Part shown: positions 1-64,000 of the stretch, in pieces
Layout: every line of letters begins with the position of its first letter
Numbering within the stretch: the stretch's first letter is position 1
Assembly (NCBI RefSeq): GCF_964204645.1
Contig: NC_134030.1
Location: 9,451,222-9,515,221, forward strand
Origin: Tubulanus polymorphus
Lineage: Eukaryota > Animalia > Nemertea
Reading direction: 5' to 3'
Length of the DNA stretch: 64,000 nt
Notes under the pieces: generated by a model
Told to the model about the DNA's origin: nothing
The model's input: only the letters and a program-made list of their open reading frames with translations
Databases searched by the model: none
Made by a program: the position numbers and the translations under genes

Positions 1-1556
1 TATATTTCTGCCACAGTGAATATTCAAACAGTAGGCTGCCTAAAAGCTTATACCGCTAACAGGTTTCATAGATTATTGGGCTTTCCAACTATAAGGGCAC
101 ATTTTTAAGAAAGGTTTATGAAAATGTATAAATGATTATATAATGATTGAAAATACGAAGGTCGTCAATAGCGCAAGGAATGACCATTAAATATCGTTGT
201 GTCTACGAGCAATCATCTCAACTTTGAGATGATTGCTCGTAGATGTTGTGAAGCGGTGGGTATCAGGGTACCGGTAACTGATATCAATTCCCCCTTCTAT
301 ATAATGTCGATGATAAATCTGCTGCGCATGCCAGTCGCATTGTTTTTATGCTAAAATTTGATATATACGTATGACAATGAATGAATTTTGGACTCACTTT
401 GACTCGTTTTGATTCACAGGAAACCGTTTACACATGCAGCATATACATTCTGCACCACGGACACATAATCTATATGTCAGGCCTCACAAATCATTCATAT
501 CAGGCAATGAGTTCAATCAAATCCGACTGGGTTTTTTGAACGATGAGCACGATTTTGAACGGTATTTATAATCTATAATGAAATAGAGGCGTCGTCTCAT
601 ATCCCTACACTGTGTACATAGATCCATCATCCACAGTCTGTATGGTATGCTGAACTGATACTGGAATGGTTGCTTCCATATTCCACCGTGCAATCATGGA
701 TCTATTATGTACGTCTATGCTGCAATAGTACAGAAAACACTCGACGCTTTTTTCACTCGGTTCTCGTGTAGCCAGTTGCAACAGATGTGGTTATCCGATG
801 CCGTTGACAACTTGAAGGTGTTCGACCTGAAATGGCCTCGTGACGTTCCTAGTAAATATCGCGTCCTCAGATGTTCTATCACGATATTCGTCGCACACCA
901 GCCTCTCTAATATAACAACCATGAGTCATCAACTAGAAATCGTCTGCGAATACGAGATTTTGTGCAAGTCGACGTGTCTCTCAATGGACCCCTAACCCAT
1001 GAATGGCCCAATTGAATAAAGAATCCAATTCAAAGTATCCATTCAGAGTTATTCACAAAATTAAGCTGCATCAATGATGGTAATGGCGGATGACATCGCA
1101 TGATGCCTTTGATGGGCGTTTCTTGGTTACAAAGATACCGTTGTTGGTGAAAATCTGTTGCAATAACAAAGGTTGAGAAGTTTCATTCTGTCCATTACTT
1201 GTCCAAAATATTTACGCGGCACCTTGAGATATGTAATTGTGTTTAACGATCTGGCGCGTGTCTAACATTCGTTTCTTATACCGTCTGGGTGGAAGATCGT
1301 ACGATGGAGACTGCAAACCGAACCCTTTGGGTTAAACTCGCCTCATAACGTTTATTGTTTCATATACTTAATTATATCTATGTGACATAATATATACGAA
1401 AATGATTCTGTAATTTGTTAGTACAATGTGTAATATATGTTTCGGGTGCTATTTATTTAGCGCGGCCAATTTGTCGGTAATTCTATGATTTATTGCAGCT
1501 AGACAAAAAAACGTAGACTGGAGTCTCACATGAGTTCTCACAAACTTCGAAGCAAG

Positions 1557-4500
1557 ATGTGGAGACAATATTTGTGCGGTCTCCTTGCGTTAGCGGCTGC
1601 GTTGAATACGATACAAAGCGCTGAAGGTAGGCATCAATTAGATTTCAGGCTAATCCGATGATCATGAAATTTATTGCATGTATATTTCAAACAGCAGAAA
1701 GCACTTAGATACCGATTTATTTCAATATCCTGGTTGAAAAATTGACGGAACAATAGCGCCGGATGAATCGGCAGAGCATGGACGTAATAAACTTACATAC
1801 ATACTTTGAGGTATACCGAGGTACCTTGTTTTTTGAAACTATATACATATCTCTAGGAGGTGATTATTGTATATACATGTAGCATCTTGGTTGTCTCCTC
1901 AGGTGCTACAGTATATTAATGTTGATTTGATTCCAATCGATTCTTATTAAAATGAATAGTGTTTTTACGTAGAATCATGTTTCATTCTCGCGATTTGTCA
2001 CCAAAGACTGTTAGAATATGACATTATATTGAATACTGAATGTTTTGGATTCGGTTTAGACATCAACTGGTCGGTCATATTTTTTTCAGGGACATGTTTT
2101 GGTAGCAGTTGCACCGGTTGGTCGTGCCACTGCGTTTCCAATACCGAAGACGCAAATGCAAAAATCGTCTGTCCTTCTTCATCGGCCGGGCGTCTTAAAT
2201 GCCCGTCGTCGGCACCGCATTGCGAGAAAAGGGCCGATAGATACCGTAATTGGGAGTGGAAAGGACCAGGTTGTCAAATAGGTAAGTTACAATTACAAAT
2301 AGTCAGAGCAAATAGAGAGTGCGCGCTCAGAAATTCGCGCACCTGTCATTCATTTGTCAAACTCTCAAGTTCAGCGTCTATCGAAAACAAATTACATTTC
2401 GTACCGGTATATGGGTTAATTATCTACGAGATCATCGATAACGAGATCATGATAAGTATTTTGGTGAATAAGCTACACTTGATCTTTAAGCAGGGGCCAT
2501 TTTCTCAAAAGTTGGTTTCAAAAGAAAGTCCCTGAATAAATGCCATAAGATTGTCATTACGTCAGATGTCCACGGGATTAAACTTTAGTGCAACTGTATA
2601 GCCACCAGAAAACTTTCCTCTATGTTAATGGATGGATTGCATTCAACACCTAACAAACTCTATACGAATGTCATTGGCAAGATACAAAAATGTCGATGAT
2701 GTAAATACGTAATTTCCGTGTGCAAACGCGGCCAGTACTTATATTTGATGATTGACTCCAGTTACAGGACATAATCAAACATGTCTGAATGAAATGACGA
2801 GAAAAATATATGTAGTTGTCTATAAAAATATAAACTGCTGTGGCCCAATTGCAATTGTGGCCCAAAATAACAGTGTGTGTATTATGATTGGCCAAAAAAC
2901 ATAAGTATGTGTAATTCATATAGAAAAACTAAAATGATGTAATCAAAACCTACATAACCCCCGGATAAAGTTCGAAAAGTCGTTTCCTCCTTTTTTTATT
3001 TCTAATTTTTGATAAATGAATTCTTTTGGTTTCCATCTTAATTTGTACATTGTGGGTTTTGAGCATACAACCATTCTCCACGTCTGGCTGTGGCTATTCC
3101 ACTAATAAGGCTAAGAATATTTTCCTGGGAAAATCGTTTTGAAAAAACGCAGAAAAATGATTTTGAAAAATCCGTAAGGGAATAATTAAGTCACGCAAAA
3201 AAAATATTTTTTTGAAAGAATATTCTATTAATACAACGCAATTACGCAGTGATACAAGTCGAGTCTGCATTCTAAATGTCGAACAATATGTTTTTAACAA
3301 TTTCAGTTTATATCGACTTATATAGATTGCAATAACCAATATATTAGCATACTTCAATTCTACATTATTTCAGATCTTTCATAAAGTTTTTAATTTTTGC
3401 ATCCAATTTTCATCGGTACGTGACGCGTGTAGGTAACGTGGCTGAATCGAAGCGGGCAACAATGTCCTCGAATGGTGGTTATTACAATTCACAGAAACAC
3501 TGCCTTGATGGCAAAATATCGGGCAGCCAGTACTGCGAAACGCGTGAGCAAATCAATCCTTGGATCATCGTCGATCTCGGTTCTAAACACGTCGTACAAG
3601 CGGTGGATTTGTACTATTCGACCAGAAGTTCAAGCACTTCTTGTTACAATTCTCAAAGTAAGTTTTCAAGCAAATTATTTATGTATACAACCTAGAACAA
3701 AGCGACAGATACCTACGTGGGAATAGGATTCATTTTACGTTTGGCATCGGTTGTTCCTTATTGTTTCACAGTCAATACGATAAGACAACGGCGGAACCAT
3801 GACCGGCACGTGCTCCCGTCTCAATTTTCCCGTACCGTTTGGAAAATACAATGGCAATATTTTCAGGGCACTTTTCCCACCCGAAATTGATAAGACAGCG
3901 CAGTGCAAAATTTAGCTTATGTTCTCTTAAAGTGCCCCTCACGTGCCTAGAAATTCGATGAATATGCACTGAAATTCAAAAAATTGTCCAGACTTGGCCG
4001 CGAGGATACTTAACTTGCCCTTCATTTCGTGCTCCTGACAAGTCTGCCCCTCGATCCACCCATGTAGGATGACACCAGGCCCAAGTTATCTTCGCTTCTT
4101 ATCCACTCGAAGGAATCAAGAATCTAATTCATAAAGAATTATCGAAGTAGCCACTTTTGTAATTCGTACATGTACTTTATCGCATTACTAAAGTGGCACA
4201 ATGCATGTACTAGACAATTTAGAATGAAACGCTAGCTCTACCCAGTGCTAGACAGTTACCGGTTAGATTTGACACCAAACATACAATTTGTTCATTTCAA
4301 AATGTTTTGACTCCTGAGCCAGGTTTTAACTGTGAGATTCCTGATACGCGAAACGAGGTTGCTAGAACTTCAGAAAAAAACAAAAACGTCGAATTAAAAG
4401 AAAAATCCGTTTTGTCGTGTTAAAAAGTGAGTTTAACTTGTCTTGGCGAAAATATCAACCTAAATCTAACTTGAAAGTCGTTTACTTTGTGTGCATCTCA

Positions 4501-7500
4501 AGATTGCGACCTTTGGTTTCCCACAATTTCAAATATGAATAGCTCATTAGTCCAGTCAAAATAGGACGAAACGTATATTGGAAACATTTTTTTCAGGAAG
4601 GTTGAAGTGGCGTTTGTTGCAGAGCCGAGTCGGCAATGGTAACGATGTGCACAATCCTTTGTGCACGAATTTCACCGATGTCGGGTACGGCTGCGGTAAC
4701 CACGTGCTTAAACGATGCGACGAATCGTTGATAGGGCGGTATGTTTCCGTGCAAATGATGGGTCGTGAGAGATTAAAACTAACTGAGATTGCCGTCATCG
4801 GATTCAAGTATATGGGTACGATCGTTGCTTTTGATATCAAATACCACATACTAATTTAATTTTTCTTCTCCGTACGGCTCTATACCCATAACATCCAACC
4901 CAAGCGGCAGTAGCCCTTATATATTAAAACACACACGTTGGAAACCATCATTTATGGATCAGGGTATATCGATTTTCAGACCCGACTCAGTGCACGTATC
5001 CAGGCTCGTTCGGTTGTATGGCTGAAGCTCAGTGCAATCTGAAAGTCCCGAATAGAGTCGACTATTTGACCGGTTACTGTCATAATGGCTGCAACGCGAA
5101 CTACATCGGCAAATACTGCGATAAAGGTCGGTTCCACAGTTTTTTTTTTACAATAATACTTGAACTTTATTGTCAGTTAATAGACTTTTGACAAATTACA
5201 CACATATATCAAAACATTTATAAAGACGATAACAACAATTTACAGTCCGAAAAAAATATAATAATACCCGTCTTACAATTAATTCTTTAATTCATTGTTT
5301 TTAATTATTGTCTTTAATTTATAGTTTTTAATTGATTTGTTTGCGAAGATTTAACGTTGAAAAATGGGACTGAATTCCCAGTCCGATTTCAGATTGATCT
5401 TGGTTAATGAATGTTTAAATTATTTTTCGAAGTGACTGCAAAAACAAAATGAGCTCTTCAAACTGAACCGGCATCAACATCAACTTATCAATTATCGAAA
5501 CTAACTTATCATCTTGTCACAGCGGATACCGGCGTGCCGTTTGATATTTGCTGGTTTTATTTTTTCAGAATTCAAAACAAGATCAGTCCCGAGCGTTGTA
5601 CCCCAACTGCATAGCGCTGTCGTCACTGTATCGTACCCGTATGTCGCCGATACTATCGATTCGGGAAAGGGTCGAATACGTGTGGGATATCGCGTTCTTT
5701 ACAGGAAAGTCGGCGACGAAGACTGGATCGTCGCTGGCACTGATCCGCCGCCTAAACCGGGTGATAATCAATACGTTTTGACATCTCTGCGGAATAAAGT
5801 CGTAACGGGTCTCGCTGAAAACACGGTTTACGAATTCGTGTTGGCTTTGCGGAAAATCGAAGCCAATTTGAACTCGACGCTTTACGGCAGGACTAAACAG
5901 ATACACATGCTGTGTTACGGTAAGTGTTAATTCGTGGATTGGAAAGATATTCAGTACGCGGCAGTATTGCGGTAGGCTATGTCCCGAATAAGTACAGGGG
6001 CGGAGCTAGGAAAATCGGAAGGCAGGAATGACTAAGGATTTTTTTCTGATAAAGCAGGGCGTCATAGGCTAATAGCGGGTCCCACCCTCGGTGTTAGATA
6101 TTTTGAAAAGAAAAACATCCTAAAAAATGCTAATTTCGAGAACATGAGTGTCCATTCGCTGGTTTTAACGATCTTTGTCTTGATGAAAAGGACAACCTTA
6201 ATGGAAAGGCAGGGGTCCGGATTCCCTAGACAACCCCTAAAATCTTCCCCGGCAAGAACACAAGCTTTGCGGTCGTTTGCGGACGGCTCCGTTCAATAGA
6301 ATTGGTCAATTACGTCGTCGATTTTACTACCTGATCCTGAATGTCCACATCTTAACGGGAAATGATATTGTCTTGTAAAGGATAAGTTGAATATTTTACC
6401 TACACGAACACTGTTCATTATATACATGTATATACTGTTGGTAAAATCTTGATAGAGATAAAGTTATTTTCAGCACCCGCCAAAATCAACTAGCTGATTT
6501 TATTTTTCGAACGAAATGTCACGAGATCGTCGTGAGTGAAAACGTATTTCGATTTATTGTGTCTAGAACCGCTAGTTGGCCCTGACATCATCAAGGGTGT
6601 CCAACGAGATGCAGCTGAGCAGACGTTCAGCATCTTTGTAAATTACTACGTAAGTTAACAGTAATATTCAGAGTATTTCACCGATCAAATACTTTTTTTG
6701 TGATGAAATCATGAAATTTTGCGCGTTTATACGGTTTCTTGTTTGTATCGTTCCTCTTTACTATAGTGGCTTTCGGATGAGCAGACACGGTGCAACGGAC
6801 CGGGCACTATCTACAGGATATTCAAACTCACGAAGAACAAGTGGCAGAACATCGGACAAGGATCGTTGATTAAAAACGTGAAACCTTACACGAAAGTGCG
6901 CGTGAAAGTCGGAGTACAGAATAAAGGAAACAGAGGCTTCGTTTTCGGCAAGATTCGTGAATTCTTGACAGGATCCGCAGGTGCTTTCTTTTGATTCGTC
7001 AGCCTTTTTTGGGAGGATTTCTTTCAACGTGAACAAATATATTTCATATCTCTGAACATAGTTCCAAACCTATCCTGTAATGTGATTGTGGTCACCGCAT
7101 ATATTACGTTTCGTCGTTTTTTAGTCGTGAATTTGACAGCGAAAAACATAAGCTCCAGTAGTGTGAACGTAACGTGGACAACTCCAGAGCAGCTTCGACA
7201 TCTACGATTCAACTTTACGGGCCTTTACGTATTGAGGAGACCATTGGCGTGTCCGGTGTCGTATCAGTCGGAGCAGGGTATACTGTTCAGTCCATTCCCG
7301 ACGAAACTCCACGAATTACGTCTGATCGGCTTGAAAAGCCACGCCGAATACGATGTGACGATCAGCCCGATTCCTCTGGATGGATCTATGCAACGCGGCT
7401 CCGCTACATTTAACTTCACAACGATGCAGTCAGGTAAAATATGAGTGCATCATTTCGTATAAAACAAAGTCATTCGTGCTATAGTAGACATTCGTGCTCT

Positions 7501-9163
7501 TCTGTAATTACCAGCGATAAATTAGAAATTTCATTTAACTCCCGTTCGATCATGAGCGAATTTACATTGAATATATTATGCTTCGTTATGAACTTGCCAC
7601 GCGCAATGTTTTCATCTGACGTGTAGACCTTATCAGTTCACCGAGAACCATCATAAGATAAGATATGATTTTATTACACTCTATCCATATTGGTAGTGGT
7701 AAAAGGGAATTTACCAAAGATAATCTCATTTAGAAAATTCTTTCGAACTTGTTGAAATATCGCTATAGCGAACTCGGTGGTTCACGCAAGCAACGTGTGC
7801 TAAATTGCCGCGATCCAATTACTTTCAGGATTGGATGAATCTGCCAGTAAAGCTGCCCACCTCATTAAATTACAAATGCATGATCAAATTGATTTGTTTT
7901 TGATTTATATACAATGAAAAAAGAGAAAAAAGAGAAAAAAGCTATGCCATTAATCCGTGATAATCGTTTCGTACATCTAACCGTGAAAATCGTTTGGAGC
8001 CAGATATCTTTTCTGGGAGCTTACAACGCGTCTATCTATAGAATTTTGATATTTCAGCTCCTACAGCCAAACCCACCGCCCCGAGCGTTTCTCCACATAG
8101 AGTCAGCACGACTCACATCACGAATACAACTTGGTGCCGCGTCAACTTTTTCCACATTCCGTGCCAGTCGAGAAATGGAAACTTCACCGGTTTCCGCTAT
8201 AAACTCTACGAGAAGAACTCCGATGCGTTGGTTTGGGAAGAAGTGGTGATGGAGAGCGAACGCGTCTATATCAAAGACTTGAAACCGTTTACGGACTATT
8301 CGCTGAGCTACACCTGGACGAATGAAGCCGGCGAAAGTCCGCAATCCGACGCCACCGATTTCAAAACTGACGAAACAAGTACGTGTATTAGTCTTTTCTT
8401 CGGCTTGGATATGTTAATAGAACCTCCGAGAATCGACTACACGGCAATTTTCTAATAATAGTTTTTGCTAGTCGTTGCATGGTTTTCGATTTTTCATGTA
8501 CGAAGAACTGCTGGAAGTACAGATGAAAATCAACCCCGTCGACCGTAACGAGGACAATTTGGATTTCACAGCGGATTTCACGTTCGAGGAAAGCCGCGGA
8601 ATAGTTCTGAAATACGCCGTTGAGTGCGGAGAGACGACCGGTGACGGCGTCGAGCCGATAAGACCGACTAATTCGGATTGGGACATCGACGCATCTCCAG
8701 AGAATTTACCTTTCAAAGTTTACAATCTGAAGCCCGCTACGTGGTACGGGTGCTTGGTGAGTTTATTGGCATTTTTGCGCTGCGCTCTCGATATTTTCCT
8801 ACATATAACATATATCAAAGAGCCGTTACCTATATAAACAGGACTTACAGGTTATGAAAATTGCAATGTGCAATCAGTGTAGAAAGCTAGATCTATGTAT
8901 TTTATTCCATCATTTATAGAAATGATTAATATATGATATCCACAGTGTCTTAAGAGACATTTTCCCGAAAATATCGAACTAAAATGTTTCGGAAACGCAT
9001 GTTAAACTAAGGCCTAAATCCGCGTTGCGGTCATTACTGTTGGTTGCATTGAAACTGAATATTAACTAGATCTTGCACGTATCTATTTCAGGCGACCGCT
9101 TTGAGTAAGAAAGGCTGGGGACCGACTACCGCTTACGTCTACATATTGACAGCGTCGCGTTAA
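1557..9163 (+). CDS. Array copy 1: secreted EGF-like / F-type lectin (FTP) / EGF-like / 5xFN3 protein, 12 exons, ~817 aa
   Basis: Exons 1557-1626 (MWRQYLCGLLALAAALNTIQSAE, signal peptide), 2090-2281, 3433-3657, 4597-4815, 4980-5126, 5569-5919, 6567-6649, 6767-6980, 7125-7433, 8058-8378, 8506-8756, 9092-9163 (TAA). All introns are GT-AG with compatible phases; total 2454 nt. FTP-like motifs: GNVA..K.A.MSS, hDG, NPWIIVDLG, NPLC, GRYVSVQ, L.L.EI.VIG. FN3 motifs: V.W, GLxxxTxYxF/V, LKPFTDY..S..NEAGES. No hydrophobic C-terminus. Confidence 0.88.
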
Positions 9164-9380
9164 TTACGCGGTGGAACTCAAAAGCAGTCACCCGAGGTCG
9201 ACATATTTCATGATCTAAGATAGTACACCGCATGAAAGGACTTGGCAGATTTTGATAAATTCATTTGTACACTGCTTATAGTTAAAAATTGAATTATTAA
9301 TCTCATTTGCTTTCTCTTGCATCATGTTTGAATTCATCTCCGTTCTATTCATTCGTACTTTCAAAATATGTATTTCATTT

Positions 9381-10451
9381 CTAACGCCCACGGGAAAACA
9401 TATCTTTCAGTTGGCGTTGAAAGCGACGTCTCGAGGCGCAATAAATGCAGAAATTGGCGGACGCGACTGTGGATTTTAGCACGTGTTGTATAGCATTGAA
9501 ATATTGATGAATATTTCCCTTTCCTAAACTACCCGTGACTGTTAGAATTAGATTTCTTACACTGGCTCTGAGACTGAATGACTTTTTGATCAAAAAGAAA
9601 CACAAAATGAGAACTAACGTCAGGGTTAGACTACGGTCGTTACTAGTTTGACTATTCGTAGACAAAGCTTTTCTCGCTGCTCCTGCGGTCCTTAGCGTGA
9701 TTATCAGACGAACGGTTATGGCGGTAACGATTGCGGTCGGAATCAACGTAAAGATCGGAGAACGAACGAATGTAGAATAGTATCTGAGATAAATGTTCTT
9801 AGCGAATGGCGTGAACCTTTGGATCCACCTTTCATGCCCAGTACAAAGATTGTTCGAACGACGAGTTCTAAACTTAAAGAAATTCGTAATCTGATCGCAG
9901 ATCGAAATCACTACAGCCAACAAGACGTAGACGTAACTTTTCTTTATAGAGACAATTCTGACCGCTCTTAGGGGCCAACATACAACTATATATCTGTCTA
10001 TGGCGATCAGAAATGTTATTAGATCACTGATACTCGTAAACAGTAATCTGAAATTTTTAGTATACGAATACATACGCTTCGTAACGTGGTTTAAACTAGC
10101 AGTCATGTCTAGTATCAATGTGTGACTGTAGAGCTTGTACTGGAAGTCAAATACAACGTATGATAGACAAATACCAACGTCTGCAATGGCCAAAGATCTC
10201 ATGTAGAATATGCTGGTGTTGACGGGATGTTCTTTGCTGAGCGTCATGAATGACAGTAAATTTGCACAAACGCCAAATACGGCTACGCTAAAAATAACGT
10301 AATTCATCACTTGTAGGTACATGTTGACGTGTAGCGGTTTGTAGTCGGAATGGTGGTTGTATTTGCACCGAGACGATGTTTTCGGTTCGTCTTCGATGAA
10401 ATCCGACATACTGACGTTAGAAATGATAGTAAGGTTTTTGAATACGGCCAT
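9381..10451 (-). CDS. Intronless rhodopsin-class (family A) GPCR, FMRFamide/peptide-receptor-like, 356 aa
   Basis: Seven hydrophobic segments. TM1 FGVCANLL, TM2 YMRSLAIAD, TM3 IAIDRYIVVCWPL (DRY), TM5 LIP, TM7 SANFCIYC followed by RRRF..L helix 8. Confidence 0.9.
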   Translation of the reverse strand: MAVFKNLTIISNVSMSDFIEDEPKTSSRCKYNHHSDYKPLHVNMYLQVMNYVIFSVAVFGVCANLLSFMTLSKEHPVNTSIFYMRSLAIADVGICLSYVVFDFQYKLYSHTLILDMTASLNHVTKRMYSYTKNFRLLFTSISDLITFLIAIDRYIVVCWPLRAVRIVSIKKSYVYVLLAVVISICDQITNFFKFRTRRSNNLCTGHERWIQRFTPFAKNIYLRYYSTFVRSPIFTLIPTAIVTAITVRLIITLRTAGAARKALSTNSQTSNDRSLTLTLVLILCFFLIKKSFSLRASVRNLILTVTGSLGKGNIHQYFNAIQHVLKSTVASANFCIYCASRRRFQRQLKDMFSRGR

Positions 10452-12267
10452 ATTCGAAATCCGACGAGTGCGCCGACAGTCGGAATATTTGTCGAGCGAA
10501 GCTAGGCAAAGAATTATTTAAGAAGATCGTTGAAAACGTCGGGACGCGAGTATCTATTTATCTTAACAATGAGATAAGACAGATATTACATGTATCACAG
10601 TCACGAAGACCACAACACTAATAAGCACTGTGGACGATACCCAGGGAGAGAGAAAACCACGGTTCGAAACCGCTAAACCTTAAATCAGACGAAGAATCGC
10701 CGTCTCAAAACAGATCTTTCACATACACCAGCTCACCTATCAAACCGAAGTGAATAAACGTAAATAGCATATGATTTTCAATATTGTAGAAGATCCGGTT
10801 GAATAGACTATTCAAGAAATATATATATCGAGTTTCATTTATCACTATATACATTAAATGTAACTGAATCTGAAAGGAATACAATATATATTGATCATAC
10901 GTATCTTGAATACGCATTGCATCGTAAACGTATTGAAATTGTCTATCTGATACTATGAATATATATGTATACATTTATATTTTGGAAACATTGAGAGTGT
11001 GAGTATTGAAGCGAACCGATATTTTCATCCGCGTGAGGTTTTCAAGTTCAAATCCCAGTTAATCACAGAGTTAACGAGTGTGGCCGATGAGACGTGGAAA
11101 AAAAACCGGCTCGAAATCTTCAAAAATATGTCCTGACGCGGCAGCTATGAAGAGTCGCTGTCCGATAACTGTCCTATACTGTCTGATATTTCATAGATAC
11201 AAAATACTAATTCGCGAGGTATCTAGAATCCGCCTCAGATTAGAAGGATAATATTCAGTTAGTTCTAAAAAAATGTTAAACGCTGCTAATGATGATGGGG
11301 GATGTCTATACCTAATATCGACCAATTTCGGTTGTAATCGCTTGCTTAATGTACAACTTTTTGACGCGGAAAGATTGTGCATTTCAAAGAACTCGCTCGA
11401 TCGTGCAAAATGCTAACATGGACGAGACCTGGTAGATATGGAAAACACCTTTCGGTAATAACTGTATTTAGATTGTACGATACTGACTGATATTGAAACA
11501 CCAGAAACGAAGATGCAGATAAAGAAGAATACATCATGCATAATGATATTAAAAGTATAAACGAAGCCACACACAAATAGAGAAGTTGCACCAGGTGCCA
11601 TTTGAGGTGGTTTCGCGGGTCCTGCATTGTTGGACAGGTTTTAACATTTTTTACACTGAAGCCTTTAGCGCGATTCACCGTCCAACAATGCGGCCGGGAC
11701 CAGCTGTACCGCCTCAAAATGGGTTCTGGCAACTGGAAACTTCCCCATTGAAGTTCAGTCTACATTGTCAAACATTCTTTTTAGATTACAGTAACGCTGA
11801 TGAAACGACTTATCATCTCACTTAAATCGTTGATTTTCAGGGGAGATATTCATCAACTAGAATCTTCGATTCTATTCTAAATCGATACTTCCAAATTTTC
11901 GATATTTTCCATTTTAAATTTTTGTGTATGTAGGCAAGTAATGAATGCAATGTGTAATGTTCCAGGATCTGTTCATCCATCGTTTATATTTCTAACGCTT
12001 TCATGAGATATAATATGTCACTTTCGGCTAGTAGATAAAAAATCGATGTCATGCGTATAGGCGTACTCATGTTGAAAACAAAAATATAAAATCCAAATTT
12101 GCTTACGTAGCCGGCTTGATTTAATTTGTTGGTGGTGAAAATAAATAATAGAAGCTGAGCTTAATAATAGGTCAGTTATTCAGGCGATTAAATTGACATC
12201 TACTGATAGAAAATCTACGAAATCTAAACGAACGACAATGATGCACGTAAGGGTTGCACTCACTTAC

Positions 12268-12600
12268 GCCGTGTTAACGCTGCCATCTGTTCTTACTGCA
12301 ATCTTGCAATCTAATGAATAAATTATTTTTGCAACAGAAAATAAGTCGGAACAGATTAGATGAAAAAGGCCGAGCGCCCCAGCTGCTTCTTGACGTTTAT
12401 TTGGAAATTATACCAAAACACGTGATAACCTAAATCATTGTCACGTATGCCATGTTAACGCTGCCATCTTGTCTTACTGTAAGCTTGCAATCTAATAGAT
12501 AAATCATTATTGCGTTCCTCTGAAGATGAGGTTTAGAATTGACCTCGGAACTGTTGGAAAATAAACTTTTTTACGAGTCTACTGAGGGTTTTTATTTACA
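12268..12600 (+). repeat. ~65-bp direct repeat followed by a degenerate minimal hammerhead-ribozyme-like motif (Penelope-like element remnant)
   Basis: gccRtgttaacgctgccatct...gcaatctaat occurs at 12268 and 12448. Then ttcct-CTGAAGA-t-gaggt..acctc-GGAAC-t-GTT-ggaa at 12515-12559, followed by AATAAA. Confidence 0.4.
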
Positions 12601-12942
12601 AACGTGTAACTATGTAATCAATTTCTATATTCACTTGTTACTTGAACGTGAAATCCGAAGTCAGCTGAATATTATTTTGGAAGTCGATGATATTTCCCGT
12701 GACAATTGAGAGTTAGGTGTTGAATGTTTCCAGGCCCGCCAGACTTCGGATGAGAACCCGGGTCAACCGTTCTTATCATCTATATTCAGTATCGAGATAG
12801 GCTATCAATCACCGAATTCTATAGACCGAGGTTCACGCAGGTATAACAAAAGCCATCCCTCGTTTAGTTCAGTTCATTCATCGCAACGGAAGTCGGTGTT
12901 AGTTGTAGTCGACTGATTGTCCGATTCGTCCACGAATACAAC

Positions 12943-15900
12943 ATGGTGCGTCTAACATACGCGTTAAGTTTCCTTGTTGCAGTTTACGCGTTAGATTCAT
13001 TTATGTTGCCTTCAGAGGGTAAGTAATGACTATTCTAAATCTATTTTTTCCAAAAGTTTGAAATTTAACATCATAACAATAACAATGACAAATATGTGAT
13101 TTCATACGGACACTAATGAATTGTGCAACATTTATAGTAGTAAAACGAAGATCTGTATTCAATTGTCTCTAGATTTTAGAAATGGTGTCTAAAAATGAAA
13201 ACGATCATTTTTATTAAGATACGGTGATAGATCTTGGTGTTTTAGGTACTTGTTTCGGGCAGAGTTGCACAGGCTGGTCGTGCCATTGCACTAAATCTCG
13301 ATATGGCAGGCGCTTGCAGAAATTCTGTCCATTGAAGTCCGCAGATGAAGGCTCTCTTACGTGTCCACCATCGGCACCGTACTGCGAACCGATTTATAAG
13401 CGTCAGCTGGACCGGCAATGGAAAGGACCCGGCTGTCAGATCGGTAATGCAAAAAATAGAACTGAAAACATTAAGAGTAATATGAAAATAGTTGATTCTC
13501 ATTTTGTTGAGATGTATGTAAGTTCCCCCTCTCACAAGAGGGTTATTTTCTATCACAAAATTGAACTTGTAGACAAAGTGGTGGTGCACAAATTACCTTT
13601 GGCAAAAATGTTCGGATAGTACATCTAACTGTATGCCACTCTCTACATCCAAACACAATAGACCTATGGTATTTAGTAAATATGAAATGATTTGATGCAT
13701 TTGTCCCAGAACTGATTTAGGCTGTCGATTCATCCGAATAAAAACGCATTATGAATACCCCAGTTGTGGCAGTTGTGGCCAGATTGACCCAAAATATATT
13801 AACATGGCTAATAACAGTGCCAATTACCAAAAGCGAATTTATAGCCGTCTGATTCTTTTTTAGGAATCATGCCTGGGTTTTCCTAATCGTAATGATAGTA
13901 ATGATAATAATGGTCATTTATATAGCGCAGATATCCTAACAAGAGTCAGAATTGTACTGGCTAATGGTTTTGATTTGGGTTTCAAACATTTTCGTATTTT
14001 CTCAAGTGAGCGCATATCGTTAAAACATAACGACTACCGAATATGAATCAAGATATAAACATAAAATATAAACATAATATAAAAGCATAATTTTCTTCGA
14101 ACGAATTGATTTTCAAATTTGGTTTCACAGCATATTGCATTAATTCATTGCGATAATTTCAATGTCGTTCAGGTAACATAGCTGAATCGAAGGAAGTTAG
14201 AATGTCTTCCGGGCGGAGCCATGACGATGCAAGTCAATGCGTCGATGGCACTACATCTGATTATTGTGAAACGCTCAAAGAACGAAATCCATGGCTGATA
14301 GTCGATCTCGGTTCTAGATACGTGGTACACGAGGTCATCGTATGGTATCGGACGTATACGGCGTACACTGGGTATTGCTCAATTAAAAAGAGTAAGCATC
14401 AACCGAAAGTCGGGGTTATATTTCCGCATTGGAGACTCTCCAGTCCATCGATTCTTACAGTATTCTTTGACAGGTTTAAGAACCCACTTATTTTTTTCAG
14501 GAAAGCTGAGGTGGAGAGTCGTACAGAGTCGAGTCGGTGACAGCAACAACCTGACTAATCCATTATGCGCCAATTACACAGATGTAAAATACGAGTGCGG
14601 TAACCATGTGTCTAAACGTTGCAACGAGGCGTTGGTAGGGCGGTATGTTTCCGTGCAAGTAATCGATTTTCAAAGATTAAAACTCACCGAAGTGCAAGTT
14701 ATCGGGTTTAAGTATATAGGTAACTGAGATCACCGCGTAAATCACAGCAAAACTGCTACAAAACATAAATATTACTAAATTACAAATATCATATAATCAT
14801 CAAATATGGTTTCCTTAAGACGTCTGTTCGTATAGATCAATTCAAATAATATTCAATGTCCGCATTTTCAGACCCGACTCAGTGCACGTATCCAGGCTCG
14901 TTCGGCTGTATGGCTGAAGCTCAGTGCAATCTCAATGTCCCCAATAGAGTCGACTATTTGACCGGGTACTGTCATAATGGTTGTAATGCGAATTATATCG
15001 GCCAATACTGCGATAAAGGTTGGTCTTGTAATTACAAGAATTCGTATTTTAGGTGAAAATAGCTGTGCACCGGGTTAACTACAACAAGCAGTTTCGTTCC
15101 TTGACATCGATCTTTGAATCCCTACATTGTTCAAAAAATGAATCCACCAGTAAAACAAATTAAATTATCGGTATATTTTACAGAATTCAAATTGACGTAT
15201 ACAATGAAATTGGTAAGCCAGATTCATAGCGTCAACGTCACGATATCGAATCCACGAGTACCGAATGGCAATATGGATTCGGGTAAAGGTTCTATACGAG
15301 TGGGATATCACATCCTTTACAGAAAAGTCGGCGATAAAGACTGGATCGTCGGAGCTACTGAACCACCAGCAAAACCGGGTGCCAGTATATACGTCATAGC
15401 ATCGAAGCGAGATATAGTTATTTCGGGTCTTACTGCAAACACCCAGTATGAATTCACGGCCACGGCCTGGAAAATCGACGCTGATTTGAGCTCGACCTTG
15501 ACTGAAGATACTCGGAAATCATATGTGTACACATTGTGCCACGGTAATTCCCATTTTACTATCAACGCGTATTTTGGAAAAATCAACGCACTATCGACTC
15601 GTTTTTTTATGATTCATATAGAGCCACTAGTTGGTCCGGATGTTGCCAGCTTGAAACAACAGCGAGTTGCTGATTCACCGATGTATAATGTTTACGTGAG
15701 ACACGAGGTAAATACAAATCACAATTTCAAAATAAAGCTGCAAAGCAGCGATAACGGGTTTCTGCCTTGCTAGATTAAATGTCGTTTCTACGAAGGTTGC
15801 AAAATATTTCACTGAAATCAGTTCATTACGTACCGCTATTTTGAAGGAGCACCACCTAGGGGTCAGCATATATCATGGATACGTTGACCCACATGGCTAC

Positions 15901-18900
15901 TAAGCGCATAGTACTCATGTACCAAGTTTAGGGAAAATAACTTCGAGAATAACGAAGATAAGGTGTTCTTACCATTCCCTAGTGACAGTTGTATGAACTT
16001 ATTTAGCTGGTAAGCATACTATACATATGTAGATGTACTCACACTAGGTTTTGTGATATCTATAATAAAATGGTTGAGTAACACTCGAAAAACGAATGCT
16101 AGAATGAGTTTTCAAAATTTACGCCCCCTAGTGGCTAGAATAGGAACTATGTAAGGGGTTCGTTATCTTATACCCAGGTAGTTGTGTATCAATTTTCACA
16201 GAAATCCATTAATTCGTGTAGTAGATATCAATGAAAATGCATTTCCAGCCGCTCGTAGGTGGCGCTGCTATAGAACCATATGAGTTACATAGTTATACCA
16301 TACATAAATACAAGCGTCTTGTCCAGGGCTACTGACCGCTCGATGGAACCACAATTCTATCTGCAACGGTCAAGGAGCTATGAGCAAAAATCTCATTTAA
16401 AATATTTGGGTGGCCATTTTCGGGCCCCTAGAGCCCAAACGGTTAATCGCAGATATGGCGTGCCATTGACTTATTTAACCTCCGGGCTGTTTTTCCGACA
16501 TAGTAGTTTTACGATGTCAGAATTTTCGAAAGTAAAACACCCCCTGGTGGGGATCGGAGTCCCCAATCAAAGATCCCTTAGACTAACCTCAAGGTACCTG
16601 AATTACGTATATCTCACGTAAGTCAAGTAAATCCATTGAGGAATATTCTTGTTACTACCCTAGCAGAGTGATTCATATAGGACGCCTGTTCTTGTGTGTA
16701 CAGATACGGCAAGGCTAGAAATCATTCTGTTCTATCATGGACTCTAAAACGAAGAGTTCATGGTTCTATTCCCTCGAGAATGACCTCATTCACTACCGAT
16801 TTAACTGTCATCCACAACTGAGCCACACAGTTTGTCAGTACACGTATTCTTTGCGACATACCTGTCGCTGTTTAGACCCAGTAATTACACGGGAATTATT
16901 CATAATAAATTACTATACGCAAATTCGAAACGGTTAGACGCTAAGTTATATTTCTGTCGGAATTGAAAATTATGTTTATAAGCTGTTAGTGGTCGAGTCT
17001 GAGAGGAGTTACATTTTATGAAAGAATTTTGGCTGGAAAGTGGAAAAGAAATAATAATAATAATCAACAGAATTATAAGAGGGTTTCTGTGAAAGCAGCA
17101 GAATTCCTAATAAGATATCCATCCTTAAAAGCTACACCTTAATCGACTAACCCCAATTCTAATTCGTTAATGATGGCACTTTTAGAGGACAACGAACACT
17201 TTATCTGGTATTTTGAGCATACAATGACTATTTGTACGATCTTTCTTTTTAGCCGCTCGCTCGAGATCAGCGACGATGCGACGCACCGGGCACGATTTAC
17301 AGAATTTTCATACAATCAACGACAAATGATACGTGGATGAATATCGGCCAGAGTTACAATATCCCTGGCCTGAGACCTTTGACGAAATATCGACTGAAAA
17401 TCGGGATAAAACATAAAGGAAATGCTAACTTTGTCTTCGGCAAGATTCACGAATTCTTGACGGGATCAGCAGGTGTTGTTTTTTTCTTCAAATGAAAAAT
17501 TCAGTCGAATATAAGTTCGATCAGTTCGATGATAGAAAGTTGTTCATTGTCAAACAGTACACTTGTAATTTAGAATTGATACGACATTATTATTTTATCT
17601 CAAACCACGTTTACGACGCTGATGCAGTTACCCATTTGACGGCGAAAAATACATCATTCGGTCTGAACGTTACCTGGAAGACTCCCTTTCAACTTCGACA
17701 TCTACAATTCAACTTCACTGGAGAGTATCGATTGATCAGTCAACTAGCGTGTCCGAAGCAGAAGCCGAGTCAGAAAACAAAAGGATGTCCATTCCCAACG
17801 GATATTAACGAATTAGAACTAGTCGAACTGAGGAGCTACGCCAATTACGAGGTGACAATTACTCCTGTTTCGCTGAACGACGAATCTAATATGGAACGAG
17901 AATCAGTTGCATTTAACGTAACCACAAAACAGTCAGGTAACCGCGCTCGCGTTCGATCTCAATCAGCATATTATACTTCAAACATTTCTCACGGCTTCAT
18001 ACTTCTTTCCAGCACCTGTTGGTACCCCTAGACCAGCTGAGGTACGCCCACAAGATGTGAGCTTATCGACGATCAAGGAGACAACTTGGGCATCTGTCCG
18101 TTTCTACGAATTATCGTGCGAGTCGAGAAAAGGAAATTTCACCGGTTTCCACTATAAACTATACGAGAAAAACTCCGGTGAATTAGTACAGGAAAATGTT
18201 ACGATGGACTATGAATATGTCTATATCGACGGCTTGAAACCGTTTACGACGTATTTGCTTAGCTACACTTGGACGAACGAAGCCGGTGAAAGTCAACGAT
18301 CTAATAGCACCGAATTCAAAACAGATGAAACTAGTAAGTCAAATATAGTATTCAGGAGATATAATGCATTACCATTTGCCGACTATATGCCTTCCCATTT
18401 AGTCCAGTGATATACCGTTTTCATGAGCAAAAAACGCAGAAGATGGAGAAGTAACTGAGGCTATCTTAAATAAAATCTTTGGCAGAAAAATGTCAATGCT
18501 CATCTTGACGAGATCCCTGCTCGATTTTTAGAAACATCGCATAACAAATGTTTTATGTGTACTATTTTCAGCTTTATTGGAAGTACAGATGAAAATAAAC
18601 CCCGTTGATCGTAATGAGGACAATTTGGACTTCACCGTCGATTTTACGTTCGACCAAATCCGCGGAGAAGTTCTGAACTATGCCTTACAGTGCGGAGAGA
18701 CGACCGGTGAAGGCGTCAAACCGAAAAGACCCAGTCGTTCATATTGGAATATTAATGTATCTTCAGAGCATTTACCTTTCAATGTTTACAACTTGAAGCC
18801 CGCGACGTGGTACGGATGTAGGGTAAGTTAGTCAGGGTAGTTTAGTTTCTTAGCTGCTAGCTCGTTGTATCGGAAGAGGTCAGATATTGTTGTTATTACG

Positions 18901-19073
18901 ATGCTTTTGTAATGTTTCATGTAATTGATACTTACCTTAAAGTTTAAACATCTATGCTGTATACAGCATCTACTGTATTCAAAAAATATCTATATTTCTT
19001 CTAGGGAAGTGCTTTGAGTAAGAAAGGCTGGGGTCCATCCACTGCTTACGTCTACGTCTTGACAGATGGTTGA
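12943..19073 (+). CDS. Array copy 2: secreted EGF-like/FTP/EGF-like/5xFN3 protein, 12 exons, ~824 aa
   Basis: Exons 12943-13018 (MVRLTYALSFLVAVYALDSFMLPSE), 13246-13443, 14173-14391, 14501-14719, 14872-15018, 15184-15543, 15622-15707, 17253-17472, 17628-17936, 18013-18333, 18572-18822, 19005-19073 (TGA). Total 2475 nt. Same intron positions and phases as copy 1. Confidence 0.88.
15731..17113. mobile_element. ~1.38-kb non-autonomous insertion in intron 7 of copy 2, Helentron/HINE-like
   Basis: Absent from the paralogous introns (copy 4 empty site reads cacaattcaaaat-gagacatc). AATAA at both junctions. gggtttctg near both ends. An (aat)n tract then a 3' stem-loop gggtttctg..cagaattcc. Confidence 0.55.
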
Positions 19074-19230
19074 ATCACACCCAGAGCCACACGTGGAAAA
19101 TGGAGTAATGGCATACAGATCTGTATCTCAACTTACATTGGAATACTGACGAGAATGAAAATTCATATGTAAAATTCTGACTGTATGAATGCGTTATTTT
19201 CTTTTCCAATAGATATCATAATGATATGAT

Positions 19231-19325
19231 ATACATACACATATGCATATACATAGACATATGTATATCCAATACATATGCATGTGCATGTGCATGTACA
19301 TGTACATGTACATATACATATACAT
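19231..19325. repeat. Degenerate (TACA/TGCA/TGTACA) microsatellite downstream of copy 2
   Basis: atacatacacatatgcatatac...catgtgcatgtgcatgtacatgtacatgtacatatacatatacat. Confidence 0.7.
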
Positions 19326-20014
19326 CTTTTAGACAAGTAACTCATAGAAATTGAATAATTAATCAAGTGTTTTCCAAAACATTGCACTGTAATTCGCTAC
19401 TTCTTAATACATCTGAAAACGAATAAAAGTTGTAATCAGGACTCATTTGTTCGAAGATGATTTGTTTTTCGTATGCCATCACTCTTCGCGTATAGCTTTC
19501 TTGACCCTTATTCCTGAACTAGAAATTTAATAGGATGTACGTGGCTCACTGTCTTCCTTGCACACTGCGTACAGAAAAGGACTTTTTAACGTTTTTCGAA
19601 TAATTGTCTTTAATGAGCATCAATCAGCTGATGGGCGCTTGACCTTATCCTCTATCATCTTGTGTCGGCTTATTTTCTGTTGCGAACAAGTATATTCTTC
19701 AGTGTCGACAGTTTTGACGGATGACATGTATTCAGAATGCCCGACTAAGTGACCGATTGTGTTAGAATTATTTTCAGGCAAATTTTCTTCCACGTGTTGC
19801 CGCATAACTGAAATTCTATACTTTGTACCACTAGAAAATTTATCAAATTCATATTCAAATAGTGAATTTCCACAAACGTCCAATTTAAGCTGATATAAGC
19901 TGAGTTTATCTAATCCAGCGTTGACGATAAGAGGTCATAATATGTCTGTTGTAACATCCAATCATTTCCACACATTGCCCATTGATTTTACGATTACTTT
20001 CGAAAACATTTTGC

Positions 20015-20974
20015 ATGGCAGAGGCGACAATGAATTCTACTGATGCGCGGATTAGCCGACCGTACTACTCCATTCTCCTCATGTCCGTGGAAAATAAATC
20101 AGGAGGTTACCGTACGCTGTCATACACTATTCTGTCAATTGAATTCATTTTGGGTGCTATTGGAAATTCGGCTACTTTCTTCATAATGATTAGCCACAGA
20201 TTCCGGGGTTTATCGTACGCTAACTATCTAATCGTTTTGTCGCTGAGCGATTTGTACGTTTGCGTCAGTTACACGTTGATGCCCATGGTACAGTTCATTC
20301 TCATTCACATGCGCAGTGGTCCAAGATTCATCATGAACTCTCTGATAAGTTGTCAAATCAACCAATTCATGAATCATTATGCCGGTGCTTGTAGTTCGTG
20401 GTTGATAGTAGCTATATCTCTGGAACGCGTGGCAGTCGTGCTCTTCCCGTTCACTTCACGTTTGGTTTGCACACCTAGATTCGCAATATGCGTCATTGTC
20501 TTCATTTGCACAAATAACGTCGCTATAAGCGTTGTTTCTTCTTTGAATACATATTTTACCGATCACTTGTTGTGTTATCAGTATCATAATTTTCAAGTGA
20601 CATTTGCTCGAACATACGTCGTCCTAATCTATTTTCTACCTTTAGCACTCATCGTTACGGCCAACTCCATCATTATCGGTGTATTATTCAGGCGTTCTGA
20701 ATTGACCTCGACTGATAGGAAATCCGTAAGGTCTAAACGAACGACATTAATGCTCGTAACGGTTGCCCTCGCGTATGCCGCGTTAACGCTACCGTCCTGT
20801 ATCACCGCGGTCTTACCAATCGTCGTATCGCTGAAAGAGCTGATTTTCGACATACTCAGTCAGTTACAATCGTGTAACTACGTCATCAACTTTTACATAT
20901 ACCTTTTAATGGGACGAGAAATTCGAGAATATTTCTTCGCAAAACTTGCGTGCAAATACGTACGTAGCAAATAG
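20015..20974 (+). CDS. Intronless rhodopsin-class GPCR (peptide-receptor-like orphan), ~319 aa
   Basis: First ATG at 20015 (the ORF track starts at TTG 19982). N-terminal NST sequon. TM1 GAIGNS, TM2 YLIVLSLSD, TM3 Cys plus ISLERVAVVLFPF, ECL2 Cys, TM5 FLP, TM6 LTLP, TM7 INFYIYL. Confidence 0.9.
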   Translation: MAEATMNSTDARISRPYYSILLMSVENKSGGYRTLSYTILSIEFILGAIGNSATFFIMISHRFRGLSYANYLIVLSLSDLYVCVSYTLMPMVQFILIHMRSGPRFIMNSLISCQINQFMNHYAGACSSWLIVAISLERVAVVLFPFTSRLVCTPRFAICVIVFICTNNVAISVVSSLNTYFTDHLLCYQYHNFQVTFARTYVVLIYFLPLALIVTANSIIIGVLFRRSELTSTDRKSVRSKRTTLMLVTVALAYAALTLPSCITAVLPIVVSLKELIFDILSQLQSCNYVINFYIYLLMGREIREYFFAKLACKYVRSK

Positions 20975-21983
20975 TAGGATATGAATGTAATTGTTCCCGA
21001 CGCTTATCATTAGGTCCGATTATGAGTATGCCTTCTCAACATACCAATGACTAGGCCGTATTCCAATAAATATATAACTCTATGAAAATCTGAGGTGTTT
21101 AAGCAACAAATCTAGTTATTGACATTAGTTTCTTTTCACTTGGTACTATGATTGCAAGATTGCAATCGGATGCCCGCATCGCTTCCGTTAGTATTATGCC
21201 TTCCACCTTTGTCTGAATGCTAAGCAAGATTCAAATAAATTCACTGTTGTAAAATCTAGCAAATTGATTCAAATACATGTAAATTAACTGTTGTCAAACT
21301 GAGCAAATCATGAGAAAATAATTGTAAGTAAGTAGTTGTTGATGTATTTATTGCAGACAATCGATTCAATCTGATGGAACAAGTTTTTTCAAGTAACAAA
21401 TCTTTGTCTGGTTATTAACGTAAGTTGTCAATTCATGATTGTGACTTTCTATTTCAACATAAACGTGTTGGGGATAAAATGAACAGTTAAGGTCCAGGAC
21501 GGATGTCAGTTTGCATAAGAAACATTATATGATAATGTCAGTATCTCTAGAAACATGTGCCAAATAAATCTAATATGTTCAGGAAAAATACTATCGTTTC
21601 TAGTGAAAATTACTTTCATTTTGGGGATGTTGGTATTTTTCTCTGTTATCTAAATCTAGCTTCTAGATGTTGGCCCCCCTCCCCTAATCAGGGAACAAAA
21701 ACAAGAAAGATCCTTCGTGCGCAGATATTTCTGGACGGGGTAGTGAAGTCAGCTGAATGCTCTATGGCAATCGATGATACTTCCGCTTCCAGGCAACCCA
21801 GAATCAGTACTACCGATGCGAACTCTGGAAAAGATATATTTATGCTCTATTCAGTACAACGGGCAGGCCATTTAGAATCAGTACCAATGGATTGACGTTC
21901 GCCTGGGCATTAGATAAACCATTCCACGAAGATACTTTGTTCATCGCAACCAGTGATTGTCCGGCTCATCCAAGAAATACAAC

Positions 21984-22554
21984 ATGGTACGTCATACACG
22001 TTTAGTTTCCTTGTTGCAGTATACGCGTTAAATTCATTTATGTTGCCACCATCTGAAGGTACGTAATTTGTATTCTAAACCTAACGGAATACCCGTGATT
22101 CATATAAATGAAATGATTTATGATGGTGCAGTGCAAACTCTCGTCTACGTTCCTTTTAAGTTTTCTTGAAATGATAATACATTTCTAAAAAAAATGAATA
22201 CGTTCATTCAGGGAAGTTCTGAACTATGCCTTACAGTGCGGAGAGACGACCGGTGACGGCGTCAAACTGAAAAGACCTAGTCGTTCATATTGGAGTATCG
22301 ATAAAGATCCGAATAATTTACCTTTCAAAGTTTACAATTTGAATCCCGCGACGTGGTACGGATGTAGGGTAAGTACATTCTAGCGCCCGTAACCTTATTT
22401 CAAATTAACTCGTCGCATCGGGAAGAGCTTTGTCTACACATTTACGCTTTTTCAGCATTTACCGTACACATACATATTCTTTTAGGGAAGTGCTTTGAGT
22501 AAGAAAGTTTAGGGTCCCAAAACCTGTTATATTTACGTCTTGACAGTTGGTTGA
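21984..22554 (+). pseudogene. Internally deleted pseudogene of the array (exon 1, intron 1, 3' part of exon 11, exon 12)
   Basis: Exon 1 at 21984-22058 has a 4-nt deletion (CTAA) relative to copies 2 and 3, causing a frameshift and early TAA. Intron 1 is fused to mid-exon 11 at cattcagggaa|gttctgaac (~22213-22216). Exon 12 (22486-22554) has TGG>TAG at 22510-22512. The upstream region 21770-21980 matches the copy 3 upstream region. Confidence 0.9.
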
Positions 22555-23781
22555 ATCTCACTCAGAGCCACAAGTGGACATAGAAGAAATGGCATACGGA
22601 TCTCAACCTTGGAATACTGACAATAATAATATGTAACACTCTGTATTATAGAACGTATAAACACTCAATTTTCTTTATTAACAAATGTTATAATGATATG
22701 ATATACTTATACAGCCCTTAATCAAGTAACTTATCCTAATCTAGTAATTAATCAAAAGTTGCCCAAAAGACTCCACTGCAATACGCTAAGTGTTGATATG
22801 GCTAAAATCGACAAAAGTTGTATTCAGAGCCTAAAAGTTCATTTCAGGAGGATCTTAAATAAACTAGTTAGTTTAGGTTTAGTAGGTGCTGAAATCATCT
22901 ATATTGCACCATTTAATGTCAGTAGATCTCTTTGAAATTGAACCGATTTTGAACGTTCGTCATACTTAATTTTTAAGTGTCAAATGAATGTTTTCTTCCA
23001 TCGTATCAATCGCAATTTTCTGACACGATTTTTCAAAAAGACTTTAAGAAACACCTTTTAGATATTCGTTCCAATAGTTTGTGTTATTATGTGATTTTTT
23101 GAGCCCGCCAGAACCGTTCCAGCGCTTTTATTACATTGGCAACTACTAGGGTACTGTGTTAGTCGATGTGCTGCACTACGGCATCAATAATGGCTTATCA
23201 AAATAATAATCGTATCAAAATAATAATTACAATTGTTTATTTTGGCGTTTTTGGTCTTGAAATATATATCTCATGACTTTTGTTTCGACTATCAAATAAA
23301 TATGATATTTTCTGGAAAATGCAGTTTTTTTTCTAATAAATAATTCAATATATTGCTTAATAATTTCACGATTAATTCGATTAGGTTTCAAATCCAGGTG
23401 CATTTTAAGTGTTGTTAACTTTCTTTTTGGGGATGATGGCATTTTTCTGTTCCCTTATCGTGGCTTCTAGATATTTTCCCGCTGAAACAAAAAAGAAAAA
23501 ACAAGATATTGCCATCATGTGAAGAAATTTCCAGACGTAGAAGCTAAGTATGTTGAATGCTACTGTGGCTGTCGACGATAATTCCGCTTCCAGGCCTAAC
23601 GAAATCAGTACTGCCAATACGAACCCTGGAACGGCCATATTTATCATCTATTTAGTTTAACGACCAGGTCACTCGGAATCAGTAACAATAGACTGTCATA
23701 ACATGAATCATCCCGCGAAGCTACTTCATTCATCGCAACCTAGTCGATTCAGTGATTGTCCGACTCGTCAGGAAATATAAC

Positions 23782-26700
23782 ATGGCGCGTCTAACATACG
23801 CGTTTAGTTTCCTTTTTGCAGTTGACGCGTTAAATTTATTAATGTTACCACCGACAGAAGGTACGTAACTTTTGTTCTAGATCTATTTCATGAAGTTAAT
23901 GGAATACCAATGATTCGTACTAATGAGATGATTATGATTAAGGTGCAGTGCAAAATTCACTTTTCTTTTTAGTTTCTTCTATTAAAAAAAAAAAGAAATG
24001 AAAAAGATCATTCAGGGAATATAGATCTCGGTATTTCAGGCACTTGTTTCGGGAATAGCTGCACGGGCTGGTCGTGCCATTGCACTAAATCTCAATATGG
24101 CAGGCGCTTGCAGAAATTCTGTCCATCGAAGTCCGCAGAAGAAGGCTCTCTTACGTGTCCACCATCAGCACCGTACTGCGAACCGATTTCCAATAGTGAG
24201 CTCTCCTGGCAATGGAAAGGACCCGGATGCCAGATAGGTAACGTGATAAGAACTATAATGAGAACAATTCACTATAATACAACAATAGCTAATGATATGA
24301 AAACGGTTGTAGAGGTTTTATGGCCATGTACTATCAGAACTATGGTTATCAATGAAGAACGCCCGGTTTTTACATAGCGTCGTCTGAAACTTTGTACCAG
24401 TACCCCCAACCAAGATGATTTTCTTTCTCTAACAAAAAAGAACTTAGAGAGCAAGCTGTGGTTTGTAAATTGCTTTAAGCAACATCTTTGGATATCACGT
24501 CTTGGCCACTTTCTACATTCACCTACAATATACATGTCTATGGTATTTCGTTTTGCGTTGATTTGATTCATTGTTTTAACTGATTTAGGTCATCGATATA
24601 TGTCTAGAAATATATGGAACATCGTGTATACCCCAGTTGCGCCTAGATTGGCTCGAAATCTATCGTAATTGACATGGCTGATAATAGTGCTAATCGTCAC
24701 CAAAACTGAATTAATATAGGCTGATTCTATTTTACGAATCACGACTTGATTTTCATTACGTGACGTATAATTCCATGGAACATGGTGTTATTACGAATGA
24801 AATATGAATGCATATGTTTACCTTTAAACTGGTTTTAGGGAATTTGGTAATATCTCAATAGAGCAATATTGTTCTTATTTTGGTTTTTAAGTTATCTTAT
24901 TTTCATGTAATTAAAAGCACAGAACAATTAAAAGTAAACATAGAAATATGCACTTTAATTCCTACAAGCGATTCGATTTTAAATTAGTTTTCACAGTATT
25001 TCATTCCTTCGTTGAAATCGTTTATGTCTTTTTCGTTCGTTCAGGTAACATAGCTAAATCAAAGATGGCCAGAATGTCTTCTGGCTGGAGCAGCGACGAT
25101 GCACGCAACTGCGTCGACGGCACTACATCCGATTATTGCGAAACGCGCCAACAACGAAATCCATGGCTGATAGTCGATCTCGGTTCCAGATACGTGGTAC
25201 ACGAGGTGAATTTTTGGTATTCCACGTATACTGGTTATTATTATTGTTCAACCAGTAACAGTAAGTATTTACCGCAAGTTCTGCGTTATAGTTCCGCAGT
25301 TGAGACTACCCAGTCCATCGATTCTTGCAGGTTCCTTCTATGACTGATCTAAGAACCGAGTTCATTTTTCCCCCAGGAAAGCTGAGGTGGAGATTGTTAC
25401 AGAGTCGAGTCGGTGACAGTAACAACCTGACTAATCCATTGTGCGCCAATTACACTGATGTAAAATACGAGTGCGGTAACCACGTGTCTAAACGTTGCAA
25501 CGAGGCGTTGGTAGGGCGGTATGTTTCCGTGCAAATGATGGCTTTTCAAAAATTAAAACTCGCCGAAGTGCAAGTTATCGGATTCAAATATATAGGTAAC
25601 TGTGATCGCGGCATAAATCAAAGCAAAACTGCAACAAACAATATTACTAATAACAAGCATTGTACGTCTGTTCATATAGATCGATCGTTGTTCAACTTAA
25701 AAATATCATCAAAGAATGTTTCAAATAATGTCAAATAATATTCAATGTCCACTTTTTCAGATCCGAGTCAATGCACGTTTCCAGGCTCGTTCGGTTGTAT
25801 GGCTGAAGCTCAGTGCAATCTAAAAGTCCCGAATAGAGTCGACTATTTGACCGGTTACTGTTATAATGGCTGTAACGCGAACTATATTGGCAAATACTGC
25901 GATAAAGGTTAGTCTTGTGTCATCCTACGTGTAAGGATAAGGGCGTTTCTGCTAGATCTGGACGTCCAGGTACGAATGACAGTGCACCCGTCGGTGTGAT
26001 AACTTTCAACAAAATAATGACATTTCCTTATGGTATATCTAATCATAAACATGTCTTACAGCATTCAAGTTGACGGGTAAAATGAAATTGGTTAGCCAGC
26101 TCCATAGCGTTGAAGTCACGATAATAAACCCACGAGTACCGAATGGCAATACGGATTCAGGAAAGGGTTCTATACGTGTGGGATATCGCATCCTTTACAG
26201 AAAAGCCGGCGATAAAGACTGGATCGTCGGAAGAACTGAACCACCATCAGAATCGAGTGTCAGTAATCATATCATGACTCCGATGAGAAATGAAGTTATT
26301 TCAGGTCTTGCTGCAAACACCCTGTATGAATTCATGGCCACGGCCCGGAAAATCGACGCTAATTTGAACTCGACGTTGACTGAGGATACTCTGAAATCAT
26401 GCGTGCGTACATTGTGCCACGGTAATTTCCGTTTTACTATCAACGCGTTTATTTCGATTAGTAATAGTTGAAAATTCGATGTACTCTTCTTGTTTTTATC
26501 ACGATTGATAGAGCCCCTTGTTGGTCCTGAGATTATCAGGATAAAGCAACAGCGAGAATATGCTGACTCACCGCTGTTAACCGTTAACGTAGAATACAAG
26601 GTGATTAGAATTCCAAATATGATTGCCAATTCCAAATAACACGTCCATTTTAGGAAGCTGAACCCATTACTGATTCGTTAATGTTGGTATTCTTACGTGA

Positions 26701-28629
26701 GTCGGAGATCTAAGCGCGCCATTGGCTTTCTTCATCATTTTTTTCAGATCATCAAAGGAGATCAGCGACGATGCGAGGCACCGGGCACGATCTACACAAT
26801 TTTCATACAATCAACGAAAAATGATGCGTGGACGAATATCGTCCATTATTACAAAATTTCCGGCCTGGAGCCTTTGACGAAATATCGAGTGAAAATCGGT
26901 ATCAAGAATAAAGGAAATGTTAACTTTGTCTTCGGCAAAATTCGTGAATTCATGACAGGATCGGCAGGTATTTCTTTTACATTACAGTATGTTAGTACTT
27001 GATATAGCTTATAACTAAGGCGTCATCATTCTTCTACGCTGATGCAGTTACCCATTTAACGGCGACAAATACATCACTCGGTCTGAACGCTTCCTGGAAG
27101 ACCCCCGTTCAACTTCGACATCTACAATTCAACTTCACTGGAGAGTATCGAATGATAAGCCGGTTAGCGTGCCCGAAACAGAGGTCGAGTGAGAAAACAC
27201 GAGGATGCCCATTCCCAACCGATATCAACGAATTAGAACTAGTCGAACTGCAGAGCTACGCCTATTACGAGGTGATAATTACTCCTGTTTCGCTTAACGA
27301 CAAATCCAAAATGGAACGAGAATCAGTTGCATTAAATGTTACTACAAAACAGTCAGGTAATTGAGTTCACGTTCGGTTGGAAATCAACACATTTTACATC
27401 ATGATGTCACACGACTACATTACTTTTTCTAGCTCCGACTGGTACCCCTAGACCAGCCGAGATACGACCACAATTCGTGAGCTTATCGACAATCAAGGAG
27501 ACAACTTTGGCACATGTCATTTTTTACGAAATATCGTGCGAATCGAGAAATGGAAACTTCATCGGTTTCCACTTCAAACTATACGAAAAAAACTCCGGTG
27601 AATTAATACGGGAAAATGTCACGACGAAAAATGATTATTATATTGAACATTTGGAGCCGTTTACGACCTATTCGCTAAGCTACACCTGGACGAACGAAGC
27701 CGGTGAAAGTCCGCAATCCGATGCCACCGAATTCAAAACAGACGAAACTAGTAGGTCACATATATTTCATCAAGATACAATATATCATAAATTTACCAAC
27801 TTTTCTATTTAGTGAAAAGTAGTTTTCATGAGCAATATATGAGGTAATTCCCTAAGAAAATATCTGATGCTATCTGAAATAGATTTTTAGCAGAAAATGT
27901 ATTGCTCGAGGTCAATACCCGAGATAGGGGAAAGAATCGAAATTCATCATGGCGTTTATGTAAGTCGGACGGTAGACTAATATTTTCGAATAAAGGTTTT
28001 GAATTCTAAATCCCATTTTGACCAGTTCTGCTCGATTTCTGCTCGCACTAACAAAATGATACTAACTGACAAAATGATACTATGTACTTGTGTACTATTT
28101 TCAGCATTATTGGAAGTACAGATGAAAATAAACCCTGTTGATCGTAATGAACACAATTTGGACTTCACCGTCGATTTTACGTTCGAGAAAATCCGCGGAG
28201 AAGTTCTAAACTATGCCTTACAGTGCGGAGAGACGACCGGTGATGGCGTCAAACCGAAAAGACCCAGTCGTTCGTATTGGAGTATCGATAAAGATCCGAA
28301 GAATCTACCTTTCAAAGTTTACAATTTGAAGGCCGCGACGTGGTACGGATGTAGGGTATGTCAGCTTTCTAGAACTCAAAACAAAGGTTTATATAAGCAC
28401 GTTGCAGATGTAATAGGTCATGTATGTTGTTAAAATGCTTCGCTGTTATTTGATTCAACACTCACTCCGATCACTACCATAATGATTTACTCGCACATAA
28501 ACATATTTATTCTAGGGAAGTGCTTTGAGTAAGAAAGGATGGGGACCGTCAACGTCTTACGTCTACGTCTTGACAAAAGATCGAATTTCATCCGGAGCCA
28601 CGCGTGGACAATGGGAGAGCAGCAAATAG
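23782..28629 (+). CDS. Array copy 3: secreted EGF-like/FTP/EGF-like/5xFN3 protein, 12 exons, ~839 aa (15-aa C-terminal extension)
   Basis: Exons 23782-23860, 24040-24237, 25045-25260, 25377-25595, 25761-25907, 26062-26421, 26512-26600, 26748-26967, 27048-27356, 27433-27750, 28105-28355, 28516-28629 (TAG). Total 2520 nt. CGA at 28582 where copies 2, 4 and 5 have TGA. Confidence 0.87.
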
Positions 28630-28997
28630 ATCTGCCACTTAACATTAGCATATTGTCGATACTGAAAATTCATATGTAAAACTCTATTCTAAAACGTGCA
28701 AATACAGTACACTTCTTTTCATGTTTAAATAAATATCATCATTATAAATGAATACACTTATACAGCCGTTATTGATAATCAAGTAATTCAAATGTTTTCT
28801 AAATAGATTCCACCGTAATACGCTTACTTATTTGCGATCAATTTGTAATTGGTTGGTACGGTGCTTAATTTGTTTAGGCGGCGCGCTATCGTCGCCTATT
28901 TAGGGCAAACAATGTTTTTGTCGTTAATTCTATCATTATCCGGCTAAACTTGTCGACTACTGAGTTGAGTTACGCATTGTAAAAACCTCCAAGCAAG

Positions 28998-31900
28998 ATG
29001 TGGGGACAGTATCTGTGCGGTCTCCTTGCGTTAGCGGCTGCGCTCAATGCAGTACAACACGCTGAAGGTAGGCCTATGTATCGGTTAGATTTCAGTCTAT
29101 TGTAGTGAATAACATCGATTATTTCAAGTACTTTCATCCAATTTTTTTGTGGGATTGATCAAGCATTCTAACCTCGATTGAGTGCAGGAACCTATTTTCA
29201 TTGTCAACTTGCTGGTCTAACCAGAATTGGCCATATCCGAGGCCATTCAATAGATCTCTAACCGAAGAAGCCCAATTAATTACACGGTGATCGCGTATGA
29301 TATCATTTATCATATGCGTATGATAGCATTTGATTGTACATCAGCTTAGTTAGTTTCTCAGGTTTCATTTTAATTATATTAAGCCAGTATTTCACAATTA
29401 ACATTCTTTGCTGGATACATATGGGATATTGATCAATTTCACTAAATACAAAATTATCAGGTGTTGAGTTTTTAACTCCCAGGAGGTATTTATAAAATTT
29501 GAGAGGGATTCTCTCCAGTTTTCTTTGTTCCTTGAAACCCCATATTTGTTAGCCATAAGTTAAAACAGGTACTATAAGGCTGTTAAAGAATTTGATGGCT
29601 AGCCTGGGTGTAACTCTTGGATACTGAAGAAGGTATTTTATAAAATTATAGTATGCTGATACTCCCCGAGACGCCAGACTGTTGATAGTTACATTATGTC
29701 TTCCATTGAAATTGAATTCCATACCTAAGTATGTAAAACAATTAACACTTTCTATTAACTTTTTCATCGATCTTCCAGACAAAGTTTCTTACATTGACTG
29801 CTTTTCTAAAGACGACAATTTTCGTTTTTCCATAATTAATTCCGATATGCATTACATGACTGTAATTAGAAATATTATCAAGGGCACATTGAAGTCCCTC
29901 TGGAGTCTCGGCGAGTATAACCGTATCATCAGCATATAACAGTAATAAGAGTTCGAATGTACCTAAGTAGATTTCATCATAATCAGTGCTTTTAACATGT
30001 TCTTCCATATCATTGATAAAAAGATTAAAAAGAAGAGGGGATAAACACTCTCCCTGTCTTACTCCAATGTTACATACAAAATACTCAGTGAAATTGTTAT
30101 ACTGCTTTACGCACGATTTCGTCGTTCTATACATGGAGTGTATTATTCTAAGGATTTTACCAGATATACCATTACTATGGAGTTGGTTCATCAAAATTGA
30201 CTGATCAACCAAGTCAAAAGCTTTAAAAAAATCTAGGAAAGCAGCATAGACTTTGTTACCCTTACTAATAAAAGGATTTATAACTGAATTTAGGACAAAT
30301 ATTTGATATATGGTGCTGTATGAAGGACTAAAACCTGCTTGCGATTCTGTGAGAACTGAAAAAGCCTCACACCAGGAAGTTAATCTTGTATTTAATATGG
30401 TTGAGAACAACTTTCCAAAAACAGACAGTATAGTAATGCCTCTAAAGTTATTCGCATTAGAAGTGGGCCCCTTCTTATGAACTGGTACTATGTATCCCAT
30501 ACTCCAACTTTCAGGATATATGCCACTCTCAAAAATCAAATTAAATAGAATAGTTTAGAGGTTTTTGAAATGATTAAATAAGCTGTTTGAATCAGGTAGT
30601 TTACATTCAGGCGTAGAACCTTTAAATTTTGTCCACAGATCTCTATGATTATTGTTGTCATTAAATCATTGGTACCGCCGACCAGTTAAATAAGTCGACG
30701 GTTCTCGAATCGTCGGCATCGTCGACCAATAAAGACGGTTGCCTAGGTCAAACTACAAAATAACACCTTTTTCAAAAAATTAGTGAAATTACTTGACGCA
30801 CTATAATATGACCGTATATTGGACTTGACCCAGTGCCACATGATTCCTGCAGATTTGATTCCATTTGATTCTTTGTGAATTGTGTTGATTCATACATATG
30901 ATCTTATCTAGACGATTAAGACGGACAGCTAAAATGTGATCTATATTGATTGTTTTTAATTCGGTTTATGAATGCATCGGTTGGTCATATTTTAGGGACC
31001 TGTTTCGGAAGCAGTTGCCCCGGTTGGTCGTGCCATTGCGTTTCGGGTACTGCTTCCCGAAATGCGAAAAAGGTGTGCCCTTCTTCAACGGCCGGACGTC
31101 TTAAATGCCCGGCGTCGGCACCGTATTGCGAGAAGAGGGCAAATAGTTACCGACATTGGGAATGGAAAGGACCCGGCTGTCAAATAGGTAAGTAGAGTTC
31201 CACTTAACCAGGGGCCAGTTTCTCAAGCGCTGGTTCCAAAAGAGAACCAATGAATACATACCAAGGTTGTCATTATGCCAGATATCCACGGGATAAACCA
31301 TCTTTTGAGCAACTGGCTATACAGAAAGCCTTCATATTAGATGACGATTGCATTCCAACGAATGCCTTATTTTGCTATTGGCAGATAGTAGAATAGCGAA
31401 TAAAGAATGATTTAAATGCATTATTTCCGGGGGTAACTACGACCAGTACTATAAGAGTATTTGATGATGGACGCGGTTACTGCACATAAATATCTGTTAT
31501 TGTTAATAGAAATATAAACTAGCAACATTTATTTGCTGTCTGCCGTAGTAATAATGTGTATAATGAGTTGGCCAATTATGATACGTGAAACGTAAACATT
31601 CTAGATGAATACTGAATGTTGGGAGGTTTCTTGCGGAAAAGATCTAGAATATTTTATTCGACGACTCATTTTAGAATCTTGGAAAAAGGCTGAACAATCG
31701 ACGAGAAAAGAGAAACGTTGCACCAAATGTGACTTTAGAAAGAAATATGATGGAGAAAGATCATTTCTAAAAATGTTTTCGCCTTAAATCCACGAGGGAA
31801 TGATAAGGTCACGCCAAAAAATACTTTTTTTTGGAAAAAAATACTTTCGACCATCGAATGAAGCGAAATTGTAAAGAAACAATGCGGCGACGAAAGTCAA

Positions 31901-34900
31901 GGTTACATCCTAAACGTCGAATATATTTTTAATAAGATTCAGTACATACCGACTCATCGATTGCATAATAGGCAAACAGACTTTCATTTTTTCGTAAAAG
32001 GTTTTGATTTTTGTATTCTCTTTTCGTCGTTGCGTAACGTAGGTAACGTGGCTGAATCGAAGCAGGCGAGAATGTCCTCAAGTGGGGGTACTTACAATTC
32101 ACAGATATACTGCTTTGATGGCGCAGTATCAAGCAGTAGGTACTGCGAAACGCGTAAGCAAACCAATCCTTGGATCATCGTCGATCTTGGCGCTAAATAC
32201 GTCGTGCAAGCGGTGGATTTGTACTATTCGACAAGAAGTTCAAGCGCCTATTGTTACAGTTCTCAAAGTAAGTTTTCAGGTGAATAAGTAGTGCATACTA
32301 AGAATAAAGCAACAAATTGGAATGAAATTGGTTTGATTGACATTTGGCATTGAGCCAGTTGCAATGGGATCGGCCGTTCCTTACTGATTCGCAATCGAGA
32401 CGTAAAGGATGACATTAGGATAGGTTATGTTTTCTTCTTATTCACTCATAACTCTGACGCTTGCTGGACCCCGTGCCGCAGTTGTCGGTTAGGTTACTGT
32501 TAAATTATTGATGTGTAAATGAGGGCAATTCCAAAACGCAAAGGAAGAAAATCATTGAATTTTCCAAAAAAATAATTTACGCAAAAAGGGTAAGCTTGCT
32601 TTGGTGATGCCTATATATCAATGTCGTACATATTACTTGTTTAGGTTTTCGACATGGATTAGGTTTCCCTAATTTCGAATATGAATTGCTTATGGTGAAA
32701 CCTCTTTTTCAGGGAAGCTGAAGTGGCGTTTGTTGCAGAGCCGAGTCGGTGATGGTAACCATTACCATAATCCATTATGCACGAATTTCACCGATGTCGG
32801 GTACGGCTGCGGTAACCACGTGTTAAAACAATGCGACGAATCGTTGATAGGGCGGTATGTTTCCGTGCAATTGATGGGTTATAAAAGATTAAGACTTACA
32901 GAGATTGTGGTCATCGGATTCAAGTATATAGGTATATGTTCGTTGTCTTCATCGTCGAAATGCCATTCCGTGTATTTTGTGGTTTGTATTATTGCGCTGT
33001 GTGATGGCTCTGTACTCATAACATCCCAATAGTCGAAGTGTGAGCATGTATCTTTTACGCGTTAGCGGCAATAGGTCTCTAGATTGCAGAATACGTGATA
33101 AAAAACAACGATTCAGTGTCAGGATACATCTCACGTCTTTTTCAGATCCGAATGAGTGCACGTATCCAGGCTCGTACGGTTGCATGGTGGAAGCTCAGTG
33201 CAATGTAAAAGTCCCCAATAGAGTCGACTATTCGACCGGTTACTGTCATAATGGCTGTAATGCGAACTATATCGGCAAATACTGTGAAAAAGGTTAGCGT
33301 TGTCTCATCCTGCCTGCAAGGATTTGGAATTTTCTCCTAGATCTGGAACTCTAGGTGCAAATGACAGTGCACCCGGTTTACTATATGAGCAGGTTTTGTT
33401 ACCTCCTTAATATCGACGCCTCGAACTTTGGATCCCTTCTTTATTGAATGAACATCGTTTACCTCACACCAAAATAACTCAATCTATTCATCTCTCATCG
33501 TTATACTTTTACAGAATTCAAATTGACGTATACTATGAAATTGGTTAGCCAGCTCCATAGCGTCATCGTCAAAATAACAAACCCACGATTACCGAATGGT
33601 AAAACAGATTCAGGAAAGGGTTCTATACGTGTGGGATATCGCGTCCTTTACAGAAAAGTCGGCGATAAAGACTGGATCGTCGGAGGTACTGAACCACCAG
33701 CAAAACCGAGAGGCAGTAGATACGTCATGGCTTCGAGGCGAGATATAGTTATTTCAGGTCTTGCTGAAAACACCTATTACGAATTCGCCGCGAAGGCCTG
33801 GAAAATCGACGCTAATCTAAATTCGACGTTGGACGCTCGGAAATCATACGCATTTACGTTATGTTACGGTAATTCCCTCTATACTGTTAATGCATATTTC
33901 GTTTGGCATATAAAAATTCAACGCACTATATTCGTTTTTATGAATAGAGCCACTAGTTGGTCCGGATGTCACCAGCTTGCGACAACAGCGAGATGTCGAC
34001 TCGTCGTTGTATAACGTTTACGTAGAATACGTGGTAAATAGAAATCACAATTCAAAATGAGACATCTAGTTTGAGAACCTATAAACCTTAAACGGATTCG
34101 TTGATGGTGGTAATCTGCAAAGATAACACGTTTCTTTACGTATCCGAGCATATCCACTAAGCAAACCCATTGTCCTGGAATCTGCAACGAAAAGAATAAC
34201 CCGGAAGTTATCTGCGATTGGCTGCGCAATGCCACAAATCAGAGCACGTATACATGCAGCAGCACTCACTGACAAGGGGGCGCTAGCTGACGACCTGGTT
34301 GTCGCAGCGTAAATACTGTTATGTTCCGTTCCGATGCTAAACCTGCTTATATTATATATGCGAGTCAGAGCTAACGGTTGTGATTTACTTCCTTCGACGT
34401 GTCTTTTCAGACGATCAAAGCAGATCAGCGACGTTGCAACGCACCGGGCACGATTTACAGACTTTTTATTCGATCAACGACAAATGAAACGTGGACGAAT
34501 GTCGGCCAGAATTACAAAATTTCCGGCCTGGAGCCTTTGACGAAATATCGACTGAAAATCGGTATCAAGAATAAAGGAAATGCTTACTTCATCTTCGGCA
34601 AAATTCACGAATTCTTGACCGGATCAGCAGGTGTTGTTTTTTTTTAAATATTAGGTTCAGTTGATTATCAAAATCGATCAATTCTATGGTAGAAAGTTGC
34701 TTTTTGTAACACGGAACATTTTCAATTTTCATTATTTATATTAGATAATACGATTTTTTTATTTTCTCTCGACTCGCCTTAACGGCGCTGTTGCAGTTAC
34801 CCACTTGACGGCGACAAATACACCATTCGGTCTGAACGTTACCTGGAAGACTCCCGTTCAACTTCGACATCTACAGTTCAACTTTACTGGGAAATATCGG

Positions 34901-36271
34901 TTAATAAACAGGGCAGCGTGTCCGAAACAGAGGTCGAGGGAAGAAACTCAAGGATGTCCATTCCCAACCGATATCAACGAATTAGAACTAGTAGAACTGA
35001 GGAGCTACGCCTATTACGAGGTCACAATTACTCCTGTTTCGCTGAACGACAAATCTAAAGTGGAACGAGAATCAGTTGCATTAAATGTAACCACAGAACA
35101 GTCAGGTAACTGAGTTCACGTTTGGTCAAAATCGGCACATTTTACATCAAAATGTAACACGACTATTTTCCAGCTCCGACTGGTACTCCTAGACCACCCG
35201 TGGTTTGGCCACAAGATGTGGGCTTATCGACGATCAAGGAGACAACTTGGGTACAGATACGTTTCAACGAAATCTCGTGCGATTTGAAAAATGGAAACTT
35301 CATCGGTTTCCACTACAAACTCTACGAGAAAAACTCCGGTGAATTAGTAGACGAAAATGTGACAGTGCAGAGTTCACGTTATTACATTGAACATTTGAAG
35401 CCGTTTACGACATATTTGCTGAGCTACACCTGGACGAACGAAGCCGGTGAAAGTCCGCAATCTAATAGCACCGAATTCAAAACAGACGAAACTAGTAGGT
35501 CACATATATTTCATCGACACAATATTGATTATCATTTTTGCTTAACGCGCATTATGTTTTCCCATTCAATAGCATGTTATTTACATAAGAATCGAGTTCC
35601 TTGTTGATAGGAAAATGTCTGAGGCTATCAAAAAATGTTTTGGCAGGGAATGTCATGCATAAGATTCACCCCGGACATAGAGGAAACATCTATCGCATCA
35701 AATAGAAATTCTGAGATTAAAATTTAATTTCGATCAGATCTACTCAATCTCTATAGACCTCACAGCTTATATGATATAATTTTTACTATTTTCAGCTTTA
35801 TTGGAAGTAAAGATGAAAATAAACCCCGTTGATCGTAATGAGGACAATTTGGACTTCACCGTCGATTTTACGCTCAACCAAATCCGCGGAGAAGTTCTAA
35901 ACTATGCCTTACAGTGCGGAGAGACGACCGGTGACGGCGTCAAACCGAAAAGACCCAGTCGTTCATATTGGAAAATCGATAAAGATCCGAAGAATCTACC
36001 TTTCAAAGTTTACAATTTGAAGCCCGCGACGTGGTACGGATGTAGGGTAAGTCAGCATTGTAGCACCCGAAACCTAGGTATATATAAGTACGTTTGGCTG
36101 GGAGATGTAATAGGTCAGATATGTTGTTGAAATGCTTCACTATTGTTTCATTCAACGCTCACTCCGGTCAGATTTACTCAACCACGTATTCATTTCTTCT
36201 AGGGAAGTGCTTTGAGTAAGAAAGGCTGGGGTCCATCCACTGCTTACATCTACGTCTTGACCGATGATTGA
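28998..36271 (+). CDS. Array copy 4: secreted EGF-like/FTP/EGF-like/5xFN3 protein, 12 exons, ~820 aa
   Basis: Exons 28998-29067 (MWGQYLCGLLALAAALNAVQHAE), 30996-31187, 32043-32267, 32713-32931, 33146-33292, 33515-33868, 33948-34033, 34411-34630, 34797-35105, 35174-35494, 35796-36046, 36203-36271 (TGA). Total 2463 nt. Confidence 0.87.
29150..30650 (-). mobile_element. Degraded non-LTR retrotransposon reverse-transcriptase fragment (RTE/RTEX-like), antisense in intron 1 of copy 4
   Basis: PVHKKG...NFRGITILSVFGKLF, QAGF, AFLDFFKAFD, GVRQGECLSPLLF, LYADD, KTK, FTYLG. Frameshift near 29780 and an in-frame stop at 29549-29551. Degenerate coding continues (IWGF..LLGVKNSTP..KYWL..WASSVRDLL). Boundaries are approximate and the clade call is tentative. 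Confidence 0.9.
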
Positions 36272-36851
36272 AGTTCATCTAAGGCCAGTGGACAAGAGAG
36301 GAGCAGCAAATAGACCCAACATTAAAATATTTCGAAAAATCTCTCATGTAAATCTCTATATCGACTTTGTTCAACGCATAGATACAAGTACTTCATTTTA
36401 TCTTGAAACAAATATCGTAATGATATAATAAACATATACAGTCAGTCGGTTAAGTTACTAATGATAATTTACAAATTTTTCCAAACGATCCCACCGTAAT
36501 ACGCTATTTTCTAGTCTGATTTTCTTTTACTTTTCGTGCATTAATGAAGAACGATACTTTAGATCGAAGAGGGAAAGATAGAAGGAAAAACGTATTTCAC
36601 ATCAGCCGACAGATCTATGTCTTACGTTTATTACGGCAATCGCTCCACGCCGTAATGAATGGCTAACAATTTTGCTTTAGAATAAAGGCCCTTTGACGAA
36701 AACGATCGTAATTTGTAATTTGTTGATGCCACGTTTAATACGTTCTATACGCGAGCTGTCTGGTAAGCGCAAACAATTTTGTTTCCCGTCAATTATGCGG
36801 GTAAATTAGGCAGTCTGCTGAGTTAGGTTATCGTGTAAGTTTCGAGGCAAG

Positions 36852-39800
36852 ATGTGGGTAGAATATCTGTGCGGTCTCCTTGCGGTTGCGGCTGCGCTTA
36901 ATACATTACAACACGCTGAAGGTAGGCATCAGTTAGATTTCAGTTTATGTATGGTAGTAAATAATATTGAATATTAGTAGTTTGATACCGATTTTTTTAG
37001 GGGAATGATAGCAATGATGCATCGATAAACTTACTATGATGTGTAAAGGCGTTGAATGTTTTGAATTCGGTTAATAAATTGATTCGTTGGTCATATTACA
37101 GGGACATGTTTCGGTAGCAGTTGCCCTGGTTGGTCGTGCCATTGCGTTTCCGATGACCGGAATGCAAAAATCGTCTGTCCTTCTTCATCAGCCGGACGTC
37201 TTAAATGCCCGTCGTCAGCACCGCACTGCGAGAAGAGGATCGATAGTTACAAAAACTGGGAATGGAAAGGACCTGGCTGTCAAATAGGCAAGTACAATAA
37301 AGAAGTTTCCAGTTTCTAGGCGCCATTTTGTGGCGGTCCCTCGAGGTCCCCATTGTTGCGATAATTTGCGCTCATTTTTAAAACATAAGTTTTTATTGAA
37401 TATCATATAGCTCTGCAGTCCCTTGCTTGATTAACTTTATTAATACACCATTTTGAAGGAATTGAAATGCATGTATTTTCCGGTGATTATTGGATTTTTT
37501 GAACGCAACAATTGAGAGCAGTGACGATTTGAAACCAAGGACCGCATTTTTAAACCGCGCTTCGAAAAATTGCGATTTTTATCAATTTTGAAATATCTTA
37601 GTGGTTATTAAAGCTATATTTCCCATTAGCGGAATAAAAGATATACAGTATGATAGACATCTGGTATGAATTTGGTGCTTTTGGAAGAATTTGAACCAAA
37701 AACCTCAAAATATTCCCTTAGACTATACAGTCTAAATGTCGAATATGTTTTTAATATTTCCGTACATGTCGACAACGATAACACGTTAGCAGACTTTCAA
37801 TCTCAATTTGTTCTAATCTTTCATATAGAAGACAGTTCTTTTTTAACATTTCATTTTTATCGGTACGTGACGTGTGTAGGTAACGTGGCCGAATCGAAGC
37901 AGGCGAGAATGTCCTCTTATAGTTCACAGAGATACTGCTTTGATGGCGCTGTCTCAGGAAGGTACTGCGAAACTCGCAGGGAACACAATCCTTGGATTAT
38001 CGTTGATCTTGGTGCTAAACACGTAGTGCAGGCGGTGGATTTGTACTATTCGACAAGATATTCAAATGGCTATTGTTCCAGTTATAGAAGTAAGTTTTCA
38101 CGTGAATTAGCGAATTATTGATACAGCGAAGCAATTGAATTAATTTGAAATTTGGCATTGACCCACAGTGTTGCACAGTGGTCAGTTGTTGTGGTTCCTA
38201 TCGTAGTAGTCCCTATTGTTTCAAAGTCGAGGCGTAGGATGACACCAGGCTAGCTGGATGGACCCAGTGCCACACAGTTCTCAGCTTCAGGTTTGACTCG
38301 TAGCTTGGAGTTACTCAAAGATCCTAGAGACAACATTTGTTCATTTCCACCAATGTTTTAACGCTTGAGTCAAATTCTACCCATTAAATTCTTGACGCGC
38401 AAATGAGAGCGCTAGATAGCTAAGATGCCTCAACGAGAAAAAAACGTCGGATTTTCTAAAGAGAAATTCATTAAACATCCTTTTGCATCAATGAGGGAAC
38501 TCTGTTTTGGCGGGGTGTGAAAATGTCAATGCTAATACGAGTTAATGACCTTTCGTTTCATGTGTAGCTCATATTTGAAAACTCTTTTTCAGGAGGGCTC
38601 AAGTGGAGTTTGTTACAGAGCCGAGTCGGTGATGGCAACGATTTACATAATCCAATATGCACGAATTTCACCGATGTCGTGTACGGGTGCGGTAACCACG
38701 TGTTTAAACAATGCGACGAATCGTTGATAGGGCGGTTTGTTTCCGTGCAAATAATGGCTTATGAGAGATTAAAACTAGCTGAGATTGTGGTAATCGGATT
38801 CAAGTATATAGGTACATTCGTTGCTTTCGATATTGTTATATTGAATTCTATAACATATTGATATATGCTTTCGGATTCAGGTATATAGGTACATTCGTTG
38901 CTTTCGATATTGTTATATTGAATTCTATAACATATTGATATATGCTTTCAATTATGTATCTATAAAAATTCGTTCTTCATTGTTATAATTTCCATGTAGA
39001 TAAAGAAAATTAGCGTTAATCATTAATCGTGTAGCCTGGGATTTGTATTATGTTCTCTACCCATAAAATACAAAAAATATTACGATGAAAACCATCATTC
39101 GGGATCACGATATATCAATTTTTCAGATCCGAATGAGTGTACGTATCCTGGTTCGATCGGTTGTATGACTGAAGCTCAGTGCAATATAAACGTCCCCAAT
39201 AGAGTCGATTATTTGACCGGTTACTGTCATGGCGGCTGCAACGCGAACTATATCGGCAAATACTGTGACAAAGGTCAGTCGTGTGTTACCCTGTGTGCAA
39301 GGATTCGAACTTCTTTGCTGGAGCTGGAAGTCCAGATACAAATTAATGGCTGTCTGTGTAGCGGCATAGCGCTCATGGCCAAGGACCGTGAGGGGATGGT
39401 CGACGATAGAAATCTCTTGAAATTTTGAGAAGAATTTGGTGGATTTTTACGACGTTGAACAGTGAATTCCGTGAAATAAATCATAAATAATCCACCAAAT
39501 CAATACCGCAATCACAGATCATTTCGCATGAGAAAATATTACTTCTTATTCGCCTGAATTGAAAAAATTCACTTAGGATTTTTTGGGGTAGACATTTTAA
39601 GGGAGCTCCAGATTTAGGAGGAGGGGGTCTGGACGCCCTTGGACCCCCTAAATCCGCGACCGGATTTTACTTTAGCAAGCAGCGTTTCATACCTTAGCAT
39701 CGACGCCATGAACTTCGAAATTCCTACAATTGAATGAACATCGTTAAATTAACCAAGATATCCGAACCTACCAATTTTTTGGTATATTTCAGAATTCAGA

Positions 39801-42429
39801 TTGACGTACACTATAAAACTGGTTAGCCAGCACCATAGCGTCAACGTCACTATATCGAATCCACGAGTACCGAATGGTAATATGGATTCAGGAAAGGGTT
39901 CTATACGTGTGGGATATCGCGTCCTTTACAGAAAAGTCGGCGATAAAGACTAGATTGTCGGAGCTACTGAACCACCAGCAAAACCGGGTGCCAGTACAAA
40001 TTTCATGGCTCCGATGCGGGATAAAGTTATTTCAGGGCTTACTGCAAACACACGGTATGAATTCACGGCCACGGCCCGGAAAATCGACGCTAATTTGAAC
40101 TCGATGTTGACCGAAGATCCTCTGAAAACCTATGTGCATACATTATGTCACGGTAATTCGCTTTTCGTTTTCAACGCATACAAATTATTCCGATTGGTAA
40201 TTAAGAAAATTCATTGTATTACCTACAAGTTTTTTTACTGATTAATAGGGCCACTAGTCGGTCCTGGGATTACCGGTCTGCGACAACAGCGAGAAGCTGA
40301 TTCCCCGTTGTTCAAAGTTTTCGTAGAATACGAGGTAAATGAAAATAATGATTCCAAAGTAATATATCCATTTTATTGAGAAACGCCTTCTTGAGGAGCG
40401 CTTAATTCAATGATGGTGGTATTTTTTTGGTACCATAATACGTTATCTAGTATTCTTAGTATGATTGCTGGTAGATTCAGAGTGGAGAGTTGAGATCGGT
40501 TTTCTCCGTGTTTGTCTTTTCAGACGATCACAGGGGATCAGCGACGTTGCGATGCACCAGGTACGATTTACAGAATTTTCATCCAATCAACGACGAACGA
40601 TACATGGATGAATGTCGGCCAGAATTACAAAATTTCCGGCCTAAAACCGTTGACGAAATATCGAGTGAAAGTCGGTATCAAGAATAAAGGAAATACTAAC
40701 TTCGTCTTCGGCAAAATTCACGAATTCTTGACAGGATCAGCAGGTGTTGCATTTTATTTCAAATATTTGAGTTTGTAGATGTTAATAAGATCATATCTAT
40801 GAAAGTAGGCTATACTTTGTCAAATACTTACTTTAACTCTATATTACTTATAATATTTCTATATCTACGTTTACTCACGATAATGAAGTTACCCATCTGA
40901 CGGCCGCATATGCACCATTCGGTCTGAACGTTACCTGGAAGACTCCCGTTCAACTTCGACATCTACGATACAACTTCGCCGGAAAGTATCGATTGATAAG
41001 CCGGTTAGCGTGCCCGAAAAAGAGGTTGACTGAAAAAACAAAAGGATGTCCATTCCCAACCGATATCAACGAATTAGAACTAGTCGAACTGAGGAGCTAC
41101 GCCTATTACGAGGTGACAATTACTCCTGTTTCGCTTAACGGCGAATCTAAAATGGAACGAGAATCAGTTGCATTTAACGTAACCACAAAACAGTCAGGTA
41201 ACTGAGTTCAGGGTTTGTCTAAATCAGCACATTTTTAATCATAATGTCACTACACAACTTTTTTCAAGCTCCGACTGGTACCCCTAGACCAGGCGACGTT
41301 TGGCCACAAGATGTGGGCTTATCGACGATCAAGGAGACAACTTGGGCGTCAGTCCGTTTCCACGATATATCGTGCGAGTCGAGAAATGGAAACTTCACCG
41401 GTTTCCACTACAAACTCTACGAGAAAACCTCCGGCCAGTTGGTTCGGGAAAACGTGACGATGGTGAGATCACTTTATTACATTGAACACTTGAAGCCGTT
41501 CACGATCTATTTGCTGAGCTACACCTGGACGAACGAAGCCGGTGAAAGTCCGCAATCTGATACCACCGAATTCAAAACAGATGAAACTAGTAAGTCACAT
41601 ATAACAAATCATAATGAATTACCATTTTTCCATCCTGCGCTGCGTTTCCCCATTAGTTTGAATGCCGTTTTTGATAATTTTCAGTAATTGAGATCTTTGC
41701 TGATCGAAATATTGTCTGAGGCTATCCTATCCAAAACTACTGTCTTGACGAAGAATGCCATGTTCAAGAACAATTCCAACAATTTTCTAACAACGATTTC
41801 ATTAGGCTAAACAAAAATGATACCTTGTTTCTCCGCAGCGGCCGGGTCATTCATGTGAATAGAATGTTCTGATTTTCATTTTTGTCATCATATCTGCATA
41901 GGCAACTCCGAGACCTAACTGGTGCAATGATATCATTGTACTATTTTCAGCTTTATTGGAAGTAAATATGAAAATAAACCCCGTTGATCGTAATGAGGAC
42001 AAATTGGACTTCACCGTCGATTTTACGCTCAACCAAATCCGCGGAGAAGTTCTGAGCTATGCCTTACAGTGCGGAGAGACGACCGGTGACGGCGTCAAAC
42101 CGAAAAGACCCAGTCGTTCATATTGGAGTATCGATAAAGATCCGAATAATTTACCTTTCAAAGTTTACAATTTGAAGCCCGCGACGTGGTACGGATGTAG
42201 GGTAAGTCAGCGTTGTAGCACCCTAAACCTTTGTTCATTTTAACAAGTTAGGCTGGGAGATGAAATAGGTCAGATACTTTGTAATCCAACTTCTTCCATA
42301 TTGTTTAGTTCAGCGCTTACTCCAGTCTTTACTTAAAAAACACATATATATTTCTTCTAGGGAAGTGCTTTGAGTAAGAAAGGCTGGGGTCCGTCCACTC
42401 CTTACGTCTACGTTTTGACAGTCGGTTGA
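36852..42429 (+). pseudogene. Array copy 5: full 12-exon structure with a premature TAG in exon 6 (pseudogene or truncated/alternatively spliced form)
   Basis: Exons 36852-36921, 37102-37287 (GC donor), 37880-38089, 38593-38811, 39127-39273, 39793-40152, 40249-40334, 40524-40743, 40889-41197, 41269-41589, 41951-42201, 42361-42429. Conserved Trp of DKDWIV is TAG at 39951-39953, after ~330 codons. Confidence 0.8.
38794..38947 (+). repeat. 77-bp tandem duplication spanning the exon 4 donor of copy 5
   Basis: tcggattca(a/g)gtatataggtacattcg...atatatgctt at 38794-38870 and 38871-38947, one mismatch. Confidence 0.9.
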
Positions 42430-42947
42430 ATTTCATCCGGAGCCATGAGAGGAAAATTGAGAGGAGGCAAATAGATCTGTCACACAACATTACCATATTG
42501 TCGATACTGATTTAATCATGTAAAACTCTATTCTAAAACTTATAAATACTTCTTTTTATTCTTAAACAATTATCATAATAATATAATACACATATATATA
42601 TACAGCCATTAGCTCAGCAACTAATAATCATTTACTAAATTTTTCCAGGAGATCCCGCCGTAAAACGCTTTACTTCTTACCCTGTATTCCTAACCTTTCT
42701 CGCGTTAATACGAACGAATCTTCGATATTAGAGTCCGATCATCGAAAAGAACGGACGATAAAACACATTGACACATATATAAAGTATTTACATCAACCGA
42801 CATCAAATCTTGTCTTAATAAATGTTTACAAATTACGCGGCAACGGGGATCTACGTTCGTCATAACAATCATCCGAAATGAACGACTTATAATTTTGCAT
42901 CAGAATCGAGACCATGAAGTATACGTATATGTTCGTATATTTTCGTC

Positions 42948-43178
42948 AGTCAGGGCGAACTCCTGTTTTCGTAGCTGGTTGACTAATGGTCCAGAACTAA
43001 TAACCGAACGAACTTAGTTCGGTCGTAACGTATTTCACAGTGTCGGCCATCTTGAACCTAGGTCCGAGCTATTCCCGTGGTCGACCATTTCCGGACCATA
43101 GTTCCGATTAACTGACATCCGGTTTTGCTTAGTTCGACTACAGTCGACTAACCCCGATAACCGAAGTTCGCCCAGACG
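42948..43178. mobile_element. Degenerate MITE-like element
   Basis: Imperfect terminal inverted repeats gtcagggcgaact / agttcgcccagac, with weaker extension to gaactaa/ttagttc. Confidence 0.35.
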
Positions 43179-43910
43179 TAAAGAACCAACTGCGGCAAGT
43201 GACGATGCGGGTTTACTCTATTTACTTCGGTATAGATCGATTAATGATTTATAGTTACCATGGGGACTATCAATCGTTCGCTGTAGACTGGTAGATCGAC
43301 CGTTCACAGGAAGGATTATTATCGTTTAAGGATGCATGGTGATTTCTTGTCGTCCTCGAGGAAATATCGCCAGTTATATATTCATAATTCACTATCAGAC
43401 ATTCCGTCGTGTTTTTCAGATATTTCTAACGTGTATCCATGTGATAAGAGGCCACTCTGAATTTCATCACTTTGAGATAACTGGTTAATGAGGGGTAGGA
43501 GTGGGGCGGAGTTAAAATTTTCGAAGTGTCCTTCAAAACGTCAGTGTCAAAATTAGGTCAAAATTTTGCGAAATTTGGATACGATTTTTCGTGTTTTGTT
43601 TTGTGAAAAATCAAAAGATTTATTCAGGTAATCGAAAAATTGAATCTCGATAAGATCTGTCCTTTTTCCATAGAAAAGTGTCCCGTTTCACGGGGAAAAG
43701 TTCTTTCTTGAAATAAAACTGCCGGCAAAAAAGCTCGACACAGGCCTGGCAATCACCTGCAGACGGCCATTAAAACATTTCTAAGCAAAAATTATAATTC
43801 AATGATTGGTAATAAATATGCGGACGGGAATAACACTGTCGTTCGTTAAAAACATCGTTATATTGCATGTAATTTTCAGCACCAGAAGAATAGTCGGTAC
43901 AAAACGGTTA

Positions 43911-45827
43911 CTAATAGAAACCAGGGTTCGTGTGTTCGATGATACACCGCTTACAGAACCGTTTAACGGCTCTGTATGCTTCCACCGATATGTGGCAGTC
44001 TTGGACGTTAAGCTGTTGTAATCCCGGGCAACTATTGGCGAGCATGATCACTCCGCGGTCCGTGATACCGTCGCACGATTTCAAGCTGAGCTTCTTCAAC
44101 TGAACGCAAAAGTCGCCGAGTATGCAAGCCGTCGTCGGTGACGTCACACTTGCCGACGTCCAATGAGCGGAGGCGCCTGCAGGAATGAGCCAATTGGACG
44201 ATGGAATCGTCGGACACCGCCTCGCACCCGCGGCAATTCAGATAGCGCAGTTTGTAACAGAATTTCGCTATGTACCGAACTCCGACGTCGGATATTTTAT
44301 CACATTTCGCAATACTCAAGTAACGCAGGCTGGTTTCTAACTTCGAAAGTTCCCGTAGGCCGAAGTCCGTAATACGGCGGCAATCGCTGAGACTTAGTTC
44401 GCGTAACATGGTGCAGTAGTTGGCGATATACTGGACACCGATGTCCGATACGCGCGTACAGCGACGTAAGTACAGGTAACACAGTTGAGTACAATGGGAC
44501 GCTATGATGCTCAGACCGCCGTCCTCCAGATCCACGCAATCGCTCATATCCAAGTAGCGCAGGAAGATCTGCTTGCTTCGCAACGGCGACGCTTGCATCG
44601 AGGCTTCTGGCGTTAGACTGATGCAGGTGATCGAAGAACATCCTGAAATTTGAATCAGAAGCGGTCTTAATAATATTTGATAGGGATGATATGACGTATT
44701 GTTCCAGTTGAATTGAGTTCCTAAAAGTGCTGAATATTGAAGTGTCAAATTCTCTTTAAAATTTGGTTATATTTTCAAAAGGACAAACGGGTCAAACTTG
44801 ATGATAAGATAATATAGTTCTACCACAGTTCTTAGTCTAAAGAGACTTTTTAGACTGTAGAAACCACCCGATATATTTCTATATTTTATAGTCATTCATT
44901 CATTTATTGTGGGATTTTACACTTATTGTCTCATCACGGATACGGTGATCAACAACTGATTCATTCATTTGAATATTCTAAAAGACTTGCACTCACCTAA
45001 TAAGTTCAAGTGTTCCAAGTTCGTACATTTCGACACGACTTCGAAAATGGCCATGTTCGTTATATTAGCACATCCCAGTAGGTCCAGATGAGTTATTTCC
45101 GGGCATCGGTTGGCGATGACTTGTAGCCCTTTGTCGGATAGTTTAGAGCAACCGTTCAAGTTAATCCGGTGAATGTTCACGCACACGAATGGCGTATCGT
45201 AACTCAGCCGATGAGTTAGAACTTTCAGCGCCTTGTTTATGTCCACGGAGCTGTCGTTGACACGTATCGAAGTCCACAAAGTAGGATCCCAGGCCAGGCC
45301 GTACCAGCGCCGGCAGACGCGCGCGCACCGACACACCTGCTCGGTTGGCAAGTTCGAGAATATACCCAGTATGATGTCATCGGGTAAGAAATCGAACGAC
45401 GAAAATCGTATTTGTTTCTTTTTGCTCGGTTTAACCGTTCGTTGCTGTTGCAGGCCCTCGTACTCTTTGTTGGACACGGACGATAGATTACCACTCGAGT
45501 AATCGGACGGGGTATCGTTCATCGGCGACACGGGGGAACTCGTGTAGAATATTTTCGCCTCGATCGGGTATTTCGGAGCCGGGATTTCGTCTTCGTCGAC
45601 GTCGTTATCGACATAGTCGACGGAAGCGTCGTTGCTGGCGGAAGTGAAACGCGCGCTCTGCTGGTGATACGGCGGTCTCCTTTTCGACGACGATTCGCCA
45701 CCTGGCGGCGTTTTGCACGGACTTCTCGTGGCCATTCTCGGCGGACTGTAGCATACCGGATTCGTGAGGTCGGATCCGACTCCGGAACTCGAATCCCCGT
45801 GCGGATTATCGAAAGGTTGGATATCAT
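43911..45827 (-). CDS. FBXL7: F-box/LRR-repeat protein 7, frameshifted near the C-terminus in this sequence; 5' end may be incomplete
   Basis: Exon 45827(or ATG 45735)-44997 has the F-box LPDDIILGIFSNLPTEQVCRCARVCRRWYGLAWDPTLW and ALKVLTHRLSYDTPFVC. Phase-1 GT-AG intron. Exon 44642-43911 has GCSSITCISLT..RYLDMSDC, LYLRRC, and ends CKRCIIEHTNPGFY*, the recognisable FBXL7 C-terminus. The frame changes at ~44124. Confidence 0.92.
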
Positions 45828-46738
45828 CTGAAAAATGCGAGAAGATTCACAATCAGTGATTTTTAAGCCCTTTTCGTATTGGGAAAGATCATAATACATA
45901 GGGTTTTAAGACAGTTGAAGGAATATCACAAAATTAGATAGATTTTCGTGACAAAAATTCGCACAAAAAGAAGGCTTCGAAAATAAGGAGATTTCTCATC
46001 GGACATCCCGTCGACATTGACATCAAGTACCGGCAGTGGACTCCCAGTGTTTTGCGTGACATGTGCGTGTACGCTAATTCACTCTCTCTTGAAACGACAG
46101 GGGCCGAATCAACATATGGCGTGAAATGAAAAGCCACAGGCTATGAAATACGAAAGGCTTCGAATTTCCGCTACGTGACTTTTCAATGATGAAATCGCAC
46201 CCAACAGTTATATATCAAATGCCCCGAAACATGTTTCGATTTTCGACACATCGAAGTCGTGTTCTTCACACGATACTTCCATCTGTTTTTCAGCGCGTGA
46301 AAACAATGATACTTCATTTTAAAGAATGGTTTGCCTTCGGTCGCTCGGACTTCGCCGCTAGGCGGCTCGCTAGTCGCAGTCTCTTCATTACGTTTTGTTA
46401 GCCACCCCATTTGAAAAATCCTAGATCCGCCCCCTTGGGGGTTGGGGGAGTGCCACTCCGGTTCTCCATGGTTCACGTTCACCACAAATCCTTCCTTGTT
46501 AAACTCGACCCAGATCCAGCCTGTCCCCGTCCAAGTCCATCAAGGTCGAACTACGCTTCCTCCTCAGCTGAGCTCGTTTCACACCCAAGTCATAGAAGAT
46601 ATTCAATAGACCCGAATCGACTACACCACAGGAATTGAGAGAGTTAGCCCTGACAAATAATGACTAAAAACTAGAAAAATCACCACAATTTATTTTGATC
46701 AATATGATTAATTTTATTGATCACGTGATCTTCACAAT

Positions 46739-47991
46739 TTAGAACATTGGATGGTCTGTTCCCGTAACACAAGCACCTGTAAAATAGAAACAAATGAATC
46801 TGTAATCGAAAATACAATAGAAATTTATTAGACACCGAATATTGTTTAGTTACTGGCTGTACCTTCAGCTGTGCCCGTAAATCCACTAATAGCAGCCATT
46901 TTTAATTTTATAATTCGTTTATTCGTATCGAATATTACACGGAAATGTCCCTTTTTGCTCATTATACCGTATTGACCAGTACTTAATCCATATATCATCT
47001 TTAATGGTGCTTGATGGCGTTCCTTGAATCTATTTCTCGGTTCAGCTGTTTCTATTAAATCAGACAGTGATATCATCGATAAACGTATCTGATTCTAAAA
47101 ATAAATACATATGCAATACTTAACCGAACGTGGATAAAGAGGGGCGGAGGAGAGGGGAGGGATGGAGGAGATGGGCGGCGCGGAGGAGAGGGATGGAGGA
47201 GAGGGGAGGAGGAGAGGGGAGGGGAAGGGCGGAGGAGAGGGGAGGGATGGAGAAGAGGGGAGAGAGAGGGGCGGAGGAGAGGGGAGGGGAGAAGGGTGGG
47301 GGAGAGGGGAGGGAGAGGGGAGAAGGGCGGAGGGGAGGGGAGGGGGTTGAGGCGGCGTAGATATTTATAGCTTTACTTACGAATCTAACTTCGCCATCGT
47401 TGTGAATGATATAATACCAAGCATAGCGATAACCACGGTAGGATGATGGTGGATATACTACTATATAAACTGCATCAACTTGAGGATTTCCCGTTTCTGA
47501 GTTTATATTAAAGCGACCAAAAATAGTCACCTGATATCTCAATCCGGGTAGCTTTCCAACTCGTAAATCATAGAAATAAGTGAAGTCGGTATCATTAGAT
47601 GTGTATAGTATCTGTTTGCCAGGTCCGGTTGCACTTTTCACTGAACAGTAACTGTATGGAGCTGTAAATATAATTAAACCACACTGTTATATAGAAATAA
47701 ATCTCTCCCCATCCTCTCTCCCTTTCCTCATTCCCTCCCTCCTCTCCTCTCCCCCTCTTCACTCTCCTCTCCTCCTGACATTTACATGATAAAAGTTGAA
47801 CTACTTACTGTTAGCAGGAACCTCCAACTCATACGTCTGCGATGAAGAATGGATCATTAGGAATACGGTCAATAATACTAACAAGCATCTCCTATTGTAA
47901 TATTAGAATAATAATAATAATAATCATGTTCAATTTGAAATGTTATCATTATTTAATCTATATCCATCACTTACCCGACAAGGAACGACAT
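46739..47991 (-). CDS. Small secreted protein with a single divergent VWD (von Willebrand factor type D)-like domain, 5 exons, 216 aa
   Basis: Exons 47991-47975, 47891-47809, 47661-47381, 47094-46863, 46776-46739. All GT-AG, phases 2/1/0/1, 651 nt open. MSFLVGRCLLVLLTVFLMIHSSS is signal-peptide-like. C-terminal FRVIFDTNKRIIKLKMAAISGFTGTAEGAC resembles the VWD end motif V.FD...I.V....Y.G...GLCG. AATAAA follows the stop. The domain call is by eye. Confidence 0.72.
47139..47352. repeat. GA-rich low-complexity tract (G-quadruplex-prone) in intron 3 of the VWD-like gene
   Basis: Repeated ggaggagagggg-like units. Confidence 0.85.
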
Positions 47992-48831
47992 GTTTGTAAT
48001 CTCGATCTACAATCATTTGAATTGTCTGAAAGTTAGCCGAAAGTCTGAAACTTAACCCGAGAGAGTGTTGTCATCATTGACGCGATATAATATTGTTTAT
48101 TTACTGTAAATAATTATTGCATCCTGATTAACGAATAATAACAGTATGGCAGCTGCTGCTTCTGCTGCTGTTGCTGTTAATAGTAACAGGTTTGATCATC
48201 GATGAACATTGTTATATCACGTGATACATTAAGGACAATTTCGATACAAAACGGTGAAAACTGTTCTCGTTCTTAGAAATTCCAAAGAATAAAGTGTTTT
48301 CCTAGCAATTTAATTGAAATTCTTAATATACAAACTGTTAGACACAGGATATAAATATTGACTCGCCCTCACCACCCGTCGGCTAGGGATCAGTTATTGA
48401 TCGCCGATCTTACTGTCAACCTGCAGCCGTATTCATTAAAACTTACTAACTATAGTTTCTTATGTGGGGGGTTGAACCCTATCTGGGGTTTTAACCCTAA
48501 CCTTTCTTATGTGGGGGAGGGGGGGGAGTTGAGGCGGCTAATGCAACAACGGATCAGCGGGATCGATTCGATCTGTGAAATAACTATTAACAGTAAATAA
48601 ACAATAAGATCAAGCATCAATAGTTGCGCTGATACCGGTGACAACAGCTGCAATTCGACCAATACATATCATATGATTTATGTTTGGATCCCGGGTTCGA
48701 GCACAACATCACAGCGGTATTAGTTCCCAGAAAATATTCCTAAAATTATTTAAAAAATTCGAAATAGCACCAAAAACGGTACCGTAACTATAGCCCCAAT
48801 GCTAAGGGGGGGTCCCCAACTCTAACCCTAA

Positions 48832-49660
48832 AGGCTGGCTTATGTCGACAAGCAACGCGACGCCTACTGACTCCTACCGACTCCTACCGACGCCTACCGA
48901 CTCCTACCGACGCCTACCGACTCCTACCAACTCCTACCGACGCCCACCGACTCCTACCGACGCCTACCGACGCCTACCGACTCCTACCAACTCCTACCGA
49001 CGCCCACCGACTCCTACCGATTCCTACCGACGCCTACCGACTCCTACCGACTCCTACCGACGCCTACCGACTCCTACCGACGCAACTGAGAGCAACCGCG
49101 ATTGCAGCCCAGCTTATGTCGACTGCGCTCCGATTCGCAGCAACTGAGGCCGACTAGCGGGATATGAGATCCTCCCAGTTGCTTCCCTGCTTATGTCACA
49201 CCATAATTCTACCAATTTCGCTTCTAGATCTTCGGTCCAGTCATCTGCCGTGCTGAAGGTTTGGTTTACGTTTCGAAATTCTTGAATTTTGAAAGTTTAT
49301 GACTAATTACGAATGACGCTAACTAGCGGTGATAATTTGTACTATGTATATGCGGTCTCTTATTGGCTGGAACCCTTGCGCTCAGTTCCGTCACGTCGCA
49401 GATGAGCTTATTTCGGCTGCGATCGAAAACAACTGTTGGCCTACCGTAGGCCGGAGTAGAACACGGGCAACTAGCCGGATACGGCTTGCGACGAGTCGGT
49501 AGGCGCCGGGTTGCCGTCGCAAGCCGGCTTAGGTCGAACCGATAGAGCAGCAACTGGCGGCCTCTCGTAGGCCGCTATAGTTGCCGCTAATGTGCGATAA
49601 ACCCAGTTGCGTCGGGAGGAGTCGGTAGGTGTCGCGTTGCTTGTCGACATAAACAAGCCT
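48832..49660. mobile_element. PIF/Harbinger-type MITE with internal 10-bp tandem repeat
   Basis: TIRs aggctggcttatgtcgacaagcaacgcgacgcctac.. / ..gtaggtgtcgcgttgcttgtcgacataaacaagcct. TAA on both sides (48829-48831, 49661-49663). About 22 x C(T/G)CCTACCGA at 48861-49080. Confidence 0.85.
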
Positions 49661-52600
49661 TAAGTCACAGATTTCCCTAACGTGACAGGTTTATGCATGC
49701 CCCCTTCCAATCGTGTTCATGTGCAAGCAAAGAAATATATTAAACAAATATCTAGGCAGTGACAATTTGTGATAAATCGAATAACTGTTTGCCACCTTGG
49801 GCCGTACACTAGTGGATGGCACTAGTGGATCATTCCTGGCGACCAGGTTTAACCACCACGAGCAGCAGCAATCACTGATAGACGTCTAGTAAAACCGTCA
49901 TCATTAAAGAAACAATCAGTAAAAATATATCAAACCCTAATATAAACCATTACTATCGATGCAGATGGAGCATTCAACCCCGTTCCAGGAAGTTCAAGCC
50001 GGAATAACTGTTTGGCGATGAAGTGAACAAGAGATCCTTCAATTCAGGTAGATATTTCTTAAGGTCCTAATCTCCTATACAGACCTCTACAAACCAGTTT
50101 CAGTATAGCAAATTTACCTTAAAGTCCTGCATGGAAATTCTTGGAACTCAAAACATTTTGAATCTTGTTGAATCTGGTTTTCAATTTTGTATCCAATGCA
50201 GAAATAATGATTTTCTGTGTTTTGTATTATTTCAGATGTAGGCGTAACGCTAGAGTTTTGTTTATTCTACTCAAAAGAAGGTGATGTTTAGATCAGGTTC
50301 GTTTAGTTACTCTTATTTATATCAAATATTTGATATGATTTTTGTGAAATTGCTCTAATGATGTTATAATGAATGTTGTTTGATTTATATTCAGTCTAAT
50401 GGAGGAGGATCTCAATAACTGAAACCTGCGACACGTCTACACCTGAAATTGACTGCGCGTCAAATGAATGAATTATTGATTCTAAATGACTGTGATGTTT
50501 CATGCTGATTGGAGGATTTGGAGGAATGTCTCAGGTTCGAACCCAATGACTGTGTTGCGATGTCCCAGGTTCAAACCCAGTGATTCTGATCAGATGATGA
50601 ACCAAGGTGTCTTACTTCACATACATTAGTTACATGTTCGCCACCTATTGGAATTTTGCTGAACCACTAAATTACTGGAAAAGCTAATAGCGACGATTGG
50701 CAATGAGTTATATATCGCAGGCGCCATCTATCGGAAATTTGAGTTGTGAACTTCTTTTTGATCTGAACACATTGTATCACAAAATCTGAGCGACTAAAAG
50801 CCCTCCAGGGATGGGGCAGTGAAGTTTACCATCAGTACTGAGATGATTTTGGGGTAGAACCAGTGTCTCCAGTAACATTTGCATCATTCAAAATCTACTC
50901 AACCAATAAAAACAAACTACAAACCAAATTTGAGAATCTACAGAGCTTCATTTCTGAATGATTGTTGTTTGTTTTGACTGGTGCGTTGTCATGGTGATGG
51001 CAAGGTGAATTTCTGGATCCGATTTCTGGAAAATTAGTAATTCCTCAAAACAGAGCCAAATTTCAAACTGAAATGAATAACTACACTAATTTTCATTGAT
51101 ATGATAACAAAATGAATTTATTTGAGCAAAATATTTCATAGAAATATAAAATTAACCTCGAATGATGATACTGGAGGCCGTAATGTTGAGTCCGGGTGAC
51201 CCCTAGATACTTCAGACCGCACAGATGATGATGAAAACCGTCATGATAACTGTGTTCTCCCCTTTCTTCAGAATCAAGCTATAAATTAAGAAAAGATATT
51301 TGCATTATTTACTTAAAAGTGTCATTATTGCTTAGGCTACATTCTGCTTTCATCAATATCAATATCTATAGGCCTATGTGCCCCTAGAGGAACCTTATCT
51401 ATTTTCTGAATTGATTATCAATGGAGTTTCAATGCACCTTATTTCTTATGCATCATCTATGGGAAATATAGAATGAAATGTATTCAATGAATTAAACTCT
51501 GTGTCCGTGATTCGAACCCTGTAACTTGCCATTGGCTGTTGAAGGAGAGGATTTTTCCCAGGTTCCAGCGTCCGCATATTTGACACCAAATTTCACAAAA
51601 TTTTCTTTCCATACAAAAACTAACTCATTTTTACTATAGAATCAATTTTATATAGGTCTATATATTGTTCATGGAAATAAATAGAAATATATTAATTATT
51701 TCTTTATACTATGGTCTGATGGTGCATGGTCTTTTGGTCCCCTTCTTTTCCCTTCTTAGGATAGCGGACACACAGCAGGAAAACTGGAATAATCATTTGT
51801 CACATCCCAAATACCCCCGTCCCCAGACGCGCATCCGCATGTGGTATAAGTCAAACCTCGGACTACATTAAACGCTACCTGGGTTCAAGTTGACGTGTTT
51901 GATTGAGTTCGGACACTTATTTGATCAGTAACTTTGAGCCTTTATTTCGCTTCTCTTGCCCCCATCCCCGACCAGTACATGGCGCCTAATCGTATATCAA
52001 AGGAGTCTCATCTACGAACCTGTTCGTTGTACGTTCGTCGCCCGATAGAATCGAGAGAATTTTGCCCTCCATATGATTTCTACATAATGATATGCTGCAG
52101 TCACATGTATCATATTATCTCGTGCGCGACGCCGTCTCTATAATGATATCACAAACATAGACCCGTCCAGTGAGAGGGTAGTCGCATCTTCAAGTTCTTT
52201 TTTTACAGATATCATTAAAAACGGCGATAAACCTTTATAAACACCCCTAAAACCTCAATCAGTAAAGTATCGAGGATGGAACTATCCCCGGCTCGATATT
52301 TCAAGATATATGTAACAAATGGACCCATCCCGCATCCCGCTGTCGCAATAGCTCGTCCCCCTATTGTTGCAACACAATAGAACACGCCACAATTGAAATA
52401 TCCCGCGCACTAGCAATAGACGATATCCCCCAATTGAGATCGATTAGCCAATCAGCGGCCGCGTACTGAAGCGTGCCTGGGCTTGTCGCAGGCGCCGGGA
52501 AATTCGATTTCATCGAATAAATCGTAATATCAGTCGAATCGTGCGCCATCTTTCGCTATTCTGATTGGATTTTACTCGGAAAGGAATTAATCCAATCGGG

Positions 52601-53268
52601 AATCGTATGTTCATTATGGAGAAATTGTTTTTGGAAAGTTTAAAAATTGTATGAACTAAAAAAATTGGAACGATTTTCAACCGAACTTTGATAGAAAATT
52701 TCGTCTGAAAACTAGATTTTAAAAACTTGGACACGGAATTAAATTGACTCAGGATTGGATTGACTATGAAATAACTGGATCAGGTCGGAAACTGGTGAAA
52801 AGTTGCAGTTTTGTAAGTAGGAACATTTCTTAATATTAACGACTGTAATAATGTTATTTTTCAGTATCATTAAAGGAAGTTTACAAATATCTTGAACATT
52901 CAGAACATAGGATACAAACAGTTTCTATACCTGAATTGTATACGTAATCTAGTACCGGGTATATACAGTTCATTAATACGTTATCAAAACTTTCAGCCGT
53001 TTTTTTACCGATCCTAAATACCCCTCCTTAAATGGGCTAGATATAATATAGTGTTTTTATGCGTGACTTTTGCATGAAATTTATTTTTTTTAAGTCATTT
53101 GAACGTGATAATATGTTGAGCAGGGCTTTCAGAATAGGTCGGCTATGTCGGCTGTCGCATCCGACTAGTAAGAATCCTGTGACGGCTATGAAATATCTTG
53201 TCCGATATCAATGATAGTAAGAAGGCTGTGATCTATGAAATTTCTCGGGTCAAATGAGTTACCAAAGT

Positions 53269-53810
53269 AATTACTGATACTGATTCAGAGTCTTGGTCCT
53301 GATACTGAATAGAGGATGTACAGGGGTGTCCCGGGTTCGAACCCAGTAATTACTGATACTGATTCATAGCGGTCCTGATGCTGATTAGATGATGTACAGG
53401 GGTGTCCCGGGTTCGAACCCAGTAGTGGTCCAAGTTGTCCTGATGCTGAATAGAGGATGTACAGGAGTGTCCCGACCGTACGGTGCTGCCGCTATGCTCA
53501 TCGTTAGCGGGATTTCCATACACGAACTAATGTCAACTCTGGCAATCGTCGTGCTGTCCAGTACTCCGTAACCCTTGCTTGCCAGAGTTGACTAACGTTA
53601 GTATATGAAAATCCCGCTACGGATGAGCATAGAGGCAGCACCGTACGGTGAAATGTAGATATCTCAACAAAAATAATTACTGATAACTGATTCAGAGTGG
53701 TCCTGGTGCTGAATAAAAGATGTACAGGAGTGTCCTGGGTTCGAACCCAGTAATTACTGATTATGATTCCGAGTAATCCTGATGCACAGGGGTGTCGGGT
53801 TCGAACCCAG
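53269..53810 (+). repeat. Tandem ~60-80-bp repeat carrying a tRNA B-box-like GGTTCGAACCC motif
   Basis: About 5 degenerate units aattactgatactgattcagag..ggtcctgatgctgaatagaggatgtacaggggtgtcccgggttcgaacccagt. Confidence 0.75.
53475..53649. mobile_element. Hairpin (foldback) MITE inserted in the B-box repeat
   Basis: ~70-bp inverted arms accgtacggtgctgccgctatgctcatc..gtcaactctggcaa / ttgccagagttgac..gatgagcatagaggcagcaccgtacggt. Confidence 0.75.
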
Positions 53811-55189
53811 CACTATTCTTGGCCTTTCTCGAAAAATGATTAAATAACGCACACACGACTTACAGCAACATTTATATATATTTATTCCTCATTGTCATGT
53901 AACGAATAGTAGTTGGACCATCGAATTGAAACCTTCGCATACCAGGGTAAGAAAGAAAAAATGAATTCCTCGAGTGGACACCAGGGGTCGCAGTTTCACA
54001 AAAAACGACGCATTTTTTAACTGAATTTGTGAAATTTAATCTGGATCAACTCTCACAAAAAGATCTTTTTTGTCGATCTTTGATAATTAATCCGTATATG
54101 TGAAACCGTACCCTCGGTAGGATTTGGTTTATGATGCGGGTTTCAATCAGATTTAGATGCTGCAGTTTCGCACACTGAAAAGCGAGTGTCCAGTTTCACA
54201 GAGAAAGTATGAATCAATTTCAACTGGGATTTACGAGTGACGCACTGAGTGTGTGTGAAACTGCTAGCGTCTGTAATCACAACTAAAACAACACAGAAAA
54301 TTCATCTTTATTTCAAATAAAACAGAACAACAGTTCACACGAAATATTATAGTCACATAATAAAGAAAACCTGTCGATATTTCAACTTTATGGTTTCATT
54401 GATTGAGTGACTTGTCAAAACATGTCCATATTACATCATTATACAATATGTGTATCATACAATTTTTTTACAAAACCAGACCAATAAAACTGGGTCGTGG
54501 GGTACAAACAATTACAAACTAATGCAACCAGTTATCGCTGCTTTACAGCTACATTTAATCTTCAATTTCAATTTTCACTAAAACTTTAAAACCCACTATA
54601 TTGAAACTTAATAGAAGTAAAAGAGACAACATTTTGGAGTCTCTGTAGAGACCATCATCAAGTCTGAAGAATAACTAAAACAGGGAAAAACAAGTTAATT
54701 AGGAAAGTAAAGCGAGTGTTCAGTGCTAAGGTTGAGAGGTTTTGTTATTTTGTGCGTATAGGTTGTTCTAGTTATTTCTTCATTATACTTTTATTATTTT
54801 GATTCTGATTCTTGAAAAATGAATTATGCCTTTTAAATTTGCATATAGCAGGGTTTAAATTATATATTCTATGCCCGAGTCAGGCTATTATTCTATTAGC
54901 AAAAATGACACCACAGCTTTGAGAGATCAGGGGATCAGGGGATGACTCTATTGTTTTTATGGATATGTGATACACAGTCTATCAAACCATCACAAACAGA
55001 ACAACAGTAGGCTGCCCGTGCCGGTCGGCACATATCAACAATATTCATTTGGCTTTAAACTTAAAAATTGCAGATCTGAAATAAGTGGCAGCATATCAAT
55101 CTCCAGGTAGATGGCTGGTTCCTGTCCCTGTCAAATGGCAAATTGGTCCCGATCCCAACTTCGTCCTAGAATAGAGAAAACTTGCGTCA

Positions 55190-55398
55190 GGGATCATCCA
55201 TTTATTACGTACGCATAAAATCTGAATTTTTCAACCCCCCCTCCCCCTCTGTACACAAAATCGGCGAATTTTTTCATATACATTAAGCATTACAGTACGC
55301 AATAGCACTGACCCCTCCCCCCTACCCTCCTCTCCCCTCCCCTCCCCCTCCCCTCCTCTCCCCCTCCCCCTCCCCTAATGCGTACGTAATAAATGGAT
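55190..55398. mobile_element. Short MITE with a C-rich core
   Basis: Perfect 21-bp inverted repeat atccatttattacgtacgcat (55196-55216) / atgcgtacgtaataaatggat (55378-55398). Confidence 0.7.
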
Positions 55399-55421
55399 TA
55401 TATAAAATGTTCGATTGAATT

Positions 55422-55695
<274 letters not shown>

Positions 55696-57319
55696 TCACT
55701 TCTTTCCGGAGAATCACACATAAAAATTCTCTACAGAATAATTAAATGTTAGAATATTATGAAATTAGAGCACAGTGGAGTGATGAAATACTCACCATTT
55801 CTAAACTCATATCAGATAAGTTCAGTGCCATCTAGCAGGATTTCACTTCCAACAGTCATTATGTCATGAAGTTAAGAGAACTGATGATTTTCTGAGAAAA
55901 TAAATTCTTAAAACGATAGCAGCAGCTTCAGCAACTAGAGCTTCTTTACTCTTTGAAGGTGAATATTTTTAATTTCTCCAGTTCCAATAAGTGTTGGGCG
56001 TATTGCATTCTGGAAAGAGAAAATTATGCCAGAAAATGGTTAATGAAATAGATAGAAACTGCAACTTGTTTGTGTTCGATTGACAGAAAACCTACCAGGT
56101 TAATGAGTAGTTTATCACAATGTGTCGAGTATATGCAGATTTCTGAGAGGTTTGATGGTAGCTTTAGACTGCGTCCTCAAGTAAAACGTTGATACCTGCC
56201 AACATTGACCGATCAAAACATCATTTTCTGGACTTGATTTGAAGATCACCACAAATTACTGCAATAAATCGATATAAAACTCACCGCTTCTGACTTGATT
56301 GATTTGTGGAGCGCAATGTTAACTGCAAGTTCAGCTTTATTTTAGACCCTAGAATACAACAGTTGTATAATTTTGATGATTCGAACTTTCACCAGAATAG
56401 AAGTGATTGAAAATTCGCCTTCACTGATTAATGTAGCTCTAATCAGGAAATGAGTTTATAAATGTACAGTCAAACAGAGACTAGAATCTGTAGAGATATT
56501 TACCGGTACCGTATTGGTTTTGAGGATCTAAAGCGATGTCCATCTTAAACAAATGTGAAGTGAATTCCCAATGATAACTGTTCACAGATTCTATCAAGGG
56601 TTCCAGTTATTTCAGCTCCTAAATACAAATTTTAGAAATTGTCAGTTAAGTTGTTAAGTTGAAATAAGAGCAGTTTCACACCAAATCAAACTAAGCCGTG
56701 ATCTTTGAGTGATTGAATGCTGGAAACATAAACAGATAGAATAATTTATATAGAACAGTTCTCTAAAAATAATGAATTTCCAAACAGGTTTTACCTGCTG
56801 CTGCTGGTGGCGCTGTTGCTGCATGGTGCTGGTACTGCCGGTACTGCCAGTGCTGCTGCTGCGGTGTGTATCTCATCCTGTAACTGAGAGTAAAACAGTA
56901 ATTTTTAGTTCAAAAATAATTCAAAATATCAACAGAGACTGTGAAGCATTCTGTGGAGAAATTCATTACCAGTTTTGTACTTACCTTTAAATGAGCCTGT
57001 TTAAATAGTAAATTCTATTGCATTCATTTCATTCTGAAAAGAAAAAGAAGCAATAATCAGTGACAATAGAGCAGAATGTAACATCTCAAATTATCAATCA
57101 ATCAGACAGAAACAGTACAGGATTTCTGTAGATTAAACTGCTGTACTTATTTCATACTGATTGAACAGTTACAGATACATGTAACATTGTGTACAGATAC
57201 AGAGTACAGATCACTGCATTACTTCATCCTGTGATTGAACAGTGATTTAATGTCCTTTCATCTTCATTAGATTCCCATCCATCTAACTAAACCATCAGAA
57301 CATTTTAACTCATCTAACC

Positions 57320-57775
57320 TCCCTCCCCGACCCCTTCCTTCCCACCCTCCCGGACCCCTTCCCTCCCACCCTCCCGGACCCCTTCCCTCCCGCCCTCCCG
57401 GACCCCTTCCCTCCCACCCTCCCAAACCCCTTCCCTCCCGCCCTCCCCGACCCCTTCCCTCCCACACTCCTTCCCTCCCAGACCTCCCCCCGCCCTCCCG
57501 GACCCCTTCCCTCCCACCCTCCCATACCCCTTCCCTCCCGGACCCCTTCCCTCCCACCGTCTGATACCCCTTCCCTCCCGTGCCCCTTCCTTCCCGGACC
57601 CCTTCCCTCCCTCCCTCCCGGACCCCTTCCCTCCCTCAATGCCCTCCCTCCCGCCCACCCTCAATGCCCTCCCACCTAGCCCTCCCTCAATGCCCTCCCA
57701 CCTGGCCCACACTCAATGACCACCCACCTGGCCCTCCCTAAATGCCCTCCCTCAATGCCCTCCCATCATGCCTCC
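57320..57775. repeat. C-rich minisatellite (cctcccggaccccttccctcccRc, ~24-bp unit)
   Basis: Tandem units seen directly. A related array lies at ~60785-61045 in the same orientation. Confidence 0.85.
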
Positions 57776-58636
57776 TCAACTCTCTGGTCTCCTCTTCACA
57801 CACCACTCATCTGTACAATAACTACAAAACGATTTGCCATTTTTCACAATCATATCAATTTCATTTATAAATCAAAATCCTTAATCAATTGCATCATTGA
57901 TGGGACTCACAGATACTTTCTCTACACATTTTGGAGGCATTCAGATGACCTCAAATGATCATATGCCTGGGTTGGTCTTGAAAATCACATGGCTTCATTT
58001 TTACAGATGATTTCTTTATCAATTTCATCACATTATTCCTATTATTTCTACTCCCTCTAATAAGTATTCACAATATATCTCAGTTTCACGACAAGTTGCA
58101 GCAGTCGTCTGTAAACAGATTTCATTTCATCAAATGATGCGAGTTTGAGTTGTAGAGGTTTCATCTACAAAACACCAAACCAAACCCGAGGAACTTAATG
58201 TTGTAAGGGAGGGGGAGGTATACGGAGGGTTCACCCGAACCGAGGAAATAAACCCGAACCAAACCTCCACACTCACAAAATGTCTTGAGAAAGGCAAACA
58301 CAAACCAAGGACAAGAATGATGGCTGAGATCAAAACAATTAATGCTATTTATGTTGCTTCACCAATTCAACATGACGTCACTAAATGAAACCATTGTGGA
58401 CTATTTCAATACTCTCTACTAAAGGTTTCATATAAGCAAGTAGTTTATGGAATCCTATTCATAAAAGTTATTAATCAATGTTTTTAAACTGCTGATGCAA
58501 AATATATACGTCATAAATAATCTGTTTGATTGTCTTTTCAAGTTAACACTTAAACCCAGTGGAACAAATCAAACTCCAGCCATTTTTCCTTCATTTGCCA
58601 TTTTTCGTTTTCACTCTTTTCTCTGATTTTTAGCAC

Positions 58637-58825
58637 TTGAGTCGAGGTAGGAATAGACCCCTGCCCGCTCGCTAAGCGTGCAGGACACTAAACCTTCGAA
58701 TTGCTCTCGACCCTTCTCTTTATATTTCATCTTTTTTGAGTCGAGGTAGGAATAGACCCCTGCCCGCCCTCTAAGCGTGCAGGACACTAAACCTTCGAAT
58801 TGCTCTTGGACCCCACTCTTTATAT
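58637..58825. repeat. 99-bp-period direct repeat (2 copies)
   Basis: ttgagtcgaggtaggaatagacccctgcccgc..taagcgtgcaggacactaaaccttcgaattgctct at 58637 and 58736. Confidence 0.9.
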
Positions 58826-59120
58826 CAGCATTTCATGCTGTTTTATTTTATTCACGCATTCGCTTTACATTTTTTCATATGGCTTTTCCTTATTTGTCGT
58901 CTCACTAAAATTCTCATCCGTTCCGACTGGGATCAAGTTTAATCTTTTAGAGACAAACAGCAAAAGGTTGTGTAAGTTGCACCAGCAGCAGCAGCAGCAG
59001 CTGCAGCAGCAACACTGATACAGATGAATCTTTCATTAACTACGTCATTTGTTCCATTCTCAAATATTGAGTCATGAAGGCAACAGAAATAACTTTAAAA
59101 AACGTTAAATCTTTCATTTA

Positions 59121-59360
59121 TGGCCTTGGTTTAGTGACCTAAGCGTCAAAGTTTGGTTCATAGCCCAGGTTTAGTGACCAAAGAGTCAAAGTTTGGTTCA
59201 TGGCTCAGGTTTAGTGACCAAAGAGTCAAAGTTTGGTTCATGGCTCAGGTTTAGTGACCAAAGAGTCAAAGTTTGGTTCATAGCCCAGGTTTGGTGACCA
59301 AAGAGTCAAAGTTTGGTCTATGGTTCTGATTTGGTGACCACGGAGGGTAAATATAGCTCA
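59121..59360. repeat. 40-bp minisatellite, ~6 units
   Basis: ggtttagtgaccaaagagtcaaagtttggttcat(a/g)gc(c/t)ca repeating from 59128 with period 40. Confidence 0.9.
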
Positions 59361-61600
59361 TGGCCCTCGTTAAAGGTAGACAGTTTTATGGCTTTGGTTT
59401 GATTAGCAAATAACATGAGAAATTGAGCGTTGCATATGTTGAATAGGGGAATTGGACTAAACACTCATCACTAGAATAAAGTGAAGAATTATGTTCACAC
59501 TGAATGGGCTCAAAATCTTGTACTAATTGATAAAAACTGAAATAATTCTGACTAATTTGAGTCTATCGGAAAATGATGCATTGATCGAAGTCTAAAAGCT
59601 ATAAACTGACAAATTGATCGAGCGCTGATAATATTTTAAATAACAGCAGAGGATGAAATGACTTTCATAAACTGATATGATCGTGAAAAATGGCAAAATA
59701 CACTAGATATCCCCGCTTTATCAGAGTCTCATTGTAGTAGGAAGATTGCCGTAGACTAACTGTAAAAACTACAACTACATCTGGTTGAATATCATCTGTT
59801 TTTATGGCTTTTAAATTCAGTAAAATATTTCCTGATAGAAGTATAATTAGTTCGCAGCCCCTTAAATTCTGTCTAGAATAGAATTATAAGTCACAGGTAG
59901 AAATAGAATATTATCCTATTCTAAAATGAATATAATAATAGAACAATAGTCTCTCCGTGTCAATCTTTGTCCCACCTAAAAATTGTACAGTTTATTTCAG
60001 AAAATATGTCCCATCTTTTTGAAAACGATAACTAATTATTAAGGATATCTGTGAATAGTGATATACTGATTACAAAACATATCACTTATTCTAATGAGTT
60101 CTATACTCTTCTTCCAAAAATGAAGAGTAGGTCTCTGTCTAAGAATCTGCAGAAAAAAGAGGAAGCAGCGATGAATGTGACTGCATCTCGACTCTCGTCA
60201 ATAATTTTCTAAGTCGTCCTATACAGTTCTCAGTATTTACAGCCGTTTCTAAAATAGCACAGAAGAAAAAACATCTTTCAGCTGGAAATGTATCAGTAAA
60301 CGGCCAGATATCAACAGTAATTATTACGTATGATTGTTGTTTCATTGAATTATTAATGAAACCGTTTTTTGATCGGAGCCAAGGAGCAGAACTTGTGATC
60401 ATTCAAAAAATATCTCTCATTCCTGACATCATTAAATAATGGCCCTAAAAATTGAAACGTCCCAATTCAAAAATCTGGGGCAATTATCTCATAACGATTG
60501 AGAGAAGTGACGGTGAAATAACGTGCGCACTCACCGGGGATCAAACCCGGGTCTCATAGAAATAACAACTAGTAAAATAGAACGAGTCCAATTGGCCGTT
60601 GGTTATACAGCTTGTCATGCATAACAACTGAAACATGACATGTTGCAGTCACGTGTTTCATAATGATTAATCCTTTCTTAGAATAATAAAAAGATGGGAC
60701 ACAATTTCTGAAATATCCTGAACTTCAAGACTAAAACCACGACTAAACCACCTGTACCTGTACCTAAACCCTAAAGCCCCACCCTATATCCCTCCCTCCC
60801 TCCAAAGTCCTACCACCACCCCTACATCCCTCCCAAATCCCATCCCTCCCGGACAAGTTCCCTCCCGCCCTCCCGGACCCCTTCCCTCCCGCCCTCCCTC
60901 CCACACCCCTTCCCTCCCGCCCTCCCTCATCCCTTCCCTCCCGCCCTCACCCCATCCCTCCCAGACCCCTTCCCTCCCACCGTCCCCCACCCCAACCCTC
61001 CCTCTACCCCTTCCCTCCCCCAACCCTACCCACCCTCCCCAAACCCTGTGGTTAGGTGAGTTGAATGTTCTGATGTTTTAGTTAGACGGATGGGAATCTA
61101 ATGAAGATGAAAGAACATTAAATCACTGTTCAATTCCAAGATGAAGTAATGCAGTGATCTGTACTCTGTATCTGTACACAATGTTACATGTATCTGTAAC
61201 TGTACAATCAGTATGAAATAAGTACAGCAGTTTAATCTACAGAAATTCTAACTCTTAAGATACACATGATCTGATTATCACGAAGGAACATGATTGATAA
61301 CAGTTGTATTATTGACATCAGGAACCAGTTTCATATTGATTACAAATAACATTTGAGTTGATCACAATTTAGAAAACCTATAAACCCGCTTACAGAAATA
61401 ACAATCCCAACCATGAACTGATTATAGCCAAATATTCACCAAATGAAATTTGAAATGATTGAATAACTGCAACAGGTTTCTGAAATTTCATTTCAAAACA
61501 TGGTTTATAATAAACAATATAAAATTGGTCCCTTAAAATCAATTCAACAACCGATAAATAAAGATAAATGTAACTTATCTTGAATTTCCACATAGGCTAT

Positions 61601-61825
61601 AGTGATTCCTGATGTCATGCTGAATCCAAGAGTGATTCCCGATGTTCTGTGCTAAATCCAAAAAAGTCTGGTAGTAAAACACTGATTCCTTGTTGTCCTG
61701 TGCTGAATCCAAGTATGATTCCCGATGTCCGGCGCGAAACCAAAAAAGTCTGATTGTGAAACACTGATTCCTTGTTGTCCTGTGCTGAATCCAAGAGTGA
61801 TTCTTGTTTTCCTGTGCTGAATCAA
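61601..61825. repeat. Complex tandem repeat built on gtgctgaatccaagagtgattcc
   Basis: Motif recurs about 5 times, with a higher-order duplication (caaaaaagtctg..aaacactgattccttgttgtcctgtgctgaatccaag twice). Confidence 0.75.
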
Positions 61826-62134
61826 AATTCCCGTTGAACACGTTGAAGTGATACCTATAATAAACAAATCTAAGATTTTCTTTCCTGAGAAATAACTGCA
61901 GAAATATCAAATCTAAAATTCAAACTTACAAATTAGATTGTTCGCTCCAATCTGCAGTTCGTTTATTCAAGGGGTTTTTCTATCCACAGTTTAGGTTTTG
62001 CATCTAGAGTTCAACATGAAATATGAACAAGAAAGTAATGAAAAAACGAACAGTTTAAATATTATCTGTTTCTGAAACCGATGATGATCATCATCATCAA
62101 TATCACAGACGAATGGAGGCAAGTAGAGGCATCA

Positions 62135-62475
62135 ATCCTCCCGCGGCAGGGACTCGAACCTGATGGCATCCAGATTGCCACGATACGAAACCCTGCCACA
62201 CTAGACCGAGTGCGCAGCAGCTACACGCGCAGCTTAGATGATGTCATTAATAGCCAATTAGAAATTCAGTTTTATTTGAGCCCGGGTTTTCCCATTTATA
62301 GTTCTTCCGTGAAATTTACCTCAGCGATTAACGAGCAATCTGTTTGGTGCCGCAAGATTTCGCGCGGTAAAGCTGCGCATGTACCTGCGCACCCGGTCTA
62401 GTGTGGCAGGGGTTCGTACCGTGGCTGAGTGTAGCGAGCGATGTCATCAGGTTCAAATCCCTCCCATGGGAGGAT
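62135..62475. mobile_element. Divergent pair of tRNA-derived SINE-like heads
   Basis: 62135-62235 (minus) and 62370-62475 (plus) share aagctgcgc..tgcgcac(t/c)cggtctagtgtggcagg..catcaggttc(g/a)a(g/a)tccct..gggaggat. This includes an A-box-like cggtctagtgtgg and a B-box ggttcgagtcc. Confidence 0.55.
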
Positions 62476-64000
62476 GGTGGTGTCCGACATGTTTGACTGC
62501 CGATTAATAGGCCTATAGGTTAAGCGACATATGAAATAAACTTACACTGTTTTCACTGTTTGATGTAATCAGTCGATGGAATCATTTTAGAACAAATTCA
62601 TTACAACACAGCGAGGTGAAGCCCATCGTGATCTAGATATATCAGGATGGAATGACGTCATGCTCGACTGAGCGCCACCACCATGGACCCACTGTTTGTA
62701 GGATGTACCTCTGAAATAATATGATTTCCCACAATATCTGAGATGGAATATTTTTCGCCATTTAAACCAATGTTACAAACACTTACCAAATATTGAAATA
62801 CTGATTTCAGGGGTCGGGAAGGAGGGTGGCAATGTTTGTATTAGGTGAGGTTTTTGCTTAATTTCGTGTTATGGTAAAGCACGCCATTTTGATATTGCGT
62901 CATAGTGTACCTCAGATTGGGATTCCCGCCGCTAGACTGGTCACCGCCACCTGTACTAGCAGGTAGAAATGGCAACCAGTCTATTGCAGGTCTCGGCTTC
63001 TTTTCGATTAGATTAGGTTTTATATTCTACGCAATATTCAAAGAATTTATTCTAATGAAAACCACGCTCTTTACCAATCTAATCATTCGTTTCGAGGTTT
63101 CGGGAATTACTACTTTAGTTCACAGAAATTCCGCTATCGTTATTCATTGGGGCAGCACTGAACGGTTGTAATTTGATGCAGTCTTGCTATTTTACTGCGG
63201 CATGTGAGGAATACAGATTTTTCTTAAGTCAAATTTCATTCATCACTCAACACTAGATTGTAAGAAATTAATAACTCTACCAACATTAGAGCTTTATATA
63301 AGGAGAGTAAATGGTATGATAGAATCTCCCTAATTCCGATCATTGGGACCAACAAAATTCATCCGTTTTACGGCAAATCCGGATTAAAAGTCATTTTCGT
63401 GTATATTAATGATTAAATTGACTGTAAATATTATCCGGATTAGACCAAAATTCGGTCGATGCGGATTAAACGATTTAGTTTGACTGTATTAGCCAATAGA
63501 ATCAGTCTTCCAGGGCACTAAAATTCGGTACTCGAAAAACGCCTAATGAAATACACCGAATCGGAAAACGCATAACGCCTAATTCCTAGAAAATGACCTA
63601 ATTTCGTAATTGCACCATCTACTGAGACTCACAATCCAACTCATCAACGGAAAAGTTTGAAAATACATGTGTTTTACGCTTCACGAAACGAGACTACTAC
63701 TCTAATAAACTTCATTATAGGATGATGATAGAATGTCCGCCGTGCAAGCAATTATTACATAACGCCATAGAAGTGTAAACTGAAACAGTTTACACTTCTA
63801 TGATAACGCGAAAACAAACGCCGCGGTTATAAACCGGCTTTCTTGAATTTTGAAACCGGAATGCATAACTATGGTACAACCTACGCTCGTAGGTACAACG
63901 CACACAAAGACTGATAAAATAGCCTTTCTCAAAATTATCCTCCAAAACTGTTCACAACCACGCTAATGTGAACCTACCGAACCAATGAGAGACTAAATAA

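Follow-up and report, generated by a model that had tools for sequence, protein, structure and literature searches.

The window, a 64-kb stretch of Tubulanus polymorphus NC_134030.1 in whose numbering all coordinates are given, holds six gene units (1557–42429) arranged head-to-tail on the same strand, which we term c1–c6 for array copies 1–6. Five of them (c1, c2, c4, c5 and c6) yielded 12-exon models with AG acceptors, GT donors (one GC) and identical intron phases, and matches between the larger exons of different copies gave E-values of 1e-15 to 1e-43. Models and inter-copy matches agree with the original prediction of six tandem 12-exon copies, of which c1, c2, c4 and c5 are open, c6 carries a stop codon and c3 is deleted:

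c1, 1557..9163, + strand: open, 817 aa, XP_074652820.1; head type A, divergent stalk type X; exons 1557-1626, 2090-2281, 3433-3657, 4597-4815, 4980-5126, 5569-5919, 6567-6649, 6767-6980, 7125-7433, 8058-8378, 8506-8756, 9092-9163.
c2, 12943..19073, + strand: open, 824 aa, the last 723 covered by RefSeq XP_074653557.1; head B, stalk Y; exons 12943-13018, 13246-13443, 14173-14391, 14501-14719, 14872-15018, 15184-15543, 15622-15707, 17253-17472, 17628-17936, 18013-18333, 18572-18822, 19005-19073.
c3, 21984..22554, + strand: pseudogene of type B; frameshift in exon 1, end of intron 1 fused to the middle of exon 11 (junction near 22213), TAG in exon 12 (22486-22554).
c4, 23782..28629, + strand: open, 839 aa; head B, stalk Y; exons 23782-23860, 24040-24237, 25045-25260, 25377-25595, 25761-25907, 26062-26421, 26512-26600, 26748-26967, 27048-27356, 27433-27750, 28105-28355, 28516-28629.
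c5, 28998..36271, + strand: open, 820 aa, XP_074653166.1; chimera of head A and stalk Y; exons 28998-29067, 30996-31187, 32043-32267, 32713-32931, 33146-33292, 33515-33868, 33948-34033, 34411-34630, 34797-35105, 35174-35494, 35796-36046, 36203-36271.
c6, 36852..42429, + strand: 815 codons, TAG at 39951-39953 (codon 331, exon 6); chimera of head A and stalk Y; exons 36852-36921, 37102-37287, 37880-38089, 38593-38811, 39127-39273, 39793-40152, 40249-40334, 40524-40743, 40889-41197, 41269-41589, 41951-42201, 42361-42429.

The c1 and c5 models are identical, letter by letter, to their RefSeq 'uncharacterized' proteins. A twin of the c5–c6 pair, 99% identical, lies ~77 kb downstream; the c6 stop is absent there, but exon 11 carries a +2 frameshift. 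The products of c2, c5 and c6 end just past the fifth FN3 strand, as had been proposed for every intact copy, whereas c4 stops 15 residues later, with a polar tail reaching 17 residues past that strand. The domain order is signal peptide, EGF-like, F-type lectin fold, EGF-like and five FN3 domains, located in c1 as follows:

2090..2281, + strand, exon 2: EGF-like module 1; six-Cys pattern only, no Pfam match, low model confidence.
3433..4815, + strand, exons 3-4: F-type lectin domain; Glu in place of the fucose-site His, RxD element missing.
4980..5126, + strand, exon 5: EGF-like module 2; Pfam EGF only at E about 0.005-0.06.
5569..9163, + strand, exons 6-12: five FN3 domains; five FN3 sandwiches in the predicted structure.

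Within the proposed architecture, the F-type fold and the five FN3 domains were confirmed and the EGF assignment is weak; in the family Pfam recognized F5_F8 type C and fn3 only; the MAM and Ig head of R2B receptor tyrosine phosphatases (RPTPs) was not found. The best solved match of the stalk, using the family profile, was the RPTP-mu ectodomain (2v5y, E 4e-16); a single sequence matched PTPRK weakly, and the PTP domains of the parent receptors described below fit R2A/R4 structures as well. An N-terminal hydrophobic stretch, judged by eye and hydropathy, forms the putative signal peptide, no membrane-spanning segment follows it (maximum 19-residue hydropathy 0.87–1.18, versus 3.15–3.7 in nearly all RPTP paralogues), and in the structure model the hydrophobic residues at the C-terminus make up the final FN3 strand. 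Together with the lack of any PF00102 or RPTP-tail match in the window, this upholds the prediction of products with neither a membrane helix nor a catalytic domain. The predicted pI is 8.6–9.1, with 7–12 N-glycosylation sequons.

A variable head on a constant stalk, as originally envisaged, is not supported: mean identity among copies is 68% in the head and 71% in the stalk, and dN/dS stays below 1 in every domain. Array diversity stems from two head types (A and B) and two stalk types (X and Y) shuffled at exon 5, the most homogenised exon (87% mean identity) and the site of the recombination breakpoint; c5 and c6 are the resulting chimeras. For the soluble copies dN/dS is about 0.36, with 0.18–0.40 across mature domains and 0.25–0.33 pairwise in the head exons, and in these pairwise, domain-level comparisons no domain showed an excess of amino-acid change and the head is not hypervariable. 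Open frames of >800 codons were kept at dS up to about 1 with conserved cysteines. The soluble lineage is an old one on which purifying selection acts, and the birth-and-death evolution suggested earlier is supported.

The lectin fold was recognized both by sequence (phmmer to FBP32, E 6e-11) and in predicted structure, where FBP32, the lectinolysin lectin domain and eel agglutinin AAA were the top Foldseek matches. The fucose motif of F-type lectins, H-X24-R-X-D-X4-(R/K) (PMC5712786), is lost: the His is Glu in c1, c2, c4, c5, c6 and the far copy and Gln or Ala in other soluble members, and RxD is absent in the window copies. Among membrane RPTPs, eight of the nine checked retain the fucose His. 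In the cation motif h2DGx the DG is kept, preceded by Cys and Leu/Val/Phe and followed by Lys, Thr or Ala, and the loops around the sugar site vary between copies and are rich in Tyr, Ser and Arg. The proposal of a glycan-binding F-type lectin thus stands for the fold and is weakened for fucose, because none of the copies retains the motif; other specificities are possible for deviant F-type domains (PMC5712786).

Homologues with a membrane helix and PTP domains, which the original prediction had suggested looking for, were found in the RPTPs of the same genome. Soluble protein P0001 aligned with RPTP P0003 over residues 26–814 at 33% identity (E 2e-108). One RPTP gene shares the intron phases of exons 1–8 and 12; its exon 12 closes with a GTAAGT donor in phase 1 and is followed by FN3-6. 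The stop of the array genes stands where the RPTP paralogues have a phase-1 donor. The T. polymorphus expansion is RPTP-kappa/T-like (e.g. XP_074661320.1, with at least 12 further RefSeq clusters) and shares with the soluble genes the signal peptide and the EGF-like, F-type lectin, EGF-like and FN3 ectodomain, but adds FN3-6 and a juxtamembrane FN3 carrying an RRKR site, followed by a membrane helix and a pair of PTP domains; the parent receptor carries an Fn3_PTPRU domain. Many members are Cys-to-Gly pseudophosphatases in the first PTP domain, P0041 is a membrane-anchored relative lacking the phosphatase domain, and the RPTP array includes deleted and partly duplicated genes. RPTP-tail homology was absent from the window, the twin, the second locus on the same chromosome and contig C55, and none of the RPTP-tail or PF00102 matches listed genome-wide, which are lower bounds, fell on the array's chromosome, C6. 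The array genes are very probably truncated paralogues of this worm's RPTPs, which gives the predicted release of a receptor ectodomain as a soluble family its parent receptors; the tree being unrooted, truncation is deduced from the exon structure and by comparison with other FN3-PTP genes. Since the RPTP paralogues are 81–85% alike, the receptor expansion is younger than the splits among soluble loci, between which identity is only 29–54%, with the stop at one and the same domain border throughout; P0005 may represent a second, independent truncation. For C4, C10 and most of C12, the loci are known as coordinates or RefSeq proteins.

The best explanation overall, which we favor tentatively and put close to an even call, is that truncated RPTP duplicates act as soluble partners or decoys. 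A lectin-headed, possibly R2B-like RPTP gene was very probably duplicated and lost everything beyond the fifth FN3 domain; a stop now stands at the former exon/intron border, and the open copies are predicted to yield a secreted, basic glycoprotein of about 90 kDa, which would be the gene-encoded equivalent of a shed receptor ectodomain. Such proteins may circulate in body fluid or mucus, where the altered, non-fucose head site may bind either the membrane RPTPs or a class of ligands that both recognize; within a recognition system they may serve as decoys, as bridging molecules or as opsonins. This decoy or partner role is possible, although we would not count on it. Engineered RPTP-sigma ectodomains work as decoys (PMC6017057), and P0041 and the pseudophosphatases suit a tunable receptor set. 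Because soluble and membrane forms are only about 32% identical and the soluble heads lack the fucose triad, which most of the receptors keep, a simple same-ligand decoy is unlikely, and the head lacks the hypervariability of an arms-race receptor. A more elaborate scheme, which we regard as speculative and unlikely, would have three tiers built on one ectodomain: signalling and pseudophosphatase RPTPs, phosphatase-less membrane forms, and older secreted ectodomains whose lectin site has switched from fucose to a protein or a self-glycan and whose heads are exchanged through recombination at the EGF2 exon. In this scheme the secreted forms would serve an orphan invertebrate RPTP expansion as its endogenous ligands or as decoys.

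The same origin could have led to a new job, with the products serving as structural or adhesive proteins of mucus, secreted tube or extracellular matrix and the lectin fold as a self-association or surface-binding module. Tubulanus secretes tubes, and the basic pI, the sequons, the rod of five FN3 domains, the lost fucose site and the combination of purifying selection, dosage-type tandem expansion and homogenisation would all be in keeping with such a use. R2B RPTP ectodomains form homophilic rigid rods (PMC10815196), and thick mucus is described as covering nemerteans (PMC6410017). However, the proteins have no repeats, low-complexity stretches or cross-linking segments of the sort that structural secretions typically contain, and two distinct head types were retained and swapped, which leaves this reading rather unlikely. 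Stand-alone pattern-recognition lectins of changed sugar specificity, independent of RPTPs, would account for the conserved fold and DG motif and for the site loops differing between copies, and would fit the other specificities that deviant F-type domains may have (PMC5712786). We consider them improbable, as His is Glu in all copies, RxD is absent, one lectin domain on a long rod means low valency and diversifying selection was not seen at the domain level.

Gamete-recognition proteins are usually under positive selection, whereas the soluble lineage is old with a dN/dS of about 0.36; a role as gamete-surface or seminal recognition proteins is very improbable. It would draw on the part that F-type domains play in fertilisation in other animals (PMC5712786) and on the searches made, in which no full-length relative was detected outside the species.

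No more credible is the idea that the genes encode membrane receptors with missed downstream exons or are parts of one long gene. A phase-1 GT stands directly 5′ of the stop in c1, c2, c6 and the far copy, splice donors in this genome are often non-consensus and a same-strand GPCR reading frame follows c2. Yet such a GT is absent in c4, c5 and five C55 copies, the RefSeq models of soluble members all end at the same place, at the stop, and an AATAAA lies 99–388 nt downstream of each stop. In an RNA-like run, four GT..AG joints fall exactly at predicted introns 8–11, and spliced contigs cover exons 2–3 of c6, while a 2015 RNA run (X5) yielded no contigs and carries no weight either way; the RNA contigs do not show transcript 3′ ends, and among the joints listed none leads from exon 12 to a further exon or from c5 to c6. 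With a separate signal-peptide exon in each copy and no RPTP-tail homology nearby, neither onward splicing to membrane or cytoplasmic exons nor fusion of the copies, the two outcomes that would refute the original prediction, was seen. The gaps behind c4 and c5 measure only 368 and 580 nt, with no membrane-like reading in either. Two hydrophobic readings, after c1 and c3, were dismissed as candidate membrane exons, since other copies do not share them and they show no homology to the RPTP helix. A splice from c2 into the GPCR was likewise rejected: the RefSeq model ends at the stop, and the GPCR is a complete single-exon family member. Its occurrence next to both soluble and RPTP arrays was discarded as synteny evidence, that family having >1,000 dispersed candidates. 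Non-functional debris of the RPTP expansion, suggested by two broken copies of six and by the damaged genes of the RPTP array, is largely refuted by the long open frames at their dS and dN/dS, the conserved cysteines, the spliced transcripts and the greater divergence of soluble members from each other than of the receptors.

Phosphacan, fish TLR5S, AChBP and OPG/DcR3 are soluble ectodomain versions of receptors; phosphacan is a splice form rather than a gene family, and the rest stem from unrelated receptors. Among published systems, the Biomphalaria SudRes1/LG5R MEGF and galactose-binding (fucolectin) RPTPs with scavenger-receptor-F-like clusters come closest, and schistosome resistance maps to clusters of MEGF/galactose-binding-domain RPTPs in snails (PMC12297450, PMC13712769). 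As these sources present them, they too are tandem lophotrochozoan paralogues combining EGF repeats with a galactose-binding/fucolectin domain (the worm EGF assignment is weak) and varying in copy number and domain loss. Their members are single-pass membrane proteins, unlike the anchorless worm array proteins, with no FN3 stalk in the descriptions and helix-less members treated as possibly fragmented annotations; the likeness is one of architecture, no snail protein being among the search matches. Vertebrate R2B RPTPs (mu, kappa, rho, lambda) have a MAM and Ig head, four FN3 domains and a membrane anchor (PMC10815196), in contrast to the soluble worm proteins with their EGF/F-type lectin/EGF head. 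F-type lectins such as AAA and striped bass FBP32 share the fold of the worm head, which is embedded in an 800-residue mosaic. Uroplakins 2/3, non-catalytic proteins derived from PTPRQ (PMC5242461), likewise arose from a duplicated receptor gene cut back by domain loss; in their case the membrane helix was retained and the outer FN3s were lost, opposite to the worm array.

Outside relatives were sought with exons or RefSeq proteins as queries, in searches that are limited and no proof of absence. An exon-2 profile against 1.8 billion representatives matched T. polymorphus proteins, and those non-worm matches that were checked were bacterial or carried no name; at 0.55–1.75x length, P0001 and the family profile gave T. 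polymorphus proteins or generic FN3/bacterial noise, an RPTP ectodomain query gave T. polymorphus proteins or generic noise, and the ESM Atlas returned no relative, with every feature score <0.9. Exact-product look-ups for the neighbouring GPCR and protein P0005 returned no record, and no description of this family was found in the literature searched.

New here are the loss of the fucose His in every soluble copy, the old soluble lineage under purifying selection, as read from its sequences, and the c5/c6 chimeras. Their importance is limited by the single-species range. RPTP domain loss in this worm keeps the outside and drops the anchor, a route opposite to that of uroplakins, and if the products were true mucus or tube components they would be a clear case of a signalling-receptor ectodomain recruited as secreted material. 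Snail lectin-headed RPTP clusters are candidates for parasite recognition; a soluble ectodomain family maintained in one genome with such receptors would offer natural, easily expressed ligand-binding probes, and the array allows a direct test of whether such receptor families are tuned by soluble partners.

Self-comparison of the window revealed a block recurring six times between ~1.5 and 42.6 kb, confirming, small corrections aside, an array of six head-to-tail 12-exon genes. The model of copy 1 was built by hand, and those of copies 2–6 were fitted from it under AG/GT and phase constraints. The predicted tally was correct, with four copies open, one stopped by a nonsense codon and one deleted: copies 2, 4 and 5 also have open frames (824, 839 and 820 aa), copy 6 is interrupted by TAG at codon 331 (exon 6, 39951–39953), and in copy 3 exon 1 is frameshifted, a deletion joins the end of intron 1 to the middle of exon 11, and exon 12 contains a TAG. 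The stop was expected directly after the last strand of the fifth FN3 domain, which fails for copy 4, where it lies 17 residues further on.

Features of the array and its surroundings
1557–9163: copy 1, 12 exons, 817 codons, no internal stop
9381–10451 (−): intact single-exon rhodopsin-family (Srw-like) GPCR frame, between copies
12190–12658 (+): decayed copy of the 19982–20974 GPCR, ahead of copy 2
19982–20974 (+): intact single-exon rhodopsin-family (Srw-like) GPCR frame, between copies
29549–30539 (−): LINE-type reverse transcriptase fragment in copy 5 intron 1 (RVT_1, E 2e-29)
37290–37630: very high-copy short interspersed repeat in copy 6 intron 2 (summed contig depth >40,000 in the DNA-like run X1)
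43911–45735 (−): F-box and leucine-rich-repeat (LRR) gene directly after the array, which we take to be FBXL7-like
55422–55694: run of 91 AGC triplets

The decayed remnant before copy 2 indicates that the GPCR was part of the duplicated unit. The Srw-like family is very large, with 1,740 first-look candidates across the genome.

The gene products appear to have a secretory architecture. Exons 3–4 encode an F-type lectin domain, as indicated by a match to FBP32 (E 6e-11) and by fucolectins as the best structural matches, and exons 6–12 give five beta-sandwiches in the predicted fold, the third and fourth of which match Pfam fn3. The two flanking EGF-like modules are named chiefly by cysteine pattern, with weak EGF matches for exon 5 and no EGF match for the poorly modelled exon 2. 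Signal peptides were judged by eye; as predicted, there is no hydrophobic segment beyond the N-terminus that could serve as a transmembrane helix, and the hydrophobic residues at the C-terminus form the last FN3 strand of the predicted fold and are probably not a GPI signal. The models of copies 1 and 5 are identical to XP_074652820.1 and XP_074653166.1, and XP_074653557.1 corresponds to the final 723 residues of copy 2; all three are proteins of the palaeonemertean Tubulanus polymorphus labelled 'uncharacterized' by RefSeq. Contigs of the RNA-like run X4, which bears no RNA label, omit four GT..AG stretches that are exactly the predicted introns 8, 9, 10 and 11, and contigs of the DNA-like comparison runs X1 and X3 retain them. 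For copy 6, one X4 contig joins exon 2 directly to exon 3, and the contig spanning exons 11–12 has copy-6-type letters. Neither onward splicing of exon 12 nor a fusion of copies 5 and 6 appears among the joints listed for X4, whose contigs are uninformative on transcript ends and include five joints outside that list. An AATAAA lies 99–388 nt 3′ of every stop.

The soluble genes very probably originated from receptor tyrosine phosphatases (RPTPs) of the same genome, in line with the proposal that they are receptor ectodomains released as a soluble family. Exon 2 has about 39 matches in the genome, and most of these, on contig C12 and elsewhere, precede PTP domains; at least 13 clusters are annotated by RefSeq as RPTP-kappa/T/delta-like or similar, and one such gene, read directly, continues with more FN3 exons, followed by an RRKR site, a membrane helix and then a pair of PTP domains. 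The soluble protein P0001 aligns with its RPTP paralogue P0003 over the whole length (33%, E 2e-108), and the intron phases of exons 1–8 are identical. In the RPTP gene, a phase-1 GTAAGT donor closes the counterpart of exon 12 and leads to FN3-6, and the window copies have their stop codon at most a codon or two from this border; a relic GT just before the stop is present in copies 1, 2 and 6 and absent from copies 4 and 5 and the copies on contig C55. No match to the RPTP tail was found in the window, its downstream twin described below, the second locus on C6 (the contig carrying the window) or C55, nor on C6 among the matches listed genome-wide, and the gap to the next gene is 368 nt after copy 4 and 580 nt after copy 5. 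The FN3 stalk may be akin to that of R2B RPTPs: RPTP-mu is the best solved FN3 match of the family profile, and the parent receptor contains an Fn3_PTPRU domain. Because R2B receptors are cut by furin within this domain and then shed, the soluble genes encode most of what such shedding would release.

Other derivatives occur among the receptors. In the RPTP array at C12:1325001–1355000, many first PTP domains have Gly replacing the catalytic Cys, a long TA repeat precedes the duplicated head of one gene, and most of the ectodomain is missing from a second. P0041 (XP_074661503.1), probably at C12 ~314–319 kb (−), has a full ectodomain and membrane helix, no PTP domain and a short, Tyr-containing tail.

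Within the array, mean identity among copies is 68% for the head and 71% for the stalk, with exon 5 (87%) and FN3-5 (83%) the most homogeneous parts. The original prediction is supported for soluble receptor ectodomains and birth and death, and not for a variable head on a constant stalk. Purifying selection keeps the frame, with dN/dS at 0.36 overall and 0.18–0.40 in each mature domain (Nei-Gojobori). There are two head types (copies 1, 5 and 6 versus 2, 3 and 4) and two stalk types (copy 1 versus all others), and the informative sites of copies 5 and 6 change sharply from c1-like to c2/c4-like within exon 5, at about codon 250 of the alignment. A clade of copies 1, 5 and 6 is rejected by the stalk data (AU p 0.003), while the head data only lean against one of copies 2, 4, 5 and 6 (p 0.07). 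Diversity thus arose by head/stalk shuffling together with birth and death under purifying selection rather than through a hypervariable head. Window 29885–46336 has a 99% twin ~77 kb downstream (C6:9558343–9574701), probably an uncollapsed haplotype since the conserved F-box/LRR neighbour is included, and a second downstream duplicate (98–99%; window 59117–63525 versus C6:9535133–9539561) is probably of the same kind; a recent duplication could also account for the twin. Its copy 6 has TGG in place of the window's TAG, and a +2 insertion in exon 11. In copy 6 a 77-bp tandem duplication (38794–38949) spans the donor site of exon 4; the twin carries a single unit.

Soluble members outside the array
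C6:3.81 Mb: soluble copy, XP_074652742.1
C55: at least five soluble copies
C10: soluble copy, XP_074658669.1
C4:7603171–7604018 (−): possible soluble copy with soluble-type FN3-4 and FN3-5 exons; no head exon or PTP among the nearby matches listed

Every soluble member read stops at the end of FN3-5. Identity between loci is 29–54% for the soluble proteins, and 81–85% among four compared RPTP ectodomains. In an unrooted tree a single branch separates all soluble rows from the rest, and the C10 protein, subject to a long-branch warning there, is as distant from the other soluble members as the receptors are. The tree is compatible with one old truncation and with two. F-type lectins are defined by the fucose motif HX24RXDX4(R/K) (PMC5712786). 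Among nine RPTPs checked, eight keep the His, and the Arg is present in all nine, within RxD or a sequence close to it; the His is missing in 9/9 soluble sequences (Glu in the window copies), and the window copies also miss RxD. The soluble proteins share the F-type fold but lack the fucose motif and, by sequence, do not qualify as fucose lectins; judged from these residues, their lectin site is altered, and they would not be simple same-ligand decoys.

Given the RPTP origin, we tentatively propose that the soluble proteins might serve the lectin-RPTP system as soluble partners, decoys or opsonins. This possible role draws on the family context, in which P0041 lacks a phosphatase and many receptors carry the Cys-to-Gly change, on the finding that RPTP ectodomains, when engineered, work as decoys (PMC6017057), and on snail clusters linked to schistosome resistance (PMC12297450, PMC13712769). 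The main rival, in which the proteins were recruited into mucus, the tube or the matrix, is somewhat unlikely; it would fit the soluble proteins as basic rods with predicted glycosylation, and R2B ectodomains form homophilic rods (PMC10815196). A lectin acting independently of RPTPs is improbable, a gamete protein very unlikely, and the view that membrane exons beyond the stop were missed about as unlikely; for genes with selectively maintained frames, the chance of non-functional debris is negligible.

RPTP derivatives through domain loss are already known (PMC5242461), as are soluble receptor paralogues in general and snail RPTP clusters with EGF/fucolectin heads. Profile, sequence and ESM Atlas searches of limited reach, started from exons or RefSeq proteins, found no protein of the same architecture outside T. 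polymorphus, and no paper describing it was found in the literature. What is new is a family of genes, maintained at multiple loci, that encode soluble RPTP ectodomains whose lectin site, by its residues, appears altered.

Follow-up and report, generated by a model that had tools for sequence, protein, structure and literature searches.

A tandem array of secreted F-type lectin genes

The window analysed here, 64,000 nucleotides of Tubulanus polymorphus DNA, holds five tandem paralogues, each of which encodes a secreted protein (Table 1). Each copy follows the same domain order: a signal peptide, a Cys-rich module, an F-type lectin domain (FTLD, from exons 3 and 4), EGF, FN3 repeats and a stop codon, and in none of the five window copies is there a membrane anchor or a phosphatase tail. 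The database protein of copy 1, P0006, has its signal peptide, no hydrophobic segment and a stop 23 residues into the last exon. Window exons were searched singly, and all whole-domain work was done on P0006 and its relatives.

Table 1. Positions of the five lectin genes and of their lectin-domain exons within the window.
Feature	Position	Strand	Length (nt)	Remarks
Copy 1 (NCBI LOC141907144; protein P0006, 817 aa)	1557..9163	+		12 coding exons; signal peptide, Cys-rich, FTLD, EGF, FN3, stop, without transmembrane segment; P0006 identical to window exons
Copy 1 exon 3	3433..3657	+	225	Phase 1-1; N-terminal FTLD half
Copy 1 loop A	3465-3542	+		Glu codon GAA at 3537-3539
Copy 1 loop B	3612-3656	+		Within exon 3
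Copy 1 exon 4	4597..4815	+	219	C-terminal FTLD half; first residues conserved R-L-K-W, Lys in the Arg86 column
Copy 1 short exon	6567-6649			E-P-L-V-G-P...; from P0006 and spliced contigs
Copy 2 (LOC141907719)	12943..19073	+		Exons 1 and 2 intact in the genome; database model P0151 begins at the exon 3 Met
Copy 2 exon 3	14173..14391	+	219	Sole copy with Arg in the Arg79 column (W-Y-R-T-Y)
Copy 2 exon 4	14501..14719	+	219	
Copy 3	23782..28629	+		Every exon open; shifted stop gives a 15-residue C-terminal extension; no database model found
Copy 3 exon 3	25045..25260	+	216	
Copy 3 exon 4	25377..25595	+	219	
Copy 4	28998..36271	+		Every exon open
Copy 4 exon 3	32043..32267	+	225	
Copy 4 exon 4	32713..32931	+	219	
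Copy 5	36852..42429	+		In-frame TAG in exon 6 (39951-39953); database model P0011 is a 233-aa fragment
Copy 5 exon 3	37880..38089	+	210	Shortest; minus four codons in CDR1 and one in CDR2
Copy 5 exon 4	38593..38811	+	219	

An earlier note on this DNA, made from the sequence alone, had quoted ten loop peptides, all of which were recovered on the forward strand at the places it gave. The exon 3 lengths that it listed were reproduced as well (Table 1; AG before and GTAAGT after the exon, phase 1-1), and so was the equal length in 5/5 copies of exon 4 and of exons 5 (147 nt), 9 (309 nt) and 11 (251 nt). Variation by whole codons extends beyond exon 3 to exon 2 (192, 198, 198, 192 and 186 nt in copies 1 to 5), exon 6 (351, 360, 360, 354 and 360 nt) and exons 7, 8 and 10, with copy 3 exon 10 one codon short. 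Canonical splice sites and open frames are present at exons 3 and 4 of all copies, and every indel in the variable loops is in frame.

Copy 1 is expressed, and its transcripts are spliced as in the model. In spliced contigs of two separate studies, window position 2281 is joined to 3433 and 3657 to 4597 with GT..AG borders; contigs X2 and X5 show GT..AG joints at each of the boundaries of exons 1-9, with zero mismatches; and a transcript contig of 2540 nt, obtained in a 2014 run, stops shortly past the last exon. The same very probably holds for copy 2, whose exon 3 sequence is found in an RNA-like contig (X4) of a third run, with a loose end matching window position 14256.

Two near-identical extra copies (c4' and c5') lie 77 kb downstream, so that the pair formed by copies 4 and 5 occurs twice, at 99.1-99.75% identity, and a remnant copy of the family is also present. 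Some members are decaying, judging by this remnant and by the nonsense mutation of copy 5, which probably represents either a null allele or a pseudogene of recent origin. Database models are truncated for copies 2, 5 and c4'. A minus-strand reverse-transcriptase ORF occupies intron 1 of copy 4. Heads and stalks have different histories of grouping: exons 2-4 unite copies 1, 4 and 5 against copies 2 and 3, and exons 6-11 set copy 1 apart from copies 2-5, a pattern of head exchange. A protocadherin-like arrangement, with five heads serving as alternative first-exon cassettes on a common tail, was considered and rejected because each copy has its own stop-bearing last exon, GPCR genes are located between the lectin copies and there is no downstream phosphatase exon. 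Indeed, a PF00102 (phosphatase) exon has no match anywhere on contig C6. A full-length word search found relatives in T. polymorphus only, and the window family is a tail-less branch of a larger FTLD-EGF-FN3 receptor-phosphatase superfamily in the same genome.

An F-type fold with a remodelled pocket

The assignment of the lectin domain to the F-type family holds by fold and by sequence. An AlphaFold2 model of P0006:88-236 (pLDDT 89, pTM 0.86) retrieved FTLDs as all of its top eight Foldseek matches in the PDB (3cqo, 1k12, 3lei, 3lek, 3le0, 2j22, 4gwi and 2j1r; E 8e-11 to 4e-9, TM 0.70-0.79). In the model CDR1 and CDR2 have pLDDT >90 and the confidence of loop B is low. A phmmer search against the PDB returned striped bass FBP32 (E=6e-11) and the eel agglutinin AAA (E=0.009), and exon-wise profiles match Sm-hPAF, FBP32, SpX and AAA; the Pfam matches are sub-threshold only (F5_F8_type_C_2, 26.2 bits; F5_F8_type_C, 25.3 bits). 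The cation-motif region reads C-[LVF]-D-G-[KTA], with Asp-Gly invariant and the Glu of the last strand kept; its first position is Cys, where the general motif, (small hydrophobic)2-Asp-Gly-x, has a small hydrophobic residue.

Pocket columns were read from a 75-domain alignment with His52, Arg79, Asp81 and Arg86 of AAA as the reference. As had been noticed from the letters, the His position is Glu, in a C-E-T context, in all five window copies and also in the C6 paralogue L008, and Glu fills this column in all four family rows of the alignment. The absence of RxD from all window copies was likewise borne out: the Arg79 column, which is Arg in 70/71 non-family domains, holds Ser, Arg or Lys in the family (Ser in copies 1, 3, 4 and 5), copy 2 alone among the window copies retaining Arg, as R-T-Y, and the Asp81 column holds Arg or Tyr. 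The Arg86 column keeps Lys or Arg. This last residue of the motif, the K/R of LKW/LRW, is encoded at the start of exon 4 just past the intron and had been missed by the earlier note.

The enlargement of the RxD-bearing loop amounts to an insertion of 8-10 residues seen in window copies only, so that the stretch between the Arg79 and Arg86 columns (CDR4) spans 15-16 residues versus 6 in the canonical domain. This breaks the spacing of the canonical His...Arg-x-Asp-x4-Arg/Lys motif, which the copies do not match. CDR2 is shortened and flanked by a family-specific Cys pair. With two of three triad positions changed and Glu fixed at the His position, the pocket is remodelled, and we infer from these columns that canonical fucose binding was lost in the window family.

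Tyr-Cys-Glu-Thr is invariant despite synonymous changes in the flanking codons, and the distant paralogue P0152 (about 51% identical), which is without the CDR4 insertion, has the same Glu in place of His, the same Cys pair and again Lys/Arg in the Arg86 column. A pocket with Glu and a basic residue could still engage the hydroxyl of a sugar.

Variable loops without detectable positive selection

The loops are Tyr/Ser-rich in both head lineages, as described before (32-53% Y+S versus 8-10% in the remaining domain), and variation is concentrated in them (permutation p<5e-5). Within clades, differences per site reach 0.36-0.44 in CDR1, CDR2, CDR4 and the beta8-beta9 loop versus 0.15 in the core and 0.14 in the bottom loops, a rate about 2.5x higher for the top-face loops (p<5e-5). 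The variable segments fall on the beta8-beta9 top loop and on what in the eel agglutinin fold are CDR1, CDR2 and CDR4, in agreement with the CDR-like surface proposed earlier, and their clustering on one face is by alignment to the published AAA topology (CDR definitions from PMC5712786), not by distances in the model. Tandem Repeats Finder, run with microsatellite expansion in mind as a source of the Tyr/Ser residues, gave no hit in exon 3 of either copy 1 or copy 2. Synonymous and non-synonymous sites alike change about 3x faster in the loops than in the scaffold. Uncertain alignment around indels may contribute to the raised synonymous divergence of the loops.

Positive selection in the loops, in contrast, failed to appear. 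Maximum likelihood puts omega at 0.43 for the exon 3 loops, significantly below 1 (p=0.007). The estimate comes from five to seven young sequences and has low power, the synonymous sites of the two head lineages are saturated, and positive selection at single sites may be present all the same. Pairwise loop dN/dS is 0.27-0.57, and loops and scaffold do not differ significantly in Fisher tests. The exon 4 top loops give an omega of 1.6, from 13 codons only and not significant (p=0.48). On average, then, the loops are under weak purifying selection, with no detectable positive selection. Allelic variation is also absent where two versions could be compared: the 2014 transcript contig comes from another sample and matches copy 1 without a difference through exons 1-9, and exon 3 does not differ between the near-identical duplicates c4/c4' and c5/c5'. 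The interpretation first put forward is thus partly supported: the F-type domain, the remodelled pocket and the loops at CDR positions are borne out, positive selection and allelic variation are not supported, and the loop dN/dS of the exon 3 loops falls in the range (<=1) that the earlier note had named as refuting its reading.

Weighing the explanations

We favour, with moderate confidence, the reading of a tandem family of secreted FTLD proteins with a rebuilt pocket and a loop face diverging under weak purifying selection. The F-type jelly-roll scaffold and the Asp-Gly of its putative calcium motif would have been kept and the fucose pocket rebuilt, with the copies diverging mainly in the loops that ring the pocket, by substitutions, in-frame indels and whole-head exchange, Tyr/Ser richness persisting throughout. 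The products would act in solution as recognition proteins and would have given up canonical fucose binding; their loop face would probably be used for another ligand, glycan or protein, and binding may differ between paralogues. Since selection is weakly purifying and no positive selection is detectable, the variety looks like ordinary divergence of tolerant functional loops and not like an arms-race repertoire.

Such a CDR-like repertoire, in which diversifying selection would have driven each paralogue to its own specificity as in oyster bindin, seems unlikely. The concentration of variation on top-face loops, the in-frame nature of all loop indels, a Tyr/Ser composition typical of binding paratopes, tandem amplification with head exchange between copies and the omega of the exon 4 top loops all count in its favour; the family is, however, small (5+2 copies), that omega comes from a handful of codons, the exon 3 and pairwise values lie below 1 with no significant difference between loops and scaffold, and neither copy 1 across two samples nor the duplicated exons 3 show allelic differences.

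We are equally doubtful of the converse, relaxed constraint, under which the lectin site would have died with the loss of His52 and Arg79, leaving the FTLD as a structural head on an EGF-FN3 stalk with drifting loops. Two of the three triad residues are indeed lost, the loops outpace the scaffold at both classes of site, loop B is modelled with low confidence, and the premature stop of copy 5 and the remnant copy attest to decay within the family. Yet the loop omega that fails the test for positive selection fails pure decay too, being significantly <1; every copy and P0152 alike have the Glu, the Cys pair and a Lys/Arg in the Arg86 column; the Tyr/Ser bias is held in both head lineages though their sequences differ; and CDR1 and CDR2 are confidently modelled.

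An origin of the pattern in misassembly, mis-called exons or misaligned paralogues is very improbable, for although the doubled c4/c5 pair could be an uncollapsed haplotype and three database models are truncated, it is largely refuted by the mismatch-free two-study confirmation of the copy 1 exon boundaries, and the splice sites and open exons 3 and 4 of all copies and the RNA-like contig with copy 2 exon 3 speak against it as well.

Relation to known F-type lectins

Triad loss and loop variability have already been described for oyster bindin and eel lectins, and our results chiefly extend a phenomenon known in eels and oysters by an expressed triad-less subfamily specific to this lineage; we found no F-type lectin literature for the phylum Nemertea. 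AAA (1K12) and FBP32 (3CQO), which match best in the PDB by both structure and sequence, have the same jelly-roll fold and share with the window copies the N-V-A...S-S start, the Asp-Gly of the calcium motif, the N-P-W-x-x-V-D-L and G-R-Y-V strands and variable loops at the CDR1, CDR2 and CDR4 positions. The window copies differ from them in His52 to Glu, Arg79 mostly to Ser, Asp81 to Arg or Tyr, the lack of the vicinal Cys-Cys of CDR4, the longer CDR4 and shorter CDR2, and the embedding of the FTLD in a Cys-rich/EGF/FN3 mosaic. The CDR2-flanking Cys pair appears to replace the Cys50-Cys146 disulfide of AAA.

In the sperm bindin of the oyster Crassostrea gigas, the F-lectin repeats are reported to show positive selection at eight pocket sites (PMC5712786). 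As in the window, bindin copies differ mainly around the pocket, some isoforms are without the His-Arg-Arg triad and recombination shuffles lectin units (PMC5712786). The selection reported for bindin nevertheless contrasts with an omega <1 in the window copies, and bindin variation lies among repeats and alleles of one gamete-recognition gene, whereas here it lies among tandem genes for a secreted FTLD-EGF-FN3 protein; loop variability in this family is explicable without positive selection. The FTLD of Drosophila CG9095/Furrowed and the discoidin C2 domain of factor V/VIII, of the same or an analogous fold, have also replaced the basic triad, and their top loops serve a non-fucose or unknown ligand (PMC5712786). 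The replacements are different ones (aliphatic residues in CG9095, a hydrophobic pocket in FVa-C2; PMC5712786), and neither system has a tandem series of paralogues with Tyr/Ser-rich loops, unlike the window.

Similar in architecture are the FTLD receptor (pseudo)phosphatase genes on contig C12 of the same genome, with the same exon structure, the same Cys-rich/FTLD/EGF/FN3 order and likewise a Cys directly ahead of the His/Glu position. C-H-T and R-x-D are retained in the C12 genes, which have phosphatase exons 5-6 kb downstream, whereas the window genes read C-E-T, are without RxD, carry an enlarged CDR4 and end after the last FN3 without a membrane or phosphatase part. A more daring proposal, to which we give little credence, is that the scaffold was turned into a binder of proteins or non-fucose glycans with paratope-like Tyr/Ser loops, and that exchange of head cassettes built a small soluble repertoire, for example of opsonins or decoys, beside the membrane lectin-phosphatase receptors. 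On the favoured reading of a rebuilt pocket with weakly constrained loops, and provided that these domains recognise a ligand other than fucose, the family would show in nature how changes in the loops can give an F-type lectin scaffold a new use; next to the lectin-headed receptor phosphatases of this genome it would form their soluble counterpart, the two making a testable pair of sensor and secreted binder.

A soluble protein family with an F-type lectin head

The altered pocket and variable loops of the lectin heads in this array are real and well above chance. Our best reading is that the copies form a small family of soluble recognition proteins, expressed and restricted to this lineage, whose putative binding site is non-canonical; they would have diverged chiefly in putative binding loops that are tolerant yet still constrained. 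From the interpretation offered in the earlier note, the remodelled pocket and the variability of the loop face stand, while positive selection is unsupported.

When the exon 3 translations of the five copies were combined into a profile and compared with 1.8 billion representative proteins, the search recovered P0006 (817 aa), the spliced product of copy 1; a word search identifies this as LOC141907144, a Tubulanus polymorphus protein annotated as uncharacterised. By word search only three more relatives fall in its full-length range, all from the same species: P0151 (copy 2, an N-terminally truncated model), P0153 (the tail of a copy 4 duplicate) and P0152 (a paralogue at 51% identity, on the same contig at a distance of 5.6 Mb). 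Another database protein, P0011, is a fragmentary model of copy 5. P0006 begins with a signal peptide and an eight-Cys module; an F-type lectin domain (FTLD), divided between exons 3 and 4, comes next, ahead of an EGF-like module and FN3 repeats. No hydrophobic anchor was found in it and the stop lies 23 residues into the last exon.

Pfam returned only sub-threshold discoidin-type matches for the domain. Against PDB sequences, the exon 3 profile had the lectinolysin lectin domain, FBP32 and SpX among its best matches, the exon 4 profile matched FBP32 and eel agglutinin, and the entire P0006 domain matched FBP32 (E=6e-11) and eel agglutinin (E=0.009). An AlphaFold2 model built from an alignment of 75 domains (pLDDT 89, pTM 0.86) is of low confidence only in loop B of exon 3 and one other loop, and the eight PDB entries that Foldseek ranks highest against it are F-type lectin domains without exception. 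Sequence matches and predicted structure together place the P0006 domain in the FTLD family and its fold.

Expression was evaluated by aligning public-run contigs from two studies to window positions 1500-7499. In contigs from runs X2 (2024) and X5 (2014, another sample), GT..AG splice joints coincide exactly with the exon 1-9 boundaries of copy 1, to which both have zero mismatches, and the X5 contig has the length expected of the entire secreted mRNA. A contig from a third run, X4, joins the exon 3 sequence of copy 2 to exons 4 and 5. The library kind is not on record, and it is the splicing of the contigs that shows RNA to be present in these runs. Expression of copy 1 is thereby established and that of copy 2 is very probable.

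Tandem copies and exon exchange

Self-comparison of the window gives five tandem + strand copies, each with its own signal-peptide exon and its own terminal exon, and the ten loop peptides that had been read from exon 3 were all located on that strand where the earlier note placed them. In all five copies exon 3 lies between AG and GTAAGT, in phase 1-1, and its lengths of 225, 219, 216, 225 and 210 nt (copies 1-5) agree with those first reported. Exons 4, 5, 9 and 11 do keep a constant length in all copies (219, 147, 309 and 251 nt), but the contrast with exon 3 is weaker than had been implied, as whole-codon length differences occur in exons 2, 6, 7, 8 and 10 too.

In the head (exons 2-4), copies 1, 4 and 5 fall on one side and copies 2 and 3 on the other, whereas exons 6-11 set copy 1 apart from copies 2, 3, 4 and 5, and exon 5 of copy 1 is nearest to that of copies 2 and 3. 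This disagreement means that head and tail lineages have been exchanged one or more times, the kind of event that unequal crossing-over or gene conversion would bring about among tandem genes. Near-identical extra copies of copies 4 and 5 (c4' and c5') downstream stem either from recent segmental duplication or from retention of a second haplotype. Neighbouring features are collected in the table.

Features of the array, its surroundings and related loci (window positions, or contig positions of the same genome where prefixed G000; C6 is the contig of the array)
Feature	Position	Strand	Remarks
Eight-Cys N-terminal module	2090-2281 and equivalents		P0006 residues 24-87, before the FTLD; Pfam family PF28033 listed by database for the region; common to C12 receptor paralogues
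Intronless rhodopsin-type GPCR gene	9384-10517	-	Between lectin genes
GPCR-like fragment	12145-12318		Upstream of copy 2
Intronless rhodopsin-type GPCR gene	19955-20971	+	Between lectin genes; matches 7tm_1, E=1.5e-13
Remnant copy	22198-22380 and about 22480-22560		Last FN3 exon and terminal exon only; adjoins + strand GPCR gene
Copy 3 C-terminal extension	28516-28629		15 residues; CGA replaces TGA stop of other copies
Reverse-transcriptase-like ORF	29745-30554	-	270 aa, in copy 4 intron 1, lengthened to about 1.9 kb
Copy 5 exon 6 in-frame TAG	39951-39953		TGG (Trp) in all other copies; copy 5 is a null allele or very young pseudogene
F-box/leucine-rich-repeat (FBXL-like) gene exons	43900-45850	-	Just downstream of array; judged by eye from translation alone
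Long CAG/GCA microsatellite	55393-55749
Proline-rich low-complexity repeats	57270-57716 and 60722-61078		Two inverted blocks
Recurrence of copies 4 and 5	G000:C6:9558983-9562204 (L002) and G000:C6:9564819-9568019 (L005)		~77 kb downstream; 99.75% and 99.1% identity
c5' (L029)	G000:C6:9567300-9572300		Outside window; TGG at copy 5 TAG site; 99.1% identical to copy 5
Lectin heads with Ala at the His position (L009, L011, L012)	G000:C55:50880-64603		Three copies
Lectin head with Gln at the His position (L010)	G000:C10:9909115

A remodelled pocket

Pocket columns, numbered as in eel agglutinin (PDB 1K12), were read from the 75-domain alignment, in which four family rows stand beside 71 other domains and copies 3 and 4 are not among the rows. 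At His52, 44 of the 71 other domains have His and the four family rows all have Glu; the triplet C-E-T is found in all five window copies and in the C6 paralogue L008. At Arg79, occupied by Arg in 70 of the 71, copies 1 and 5 have Ser, copy 2 has Arg and P0152 has Lys; copies 3 and 4, outside the alignment, read W-Y-S-T-Y and Y-Y-S-T-R and so also place Ser there. At Asp81 the family has Arg, Tyr or Ser. Arg86 is Lys or Arg in every copy, a residue that had been missed earlier because it sits just past the intron, where exon 4 begins. The stretch separating Arg79 from Arg86 counts 15-16 residues in the window copies versus 6 in canonical domains; P0152 is without this insertion, hence the loop enlargement is specific to the window cluster. 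The alignment thus bears out the replacement of His by Glu, the loss of the canonical motif and the enlarged loop that had been proposed.

The family has one Cys before the Asp-Gly motif and another directly before the Glu, where most domains have Ala and Thr/Ser; canonical paralogues in the same genome share the second Cys, as C-H-T versus C-E-T. Tyr-Cys-Glu-Thr is invariant while adjacent codons show synonymous differences, so the Glu is maintained and is not a product of decay. Among the nearest 150 database relatives, His is replaced in about 40% of motif-matched domains, by Glu in four unrelated proteins. Other lectin-head subfamilies of this genome have Ala (C55) or Gln (C10) at the position, so that the canonical pocket has been lost more than once.

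Loop variation under constraint

Five loops (CDR1-5) on the top face of eel agglutinin ring the pocket, with the termini at the bottom (PMC5712786), and loops were assigned to a face by alignment to this protein and its published topology. On that assignment, mean differences per site, averaged within the two head lineages, amount to 0.44 in CDR1, 0.36 in CDR2, 0.38 in CDR4 and 0.36 in the beta8-beta9 top loop, against 0.15 in strands and core and 0.14 in bottom loops; the concentration of within-lineage variation in top-face loops is significant (permutation test, p<5e-5). The variable loops would accordingly lie on one face, the top, as had been suggested. Their described richness in Tyr and Ser is likewise evident, the two residues making up 32-53% of the three exon 3 loops versus 8-10% of the remaining domain in both lineages. 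Tandem Repeats Finder detected no tandem repeat in exon 3 of copies 1 and 2.

Pairwise Nei-Gojobori omega within lineages is 0.27-0.57 for loops and 0.12-0.36 for scaffold; non-synonymous divergence is 2.5-4x greater in loops, synonymous divergence is raised there too, and Fisher tests of loops versus scaffold are not significant. Maximum-likelihood estimates (GY94 codon model, fixed tree), of low power with only five young sequences and synonymous sites saturated between the two head lineages, give an omega of 0.43 for exon 3 loops (significantly <1, p=0.007), 0.23 for exon 3 scaffold (significantly <1, p=6e-8), 1.6 for the 13 codons of the exon 4 top loops (not different from 1, p=0.48) and 0.32 for the remaining codons of exon 4. 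The loops are not drifting freely and, since omega in the exon 3 loops is significantly below 1, show no positive selection on average; the earlier note had itself named a dN/dS of 1 or less as counting against its proposal. No differences between alleles emerged: the transcript from 2014 is identical to copy 1, and exon 3 does not differ in c4/c4' or in c5/c5', pairs whose flanking DNA diverges by 0.25% and 0.9%, respectively.

Relatives and known systems

Departures from the fucose motif are known from Drosophila CG9095, and the triad is missing in half of the modelled oyster bindin isoforms (PMC5712786). Differences among eel isoforms lie mostly in CDR1 and CDR2, and in oyster bindin recombination shuffles the repeats, which are positively selected at eight sites surrounding the pocket (PMC5712786). 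A literature search found no paper on nemertean F-type lectins, and the same review makes no mention of an FTLD-EGF-FN3 architecture.

Querying the assembly in six frames with copy 4 exon 3 returned 28 related exons. On contig C12 these retain C-H-T and R-x-D, unlike the C-E-T of the window copies, and their genes have Cys-rich, EGF and FN3 exons in common with the window family. Tyrosine-phosphatase exons occur within 5-6 kb downstream of the C12 lectin exons, whereas none was found on contig C6. Within a superfamily of putative lectin-headed receptor (pseudo)phosphatases in the T. polymorphus genome, the window family is thus a branch that is secreted and lacks the triad.
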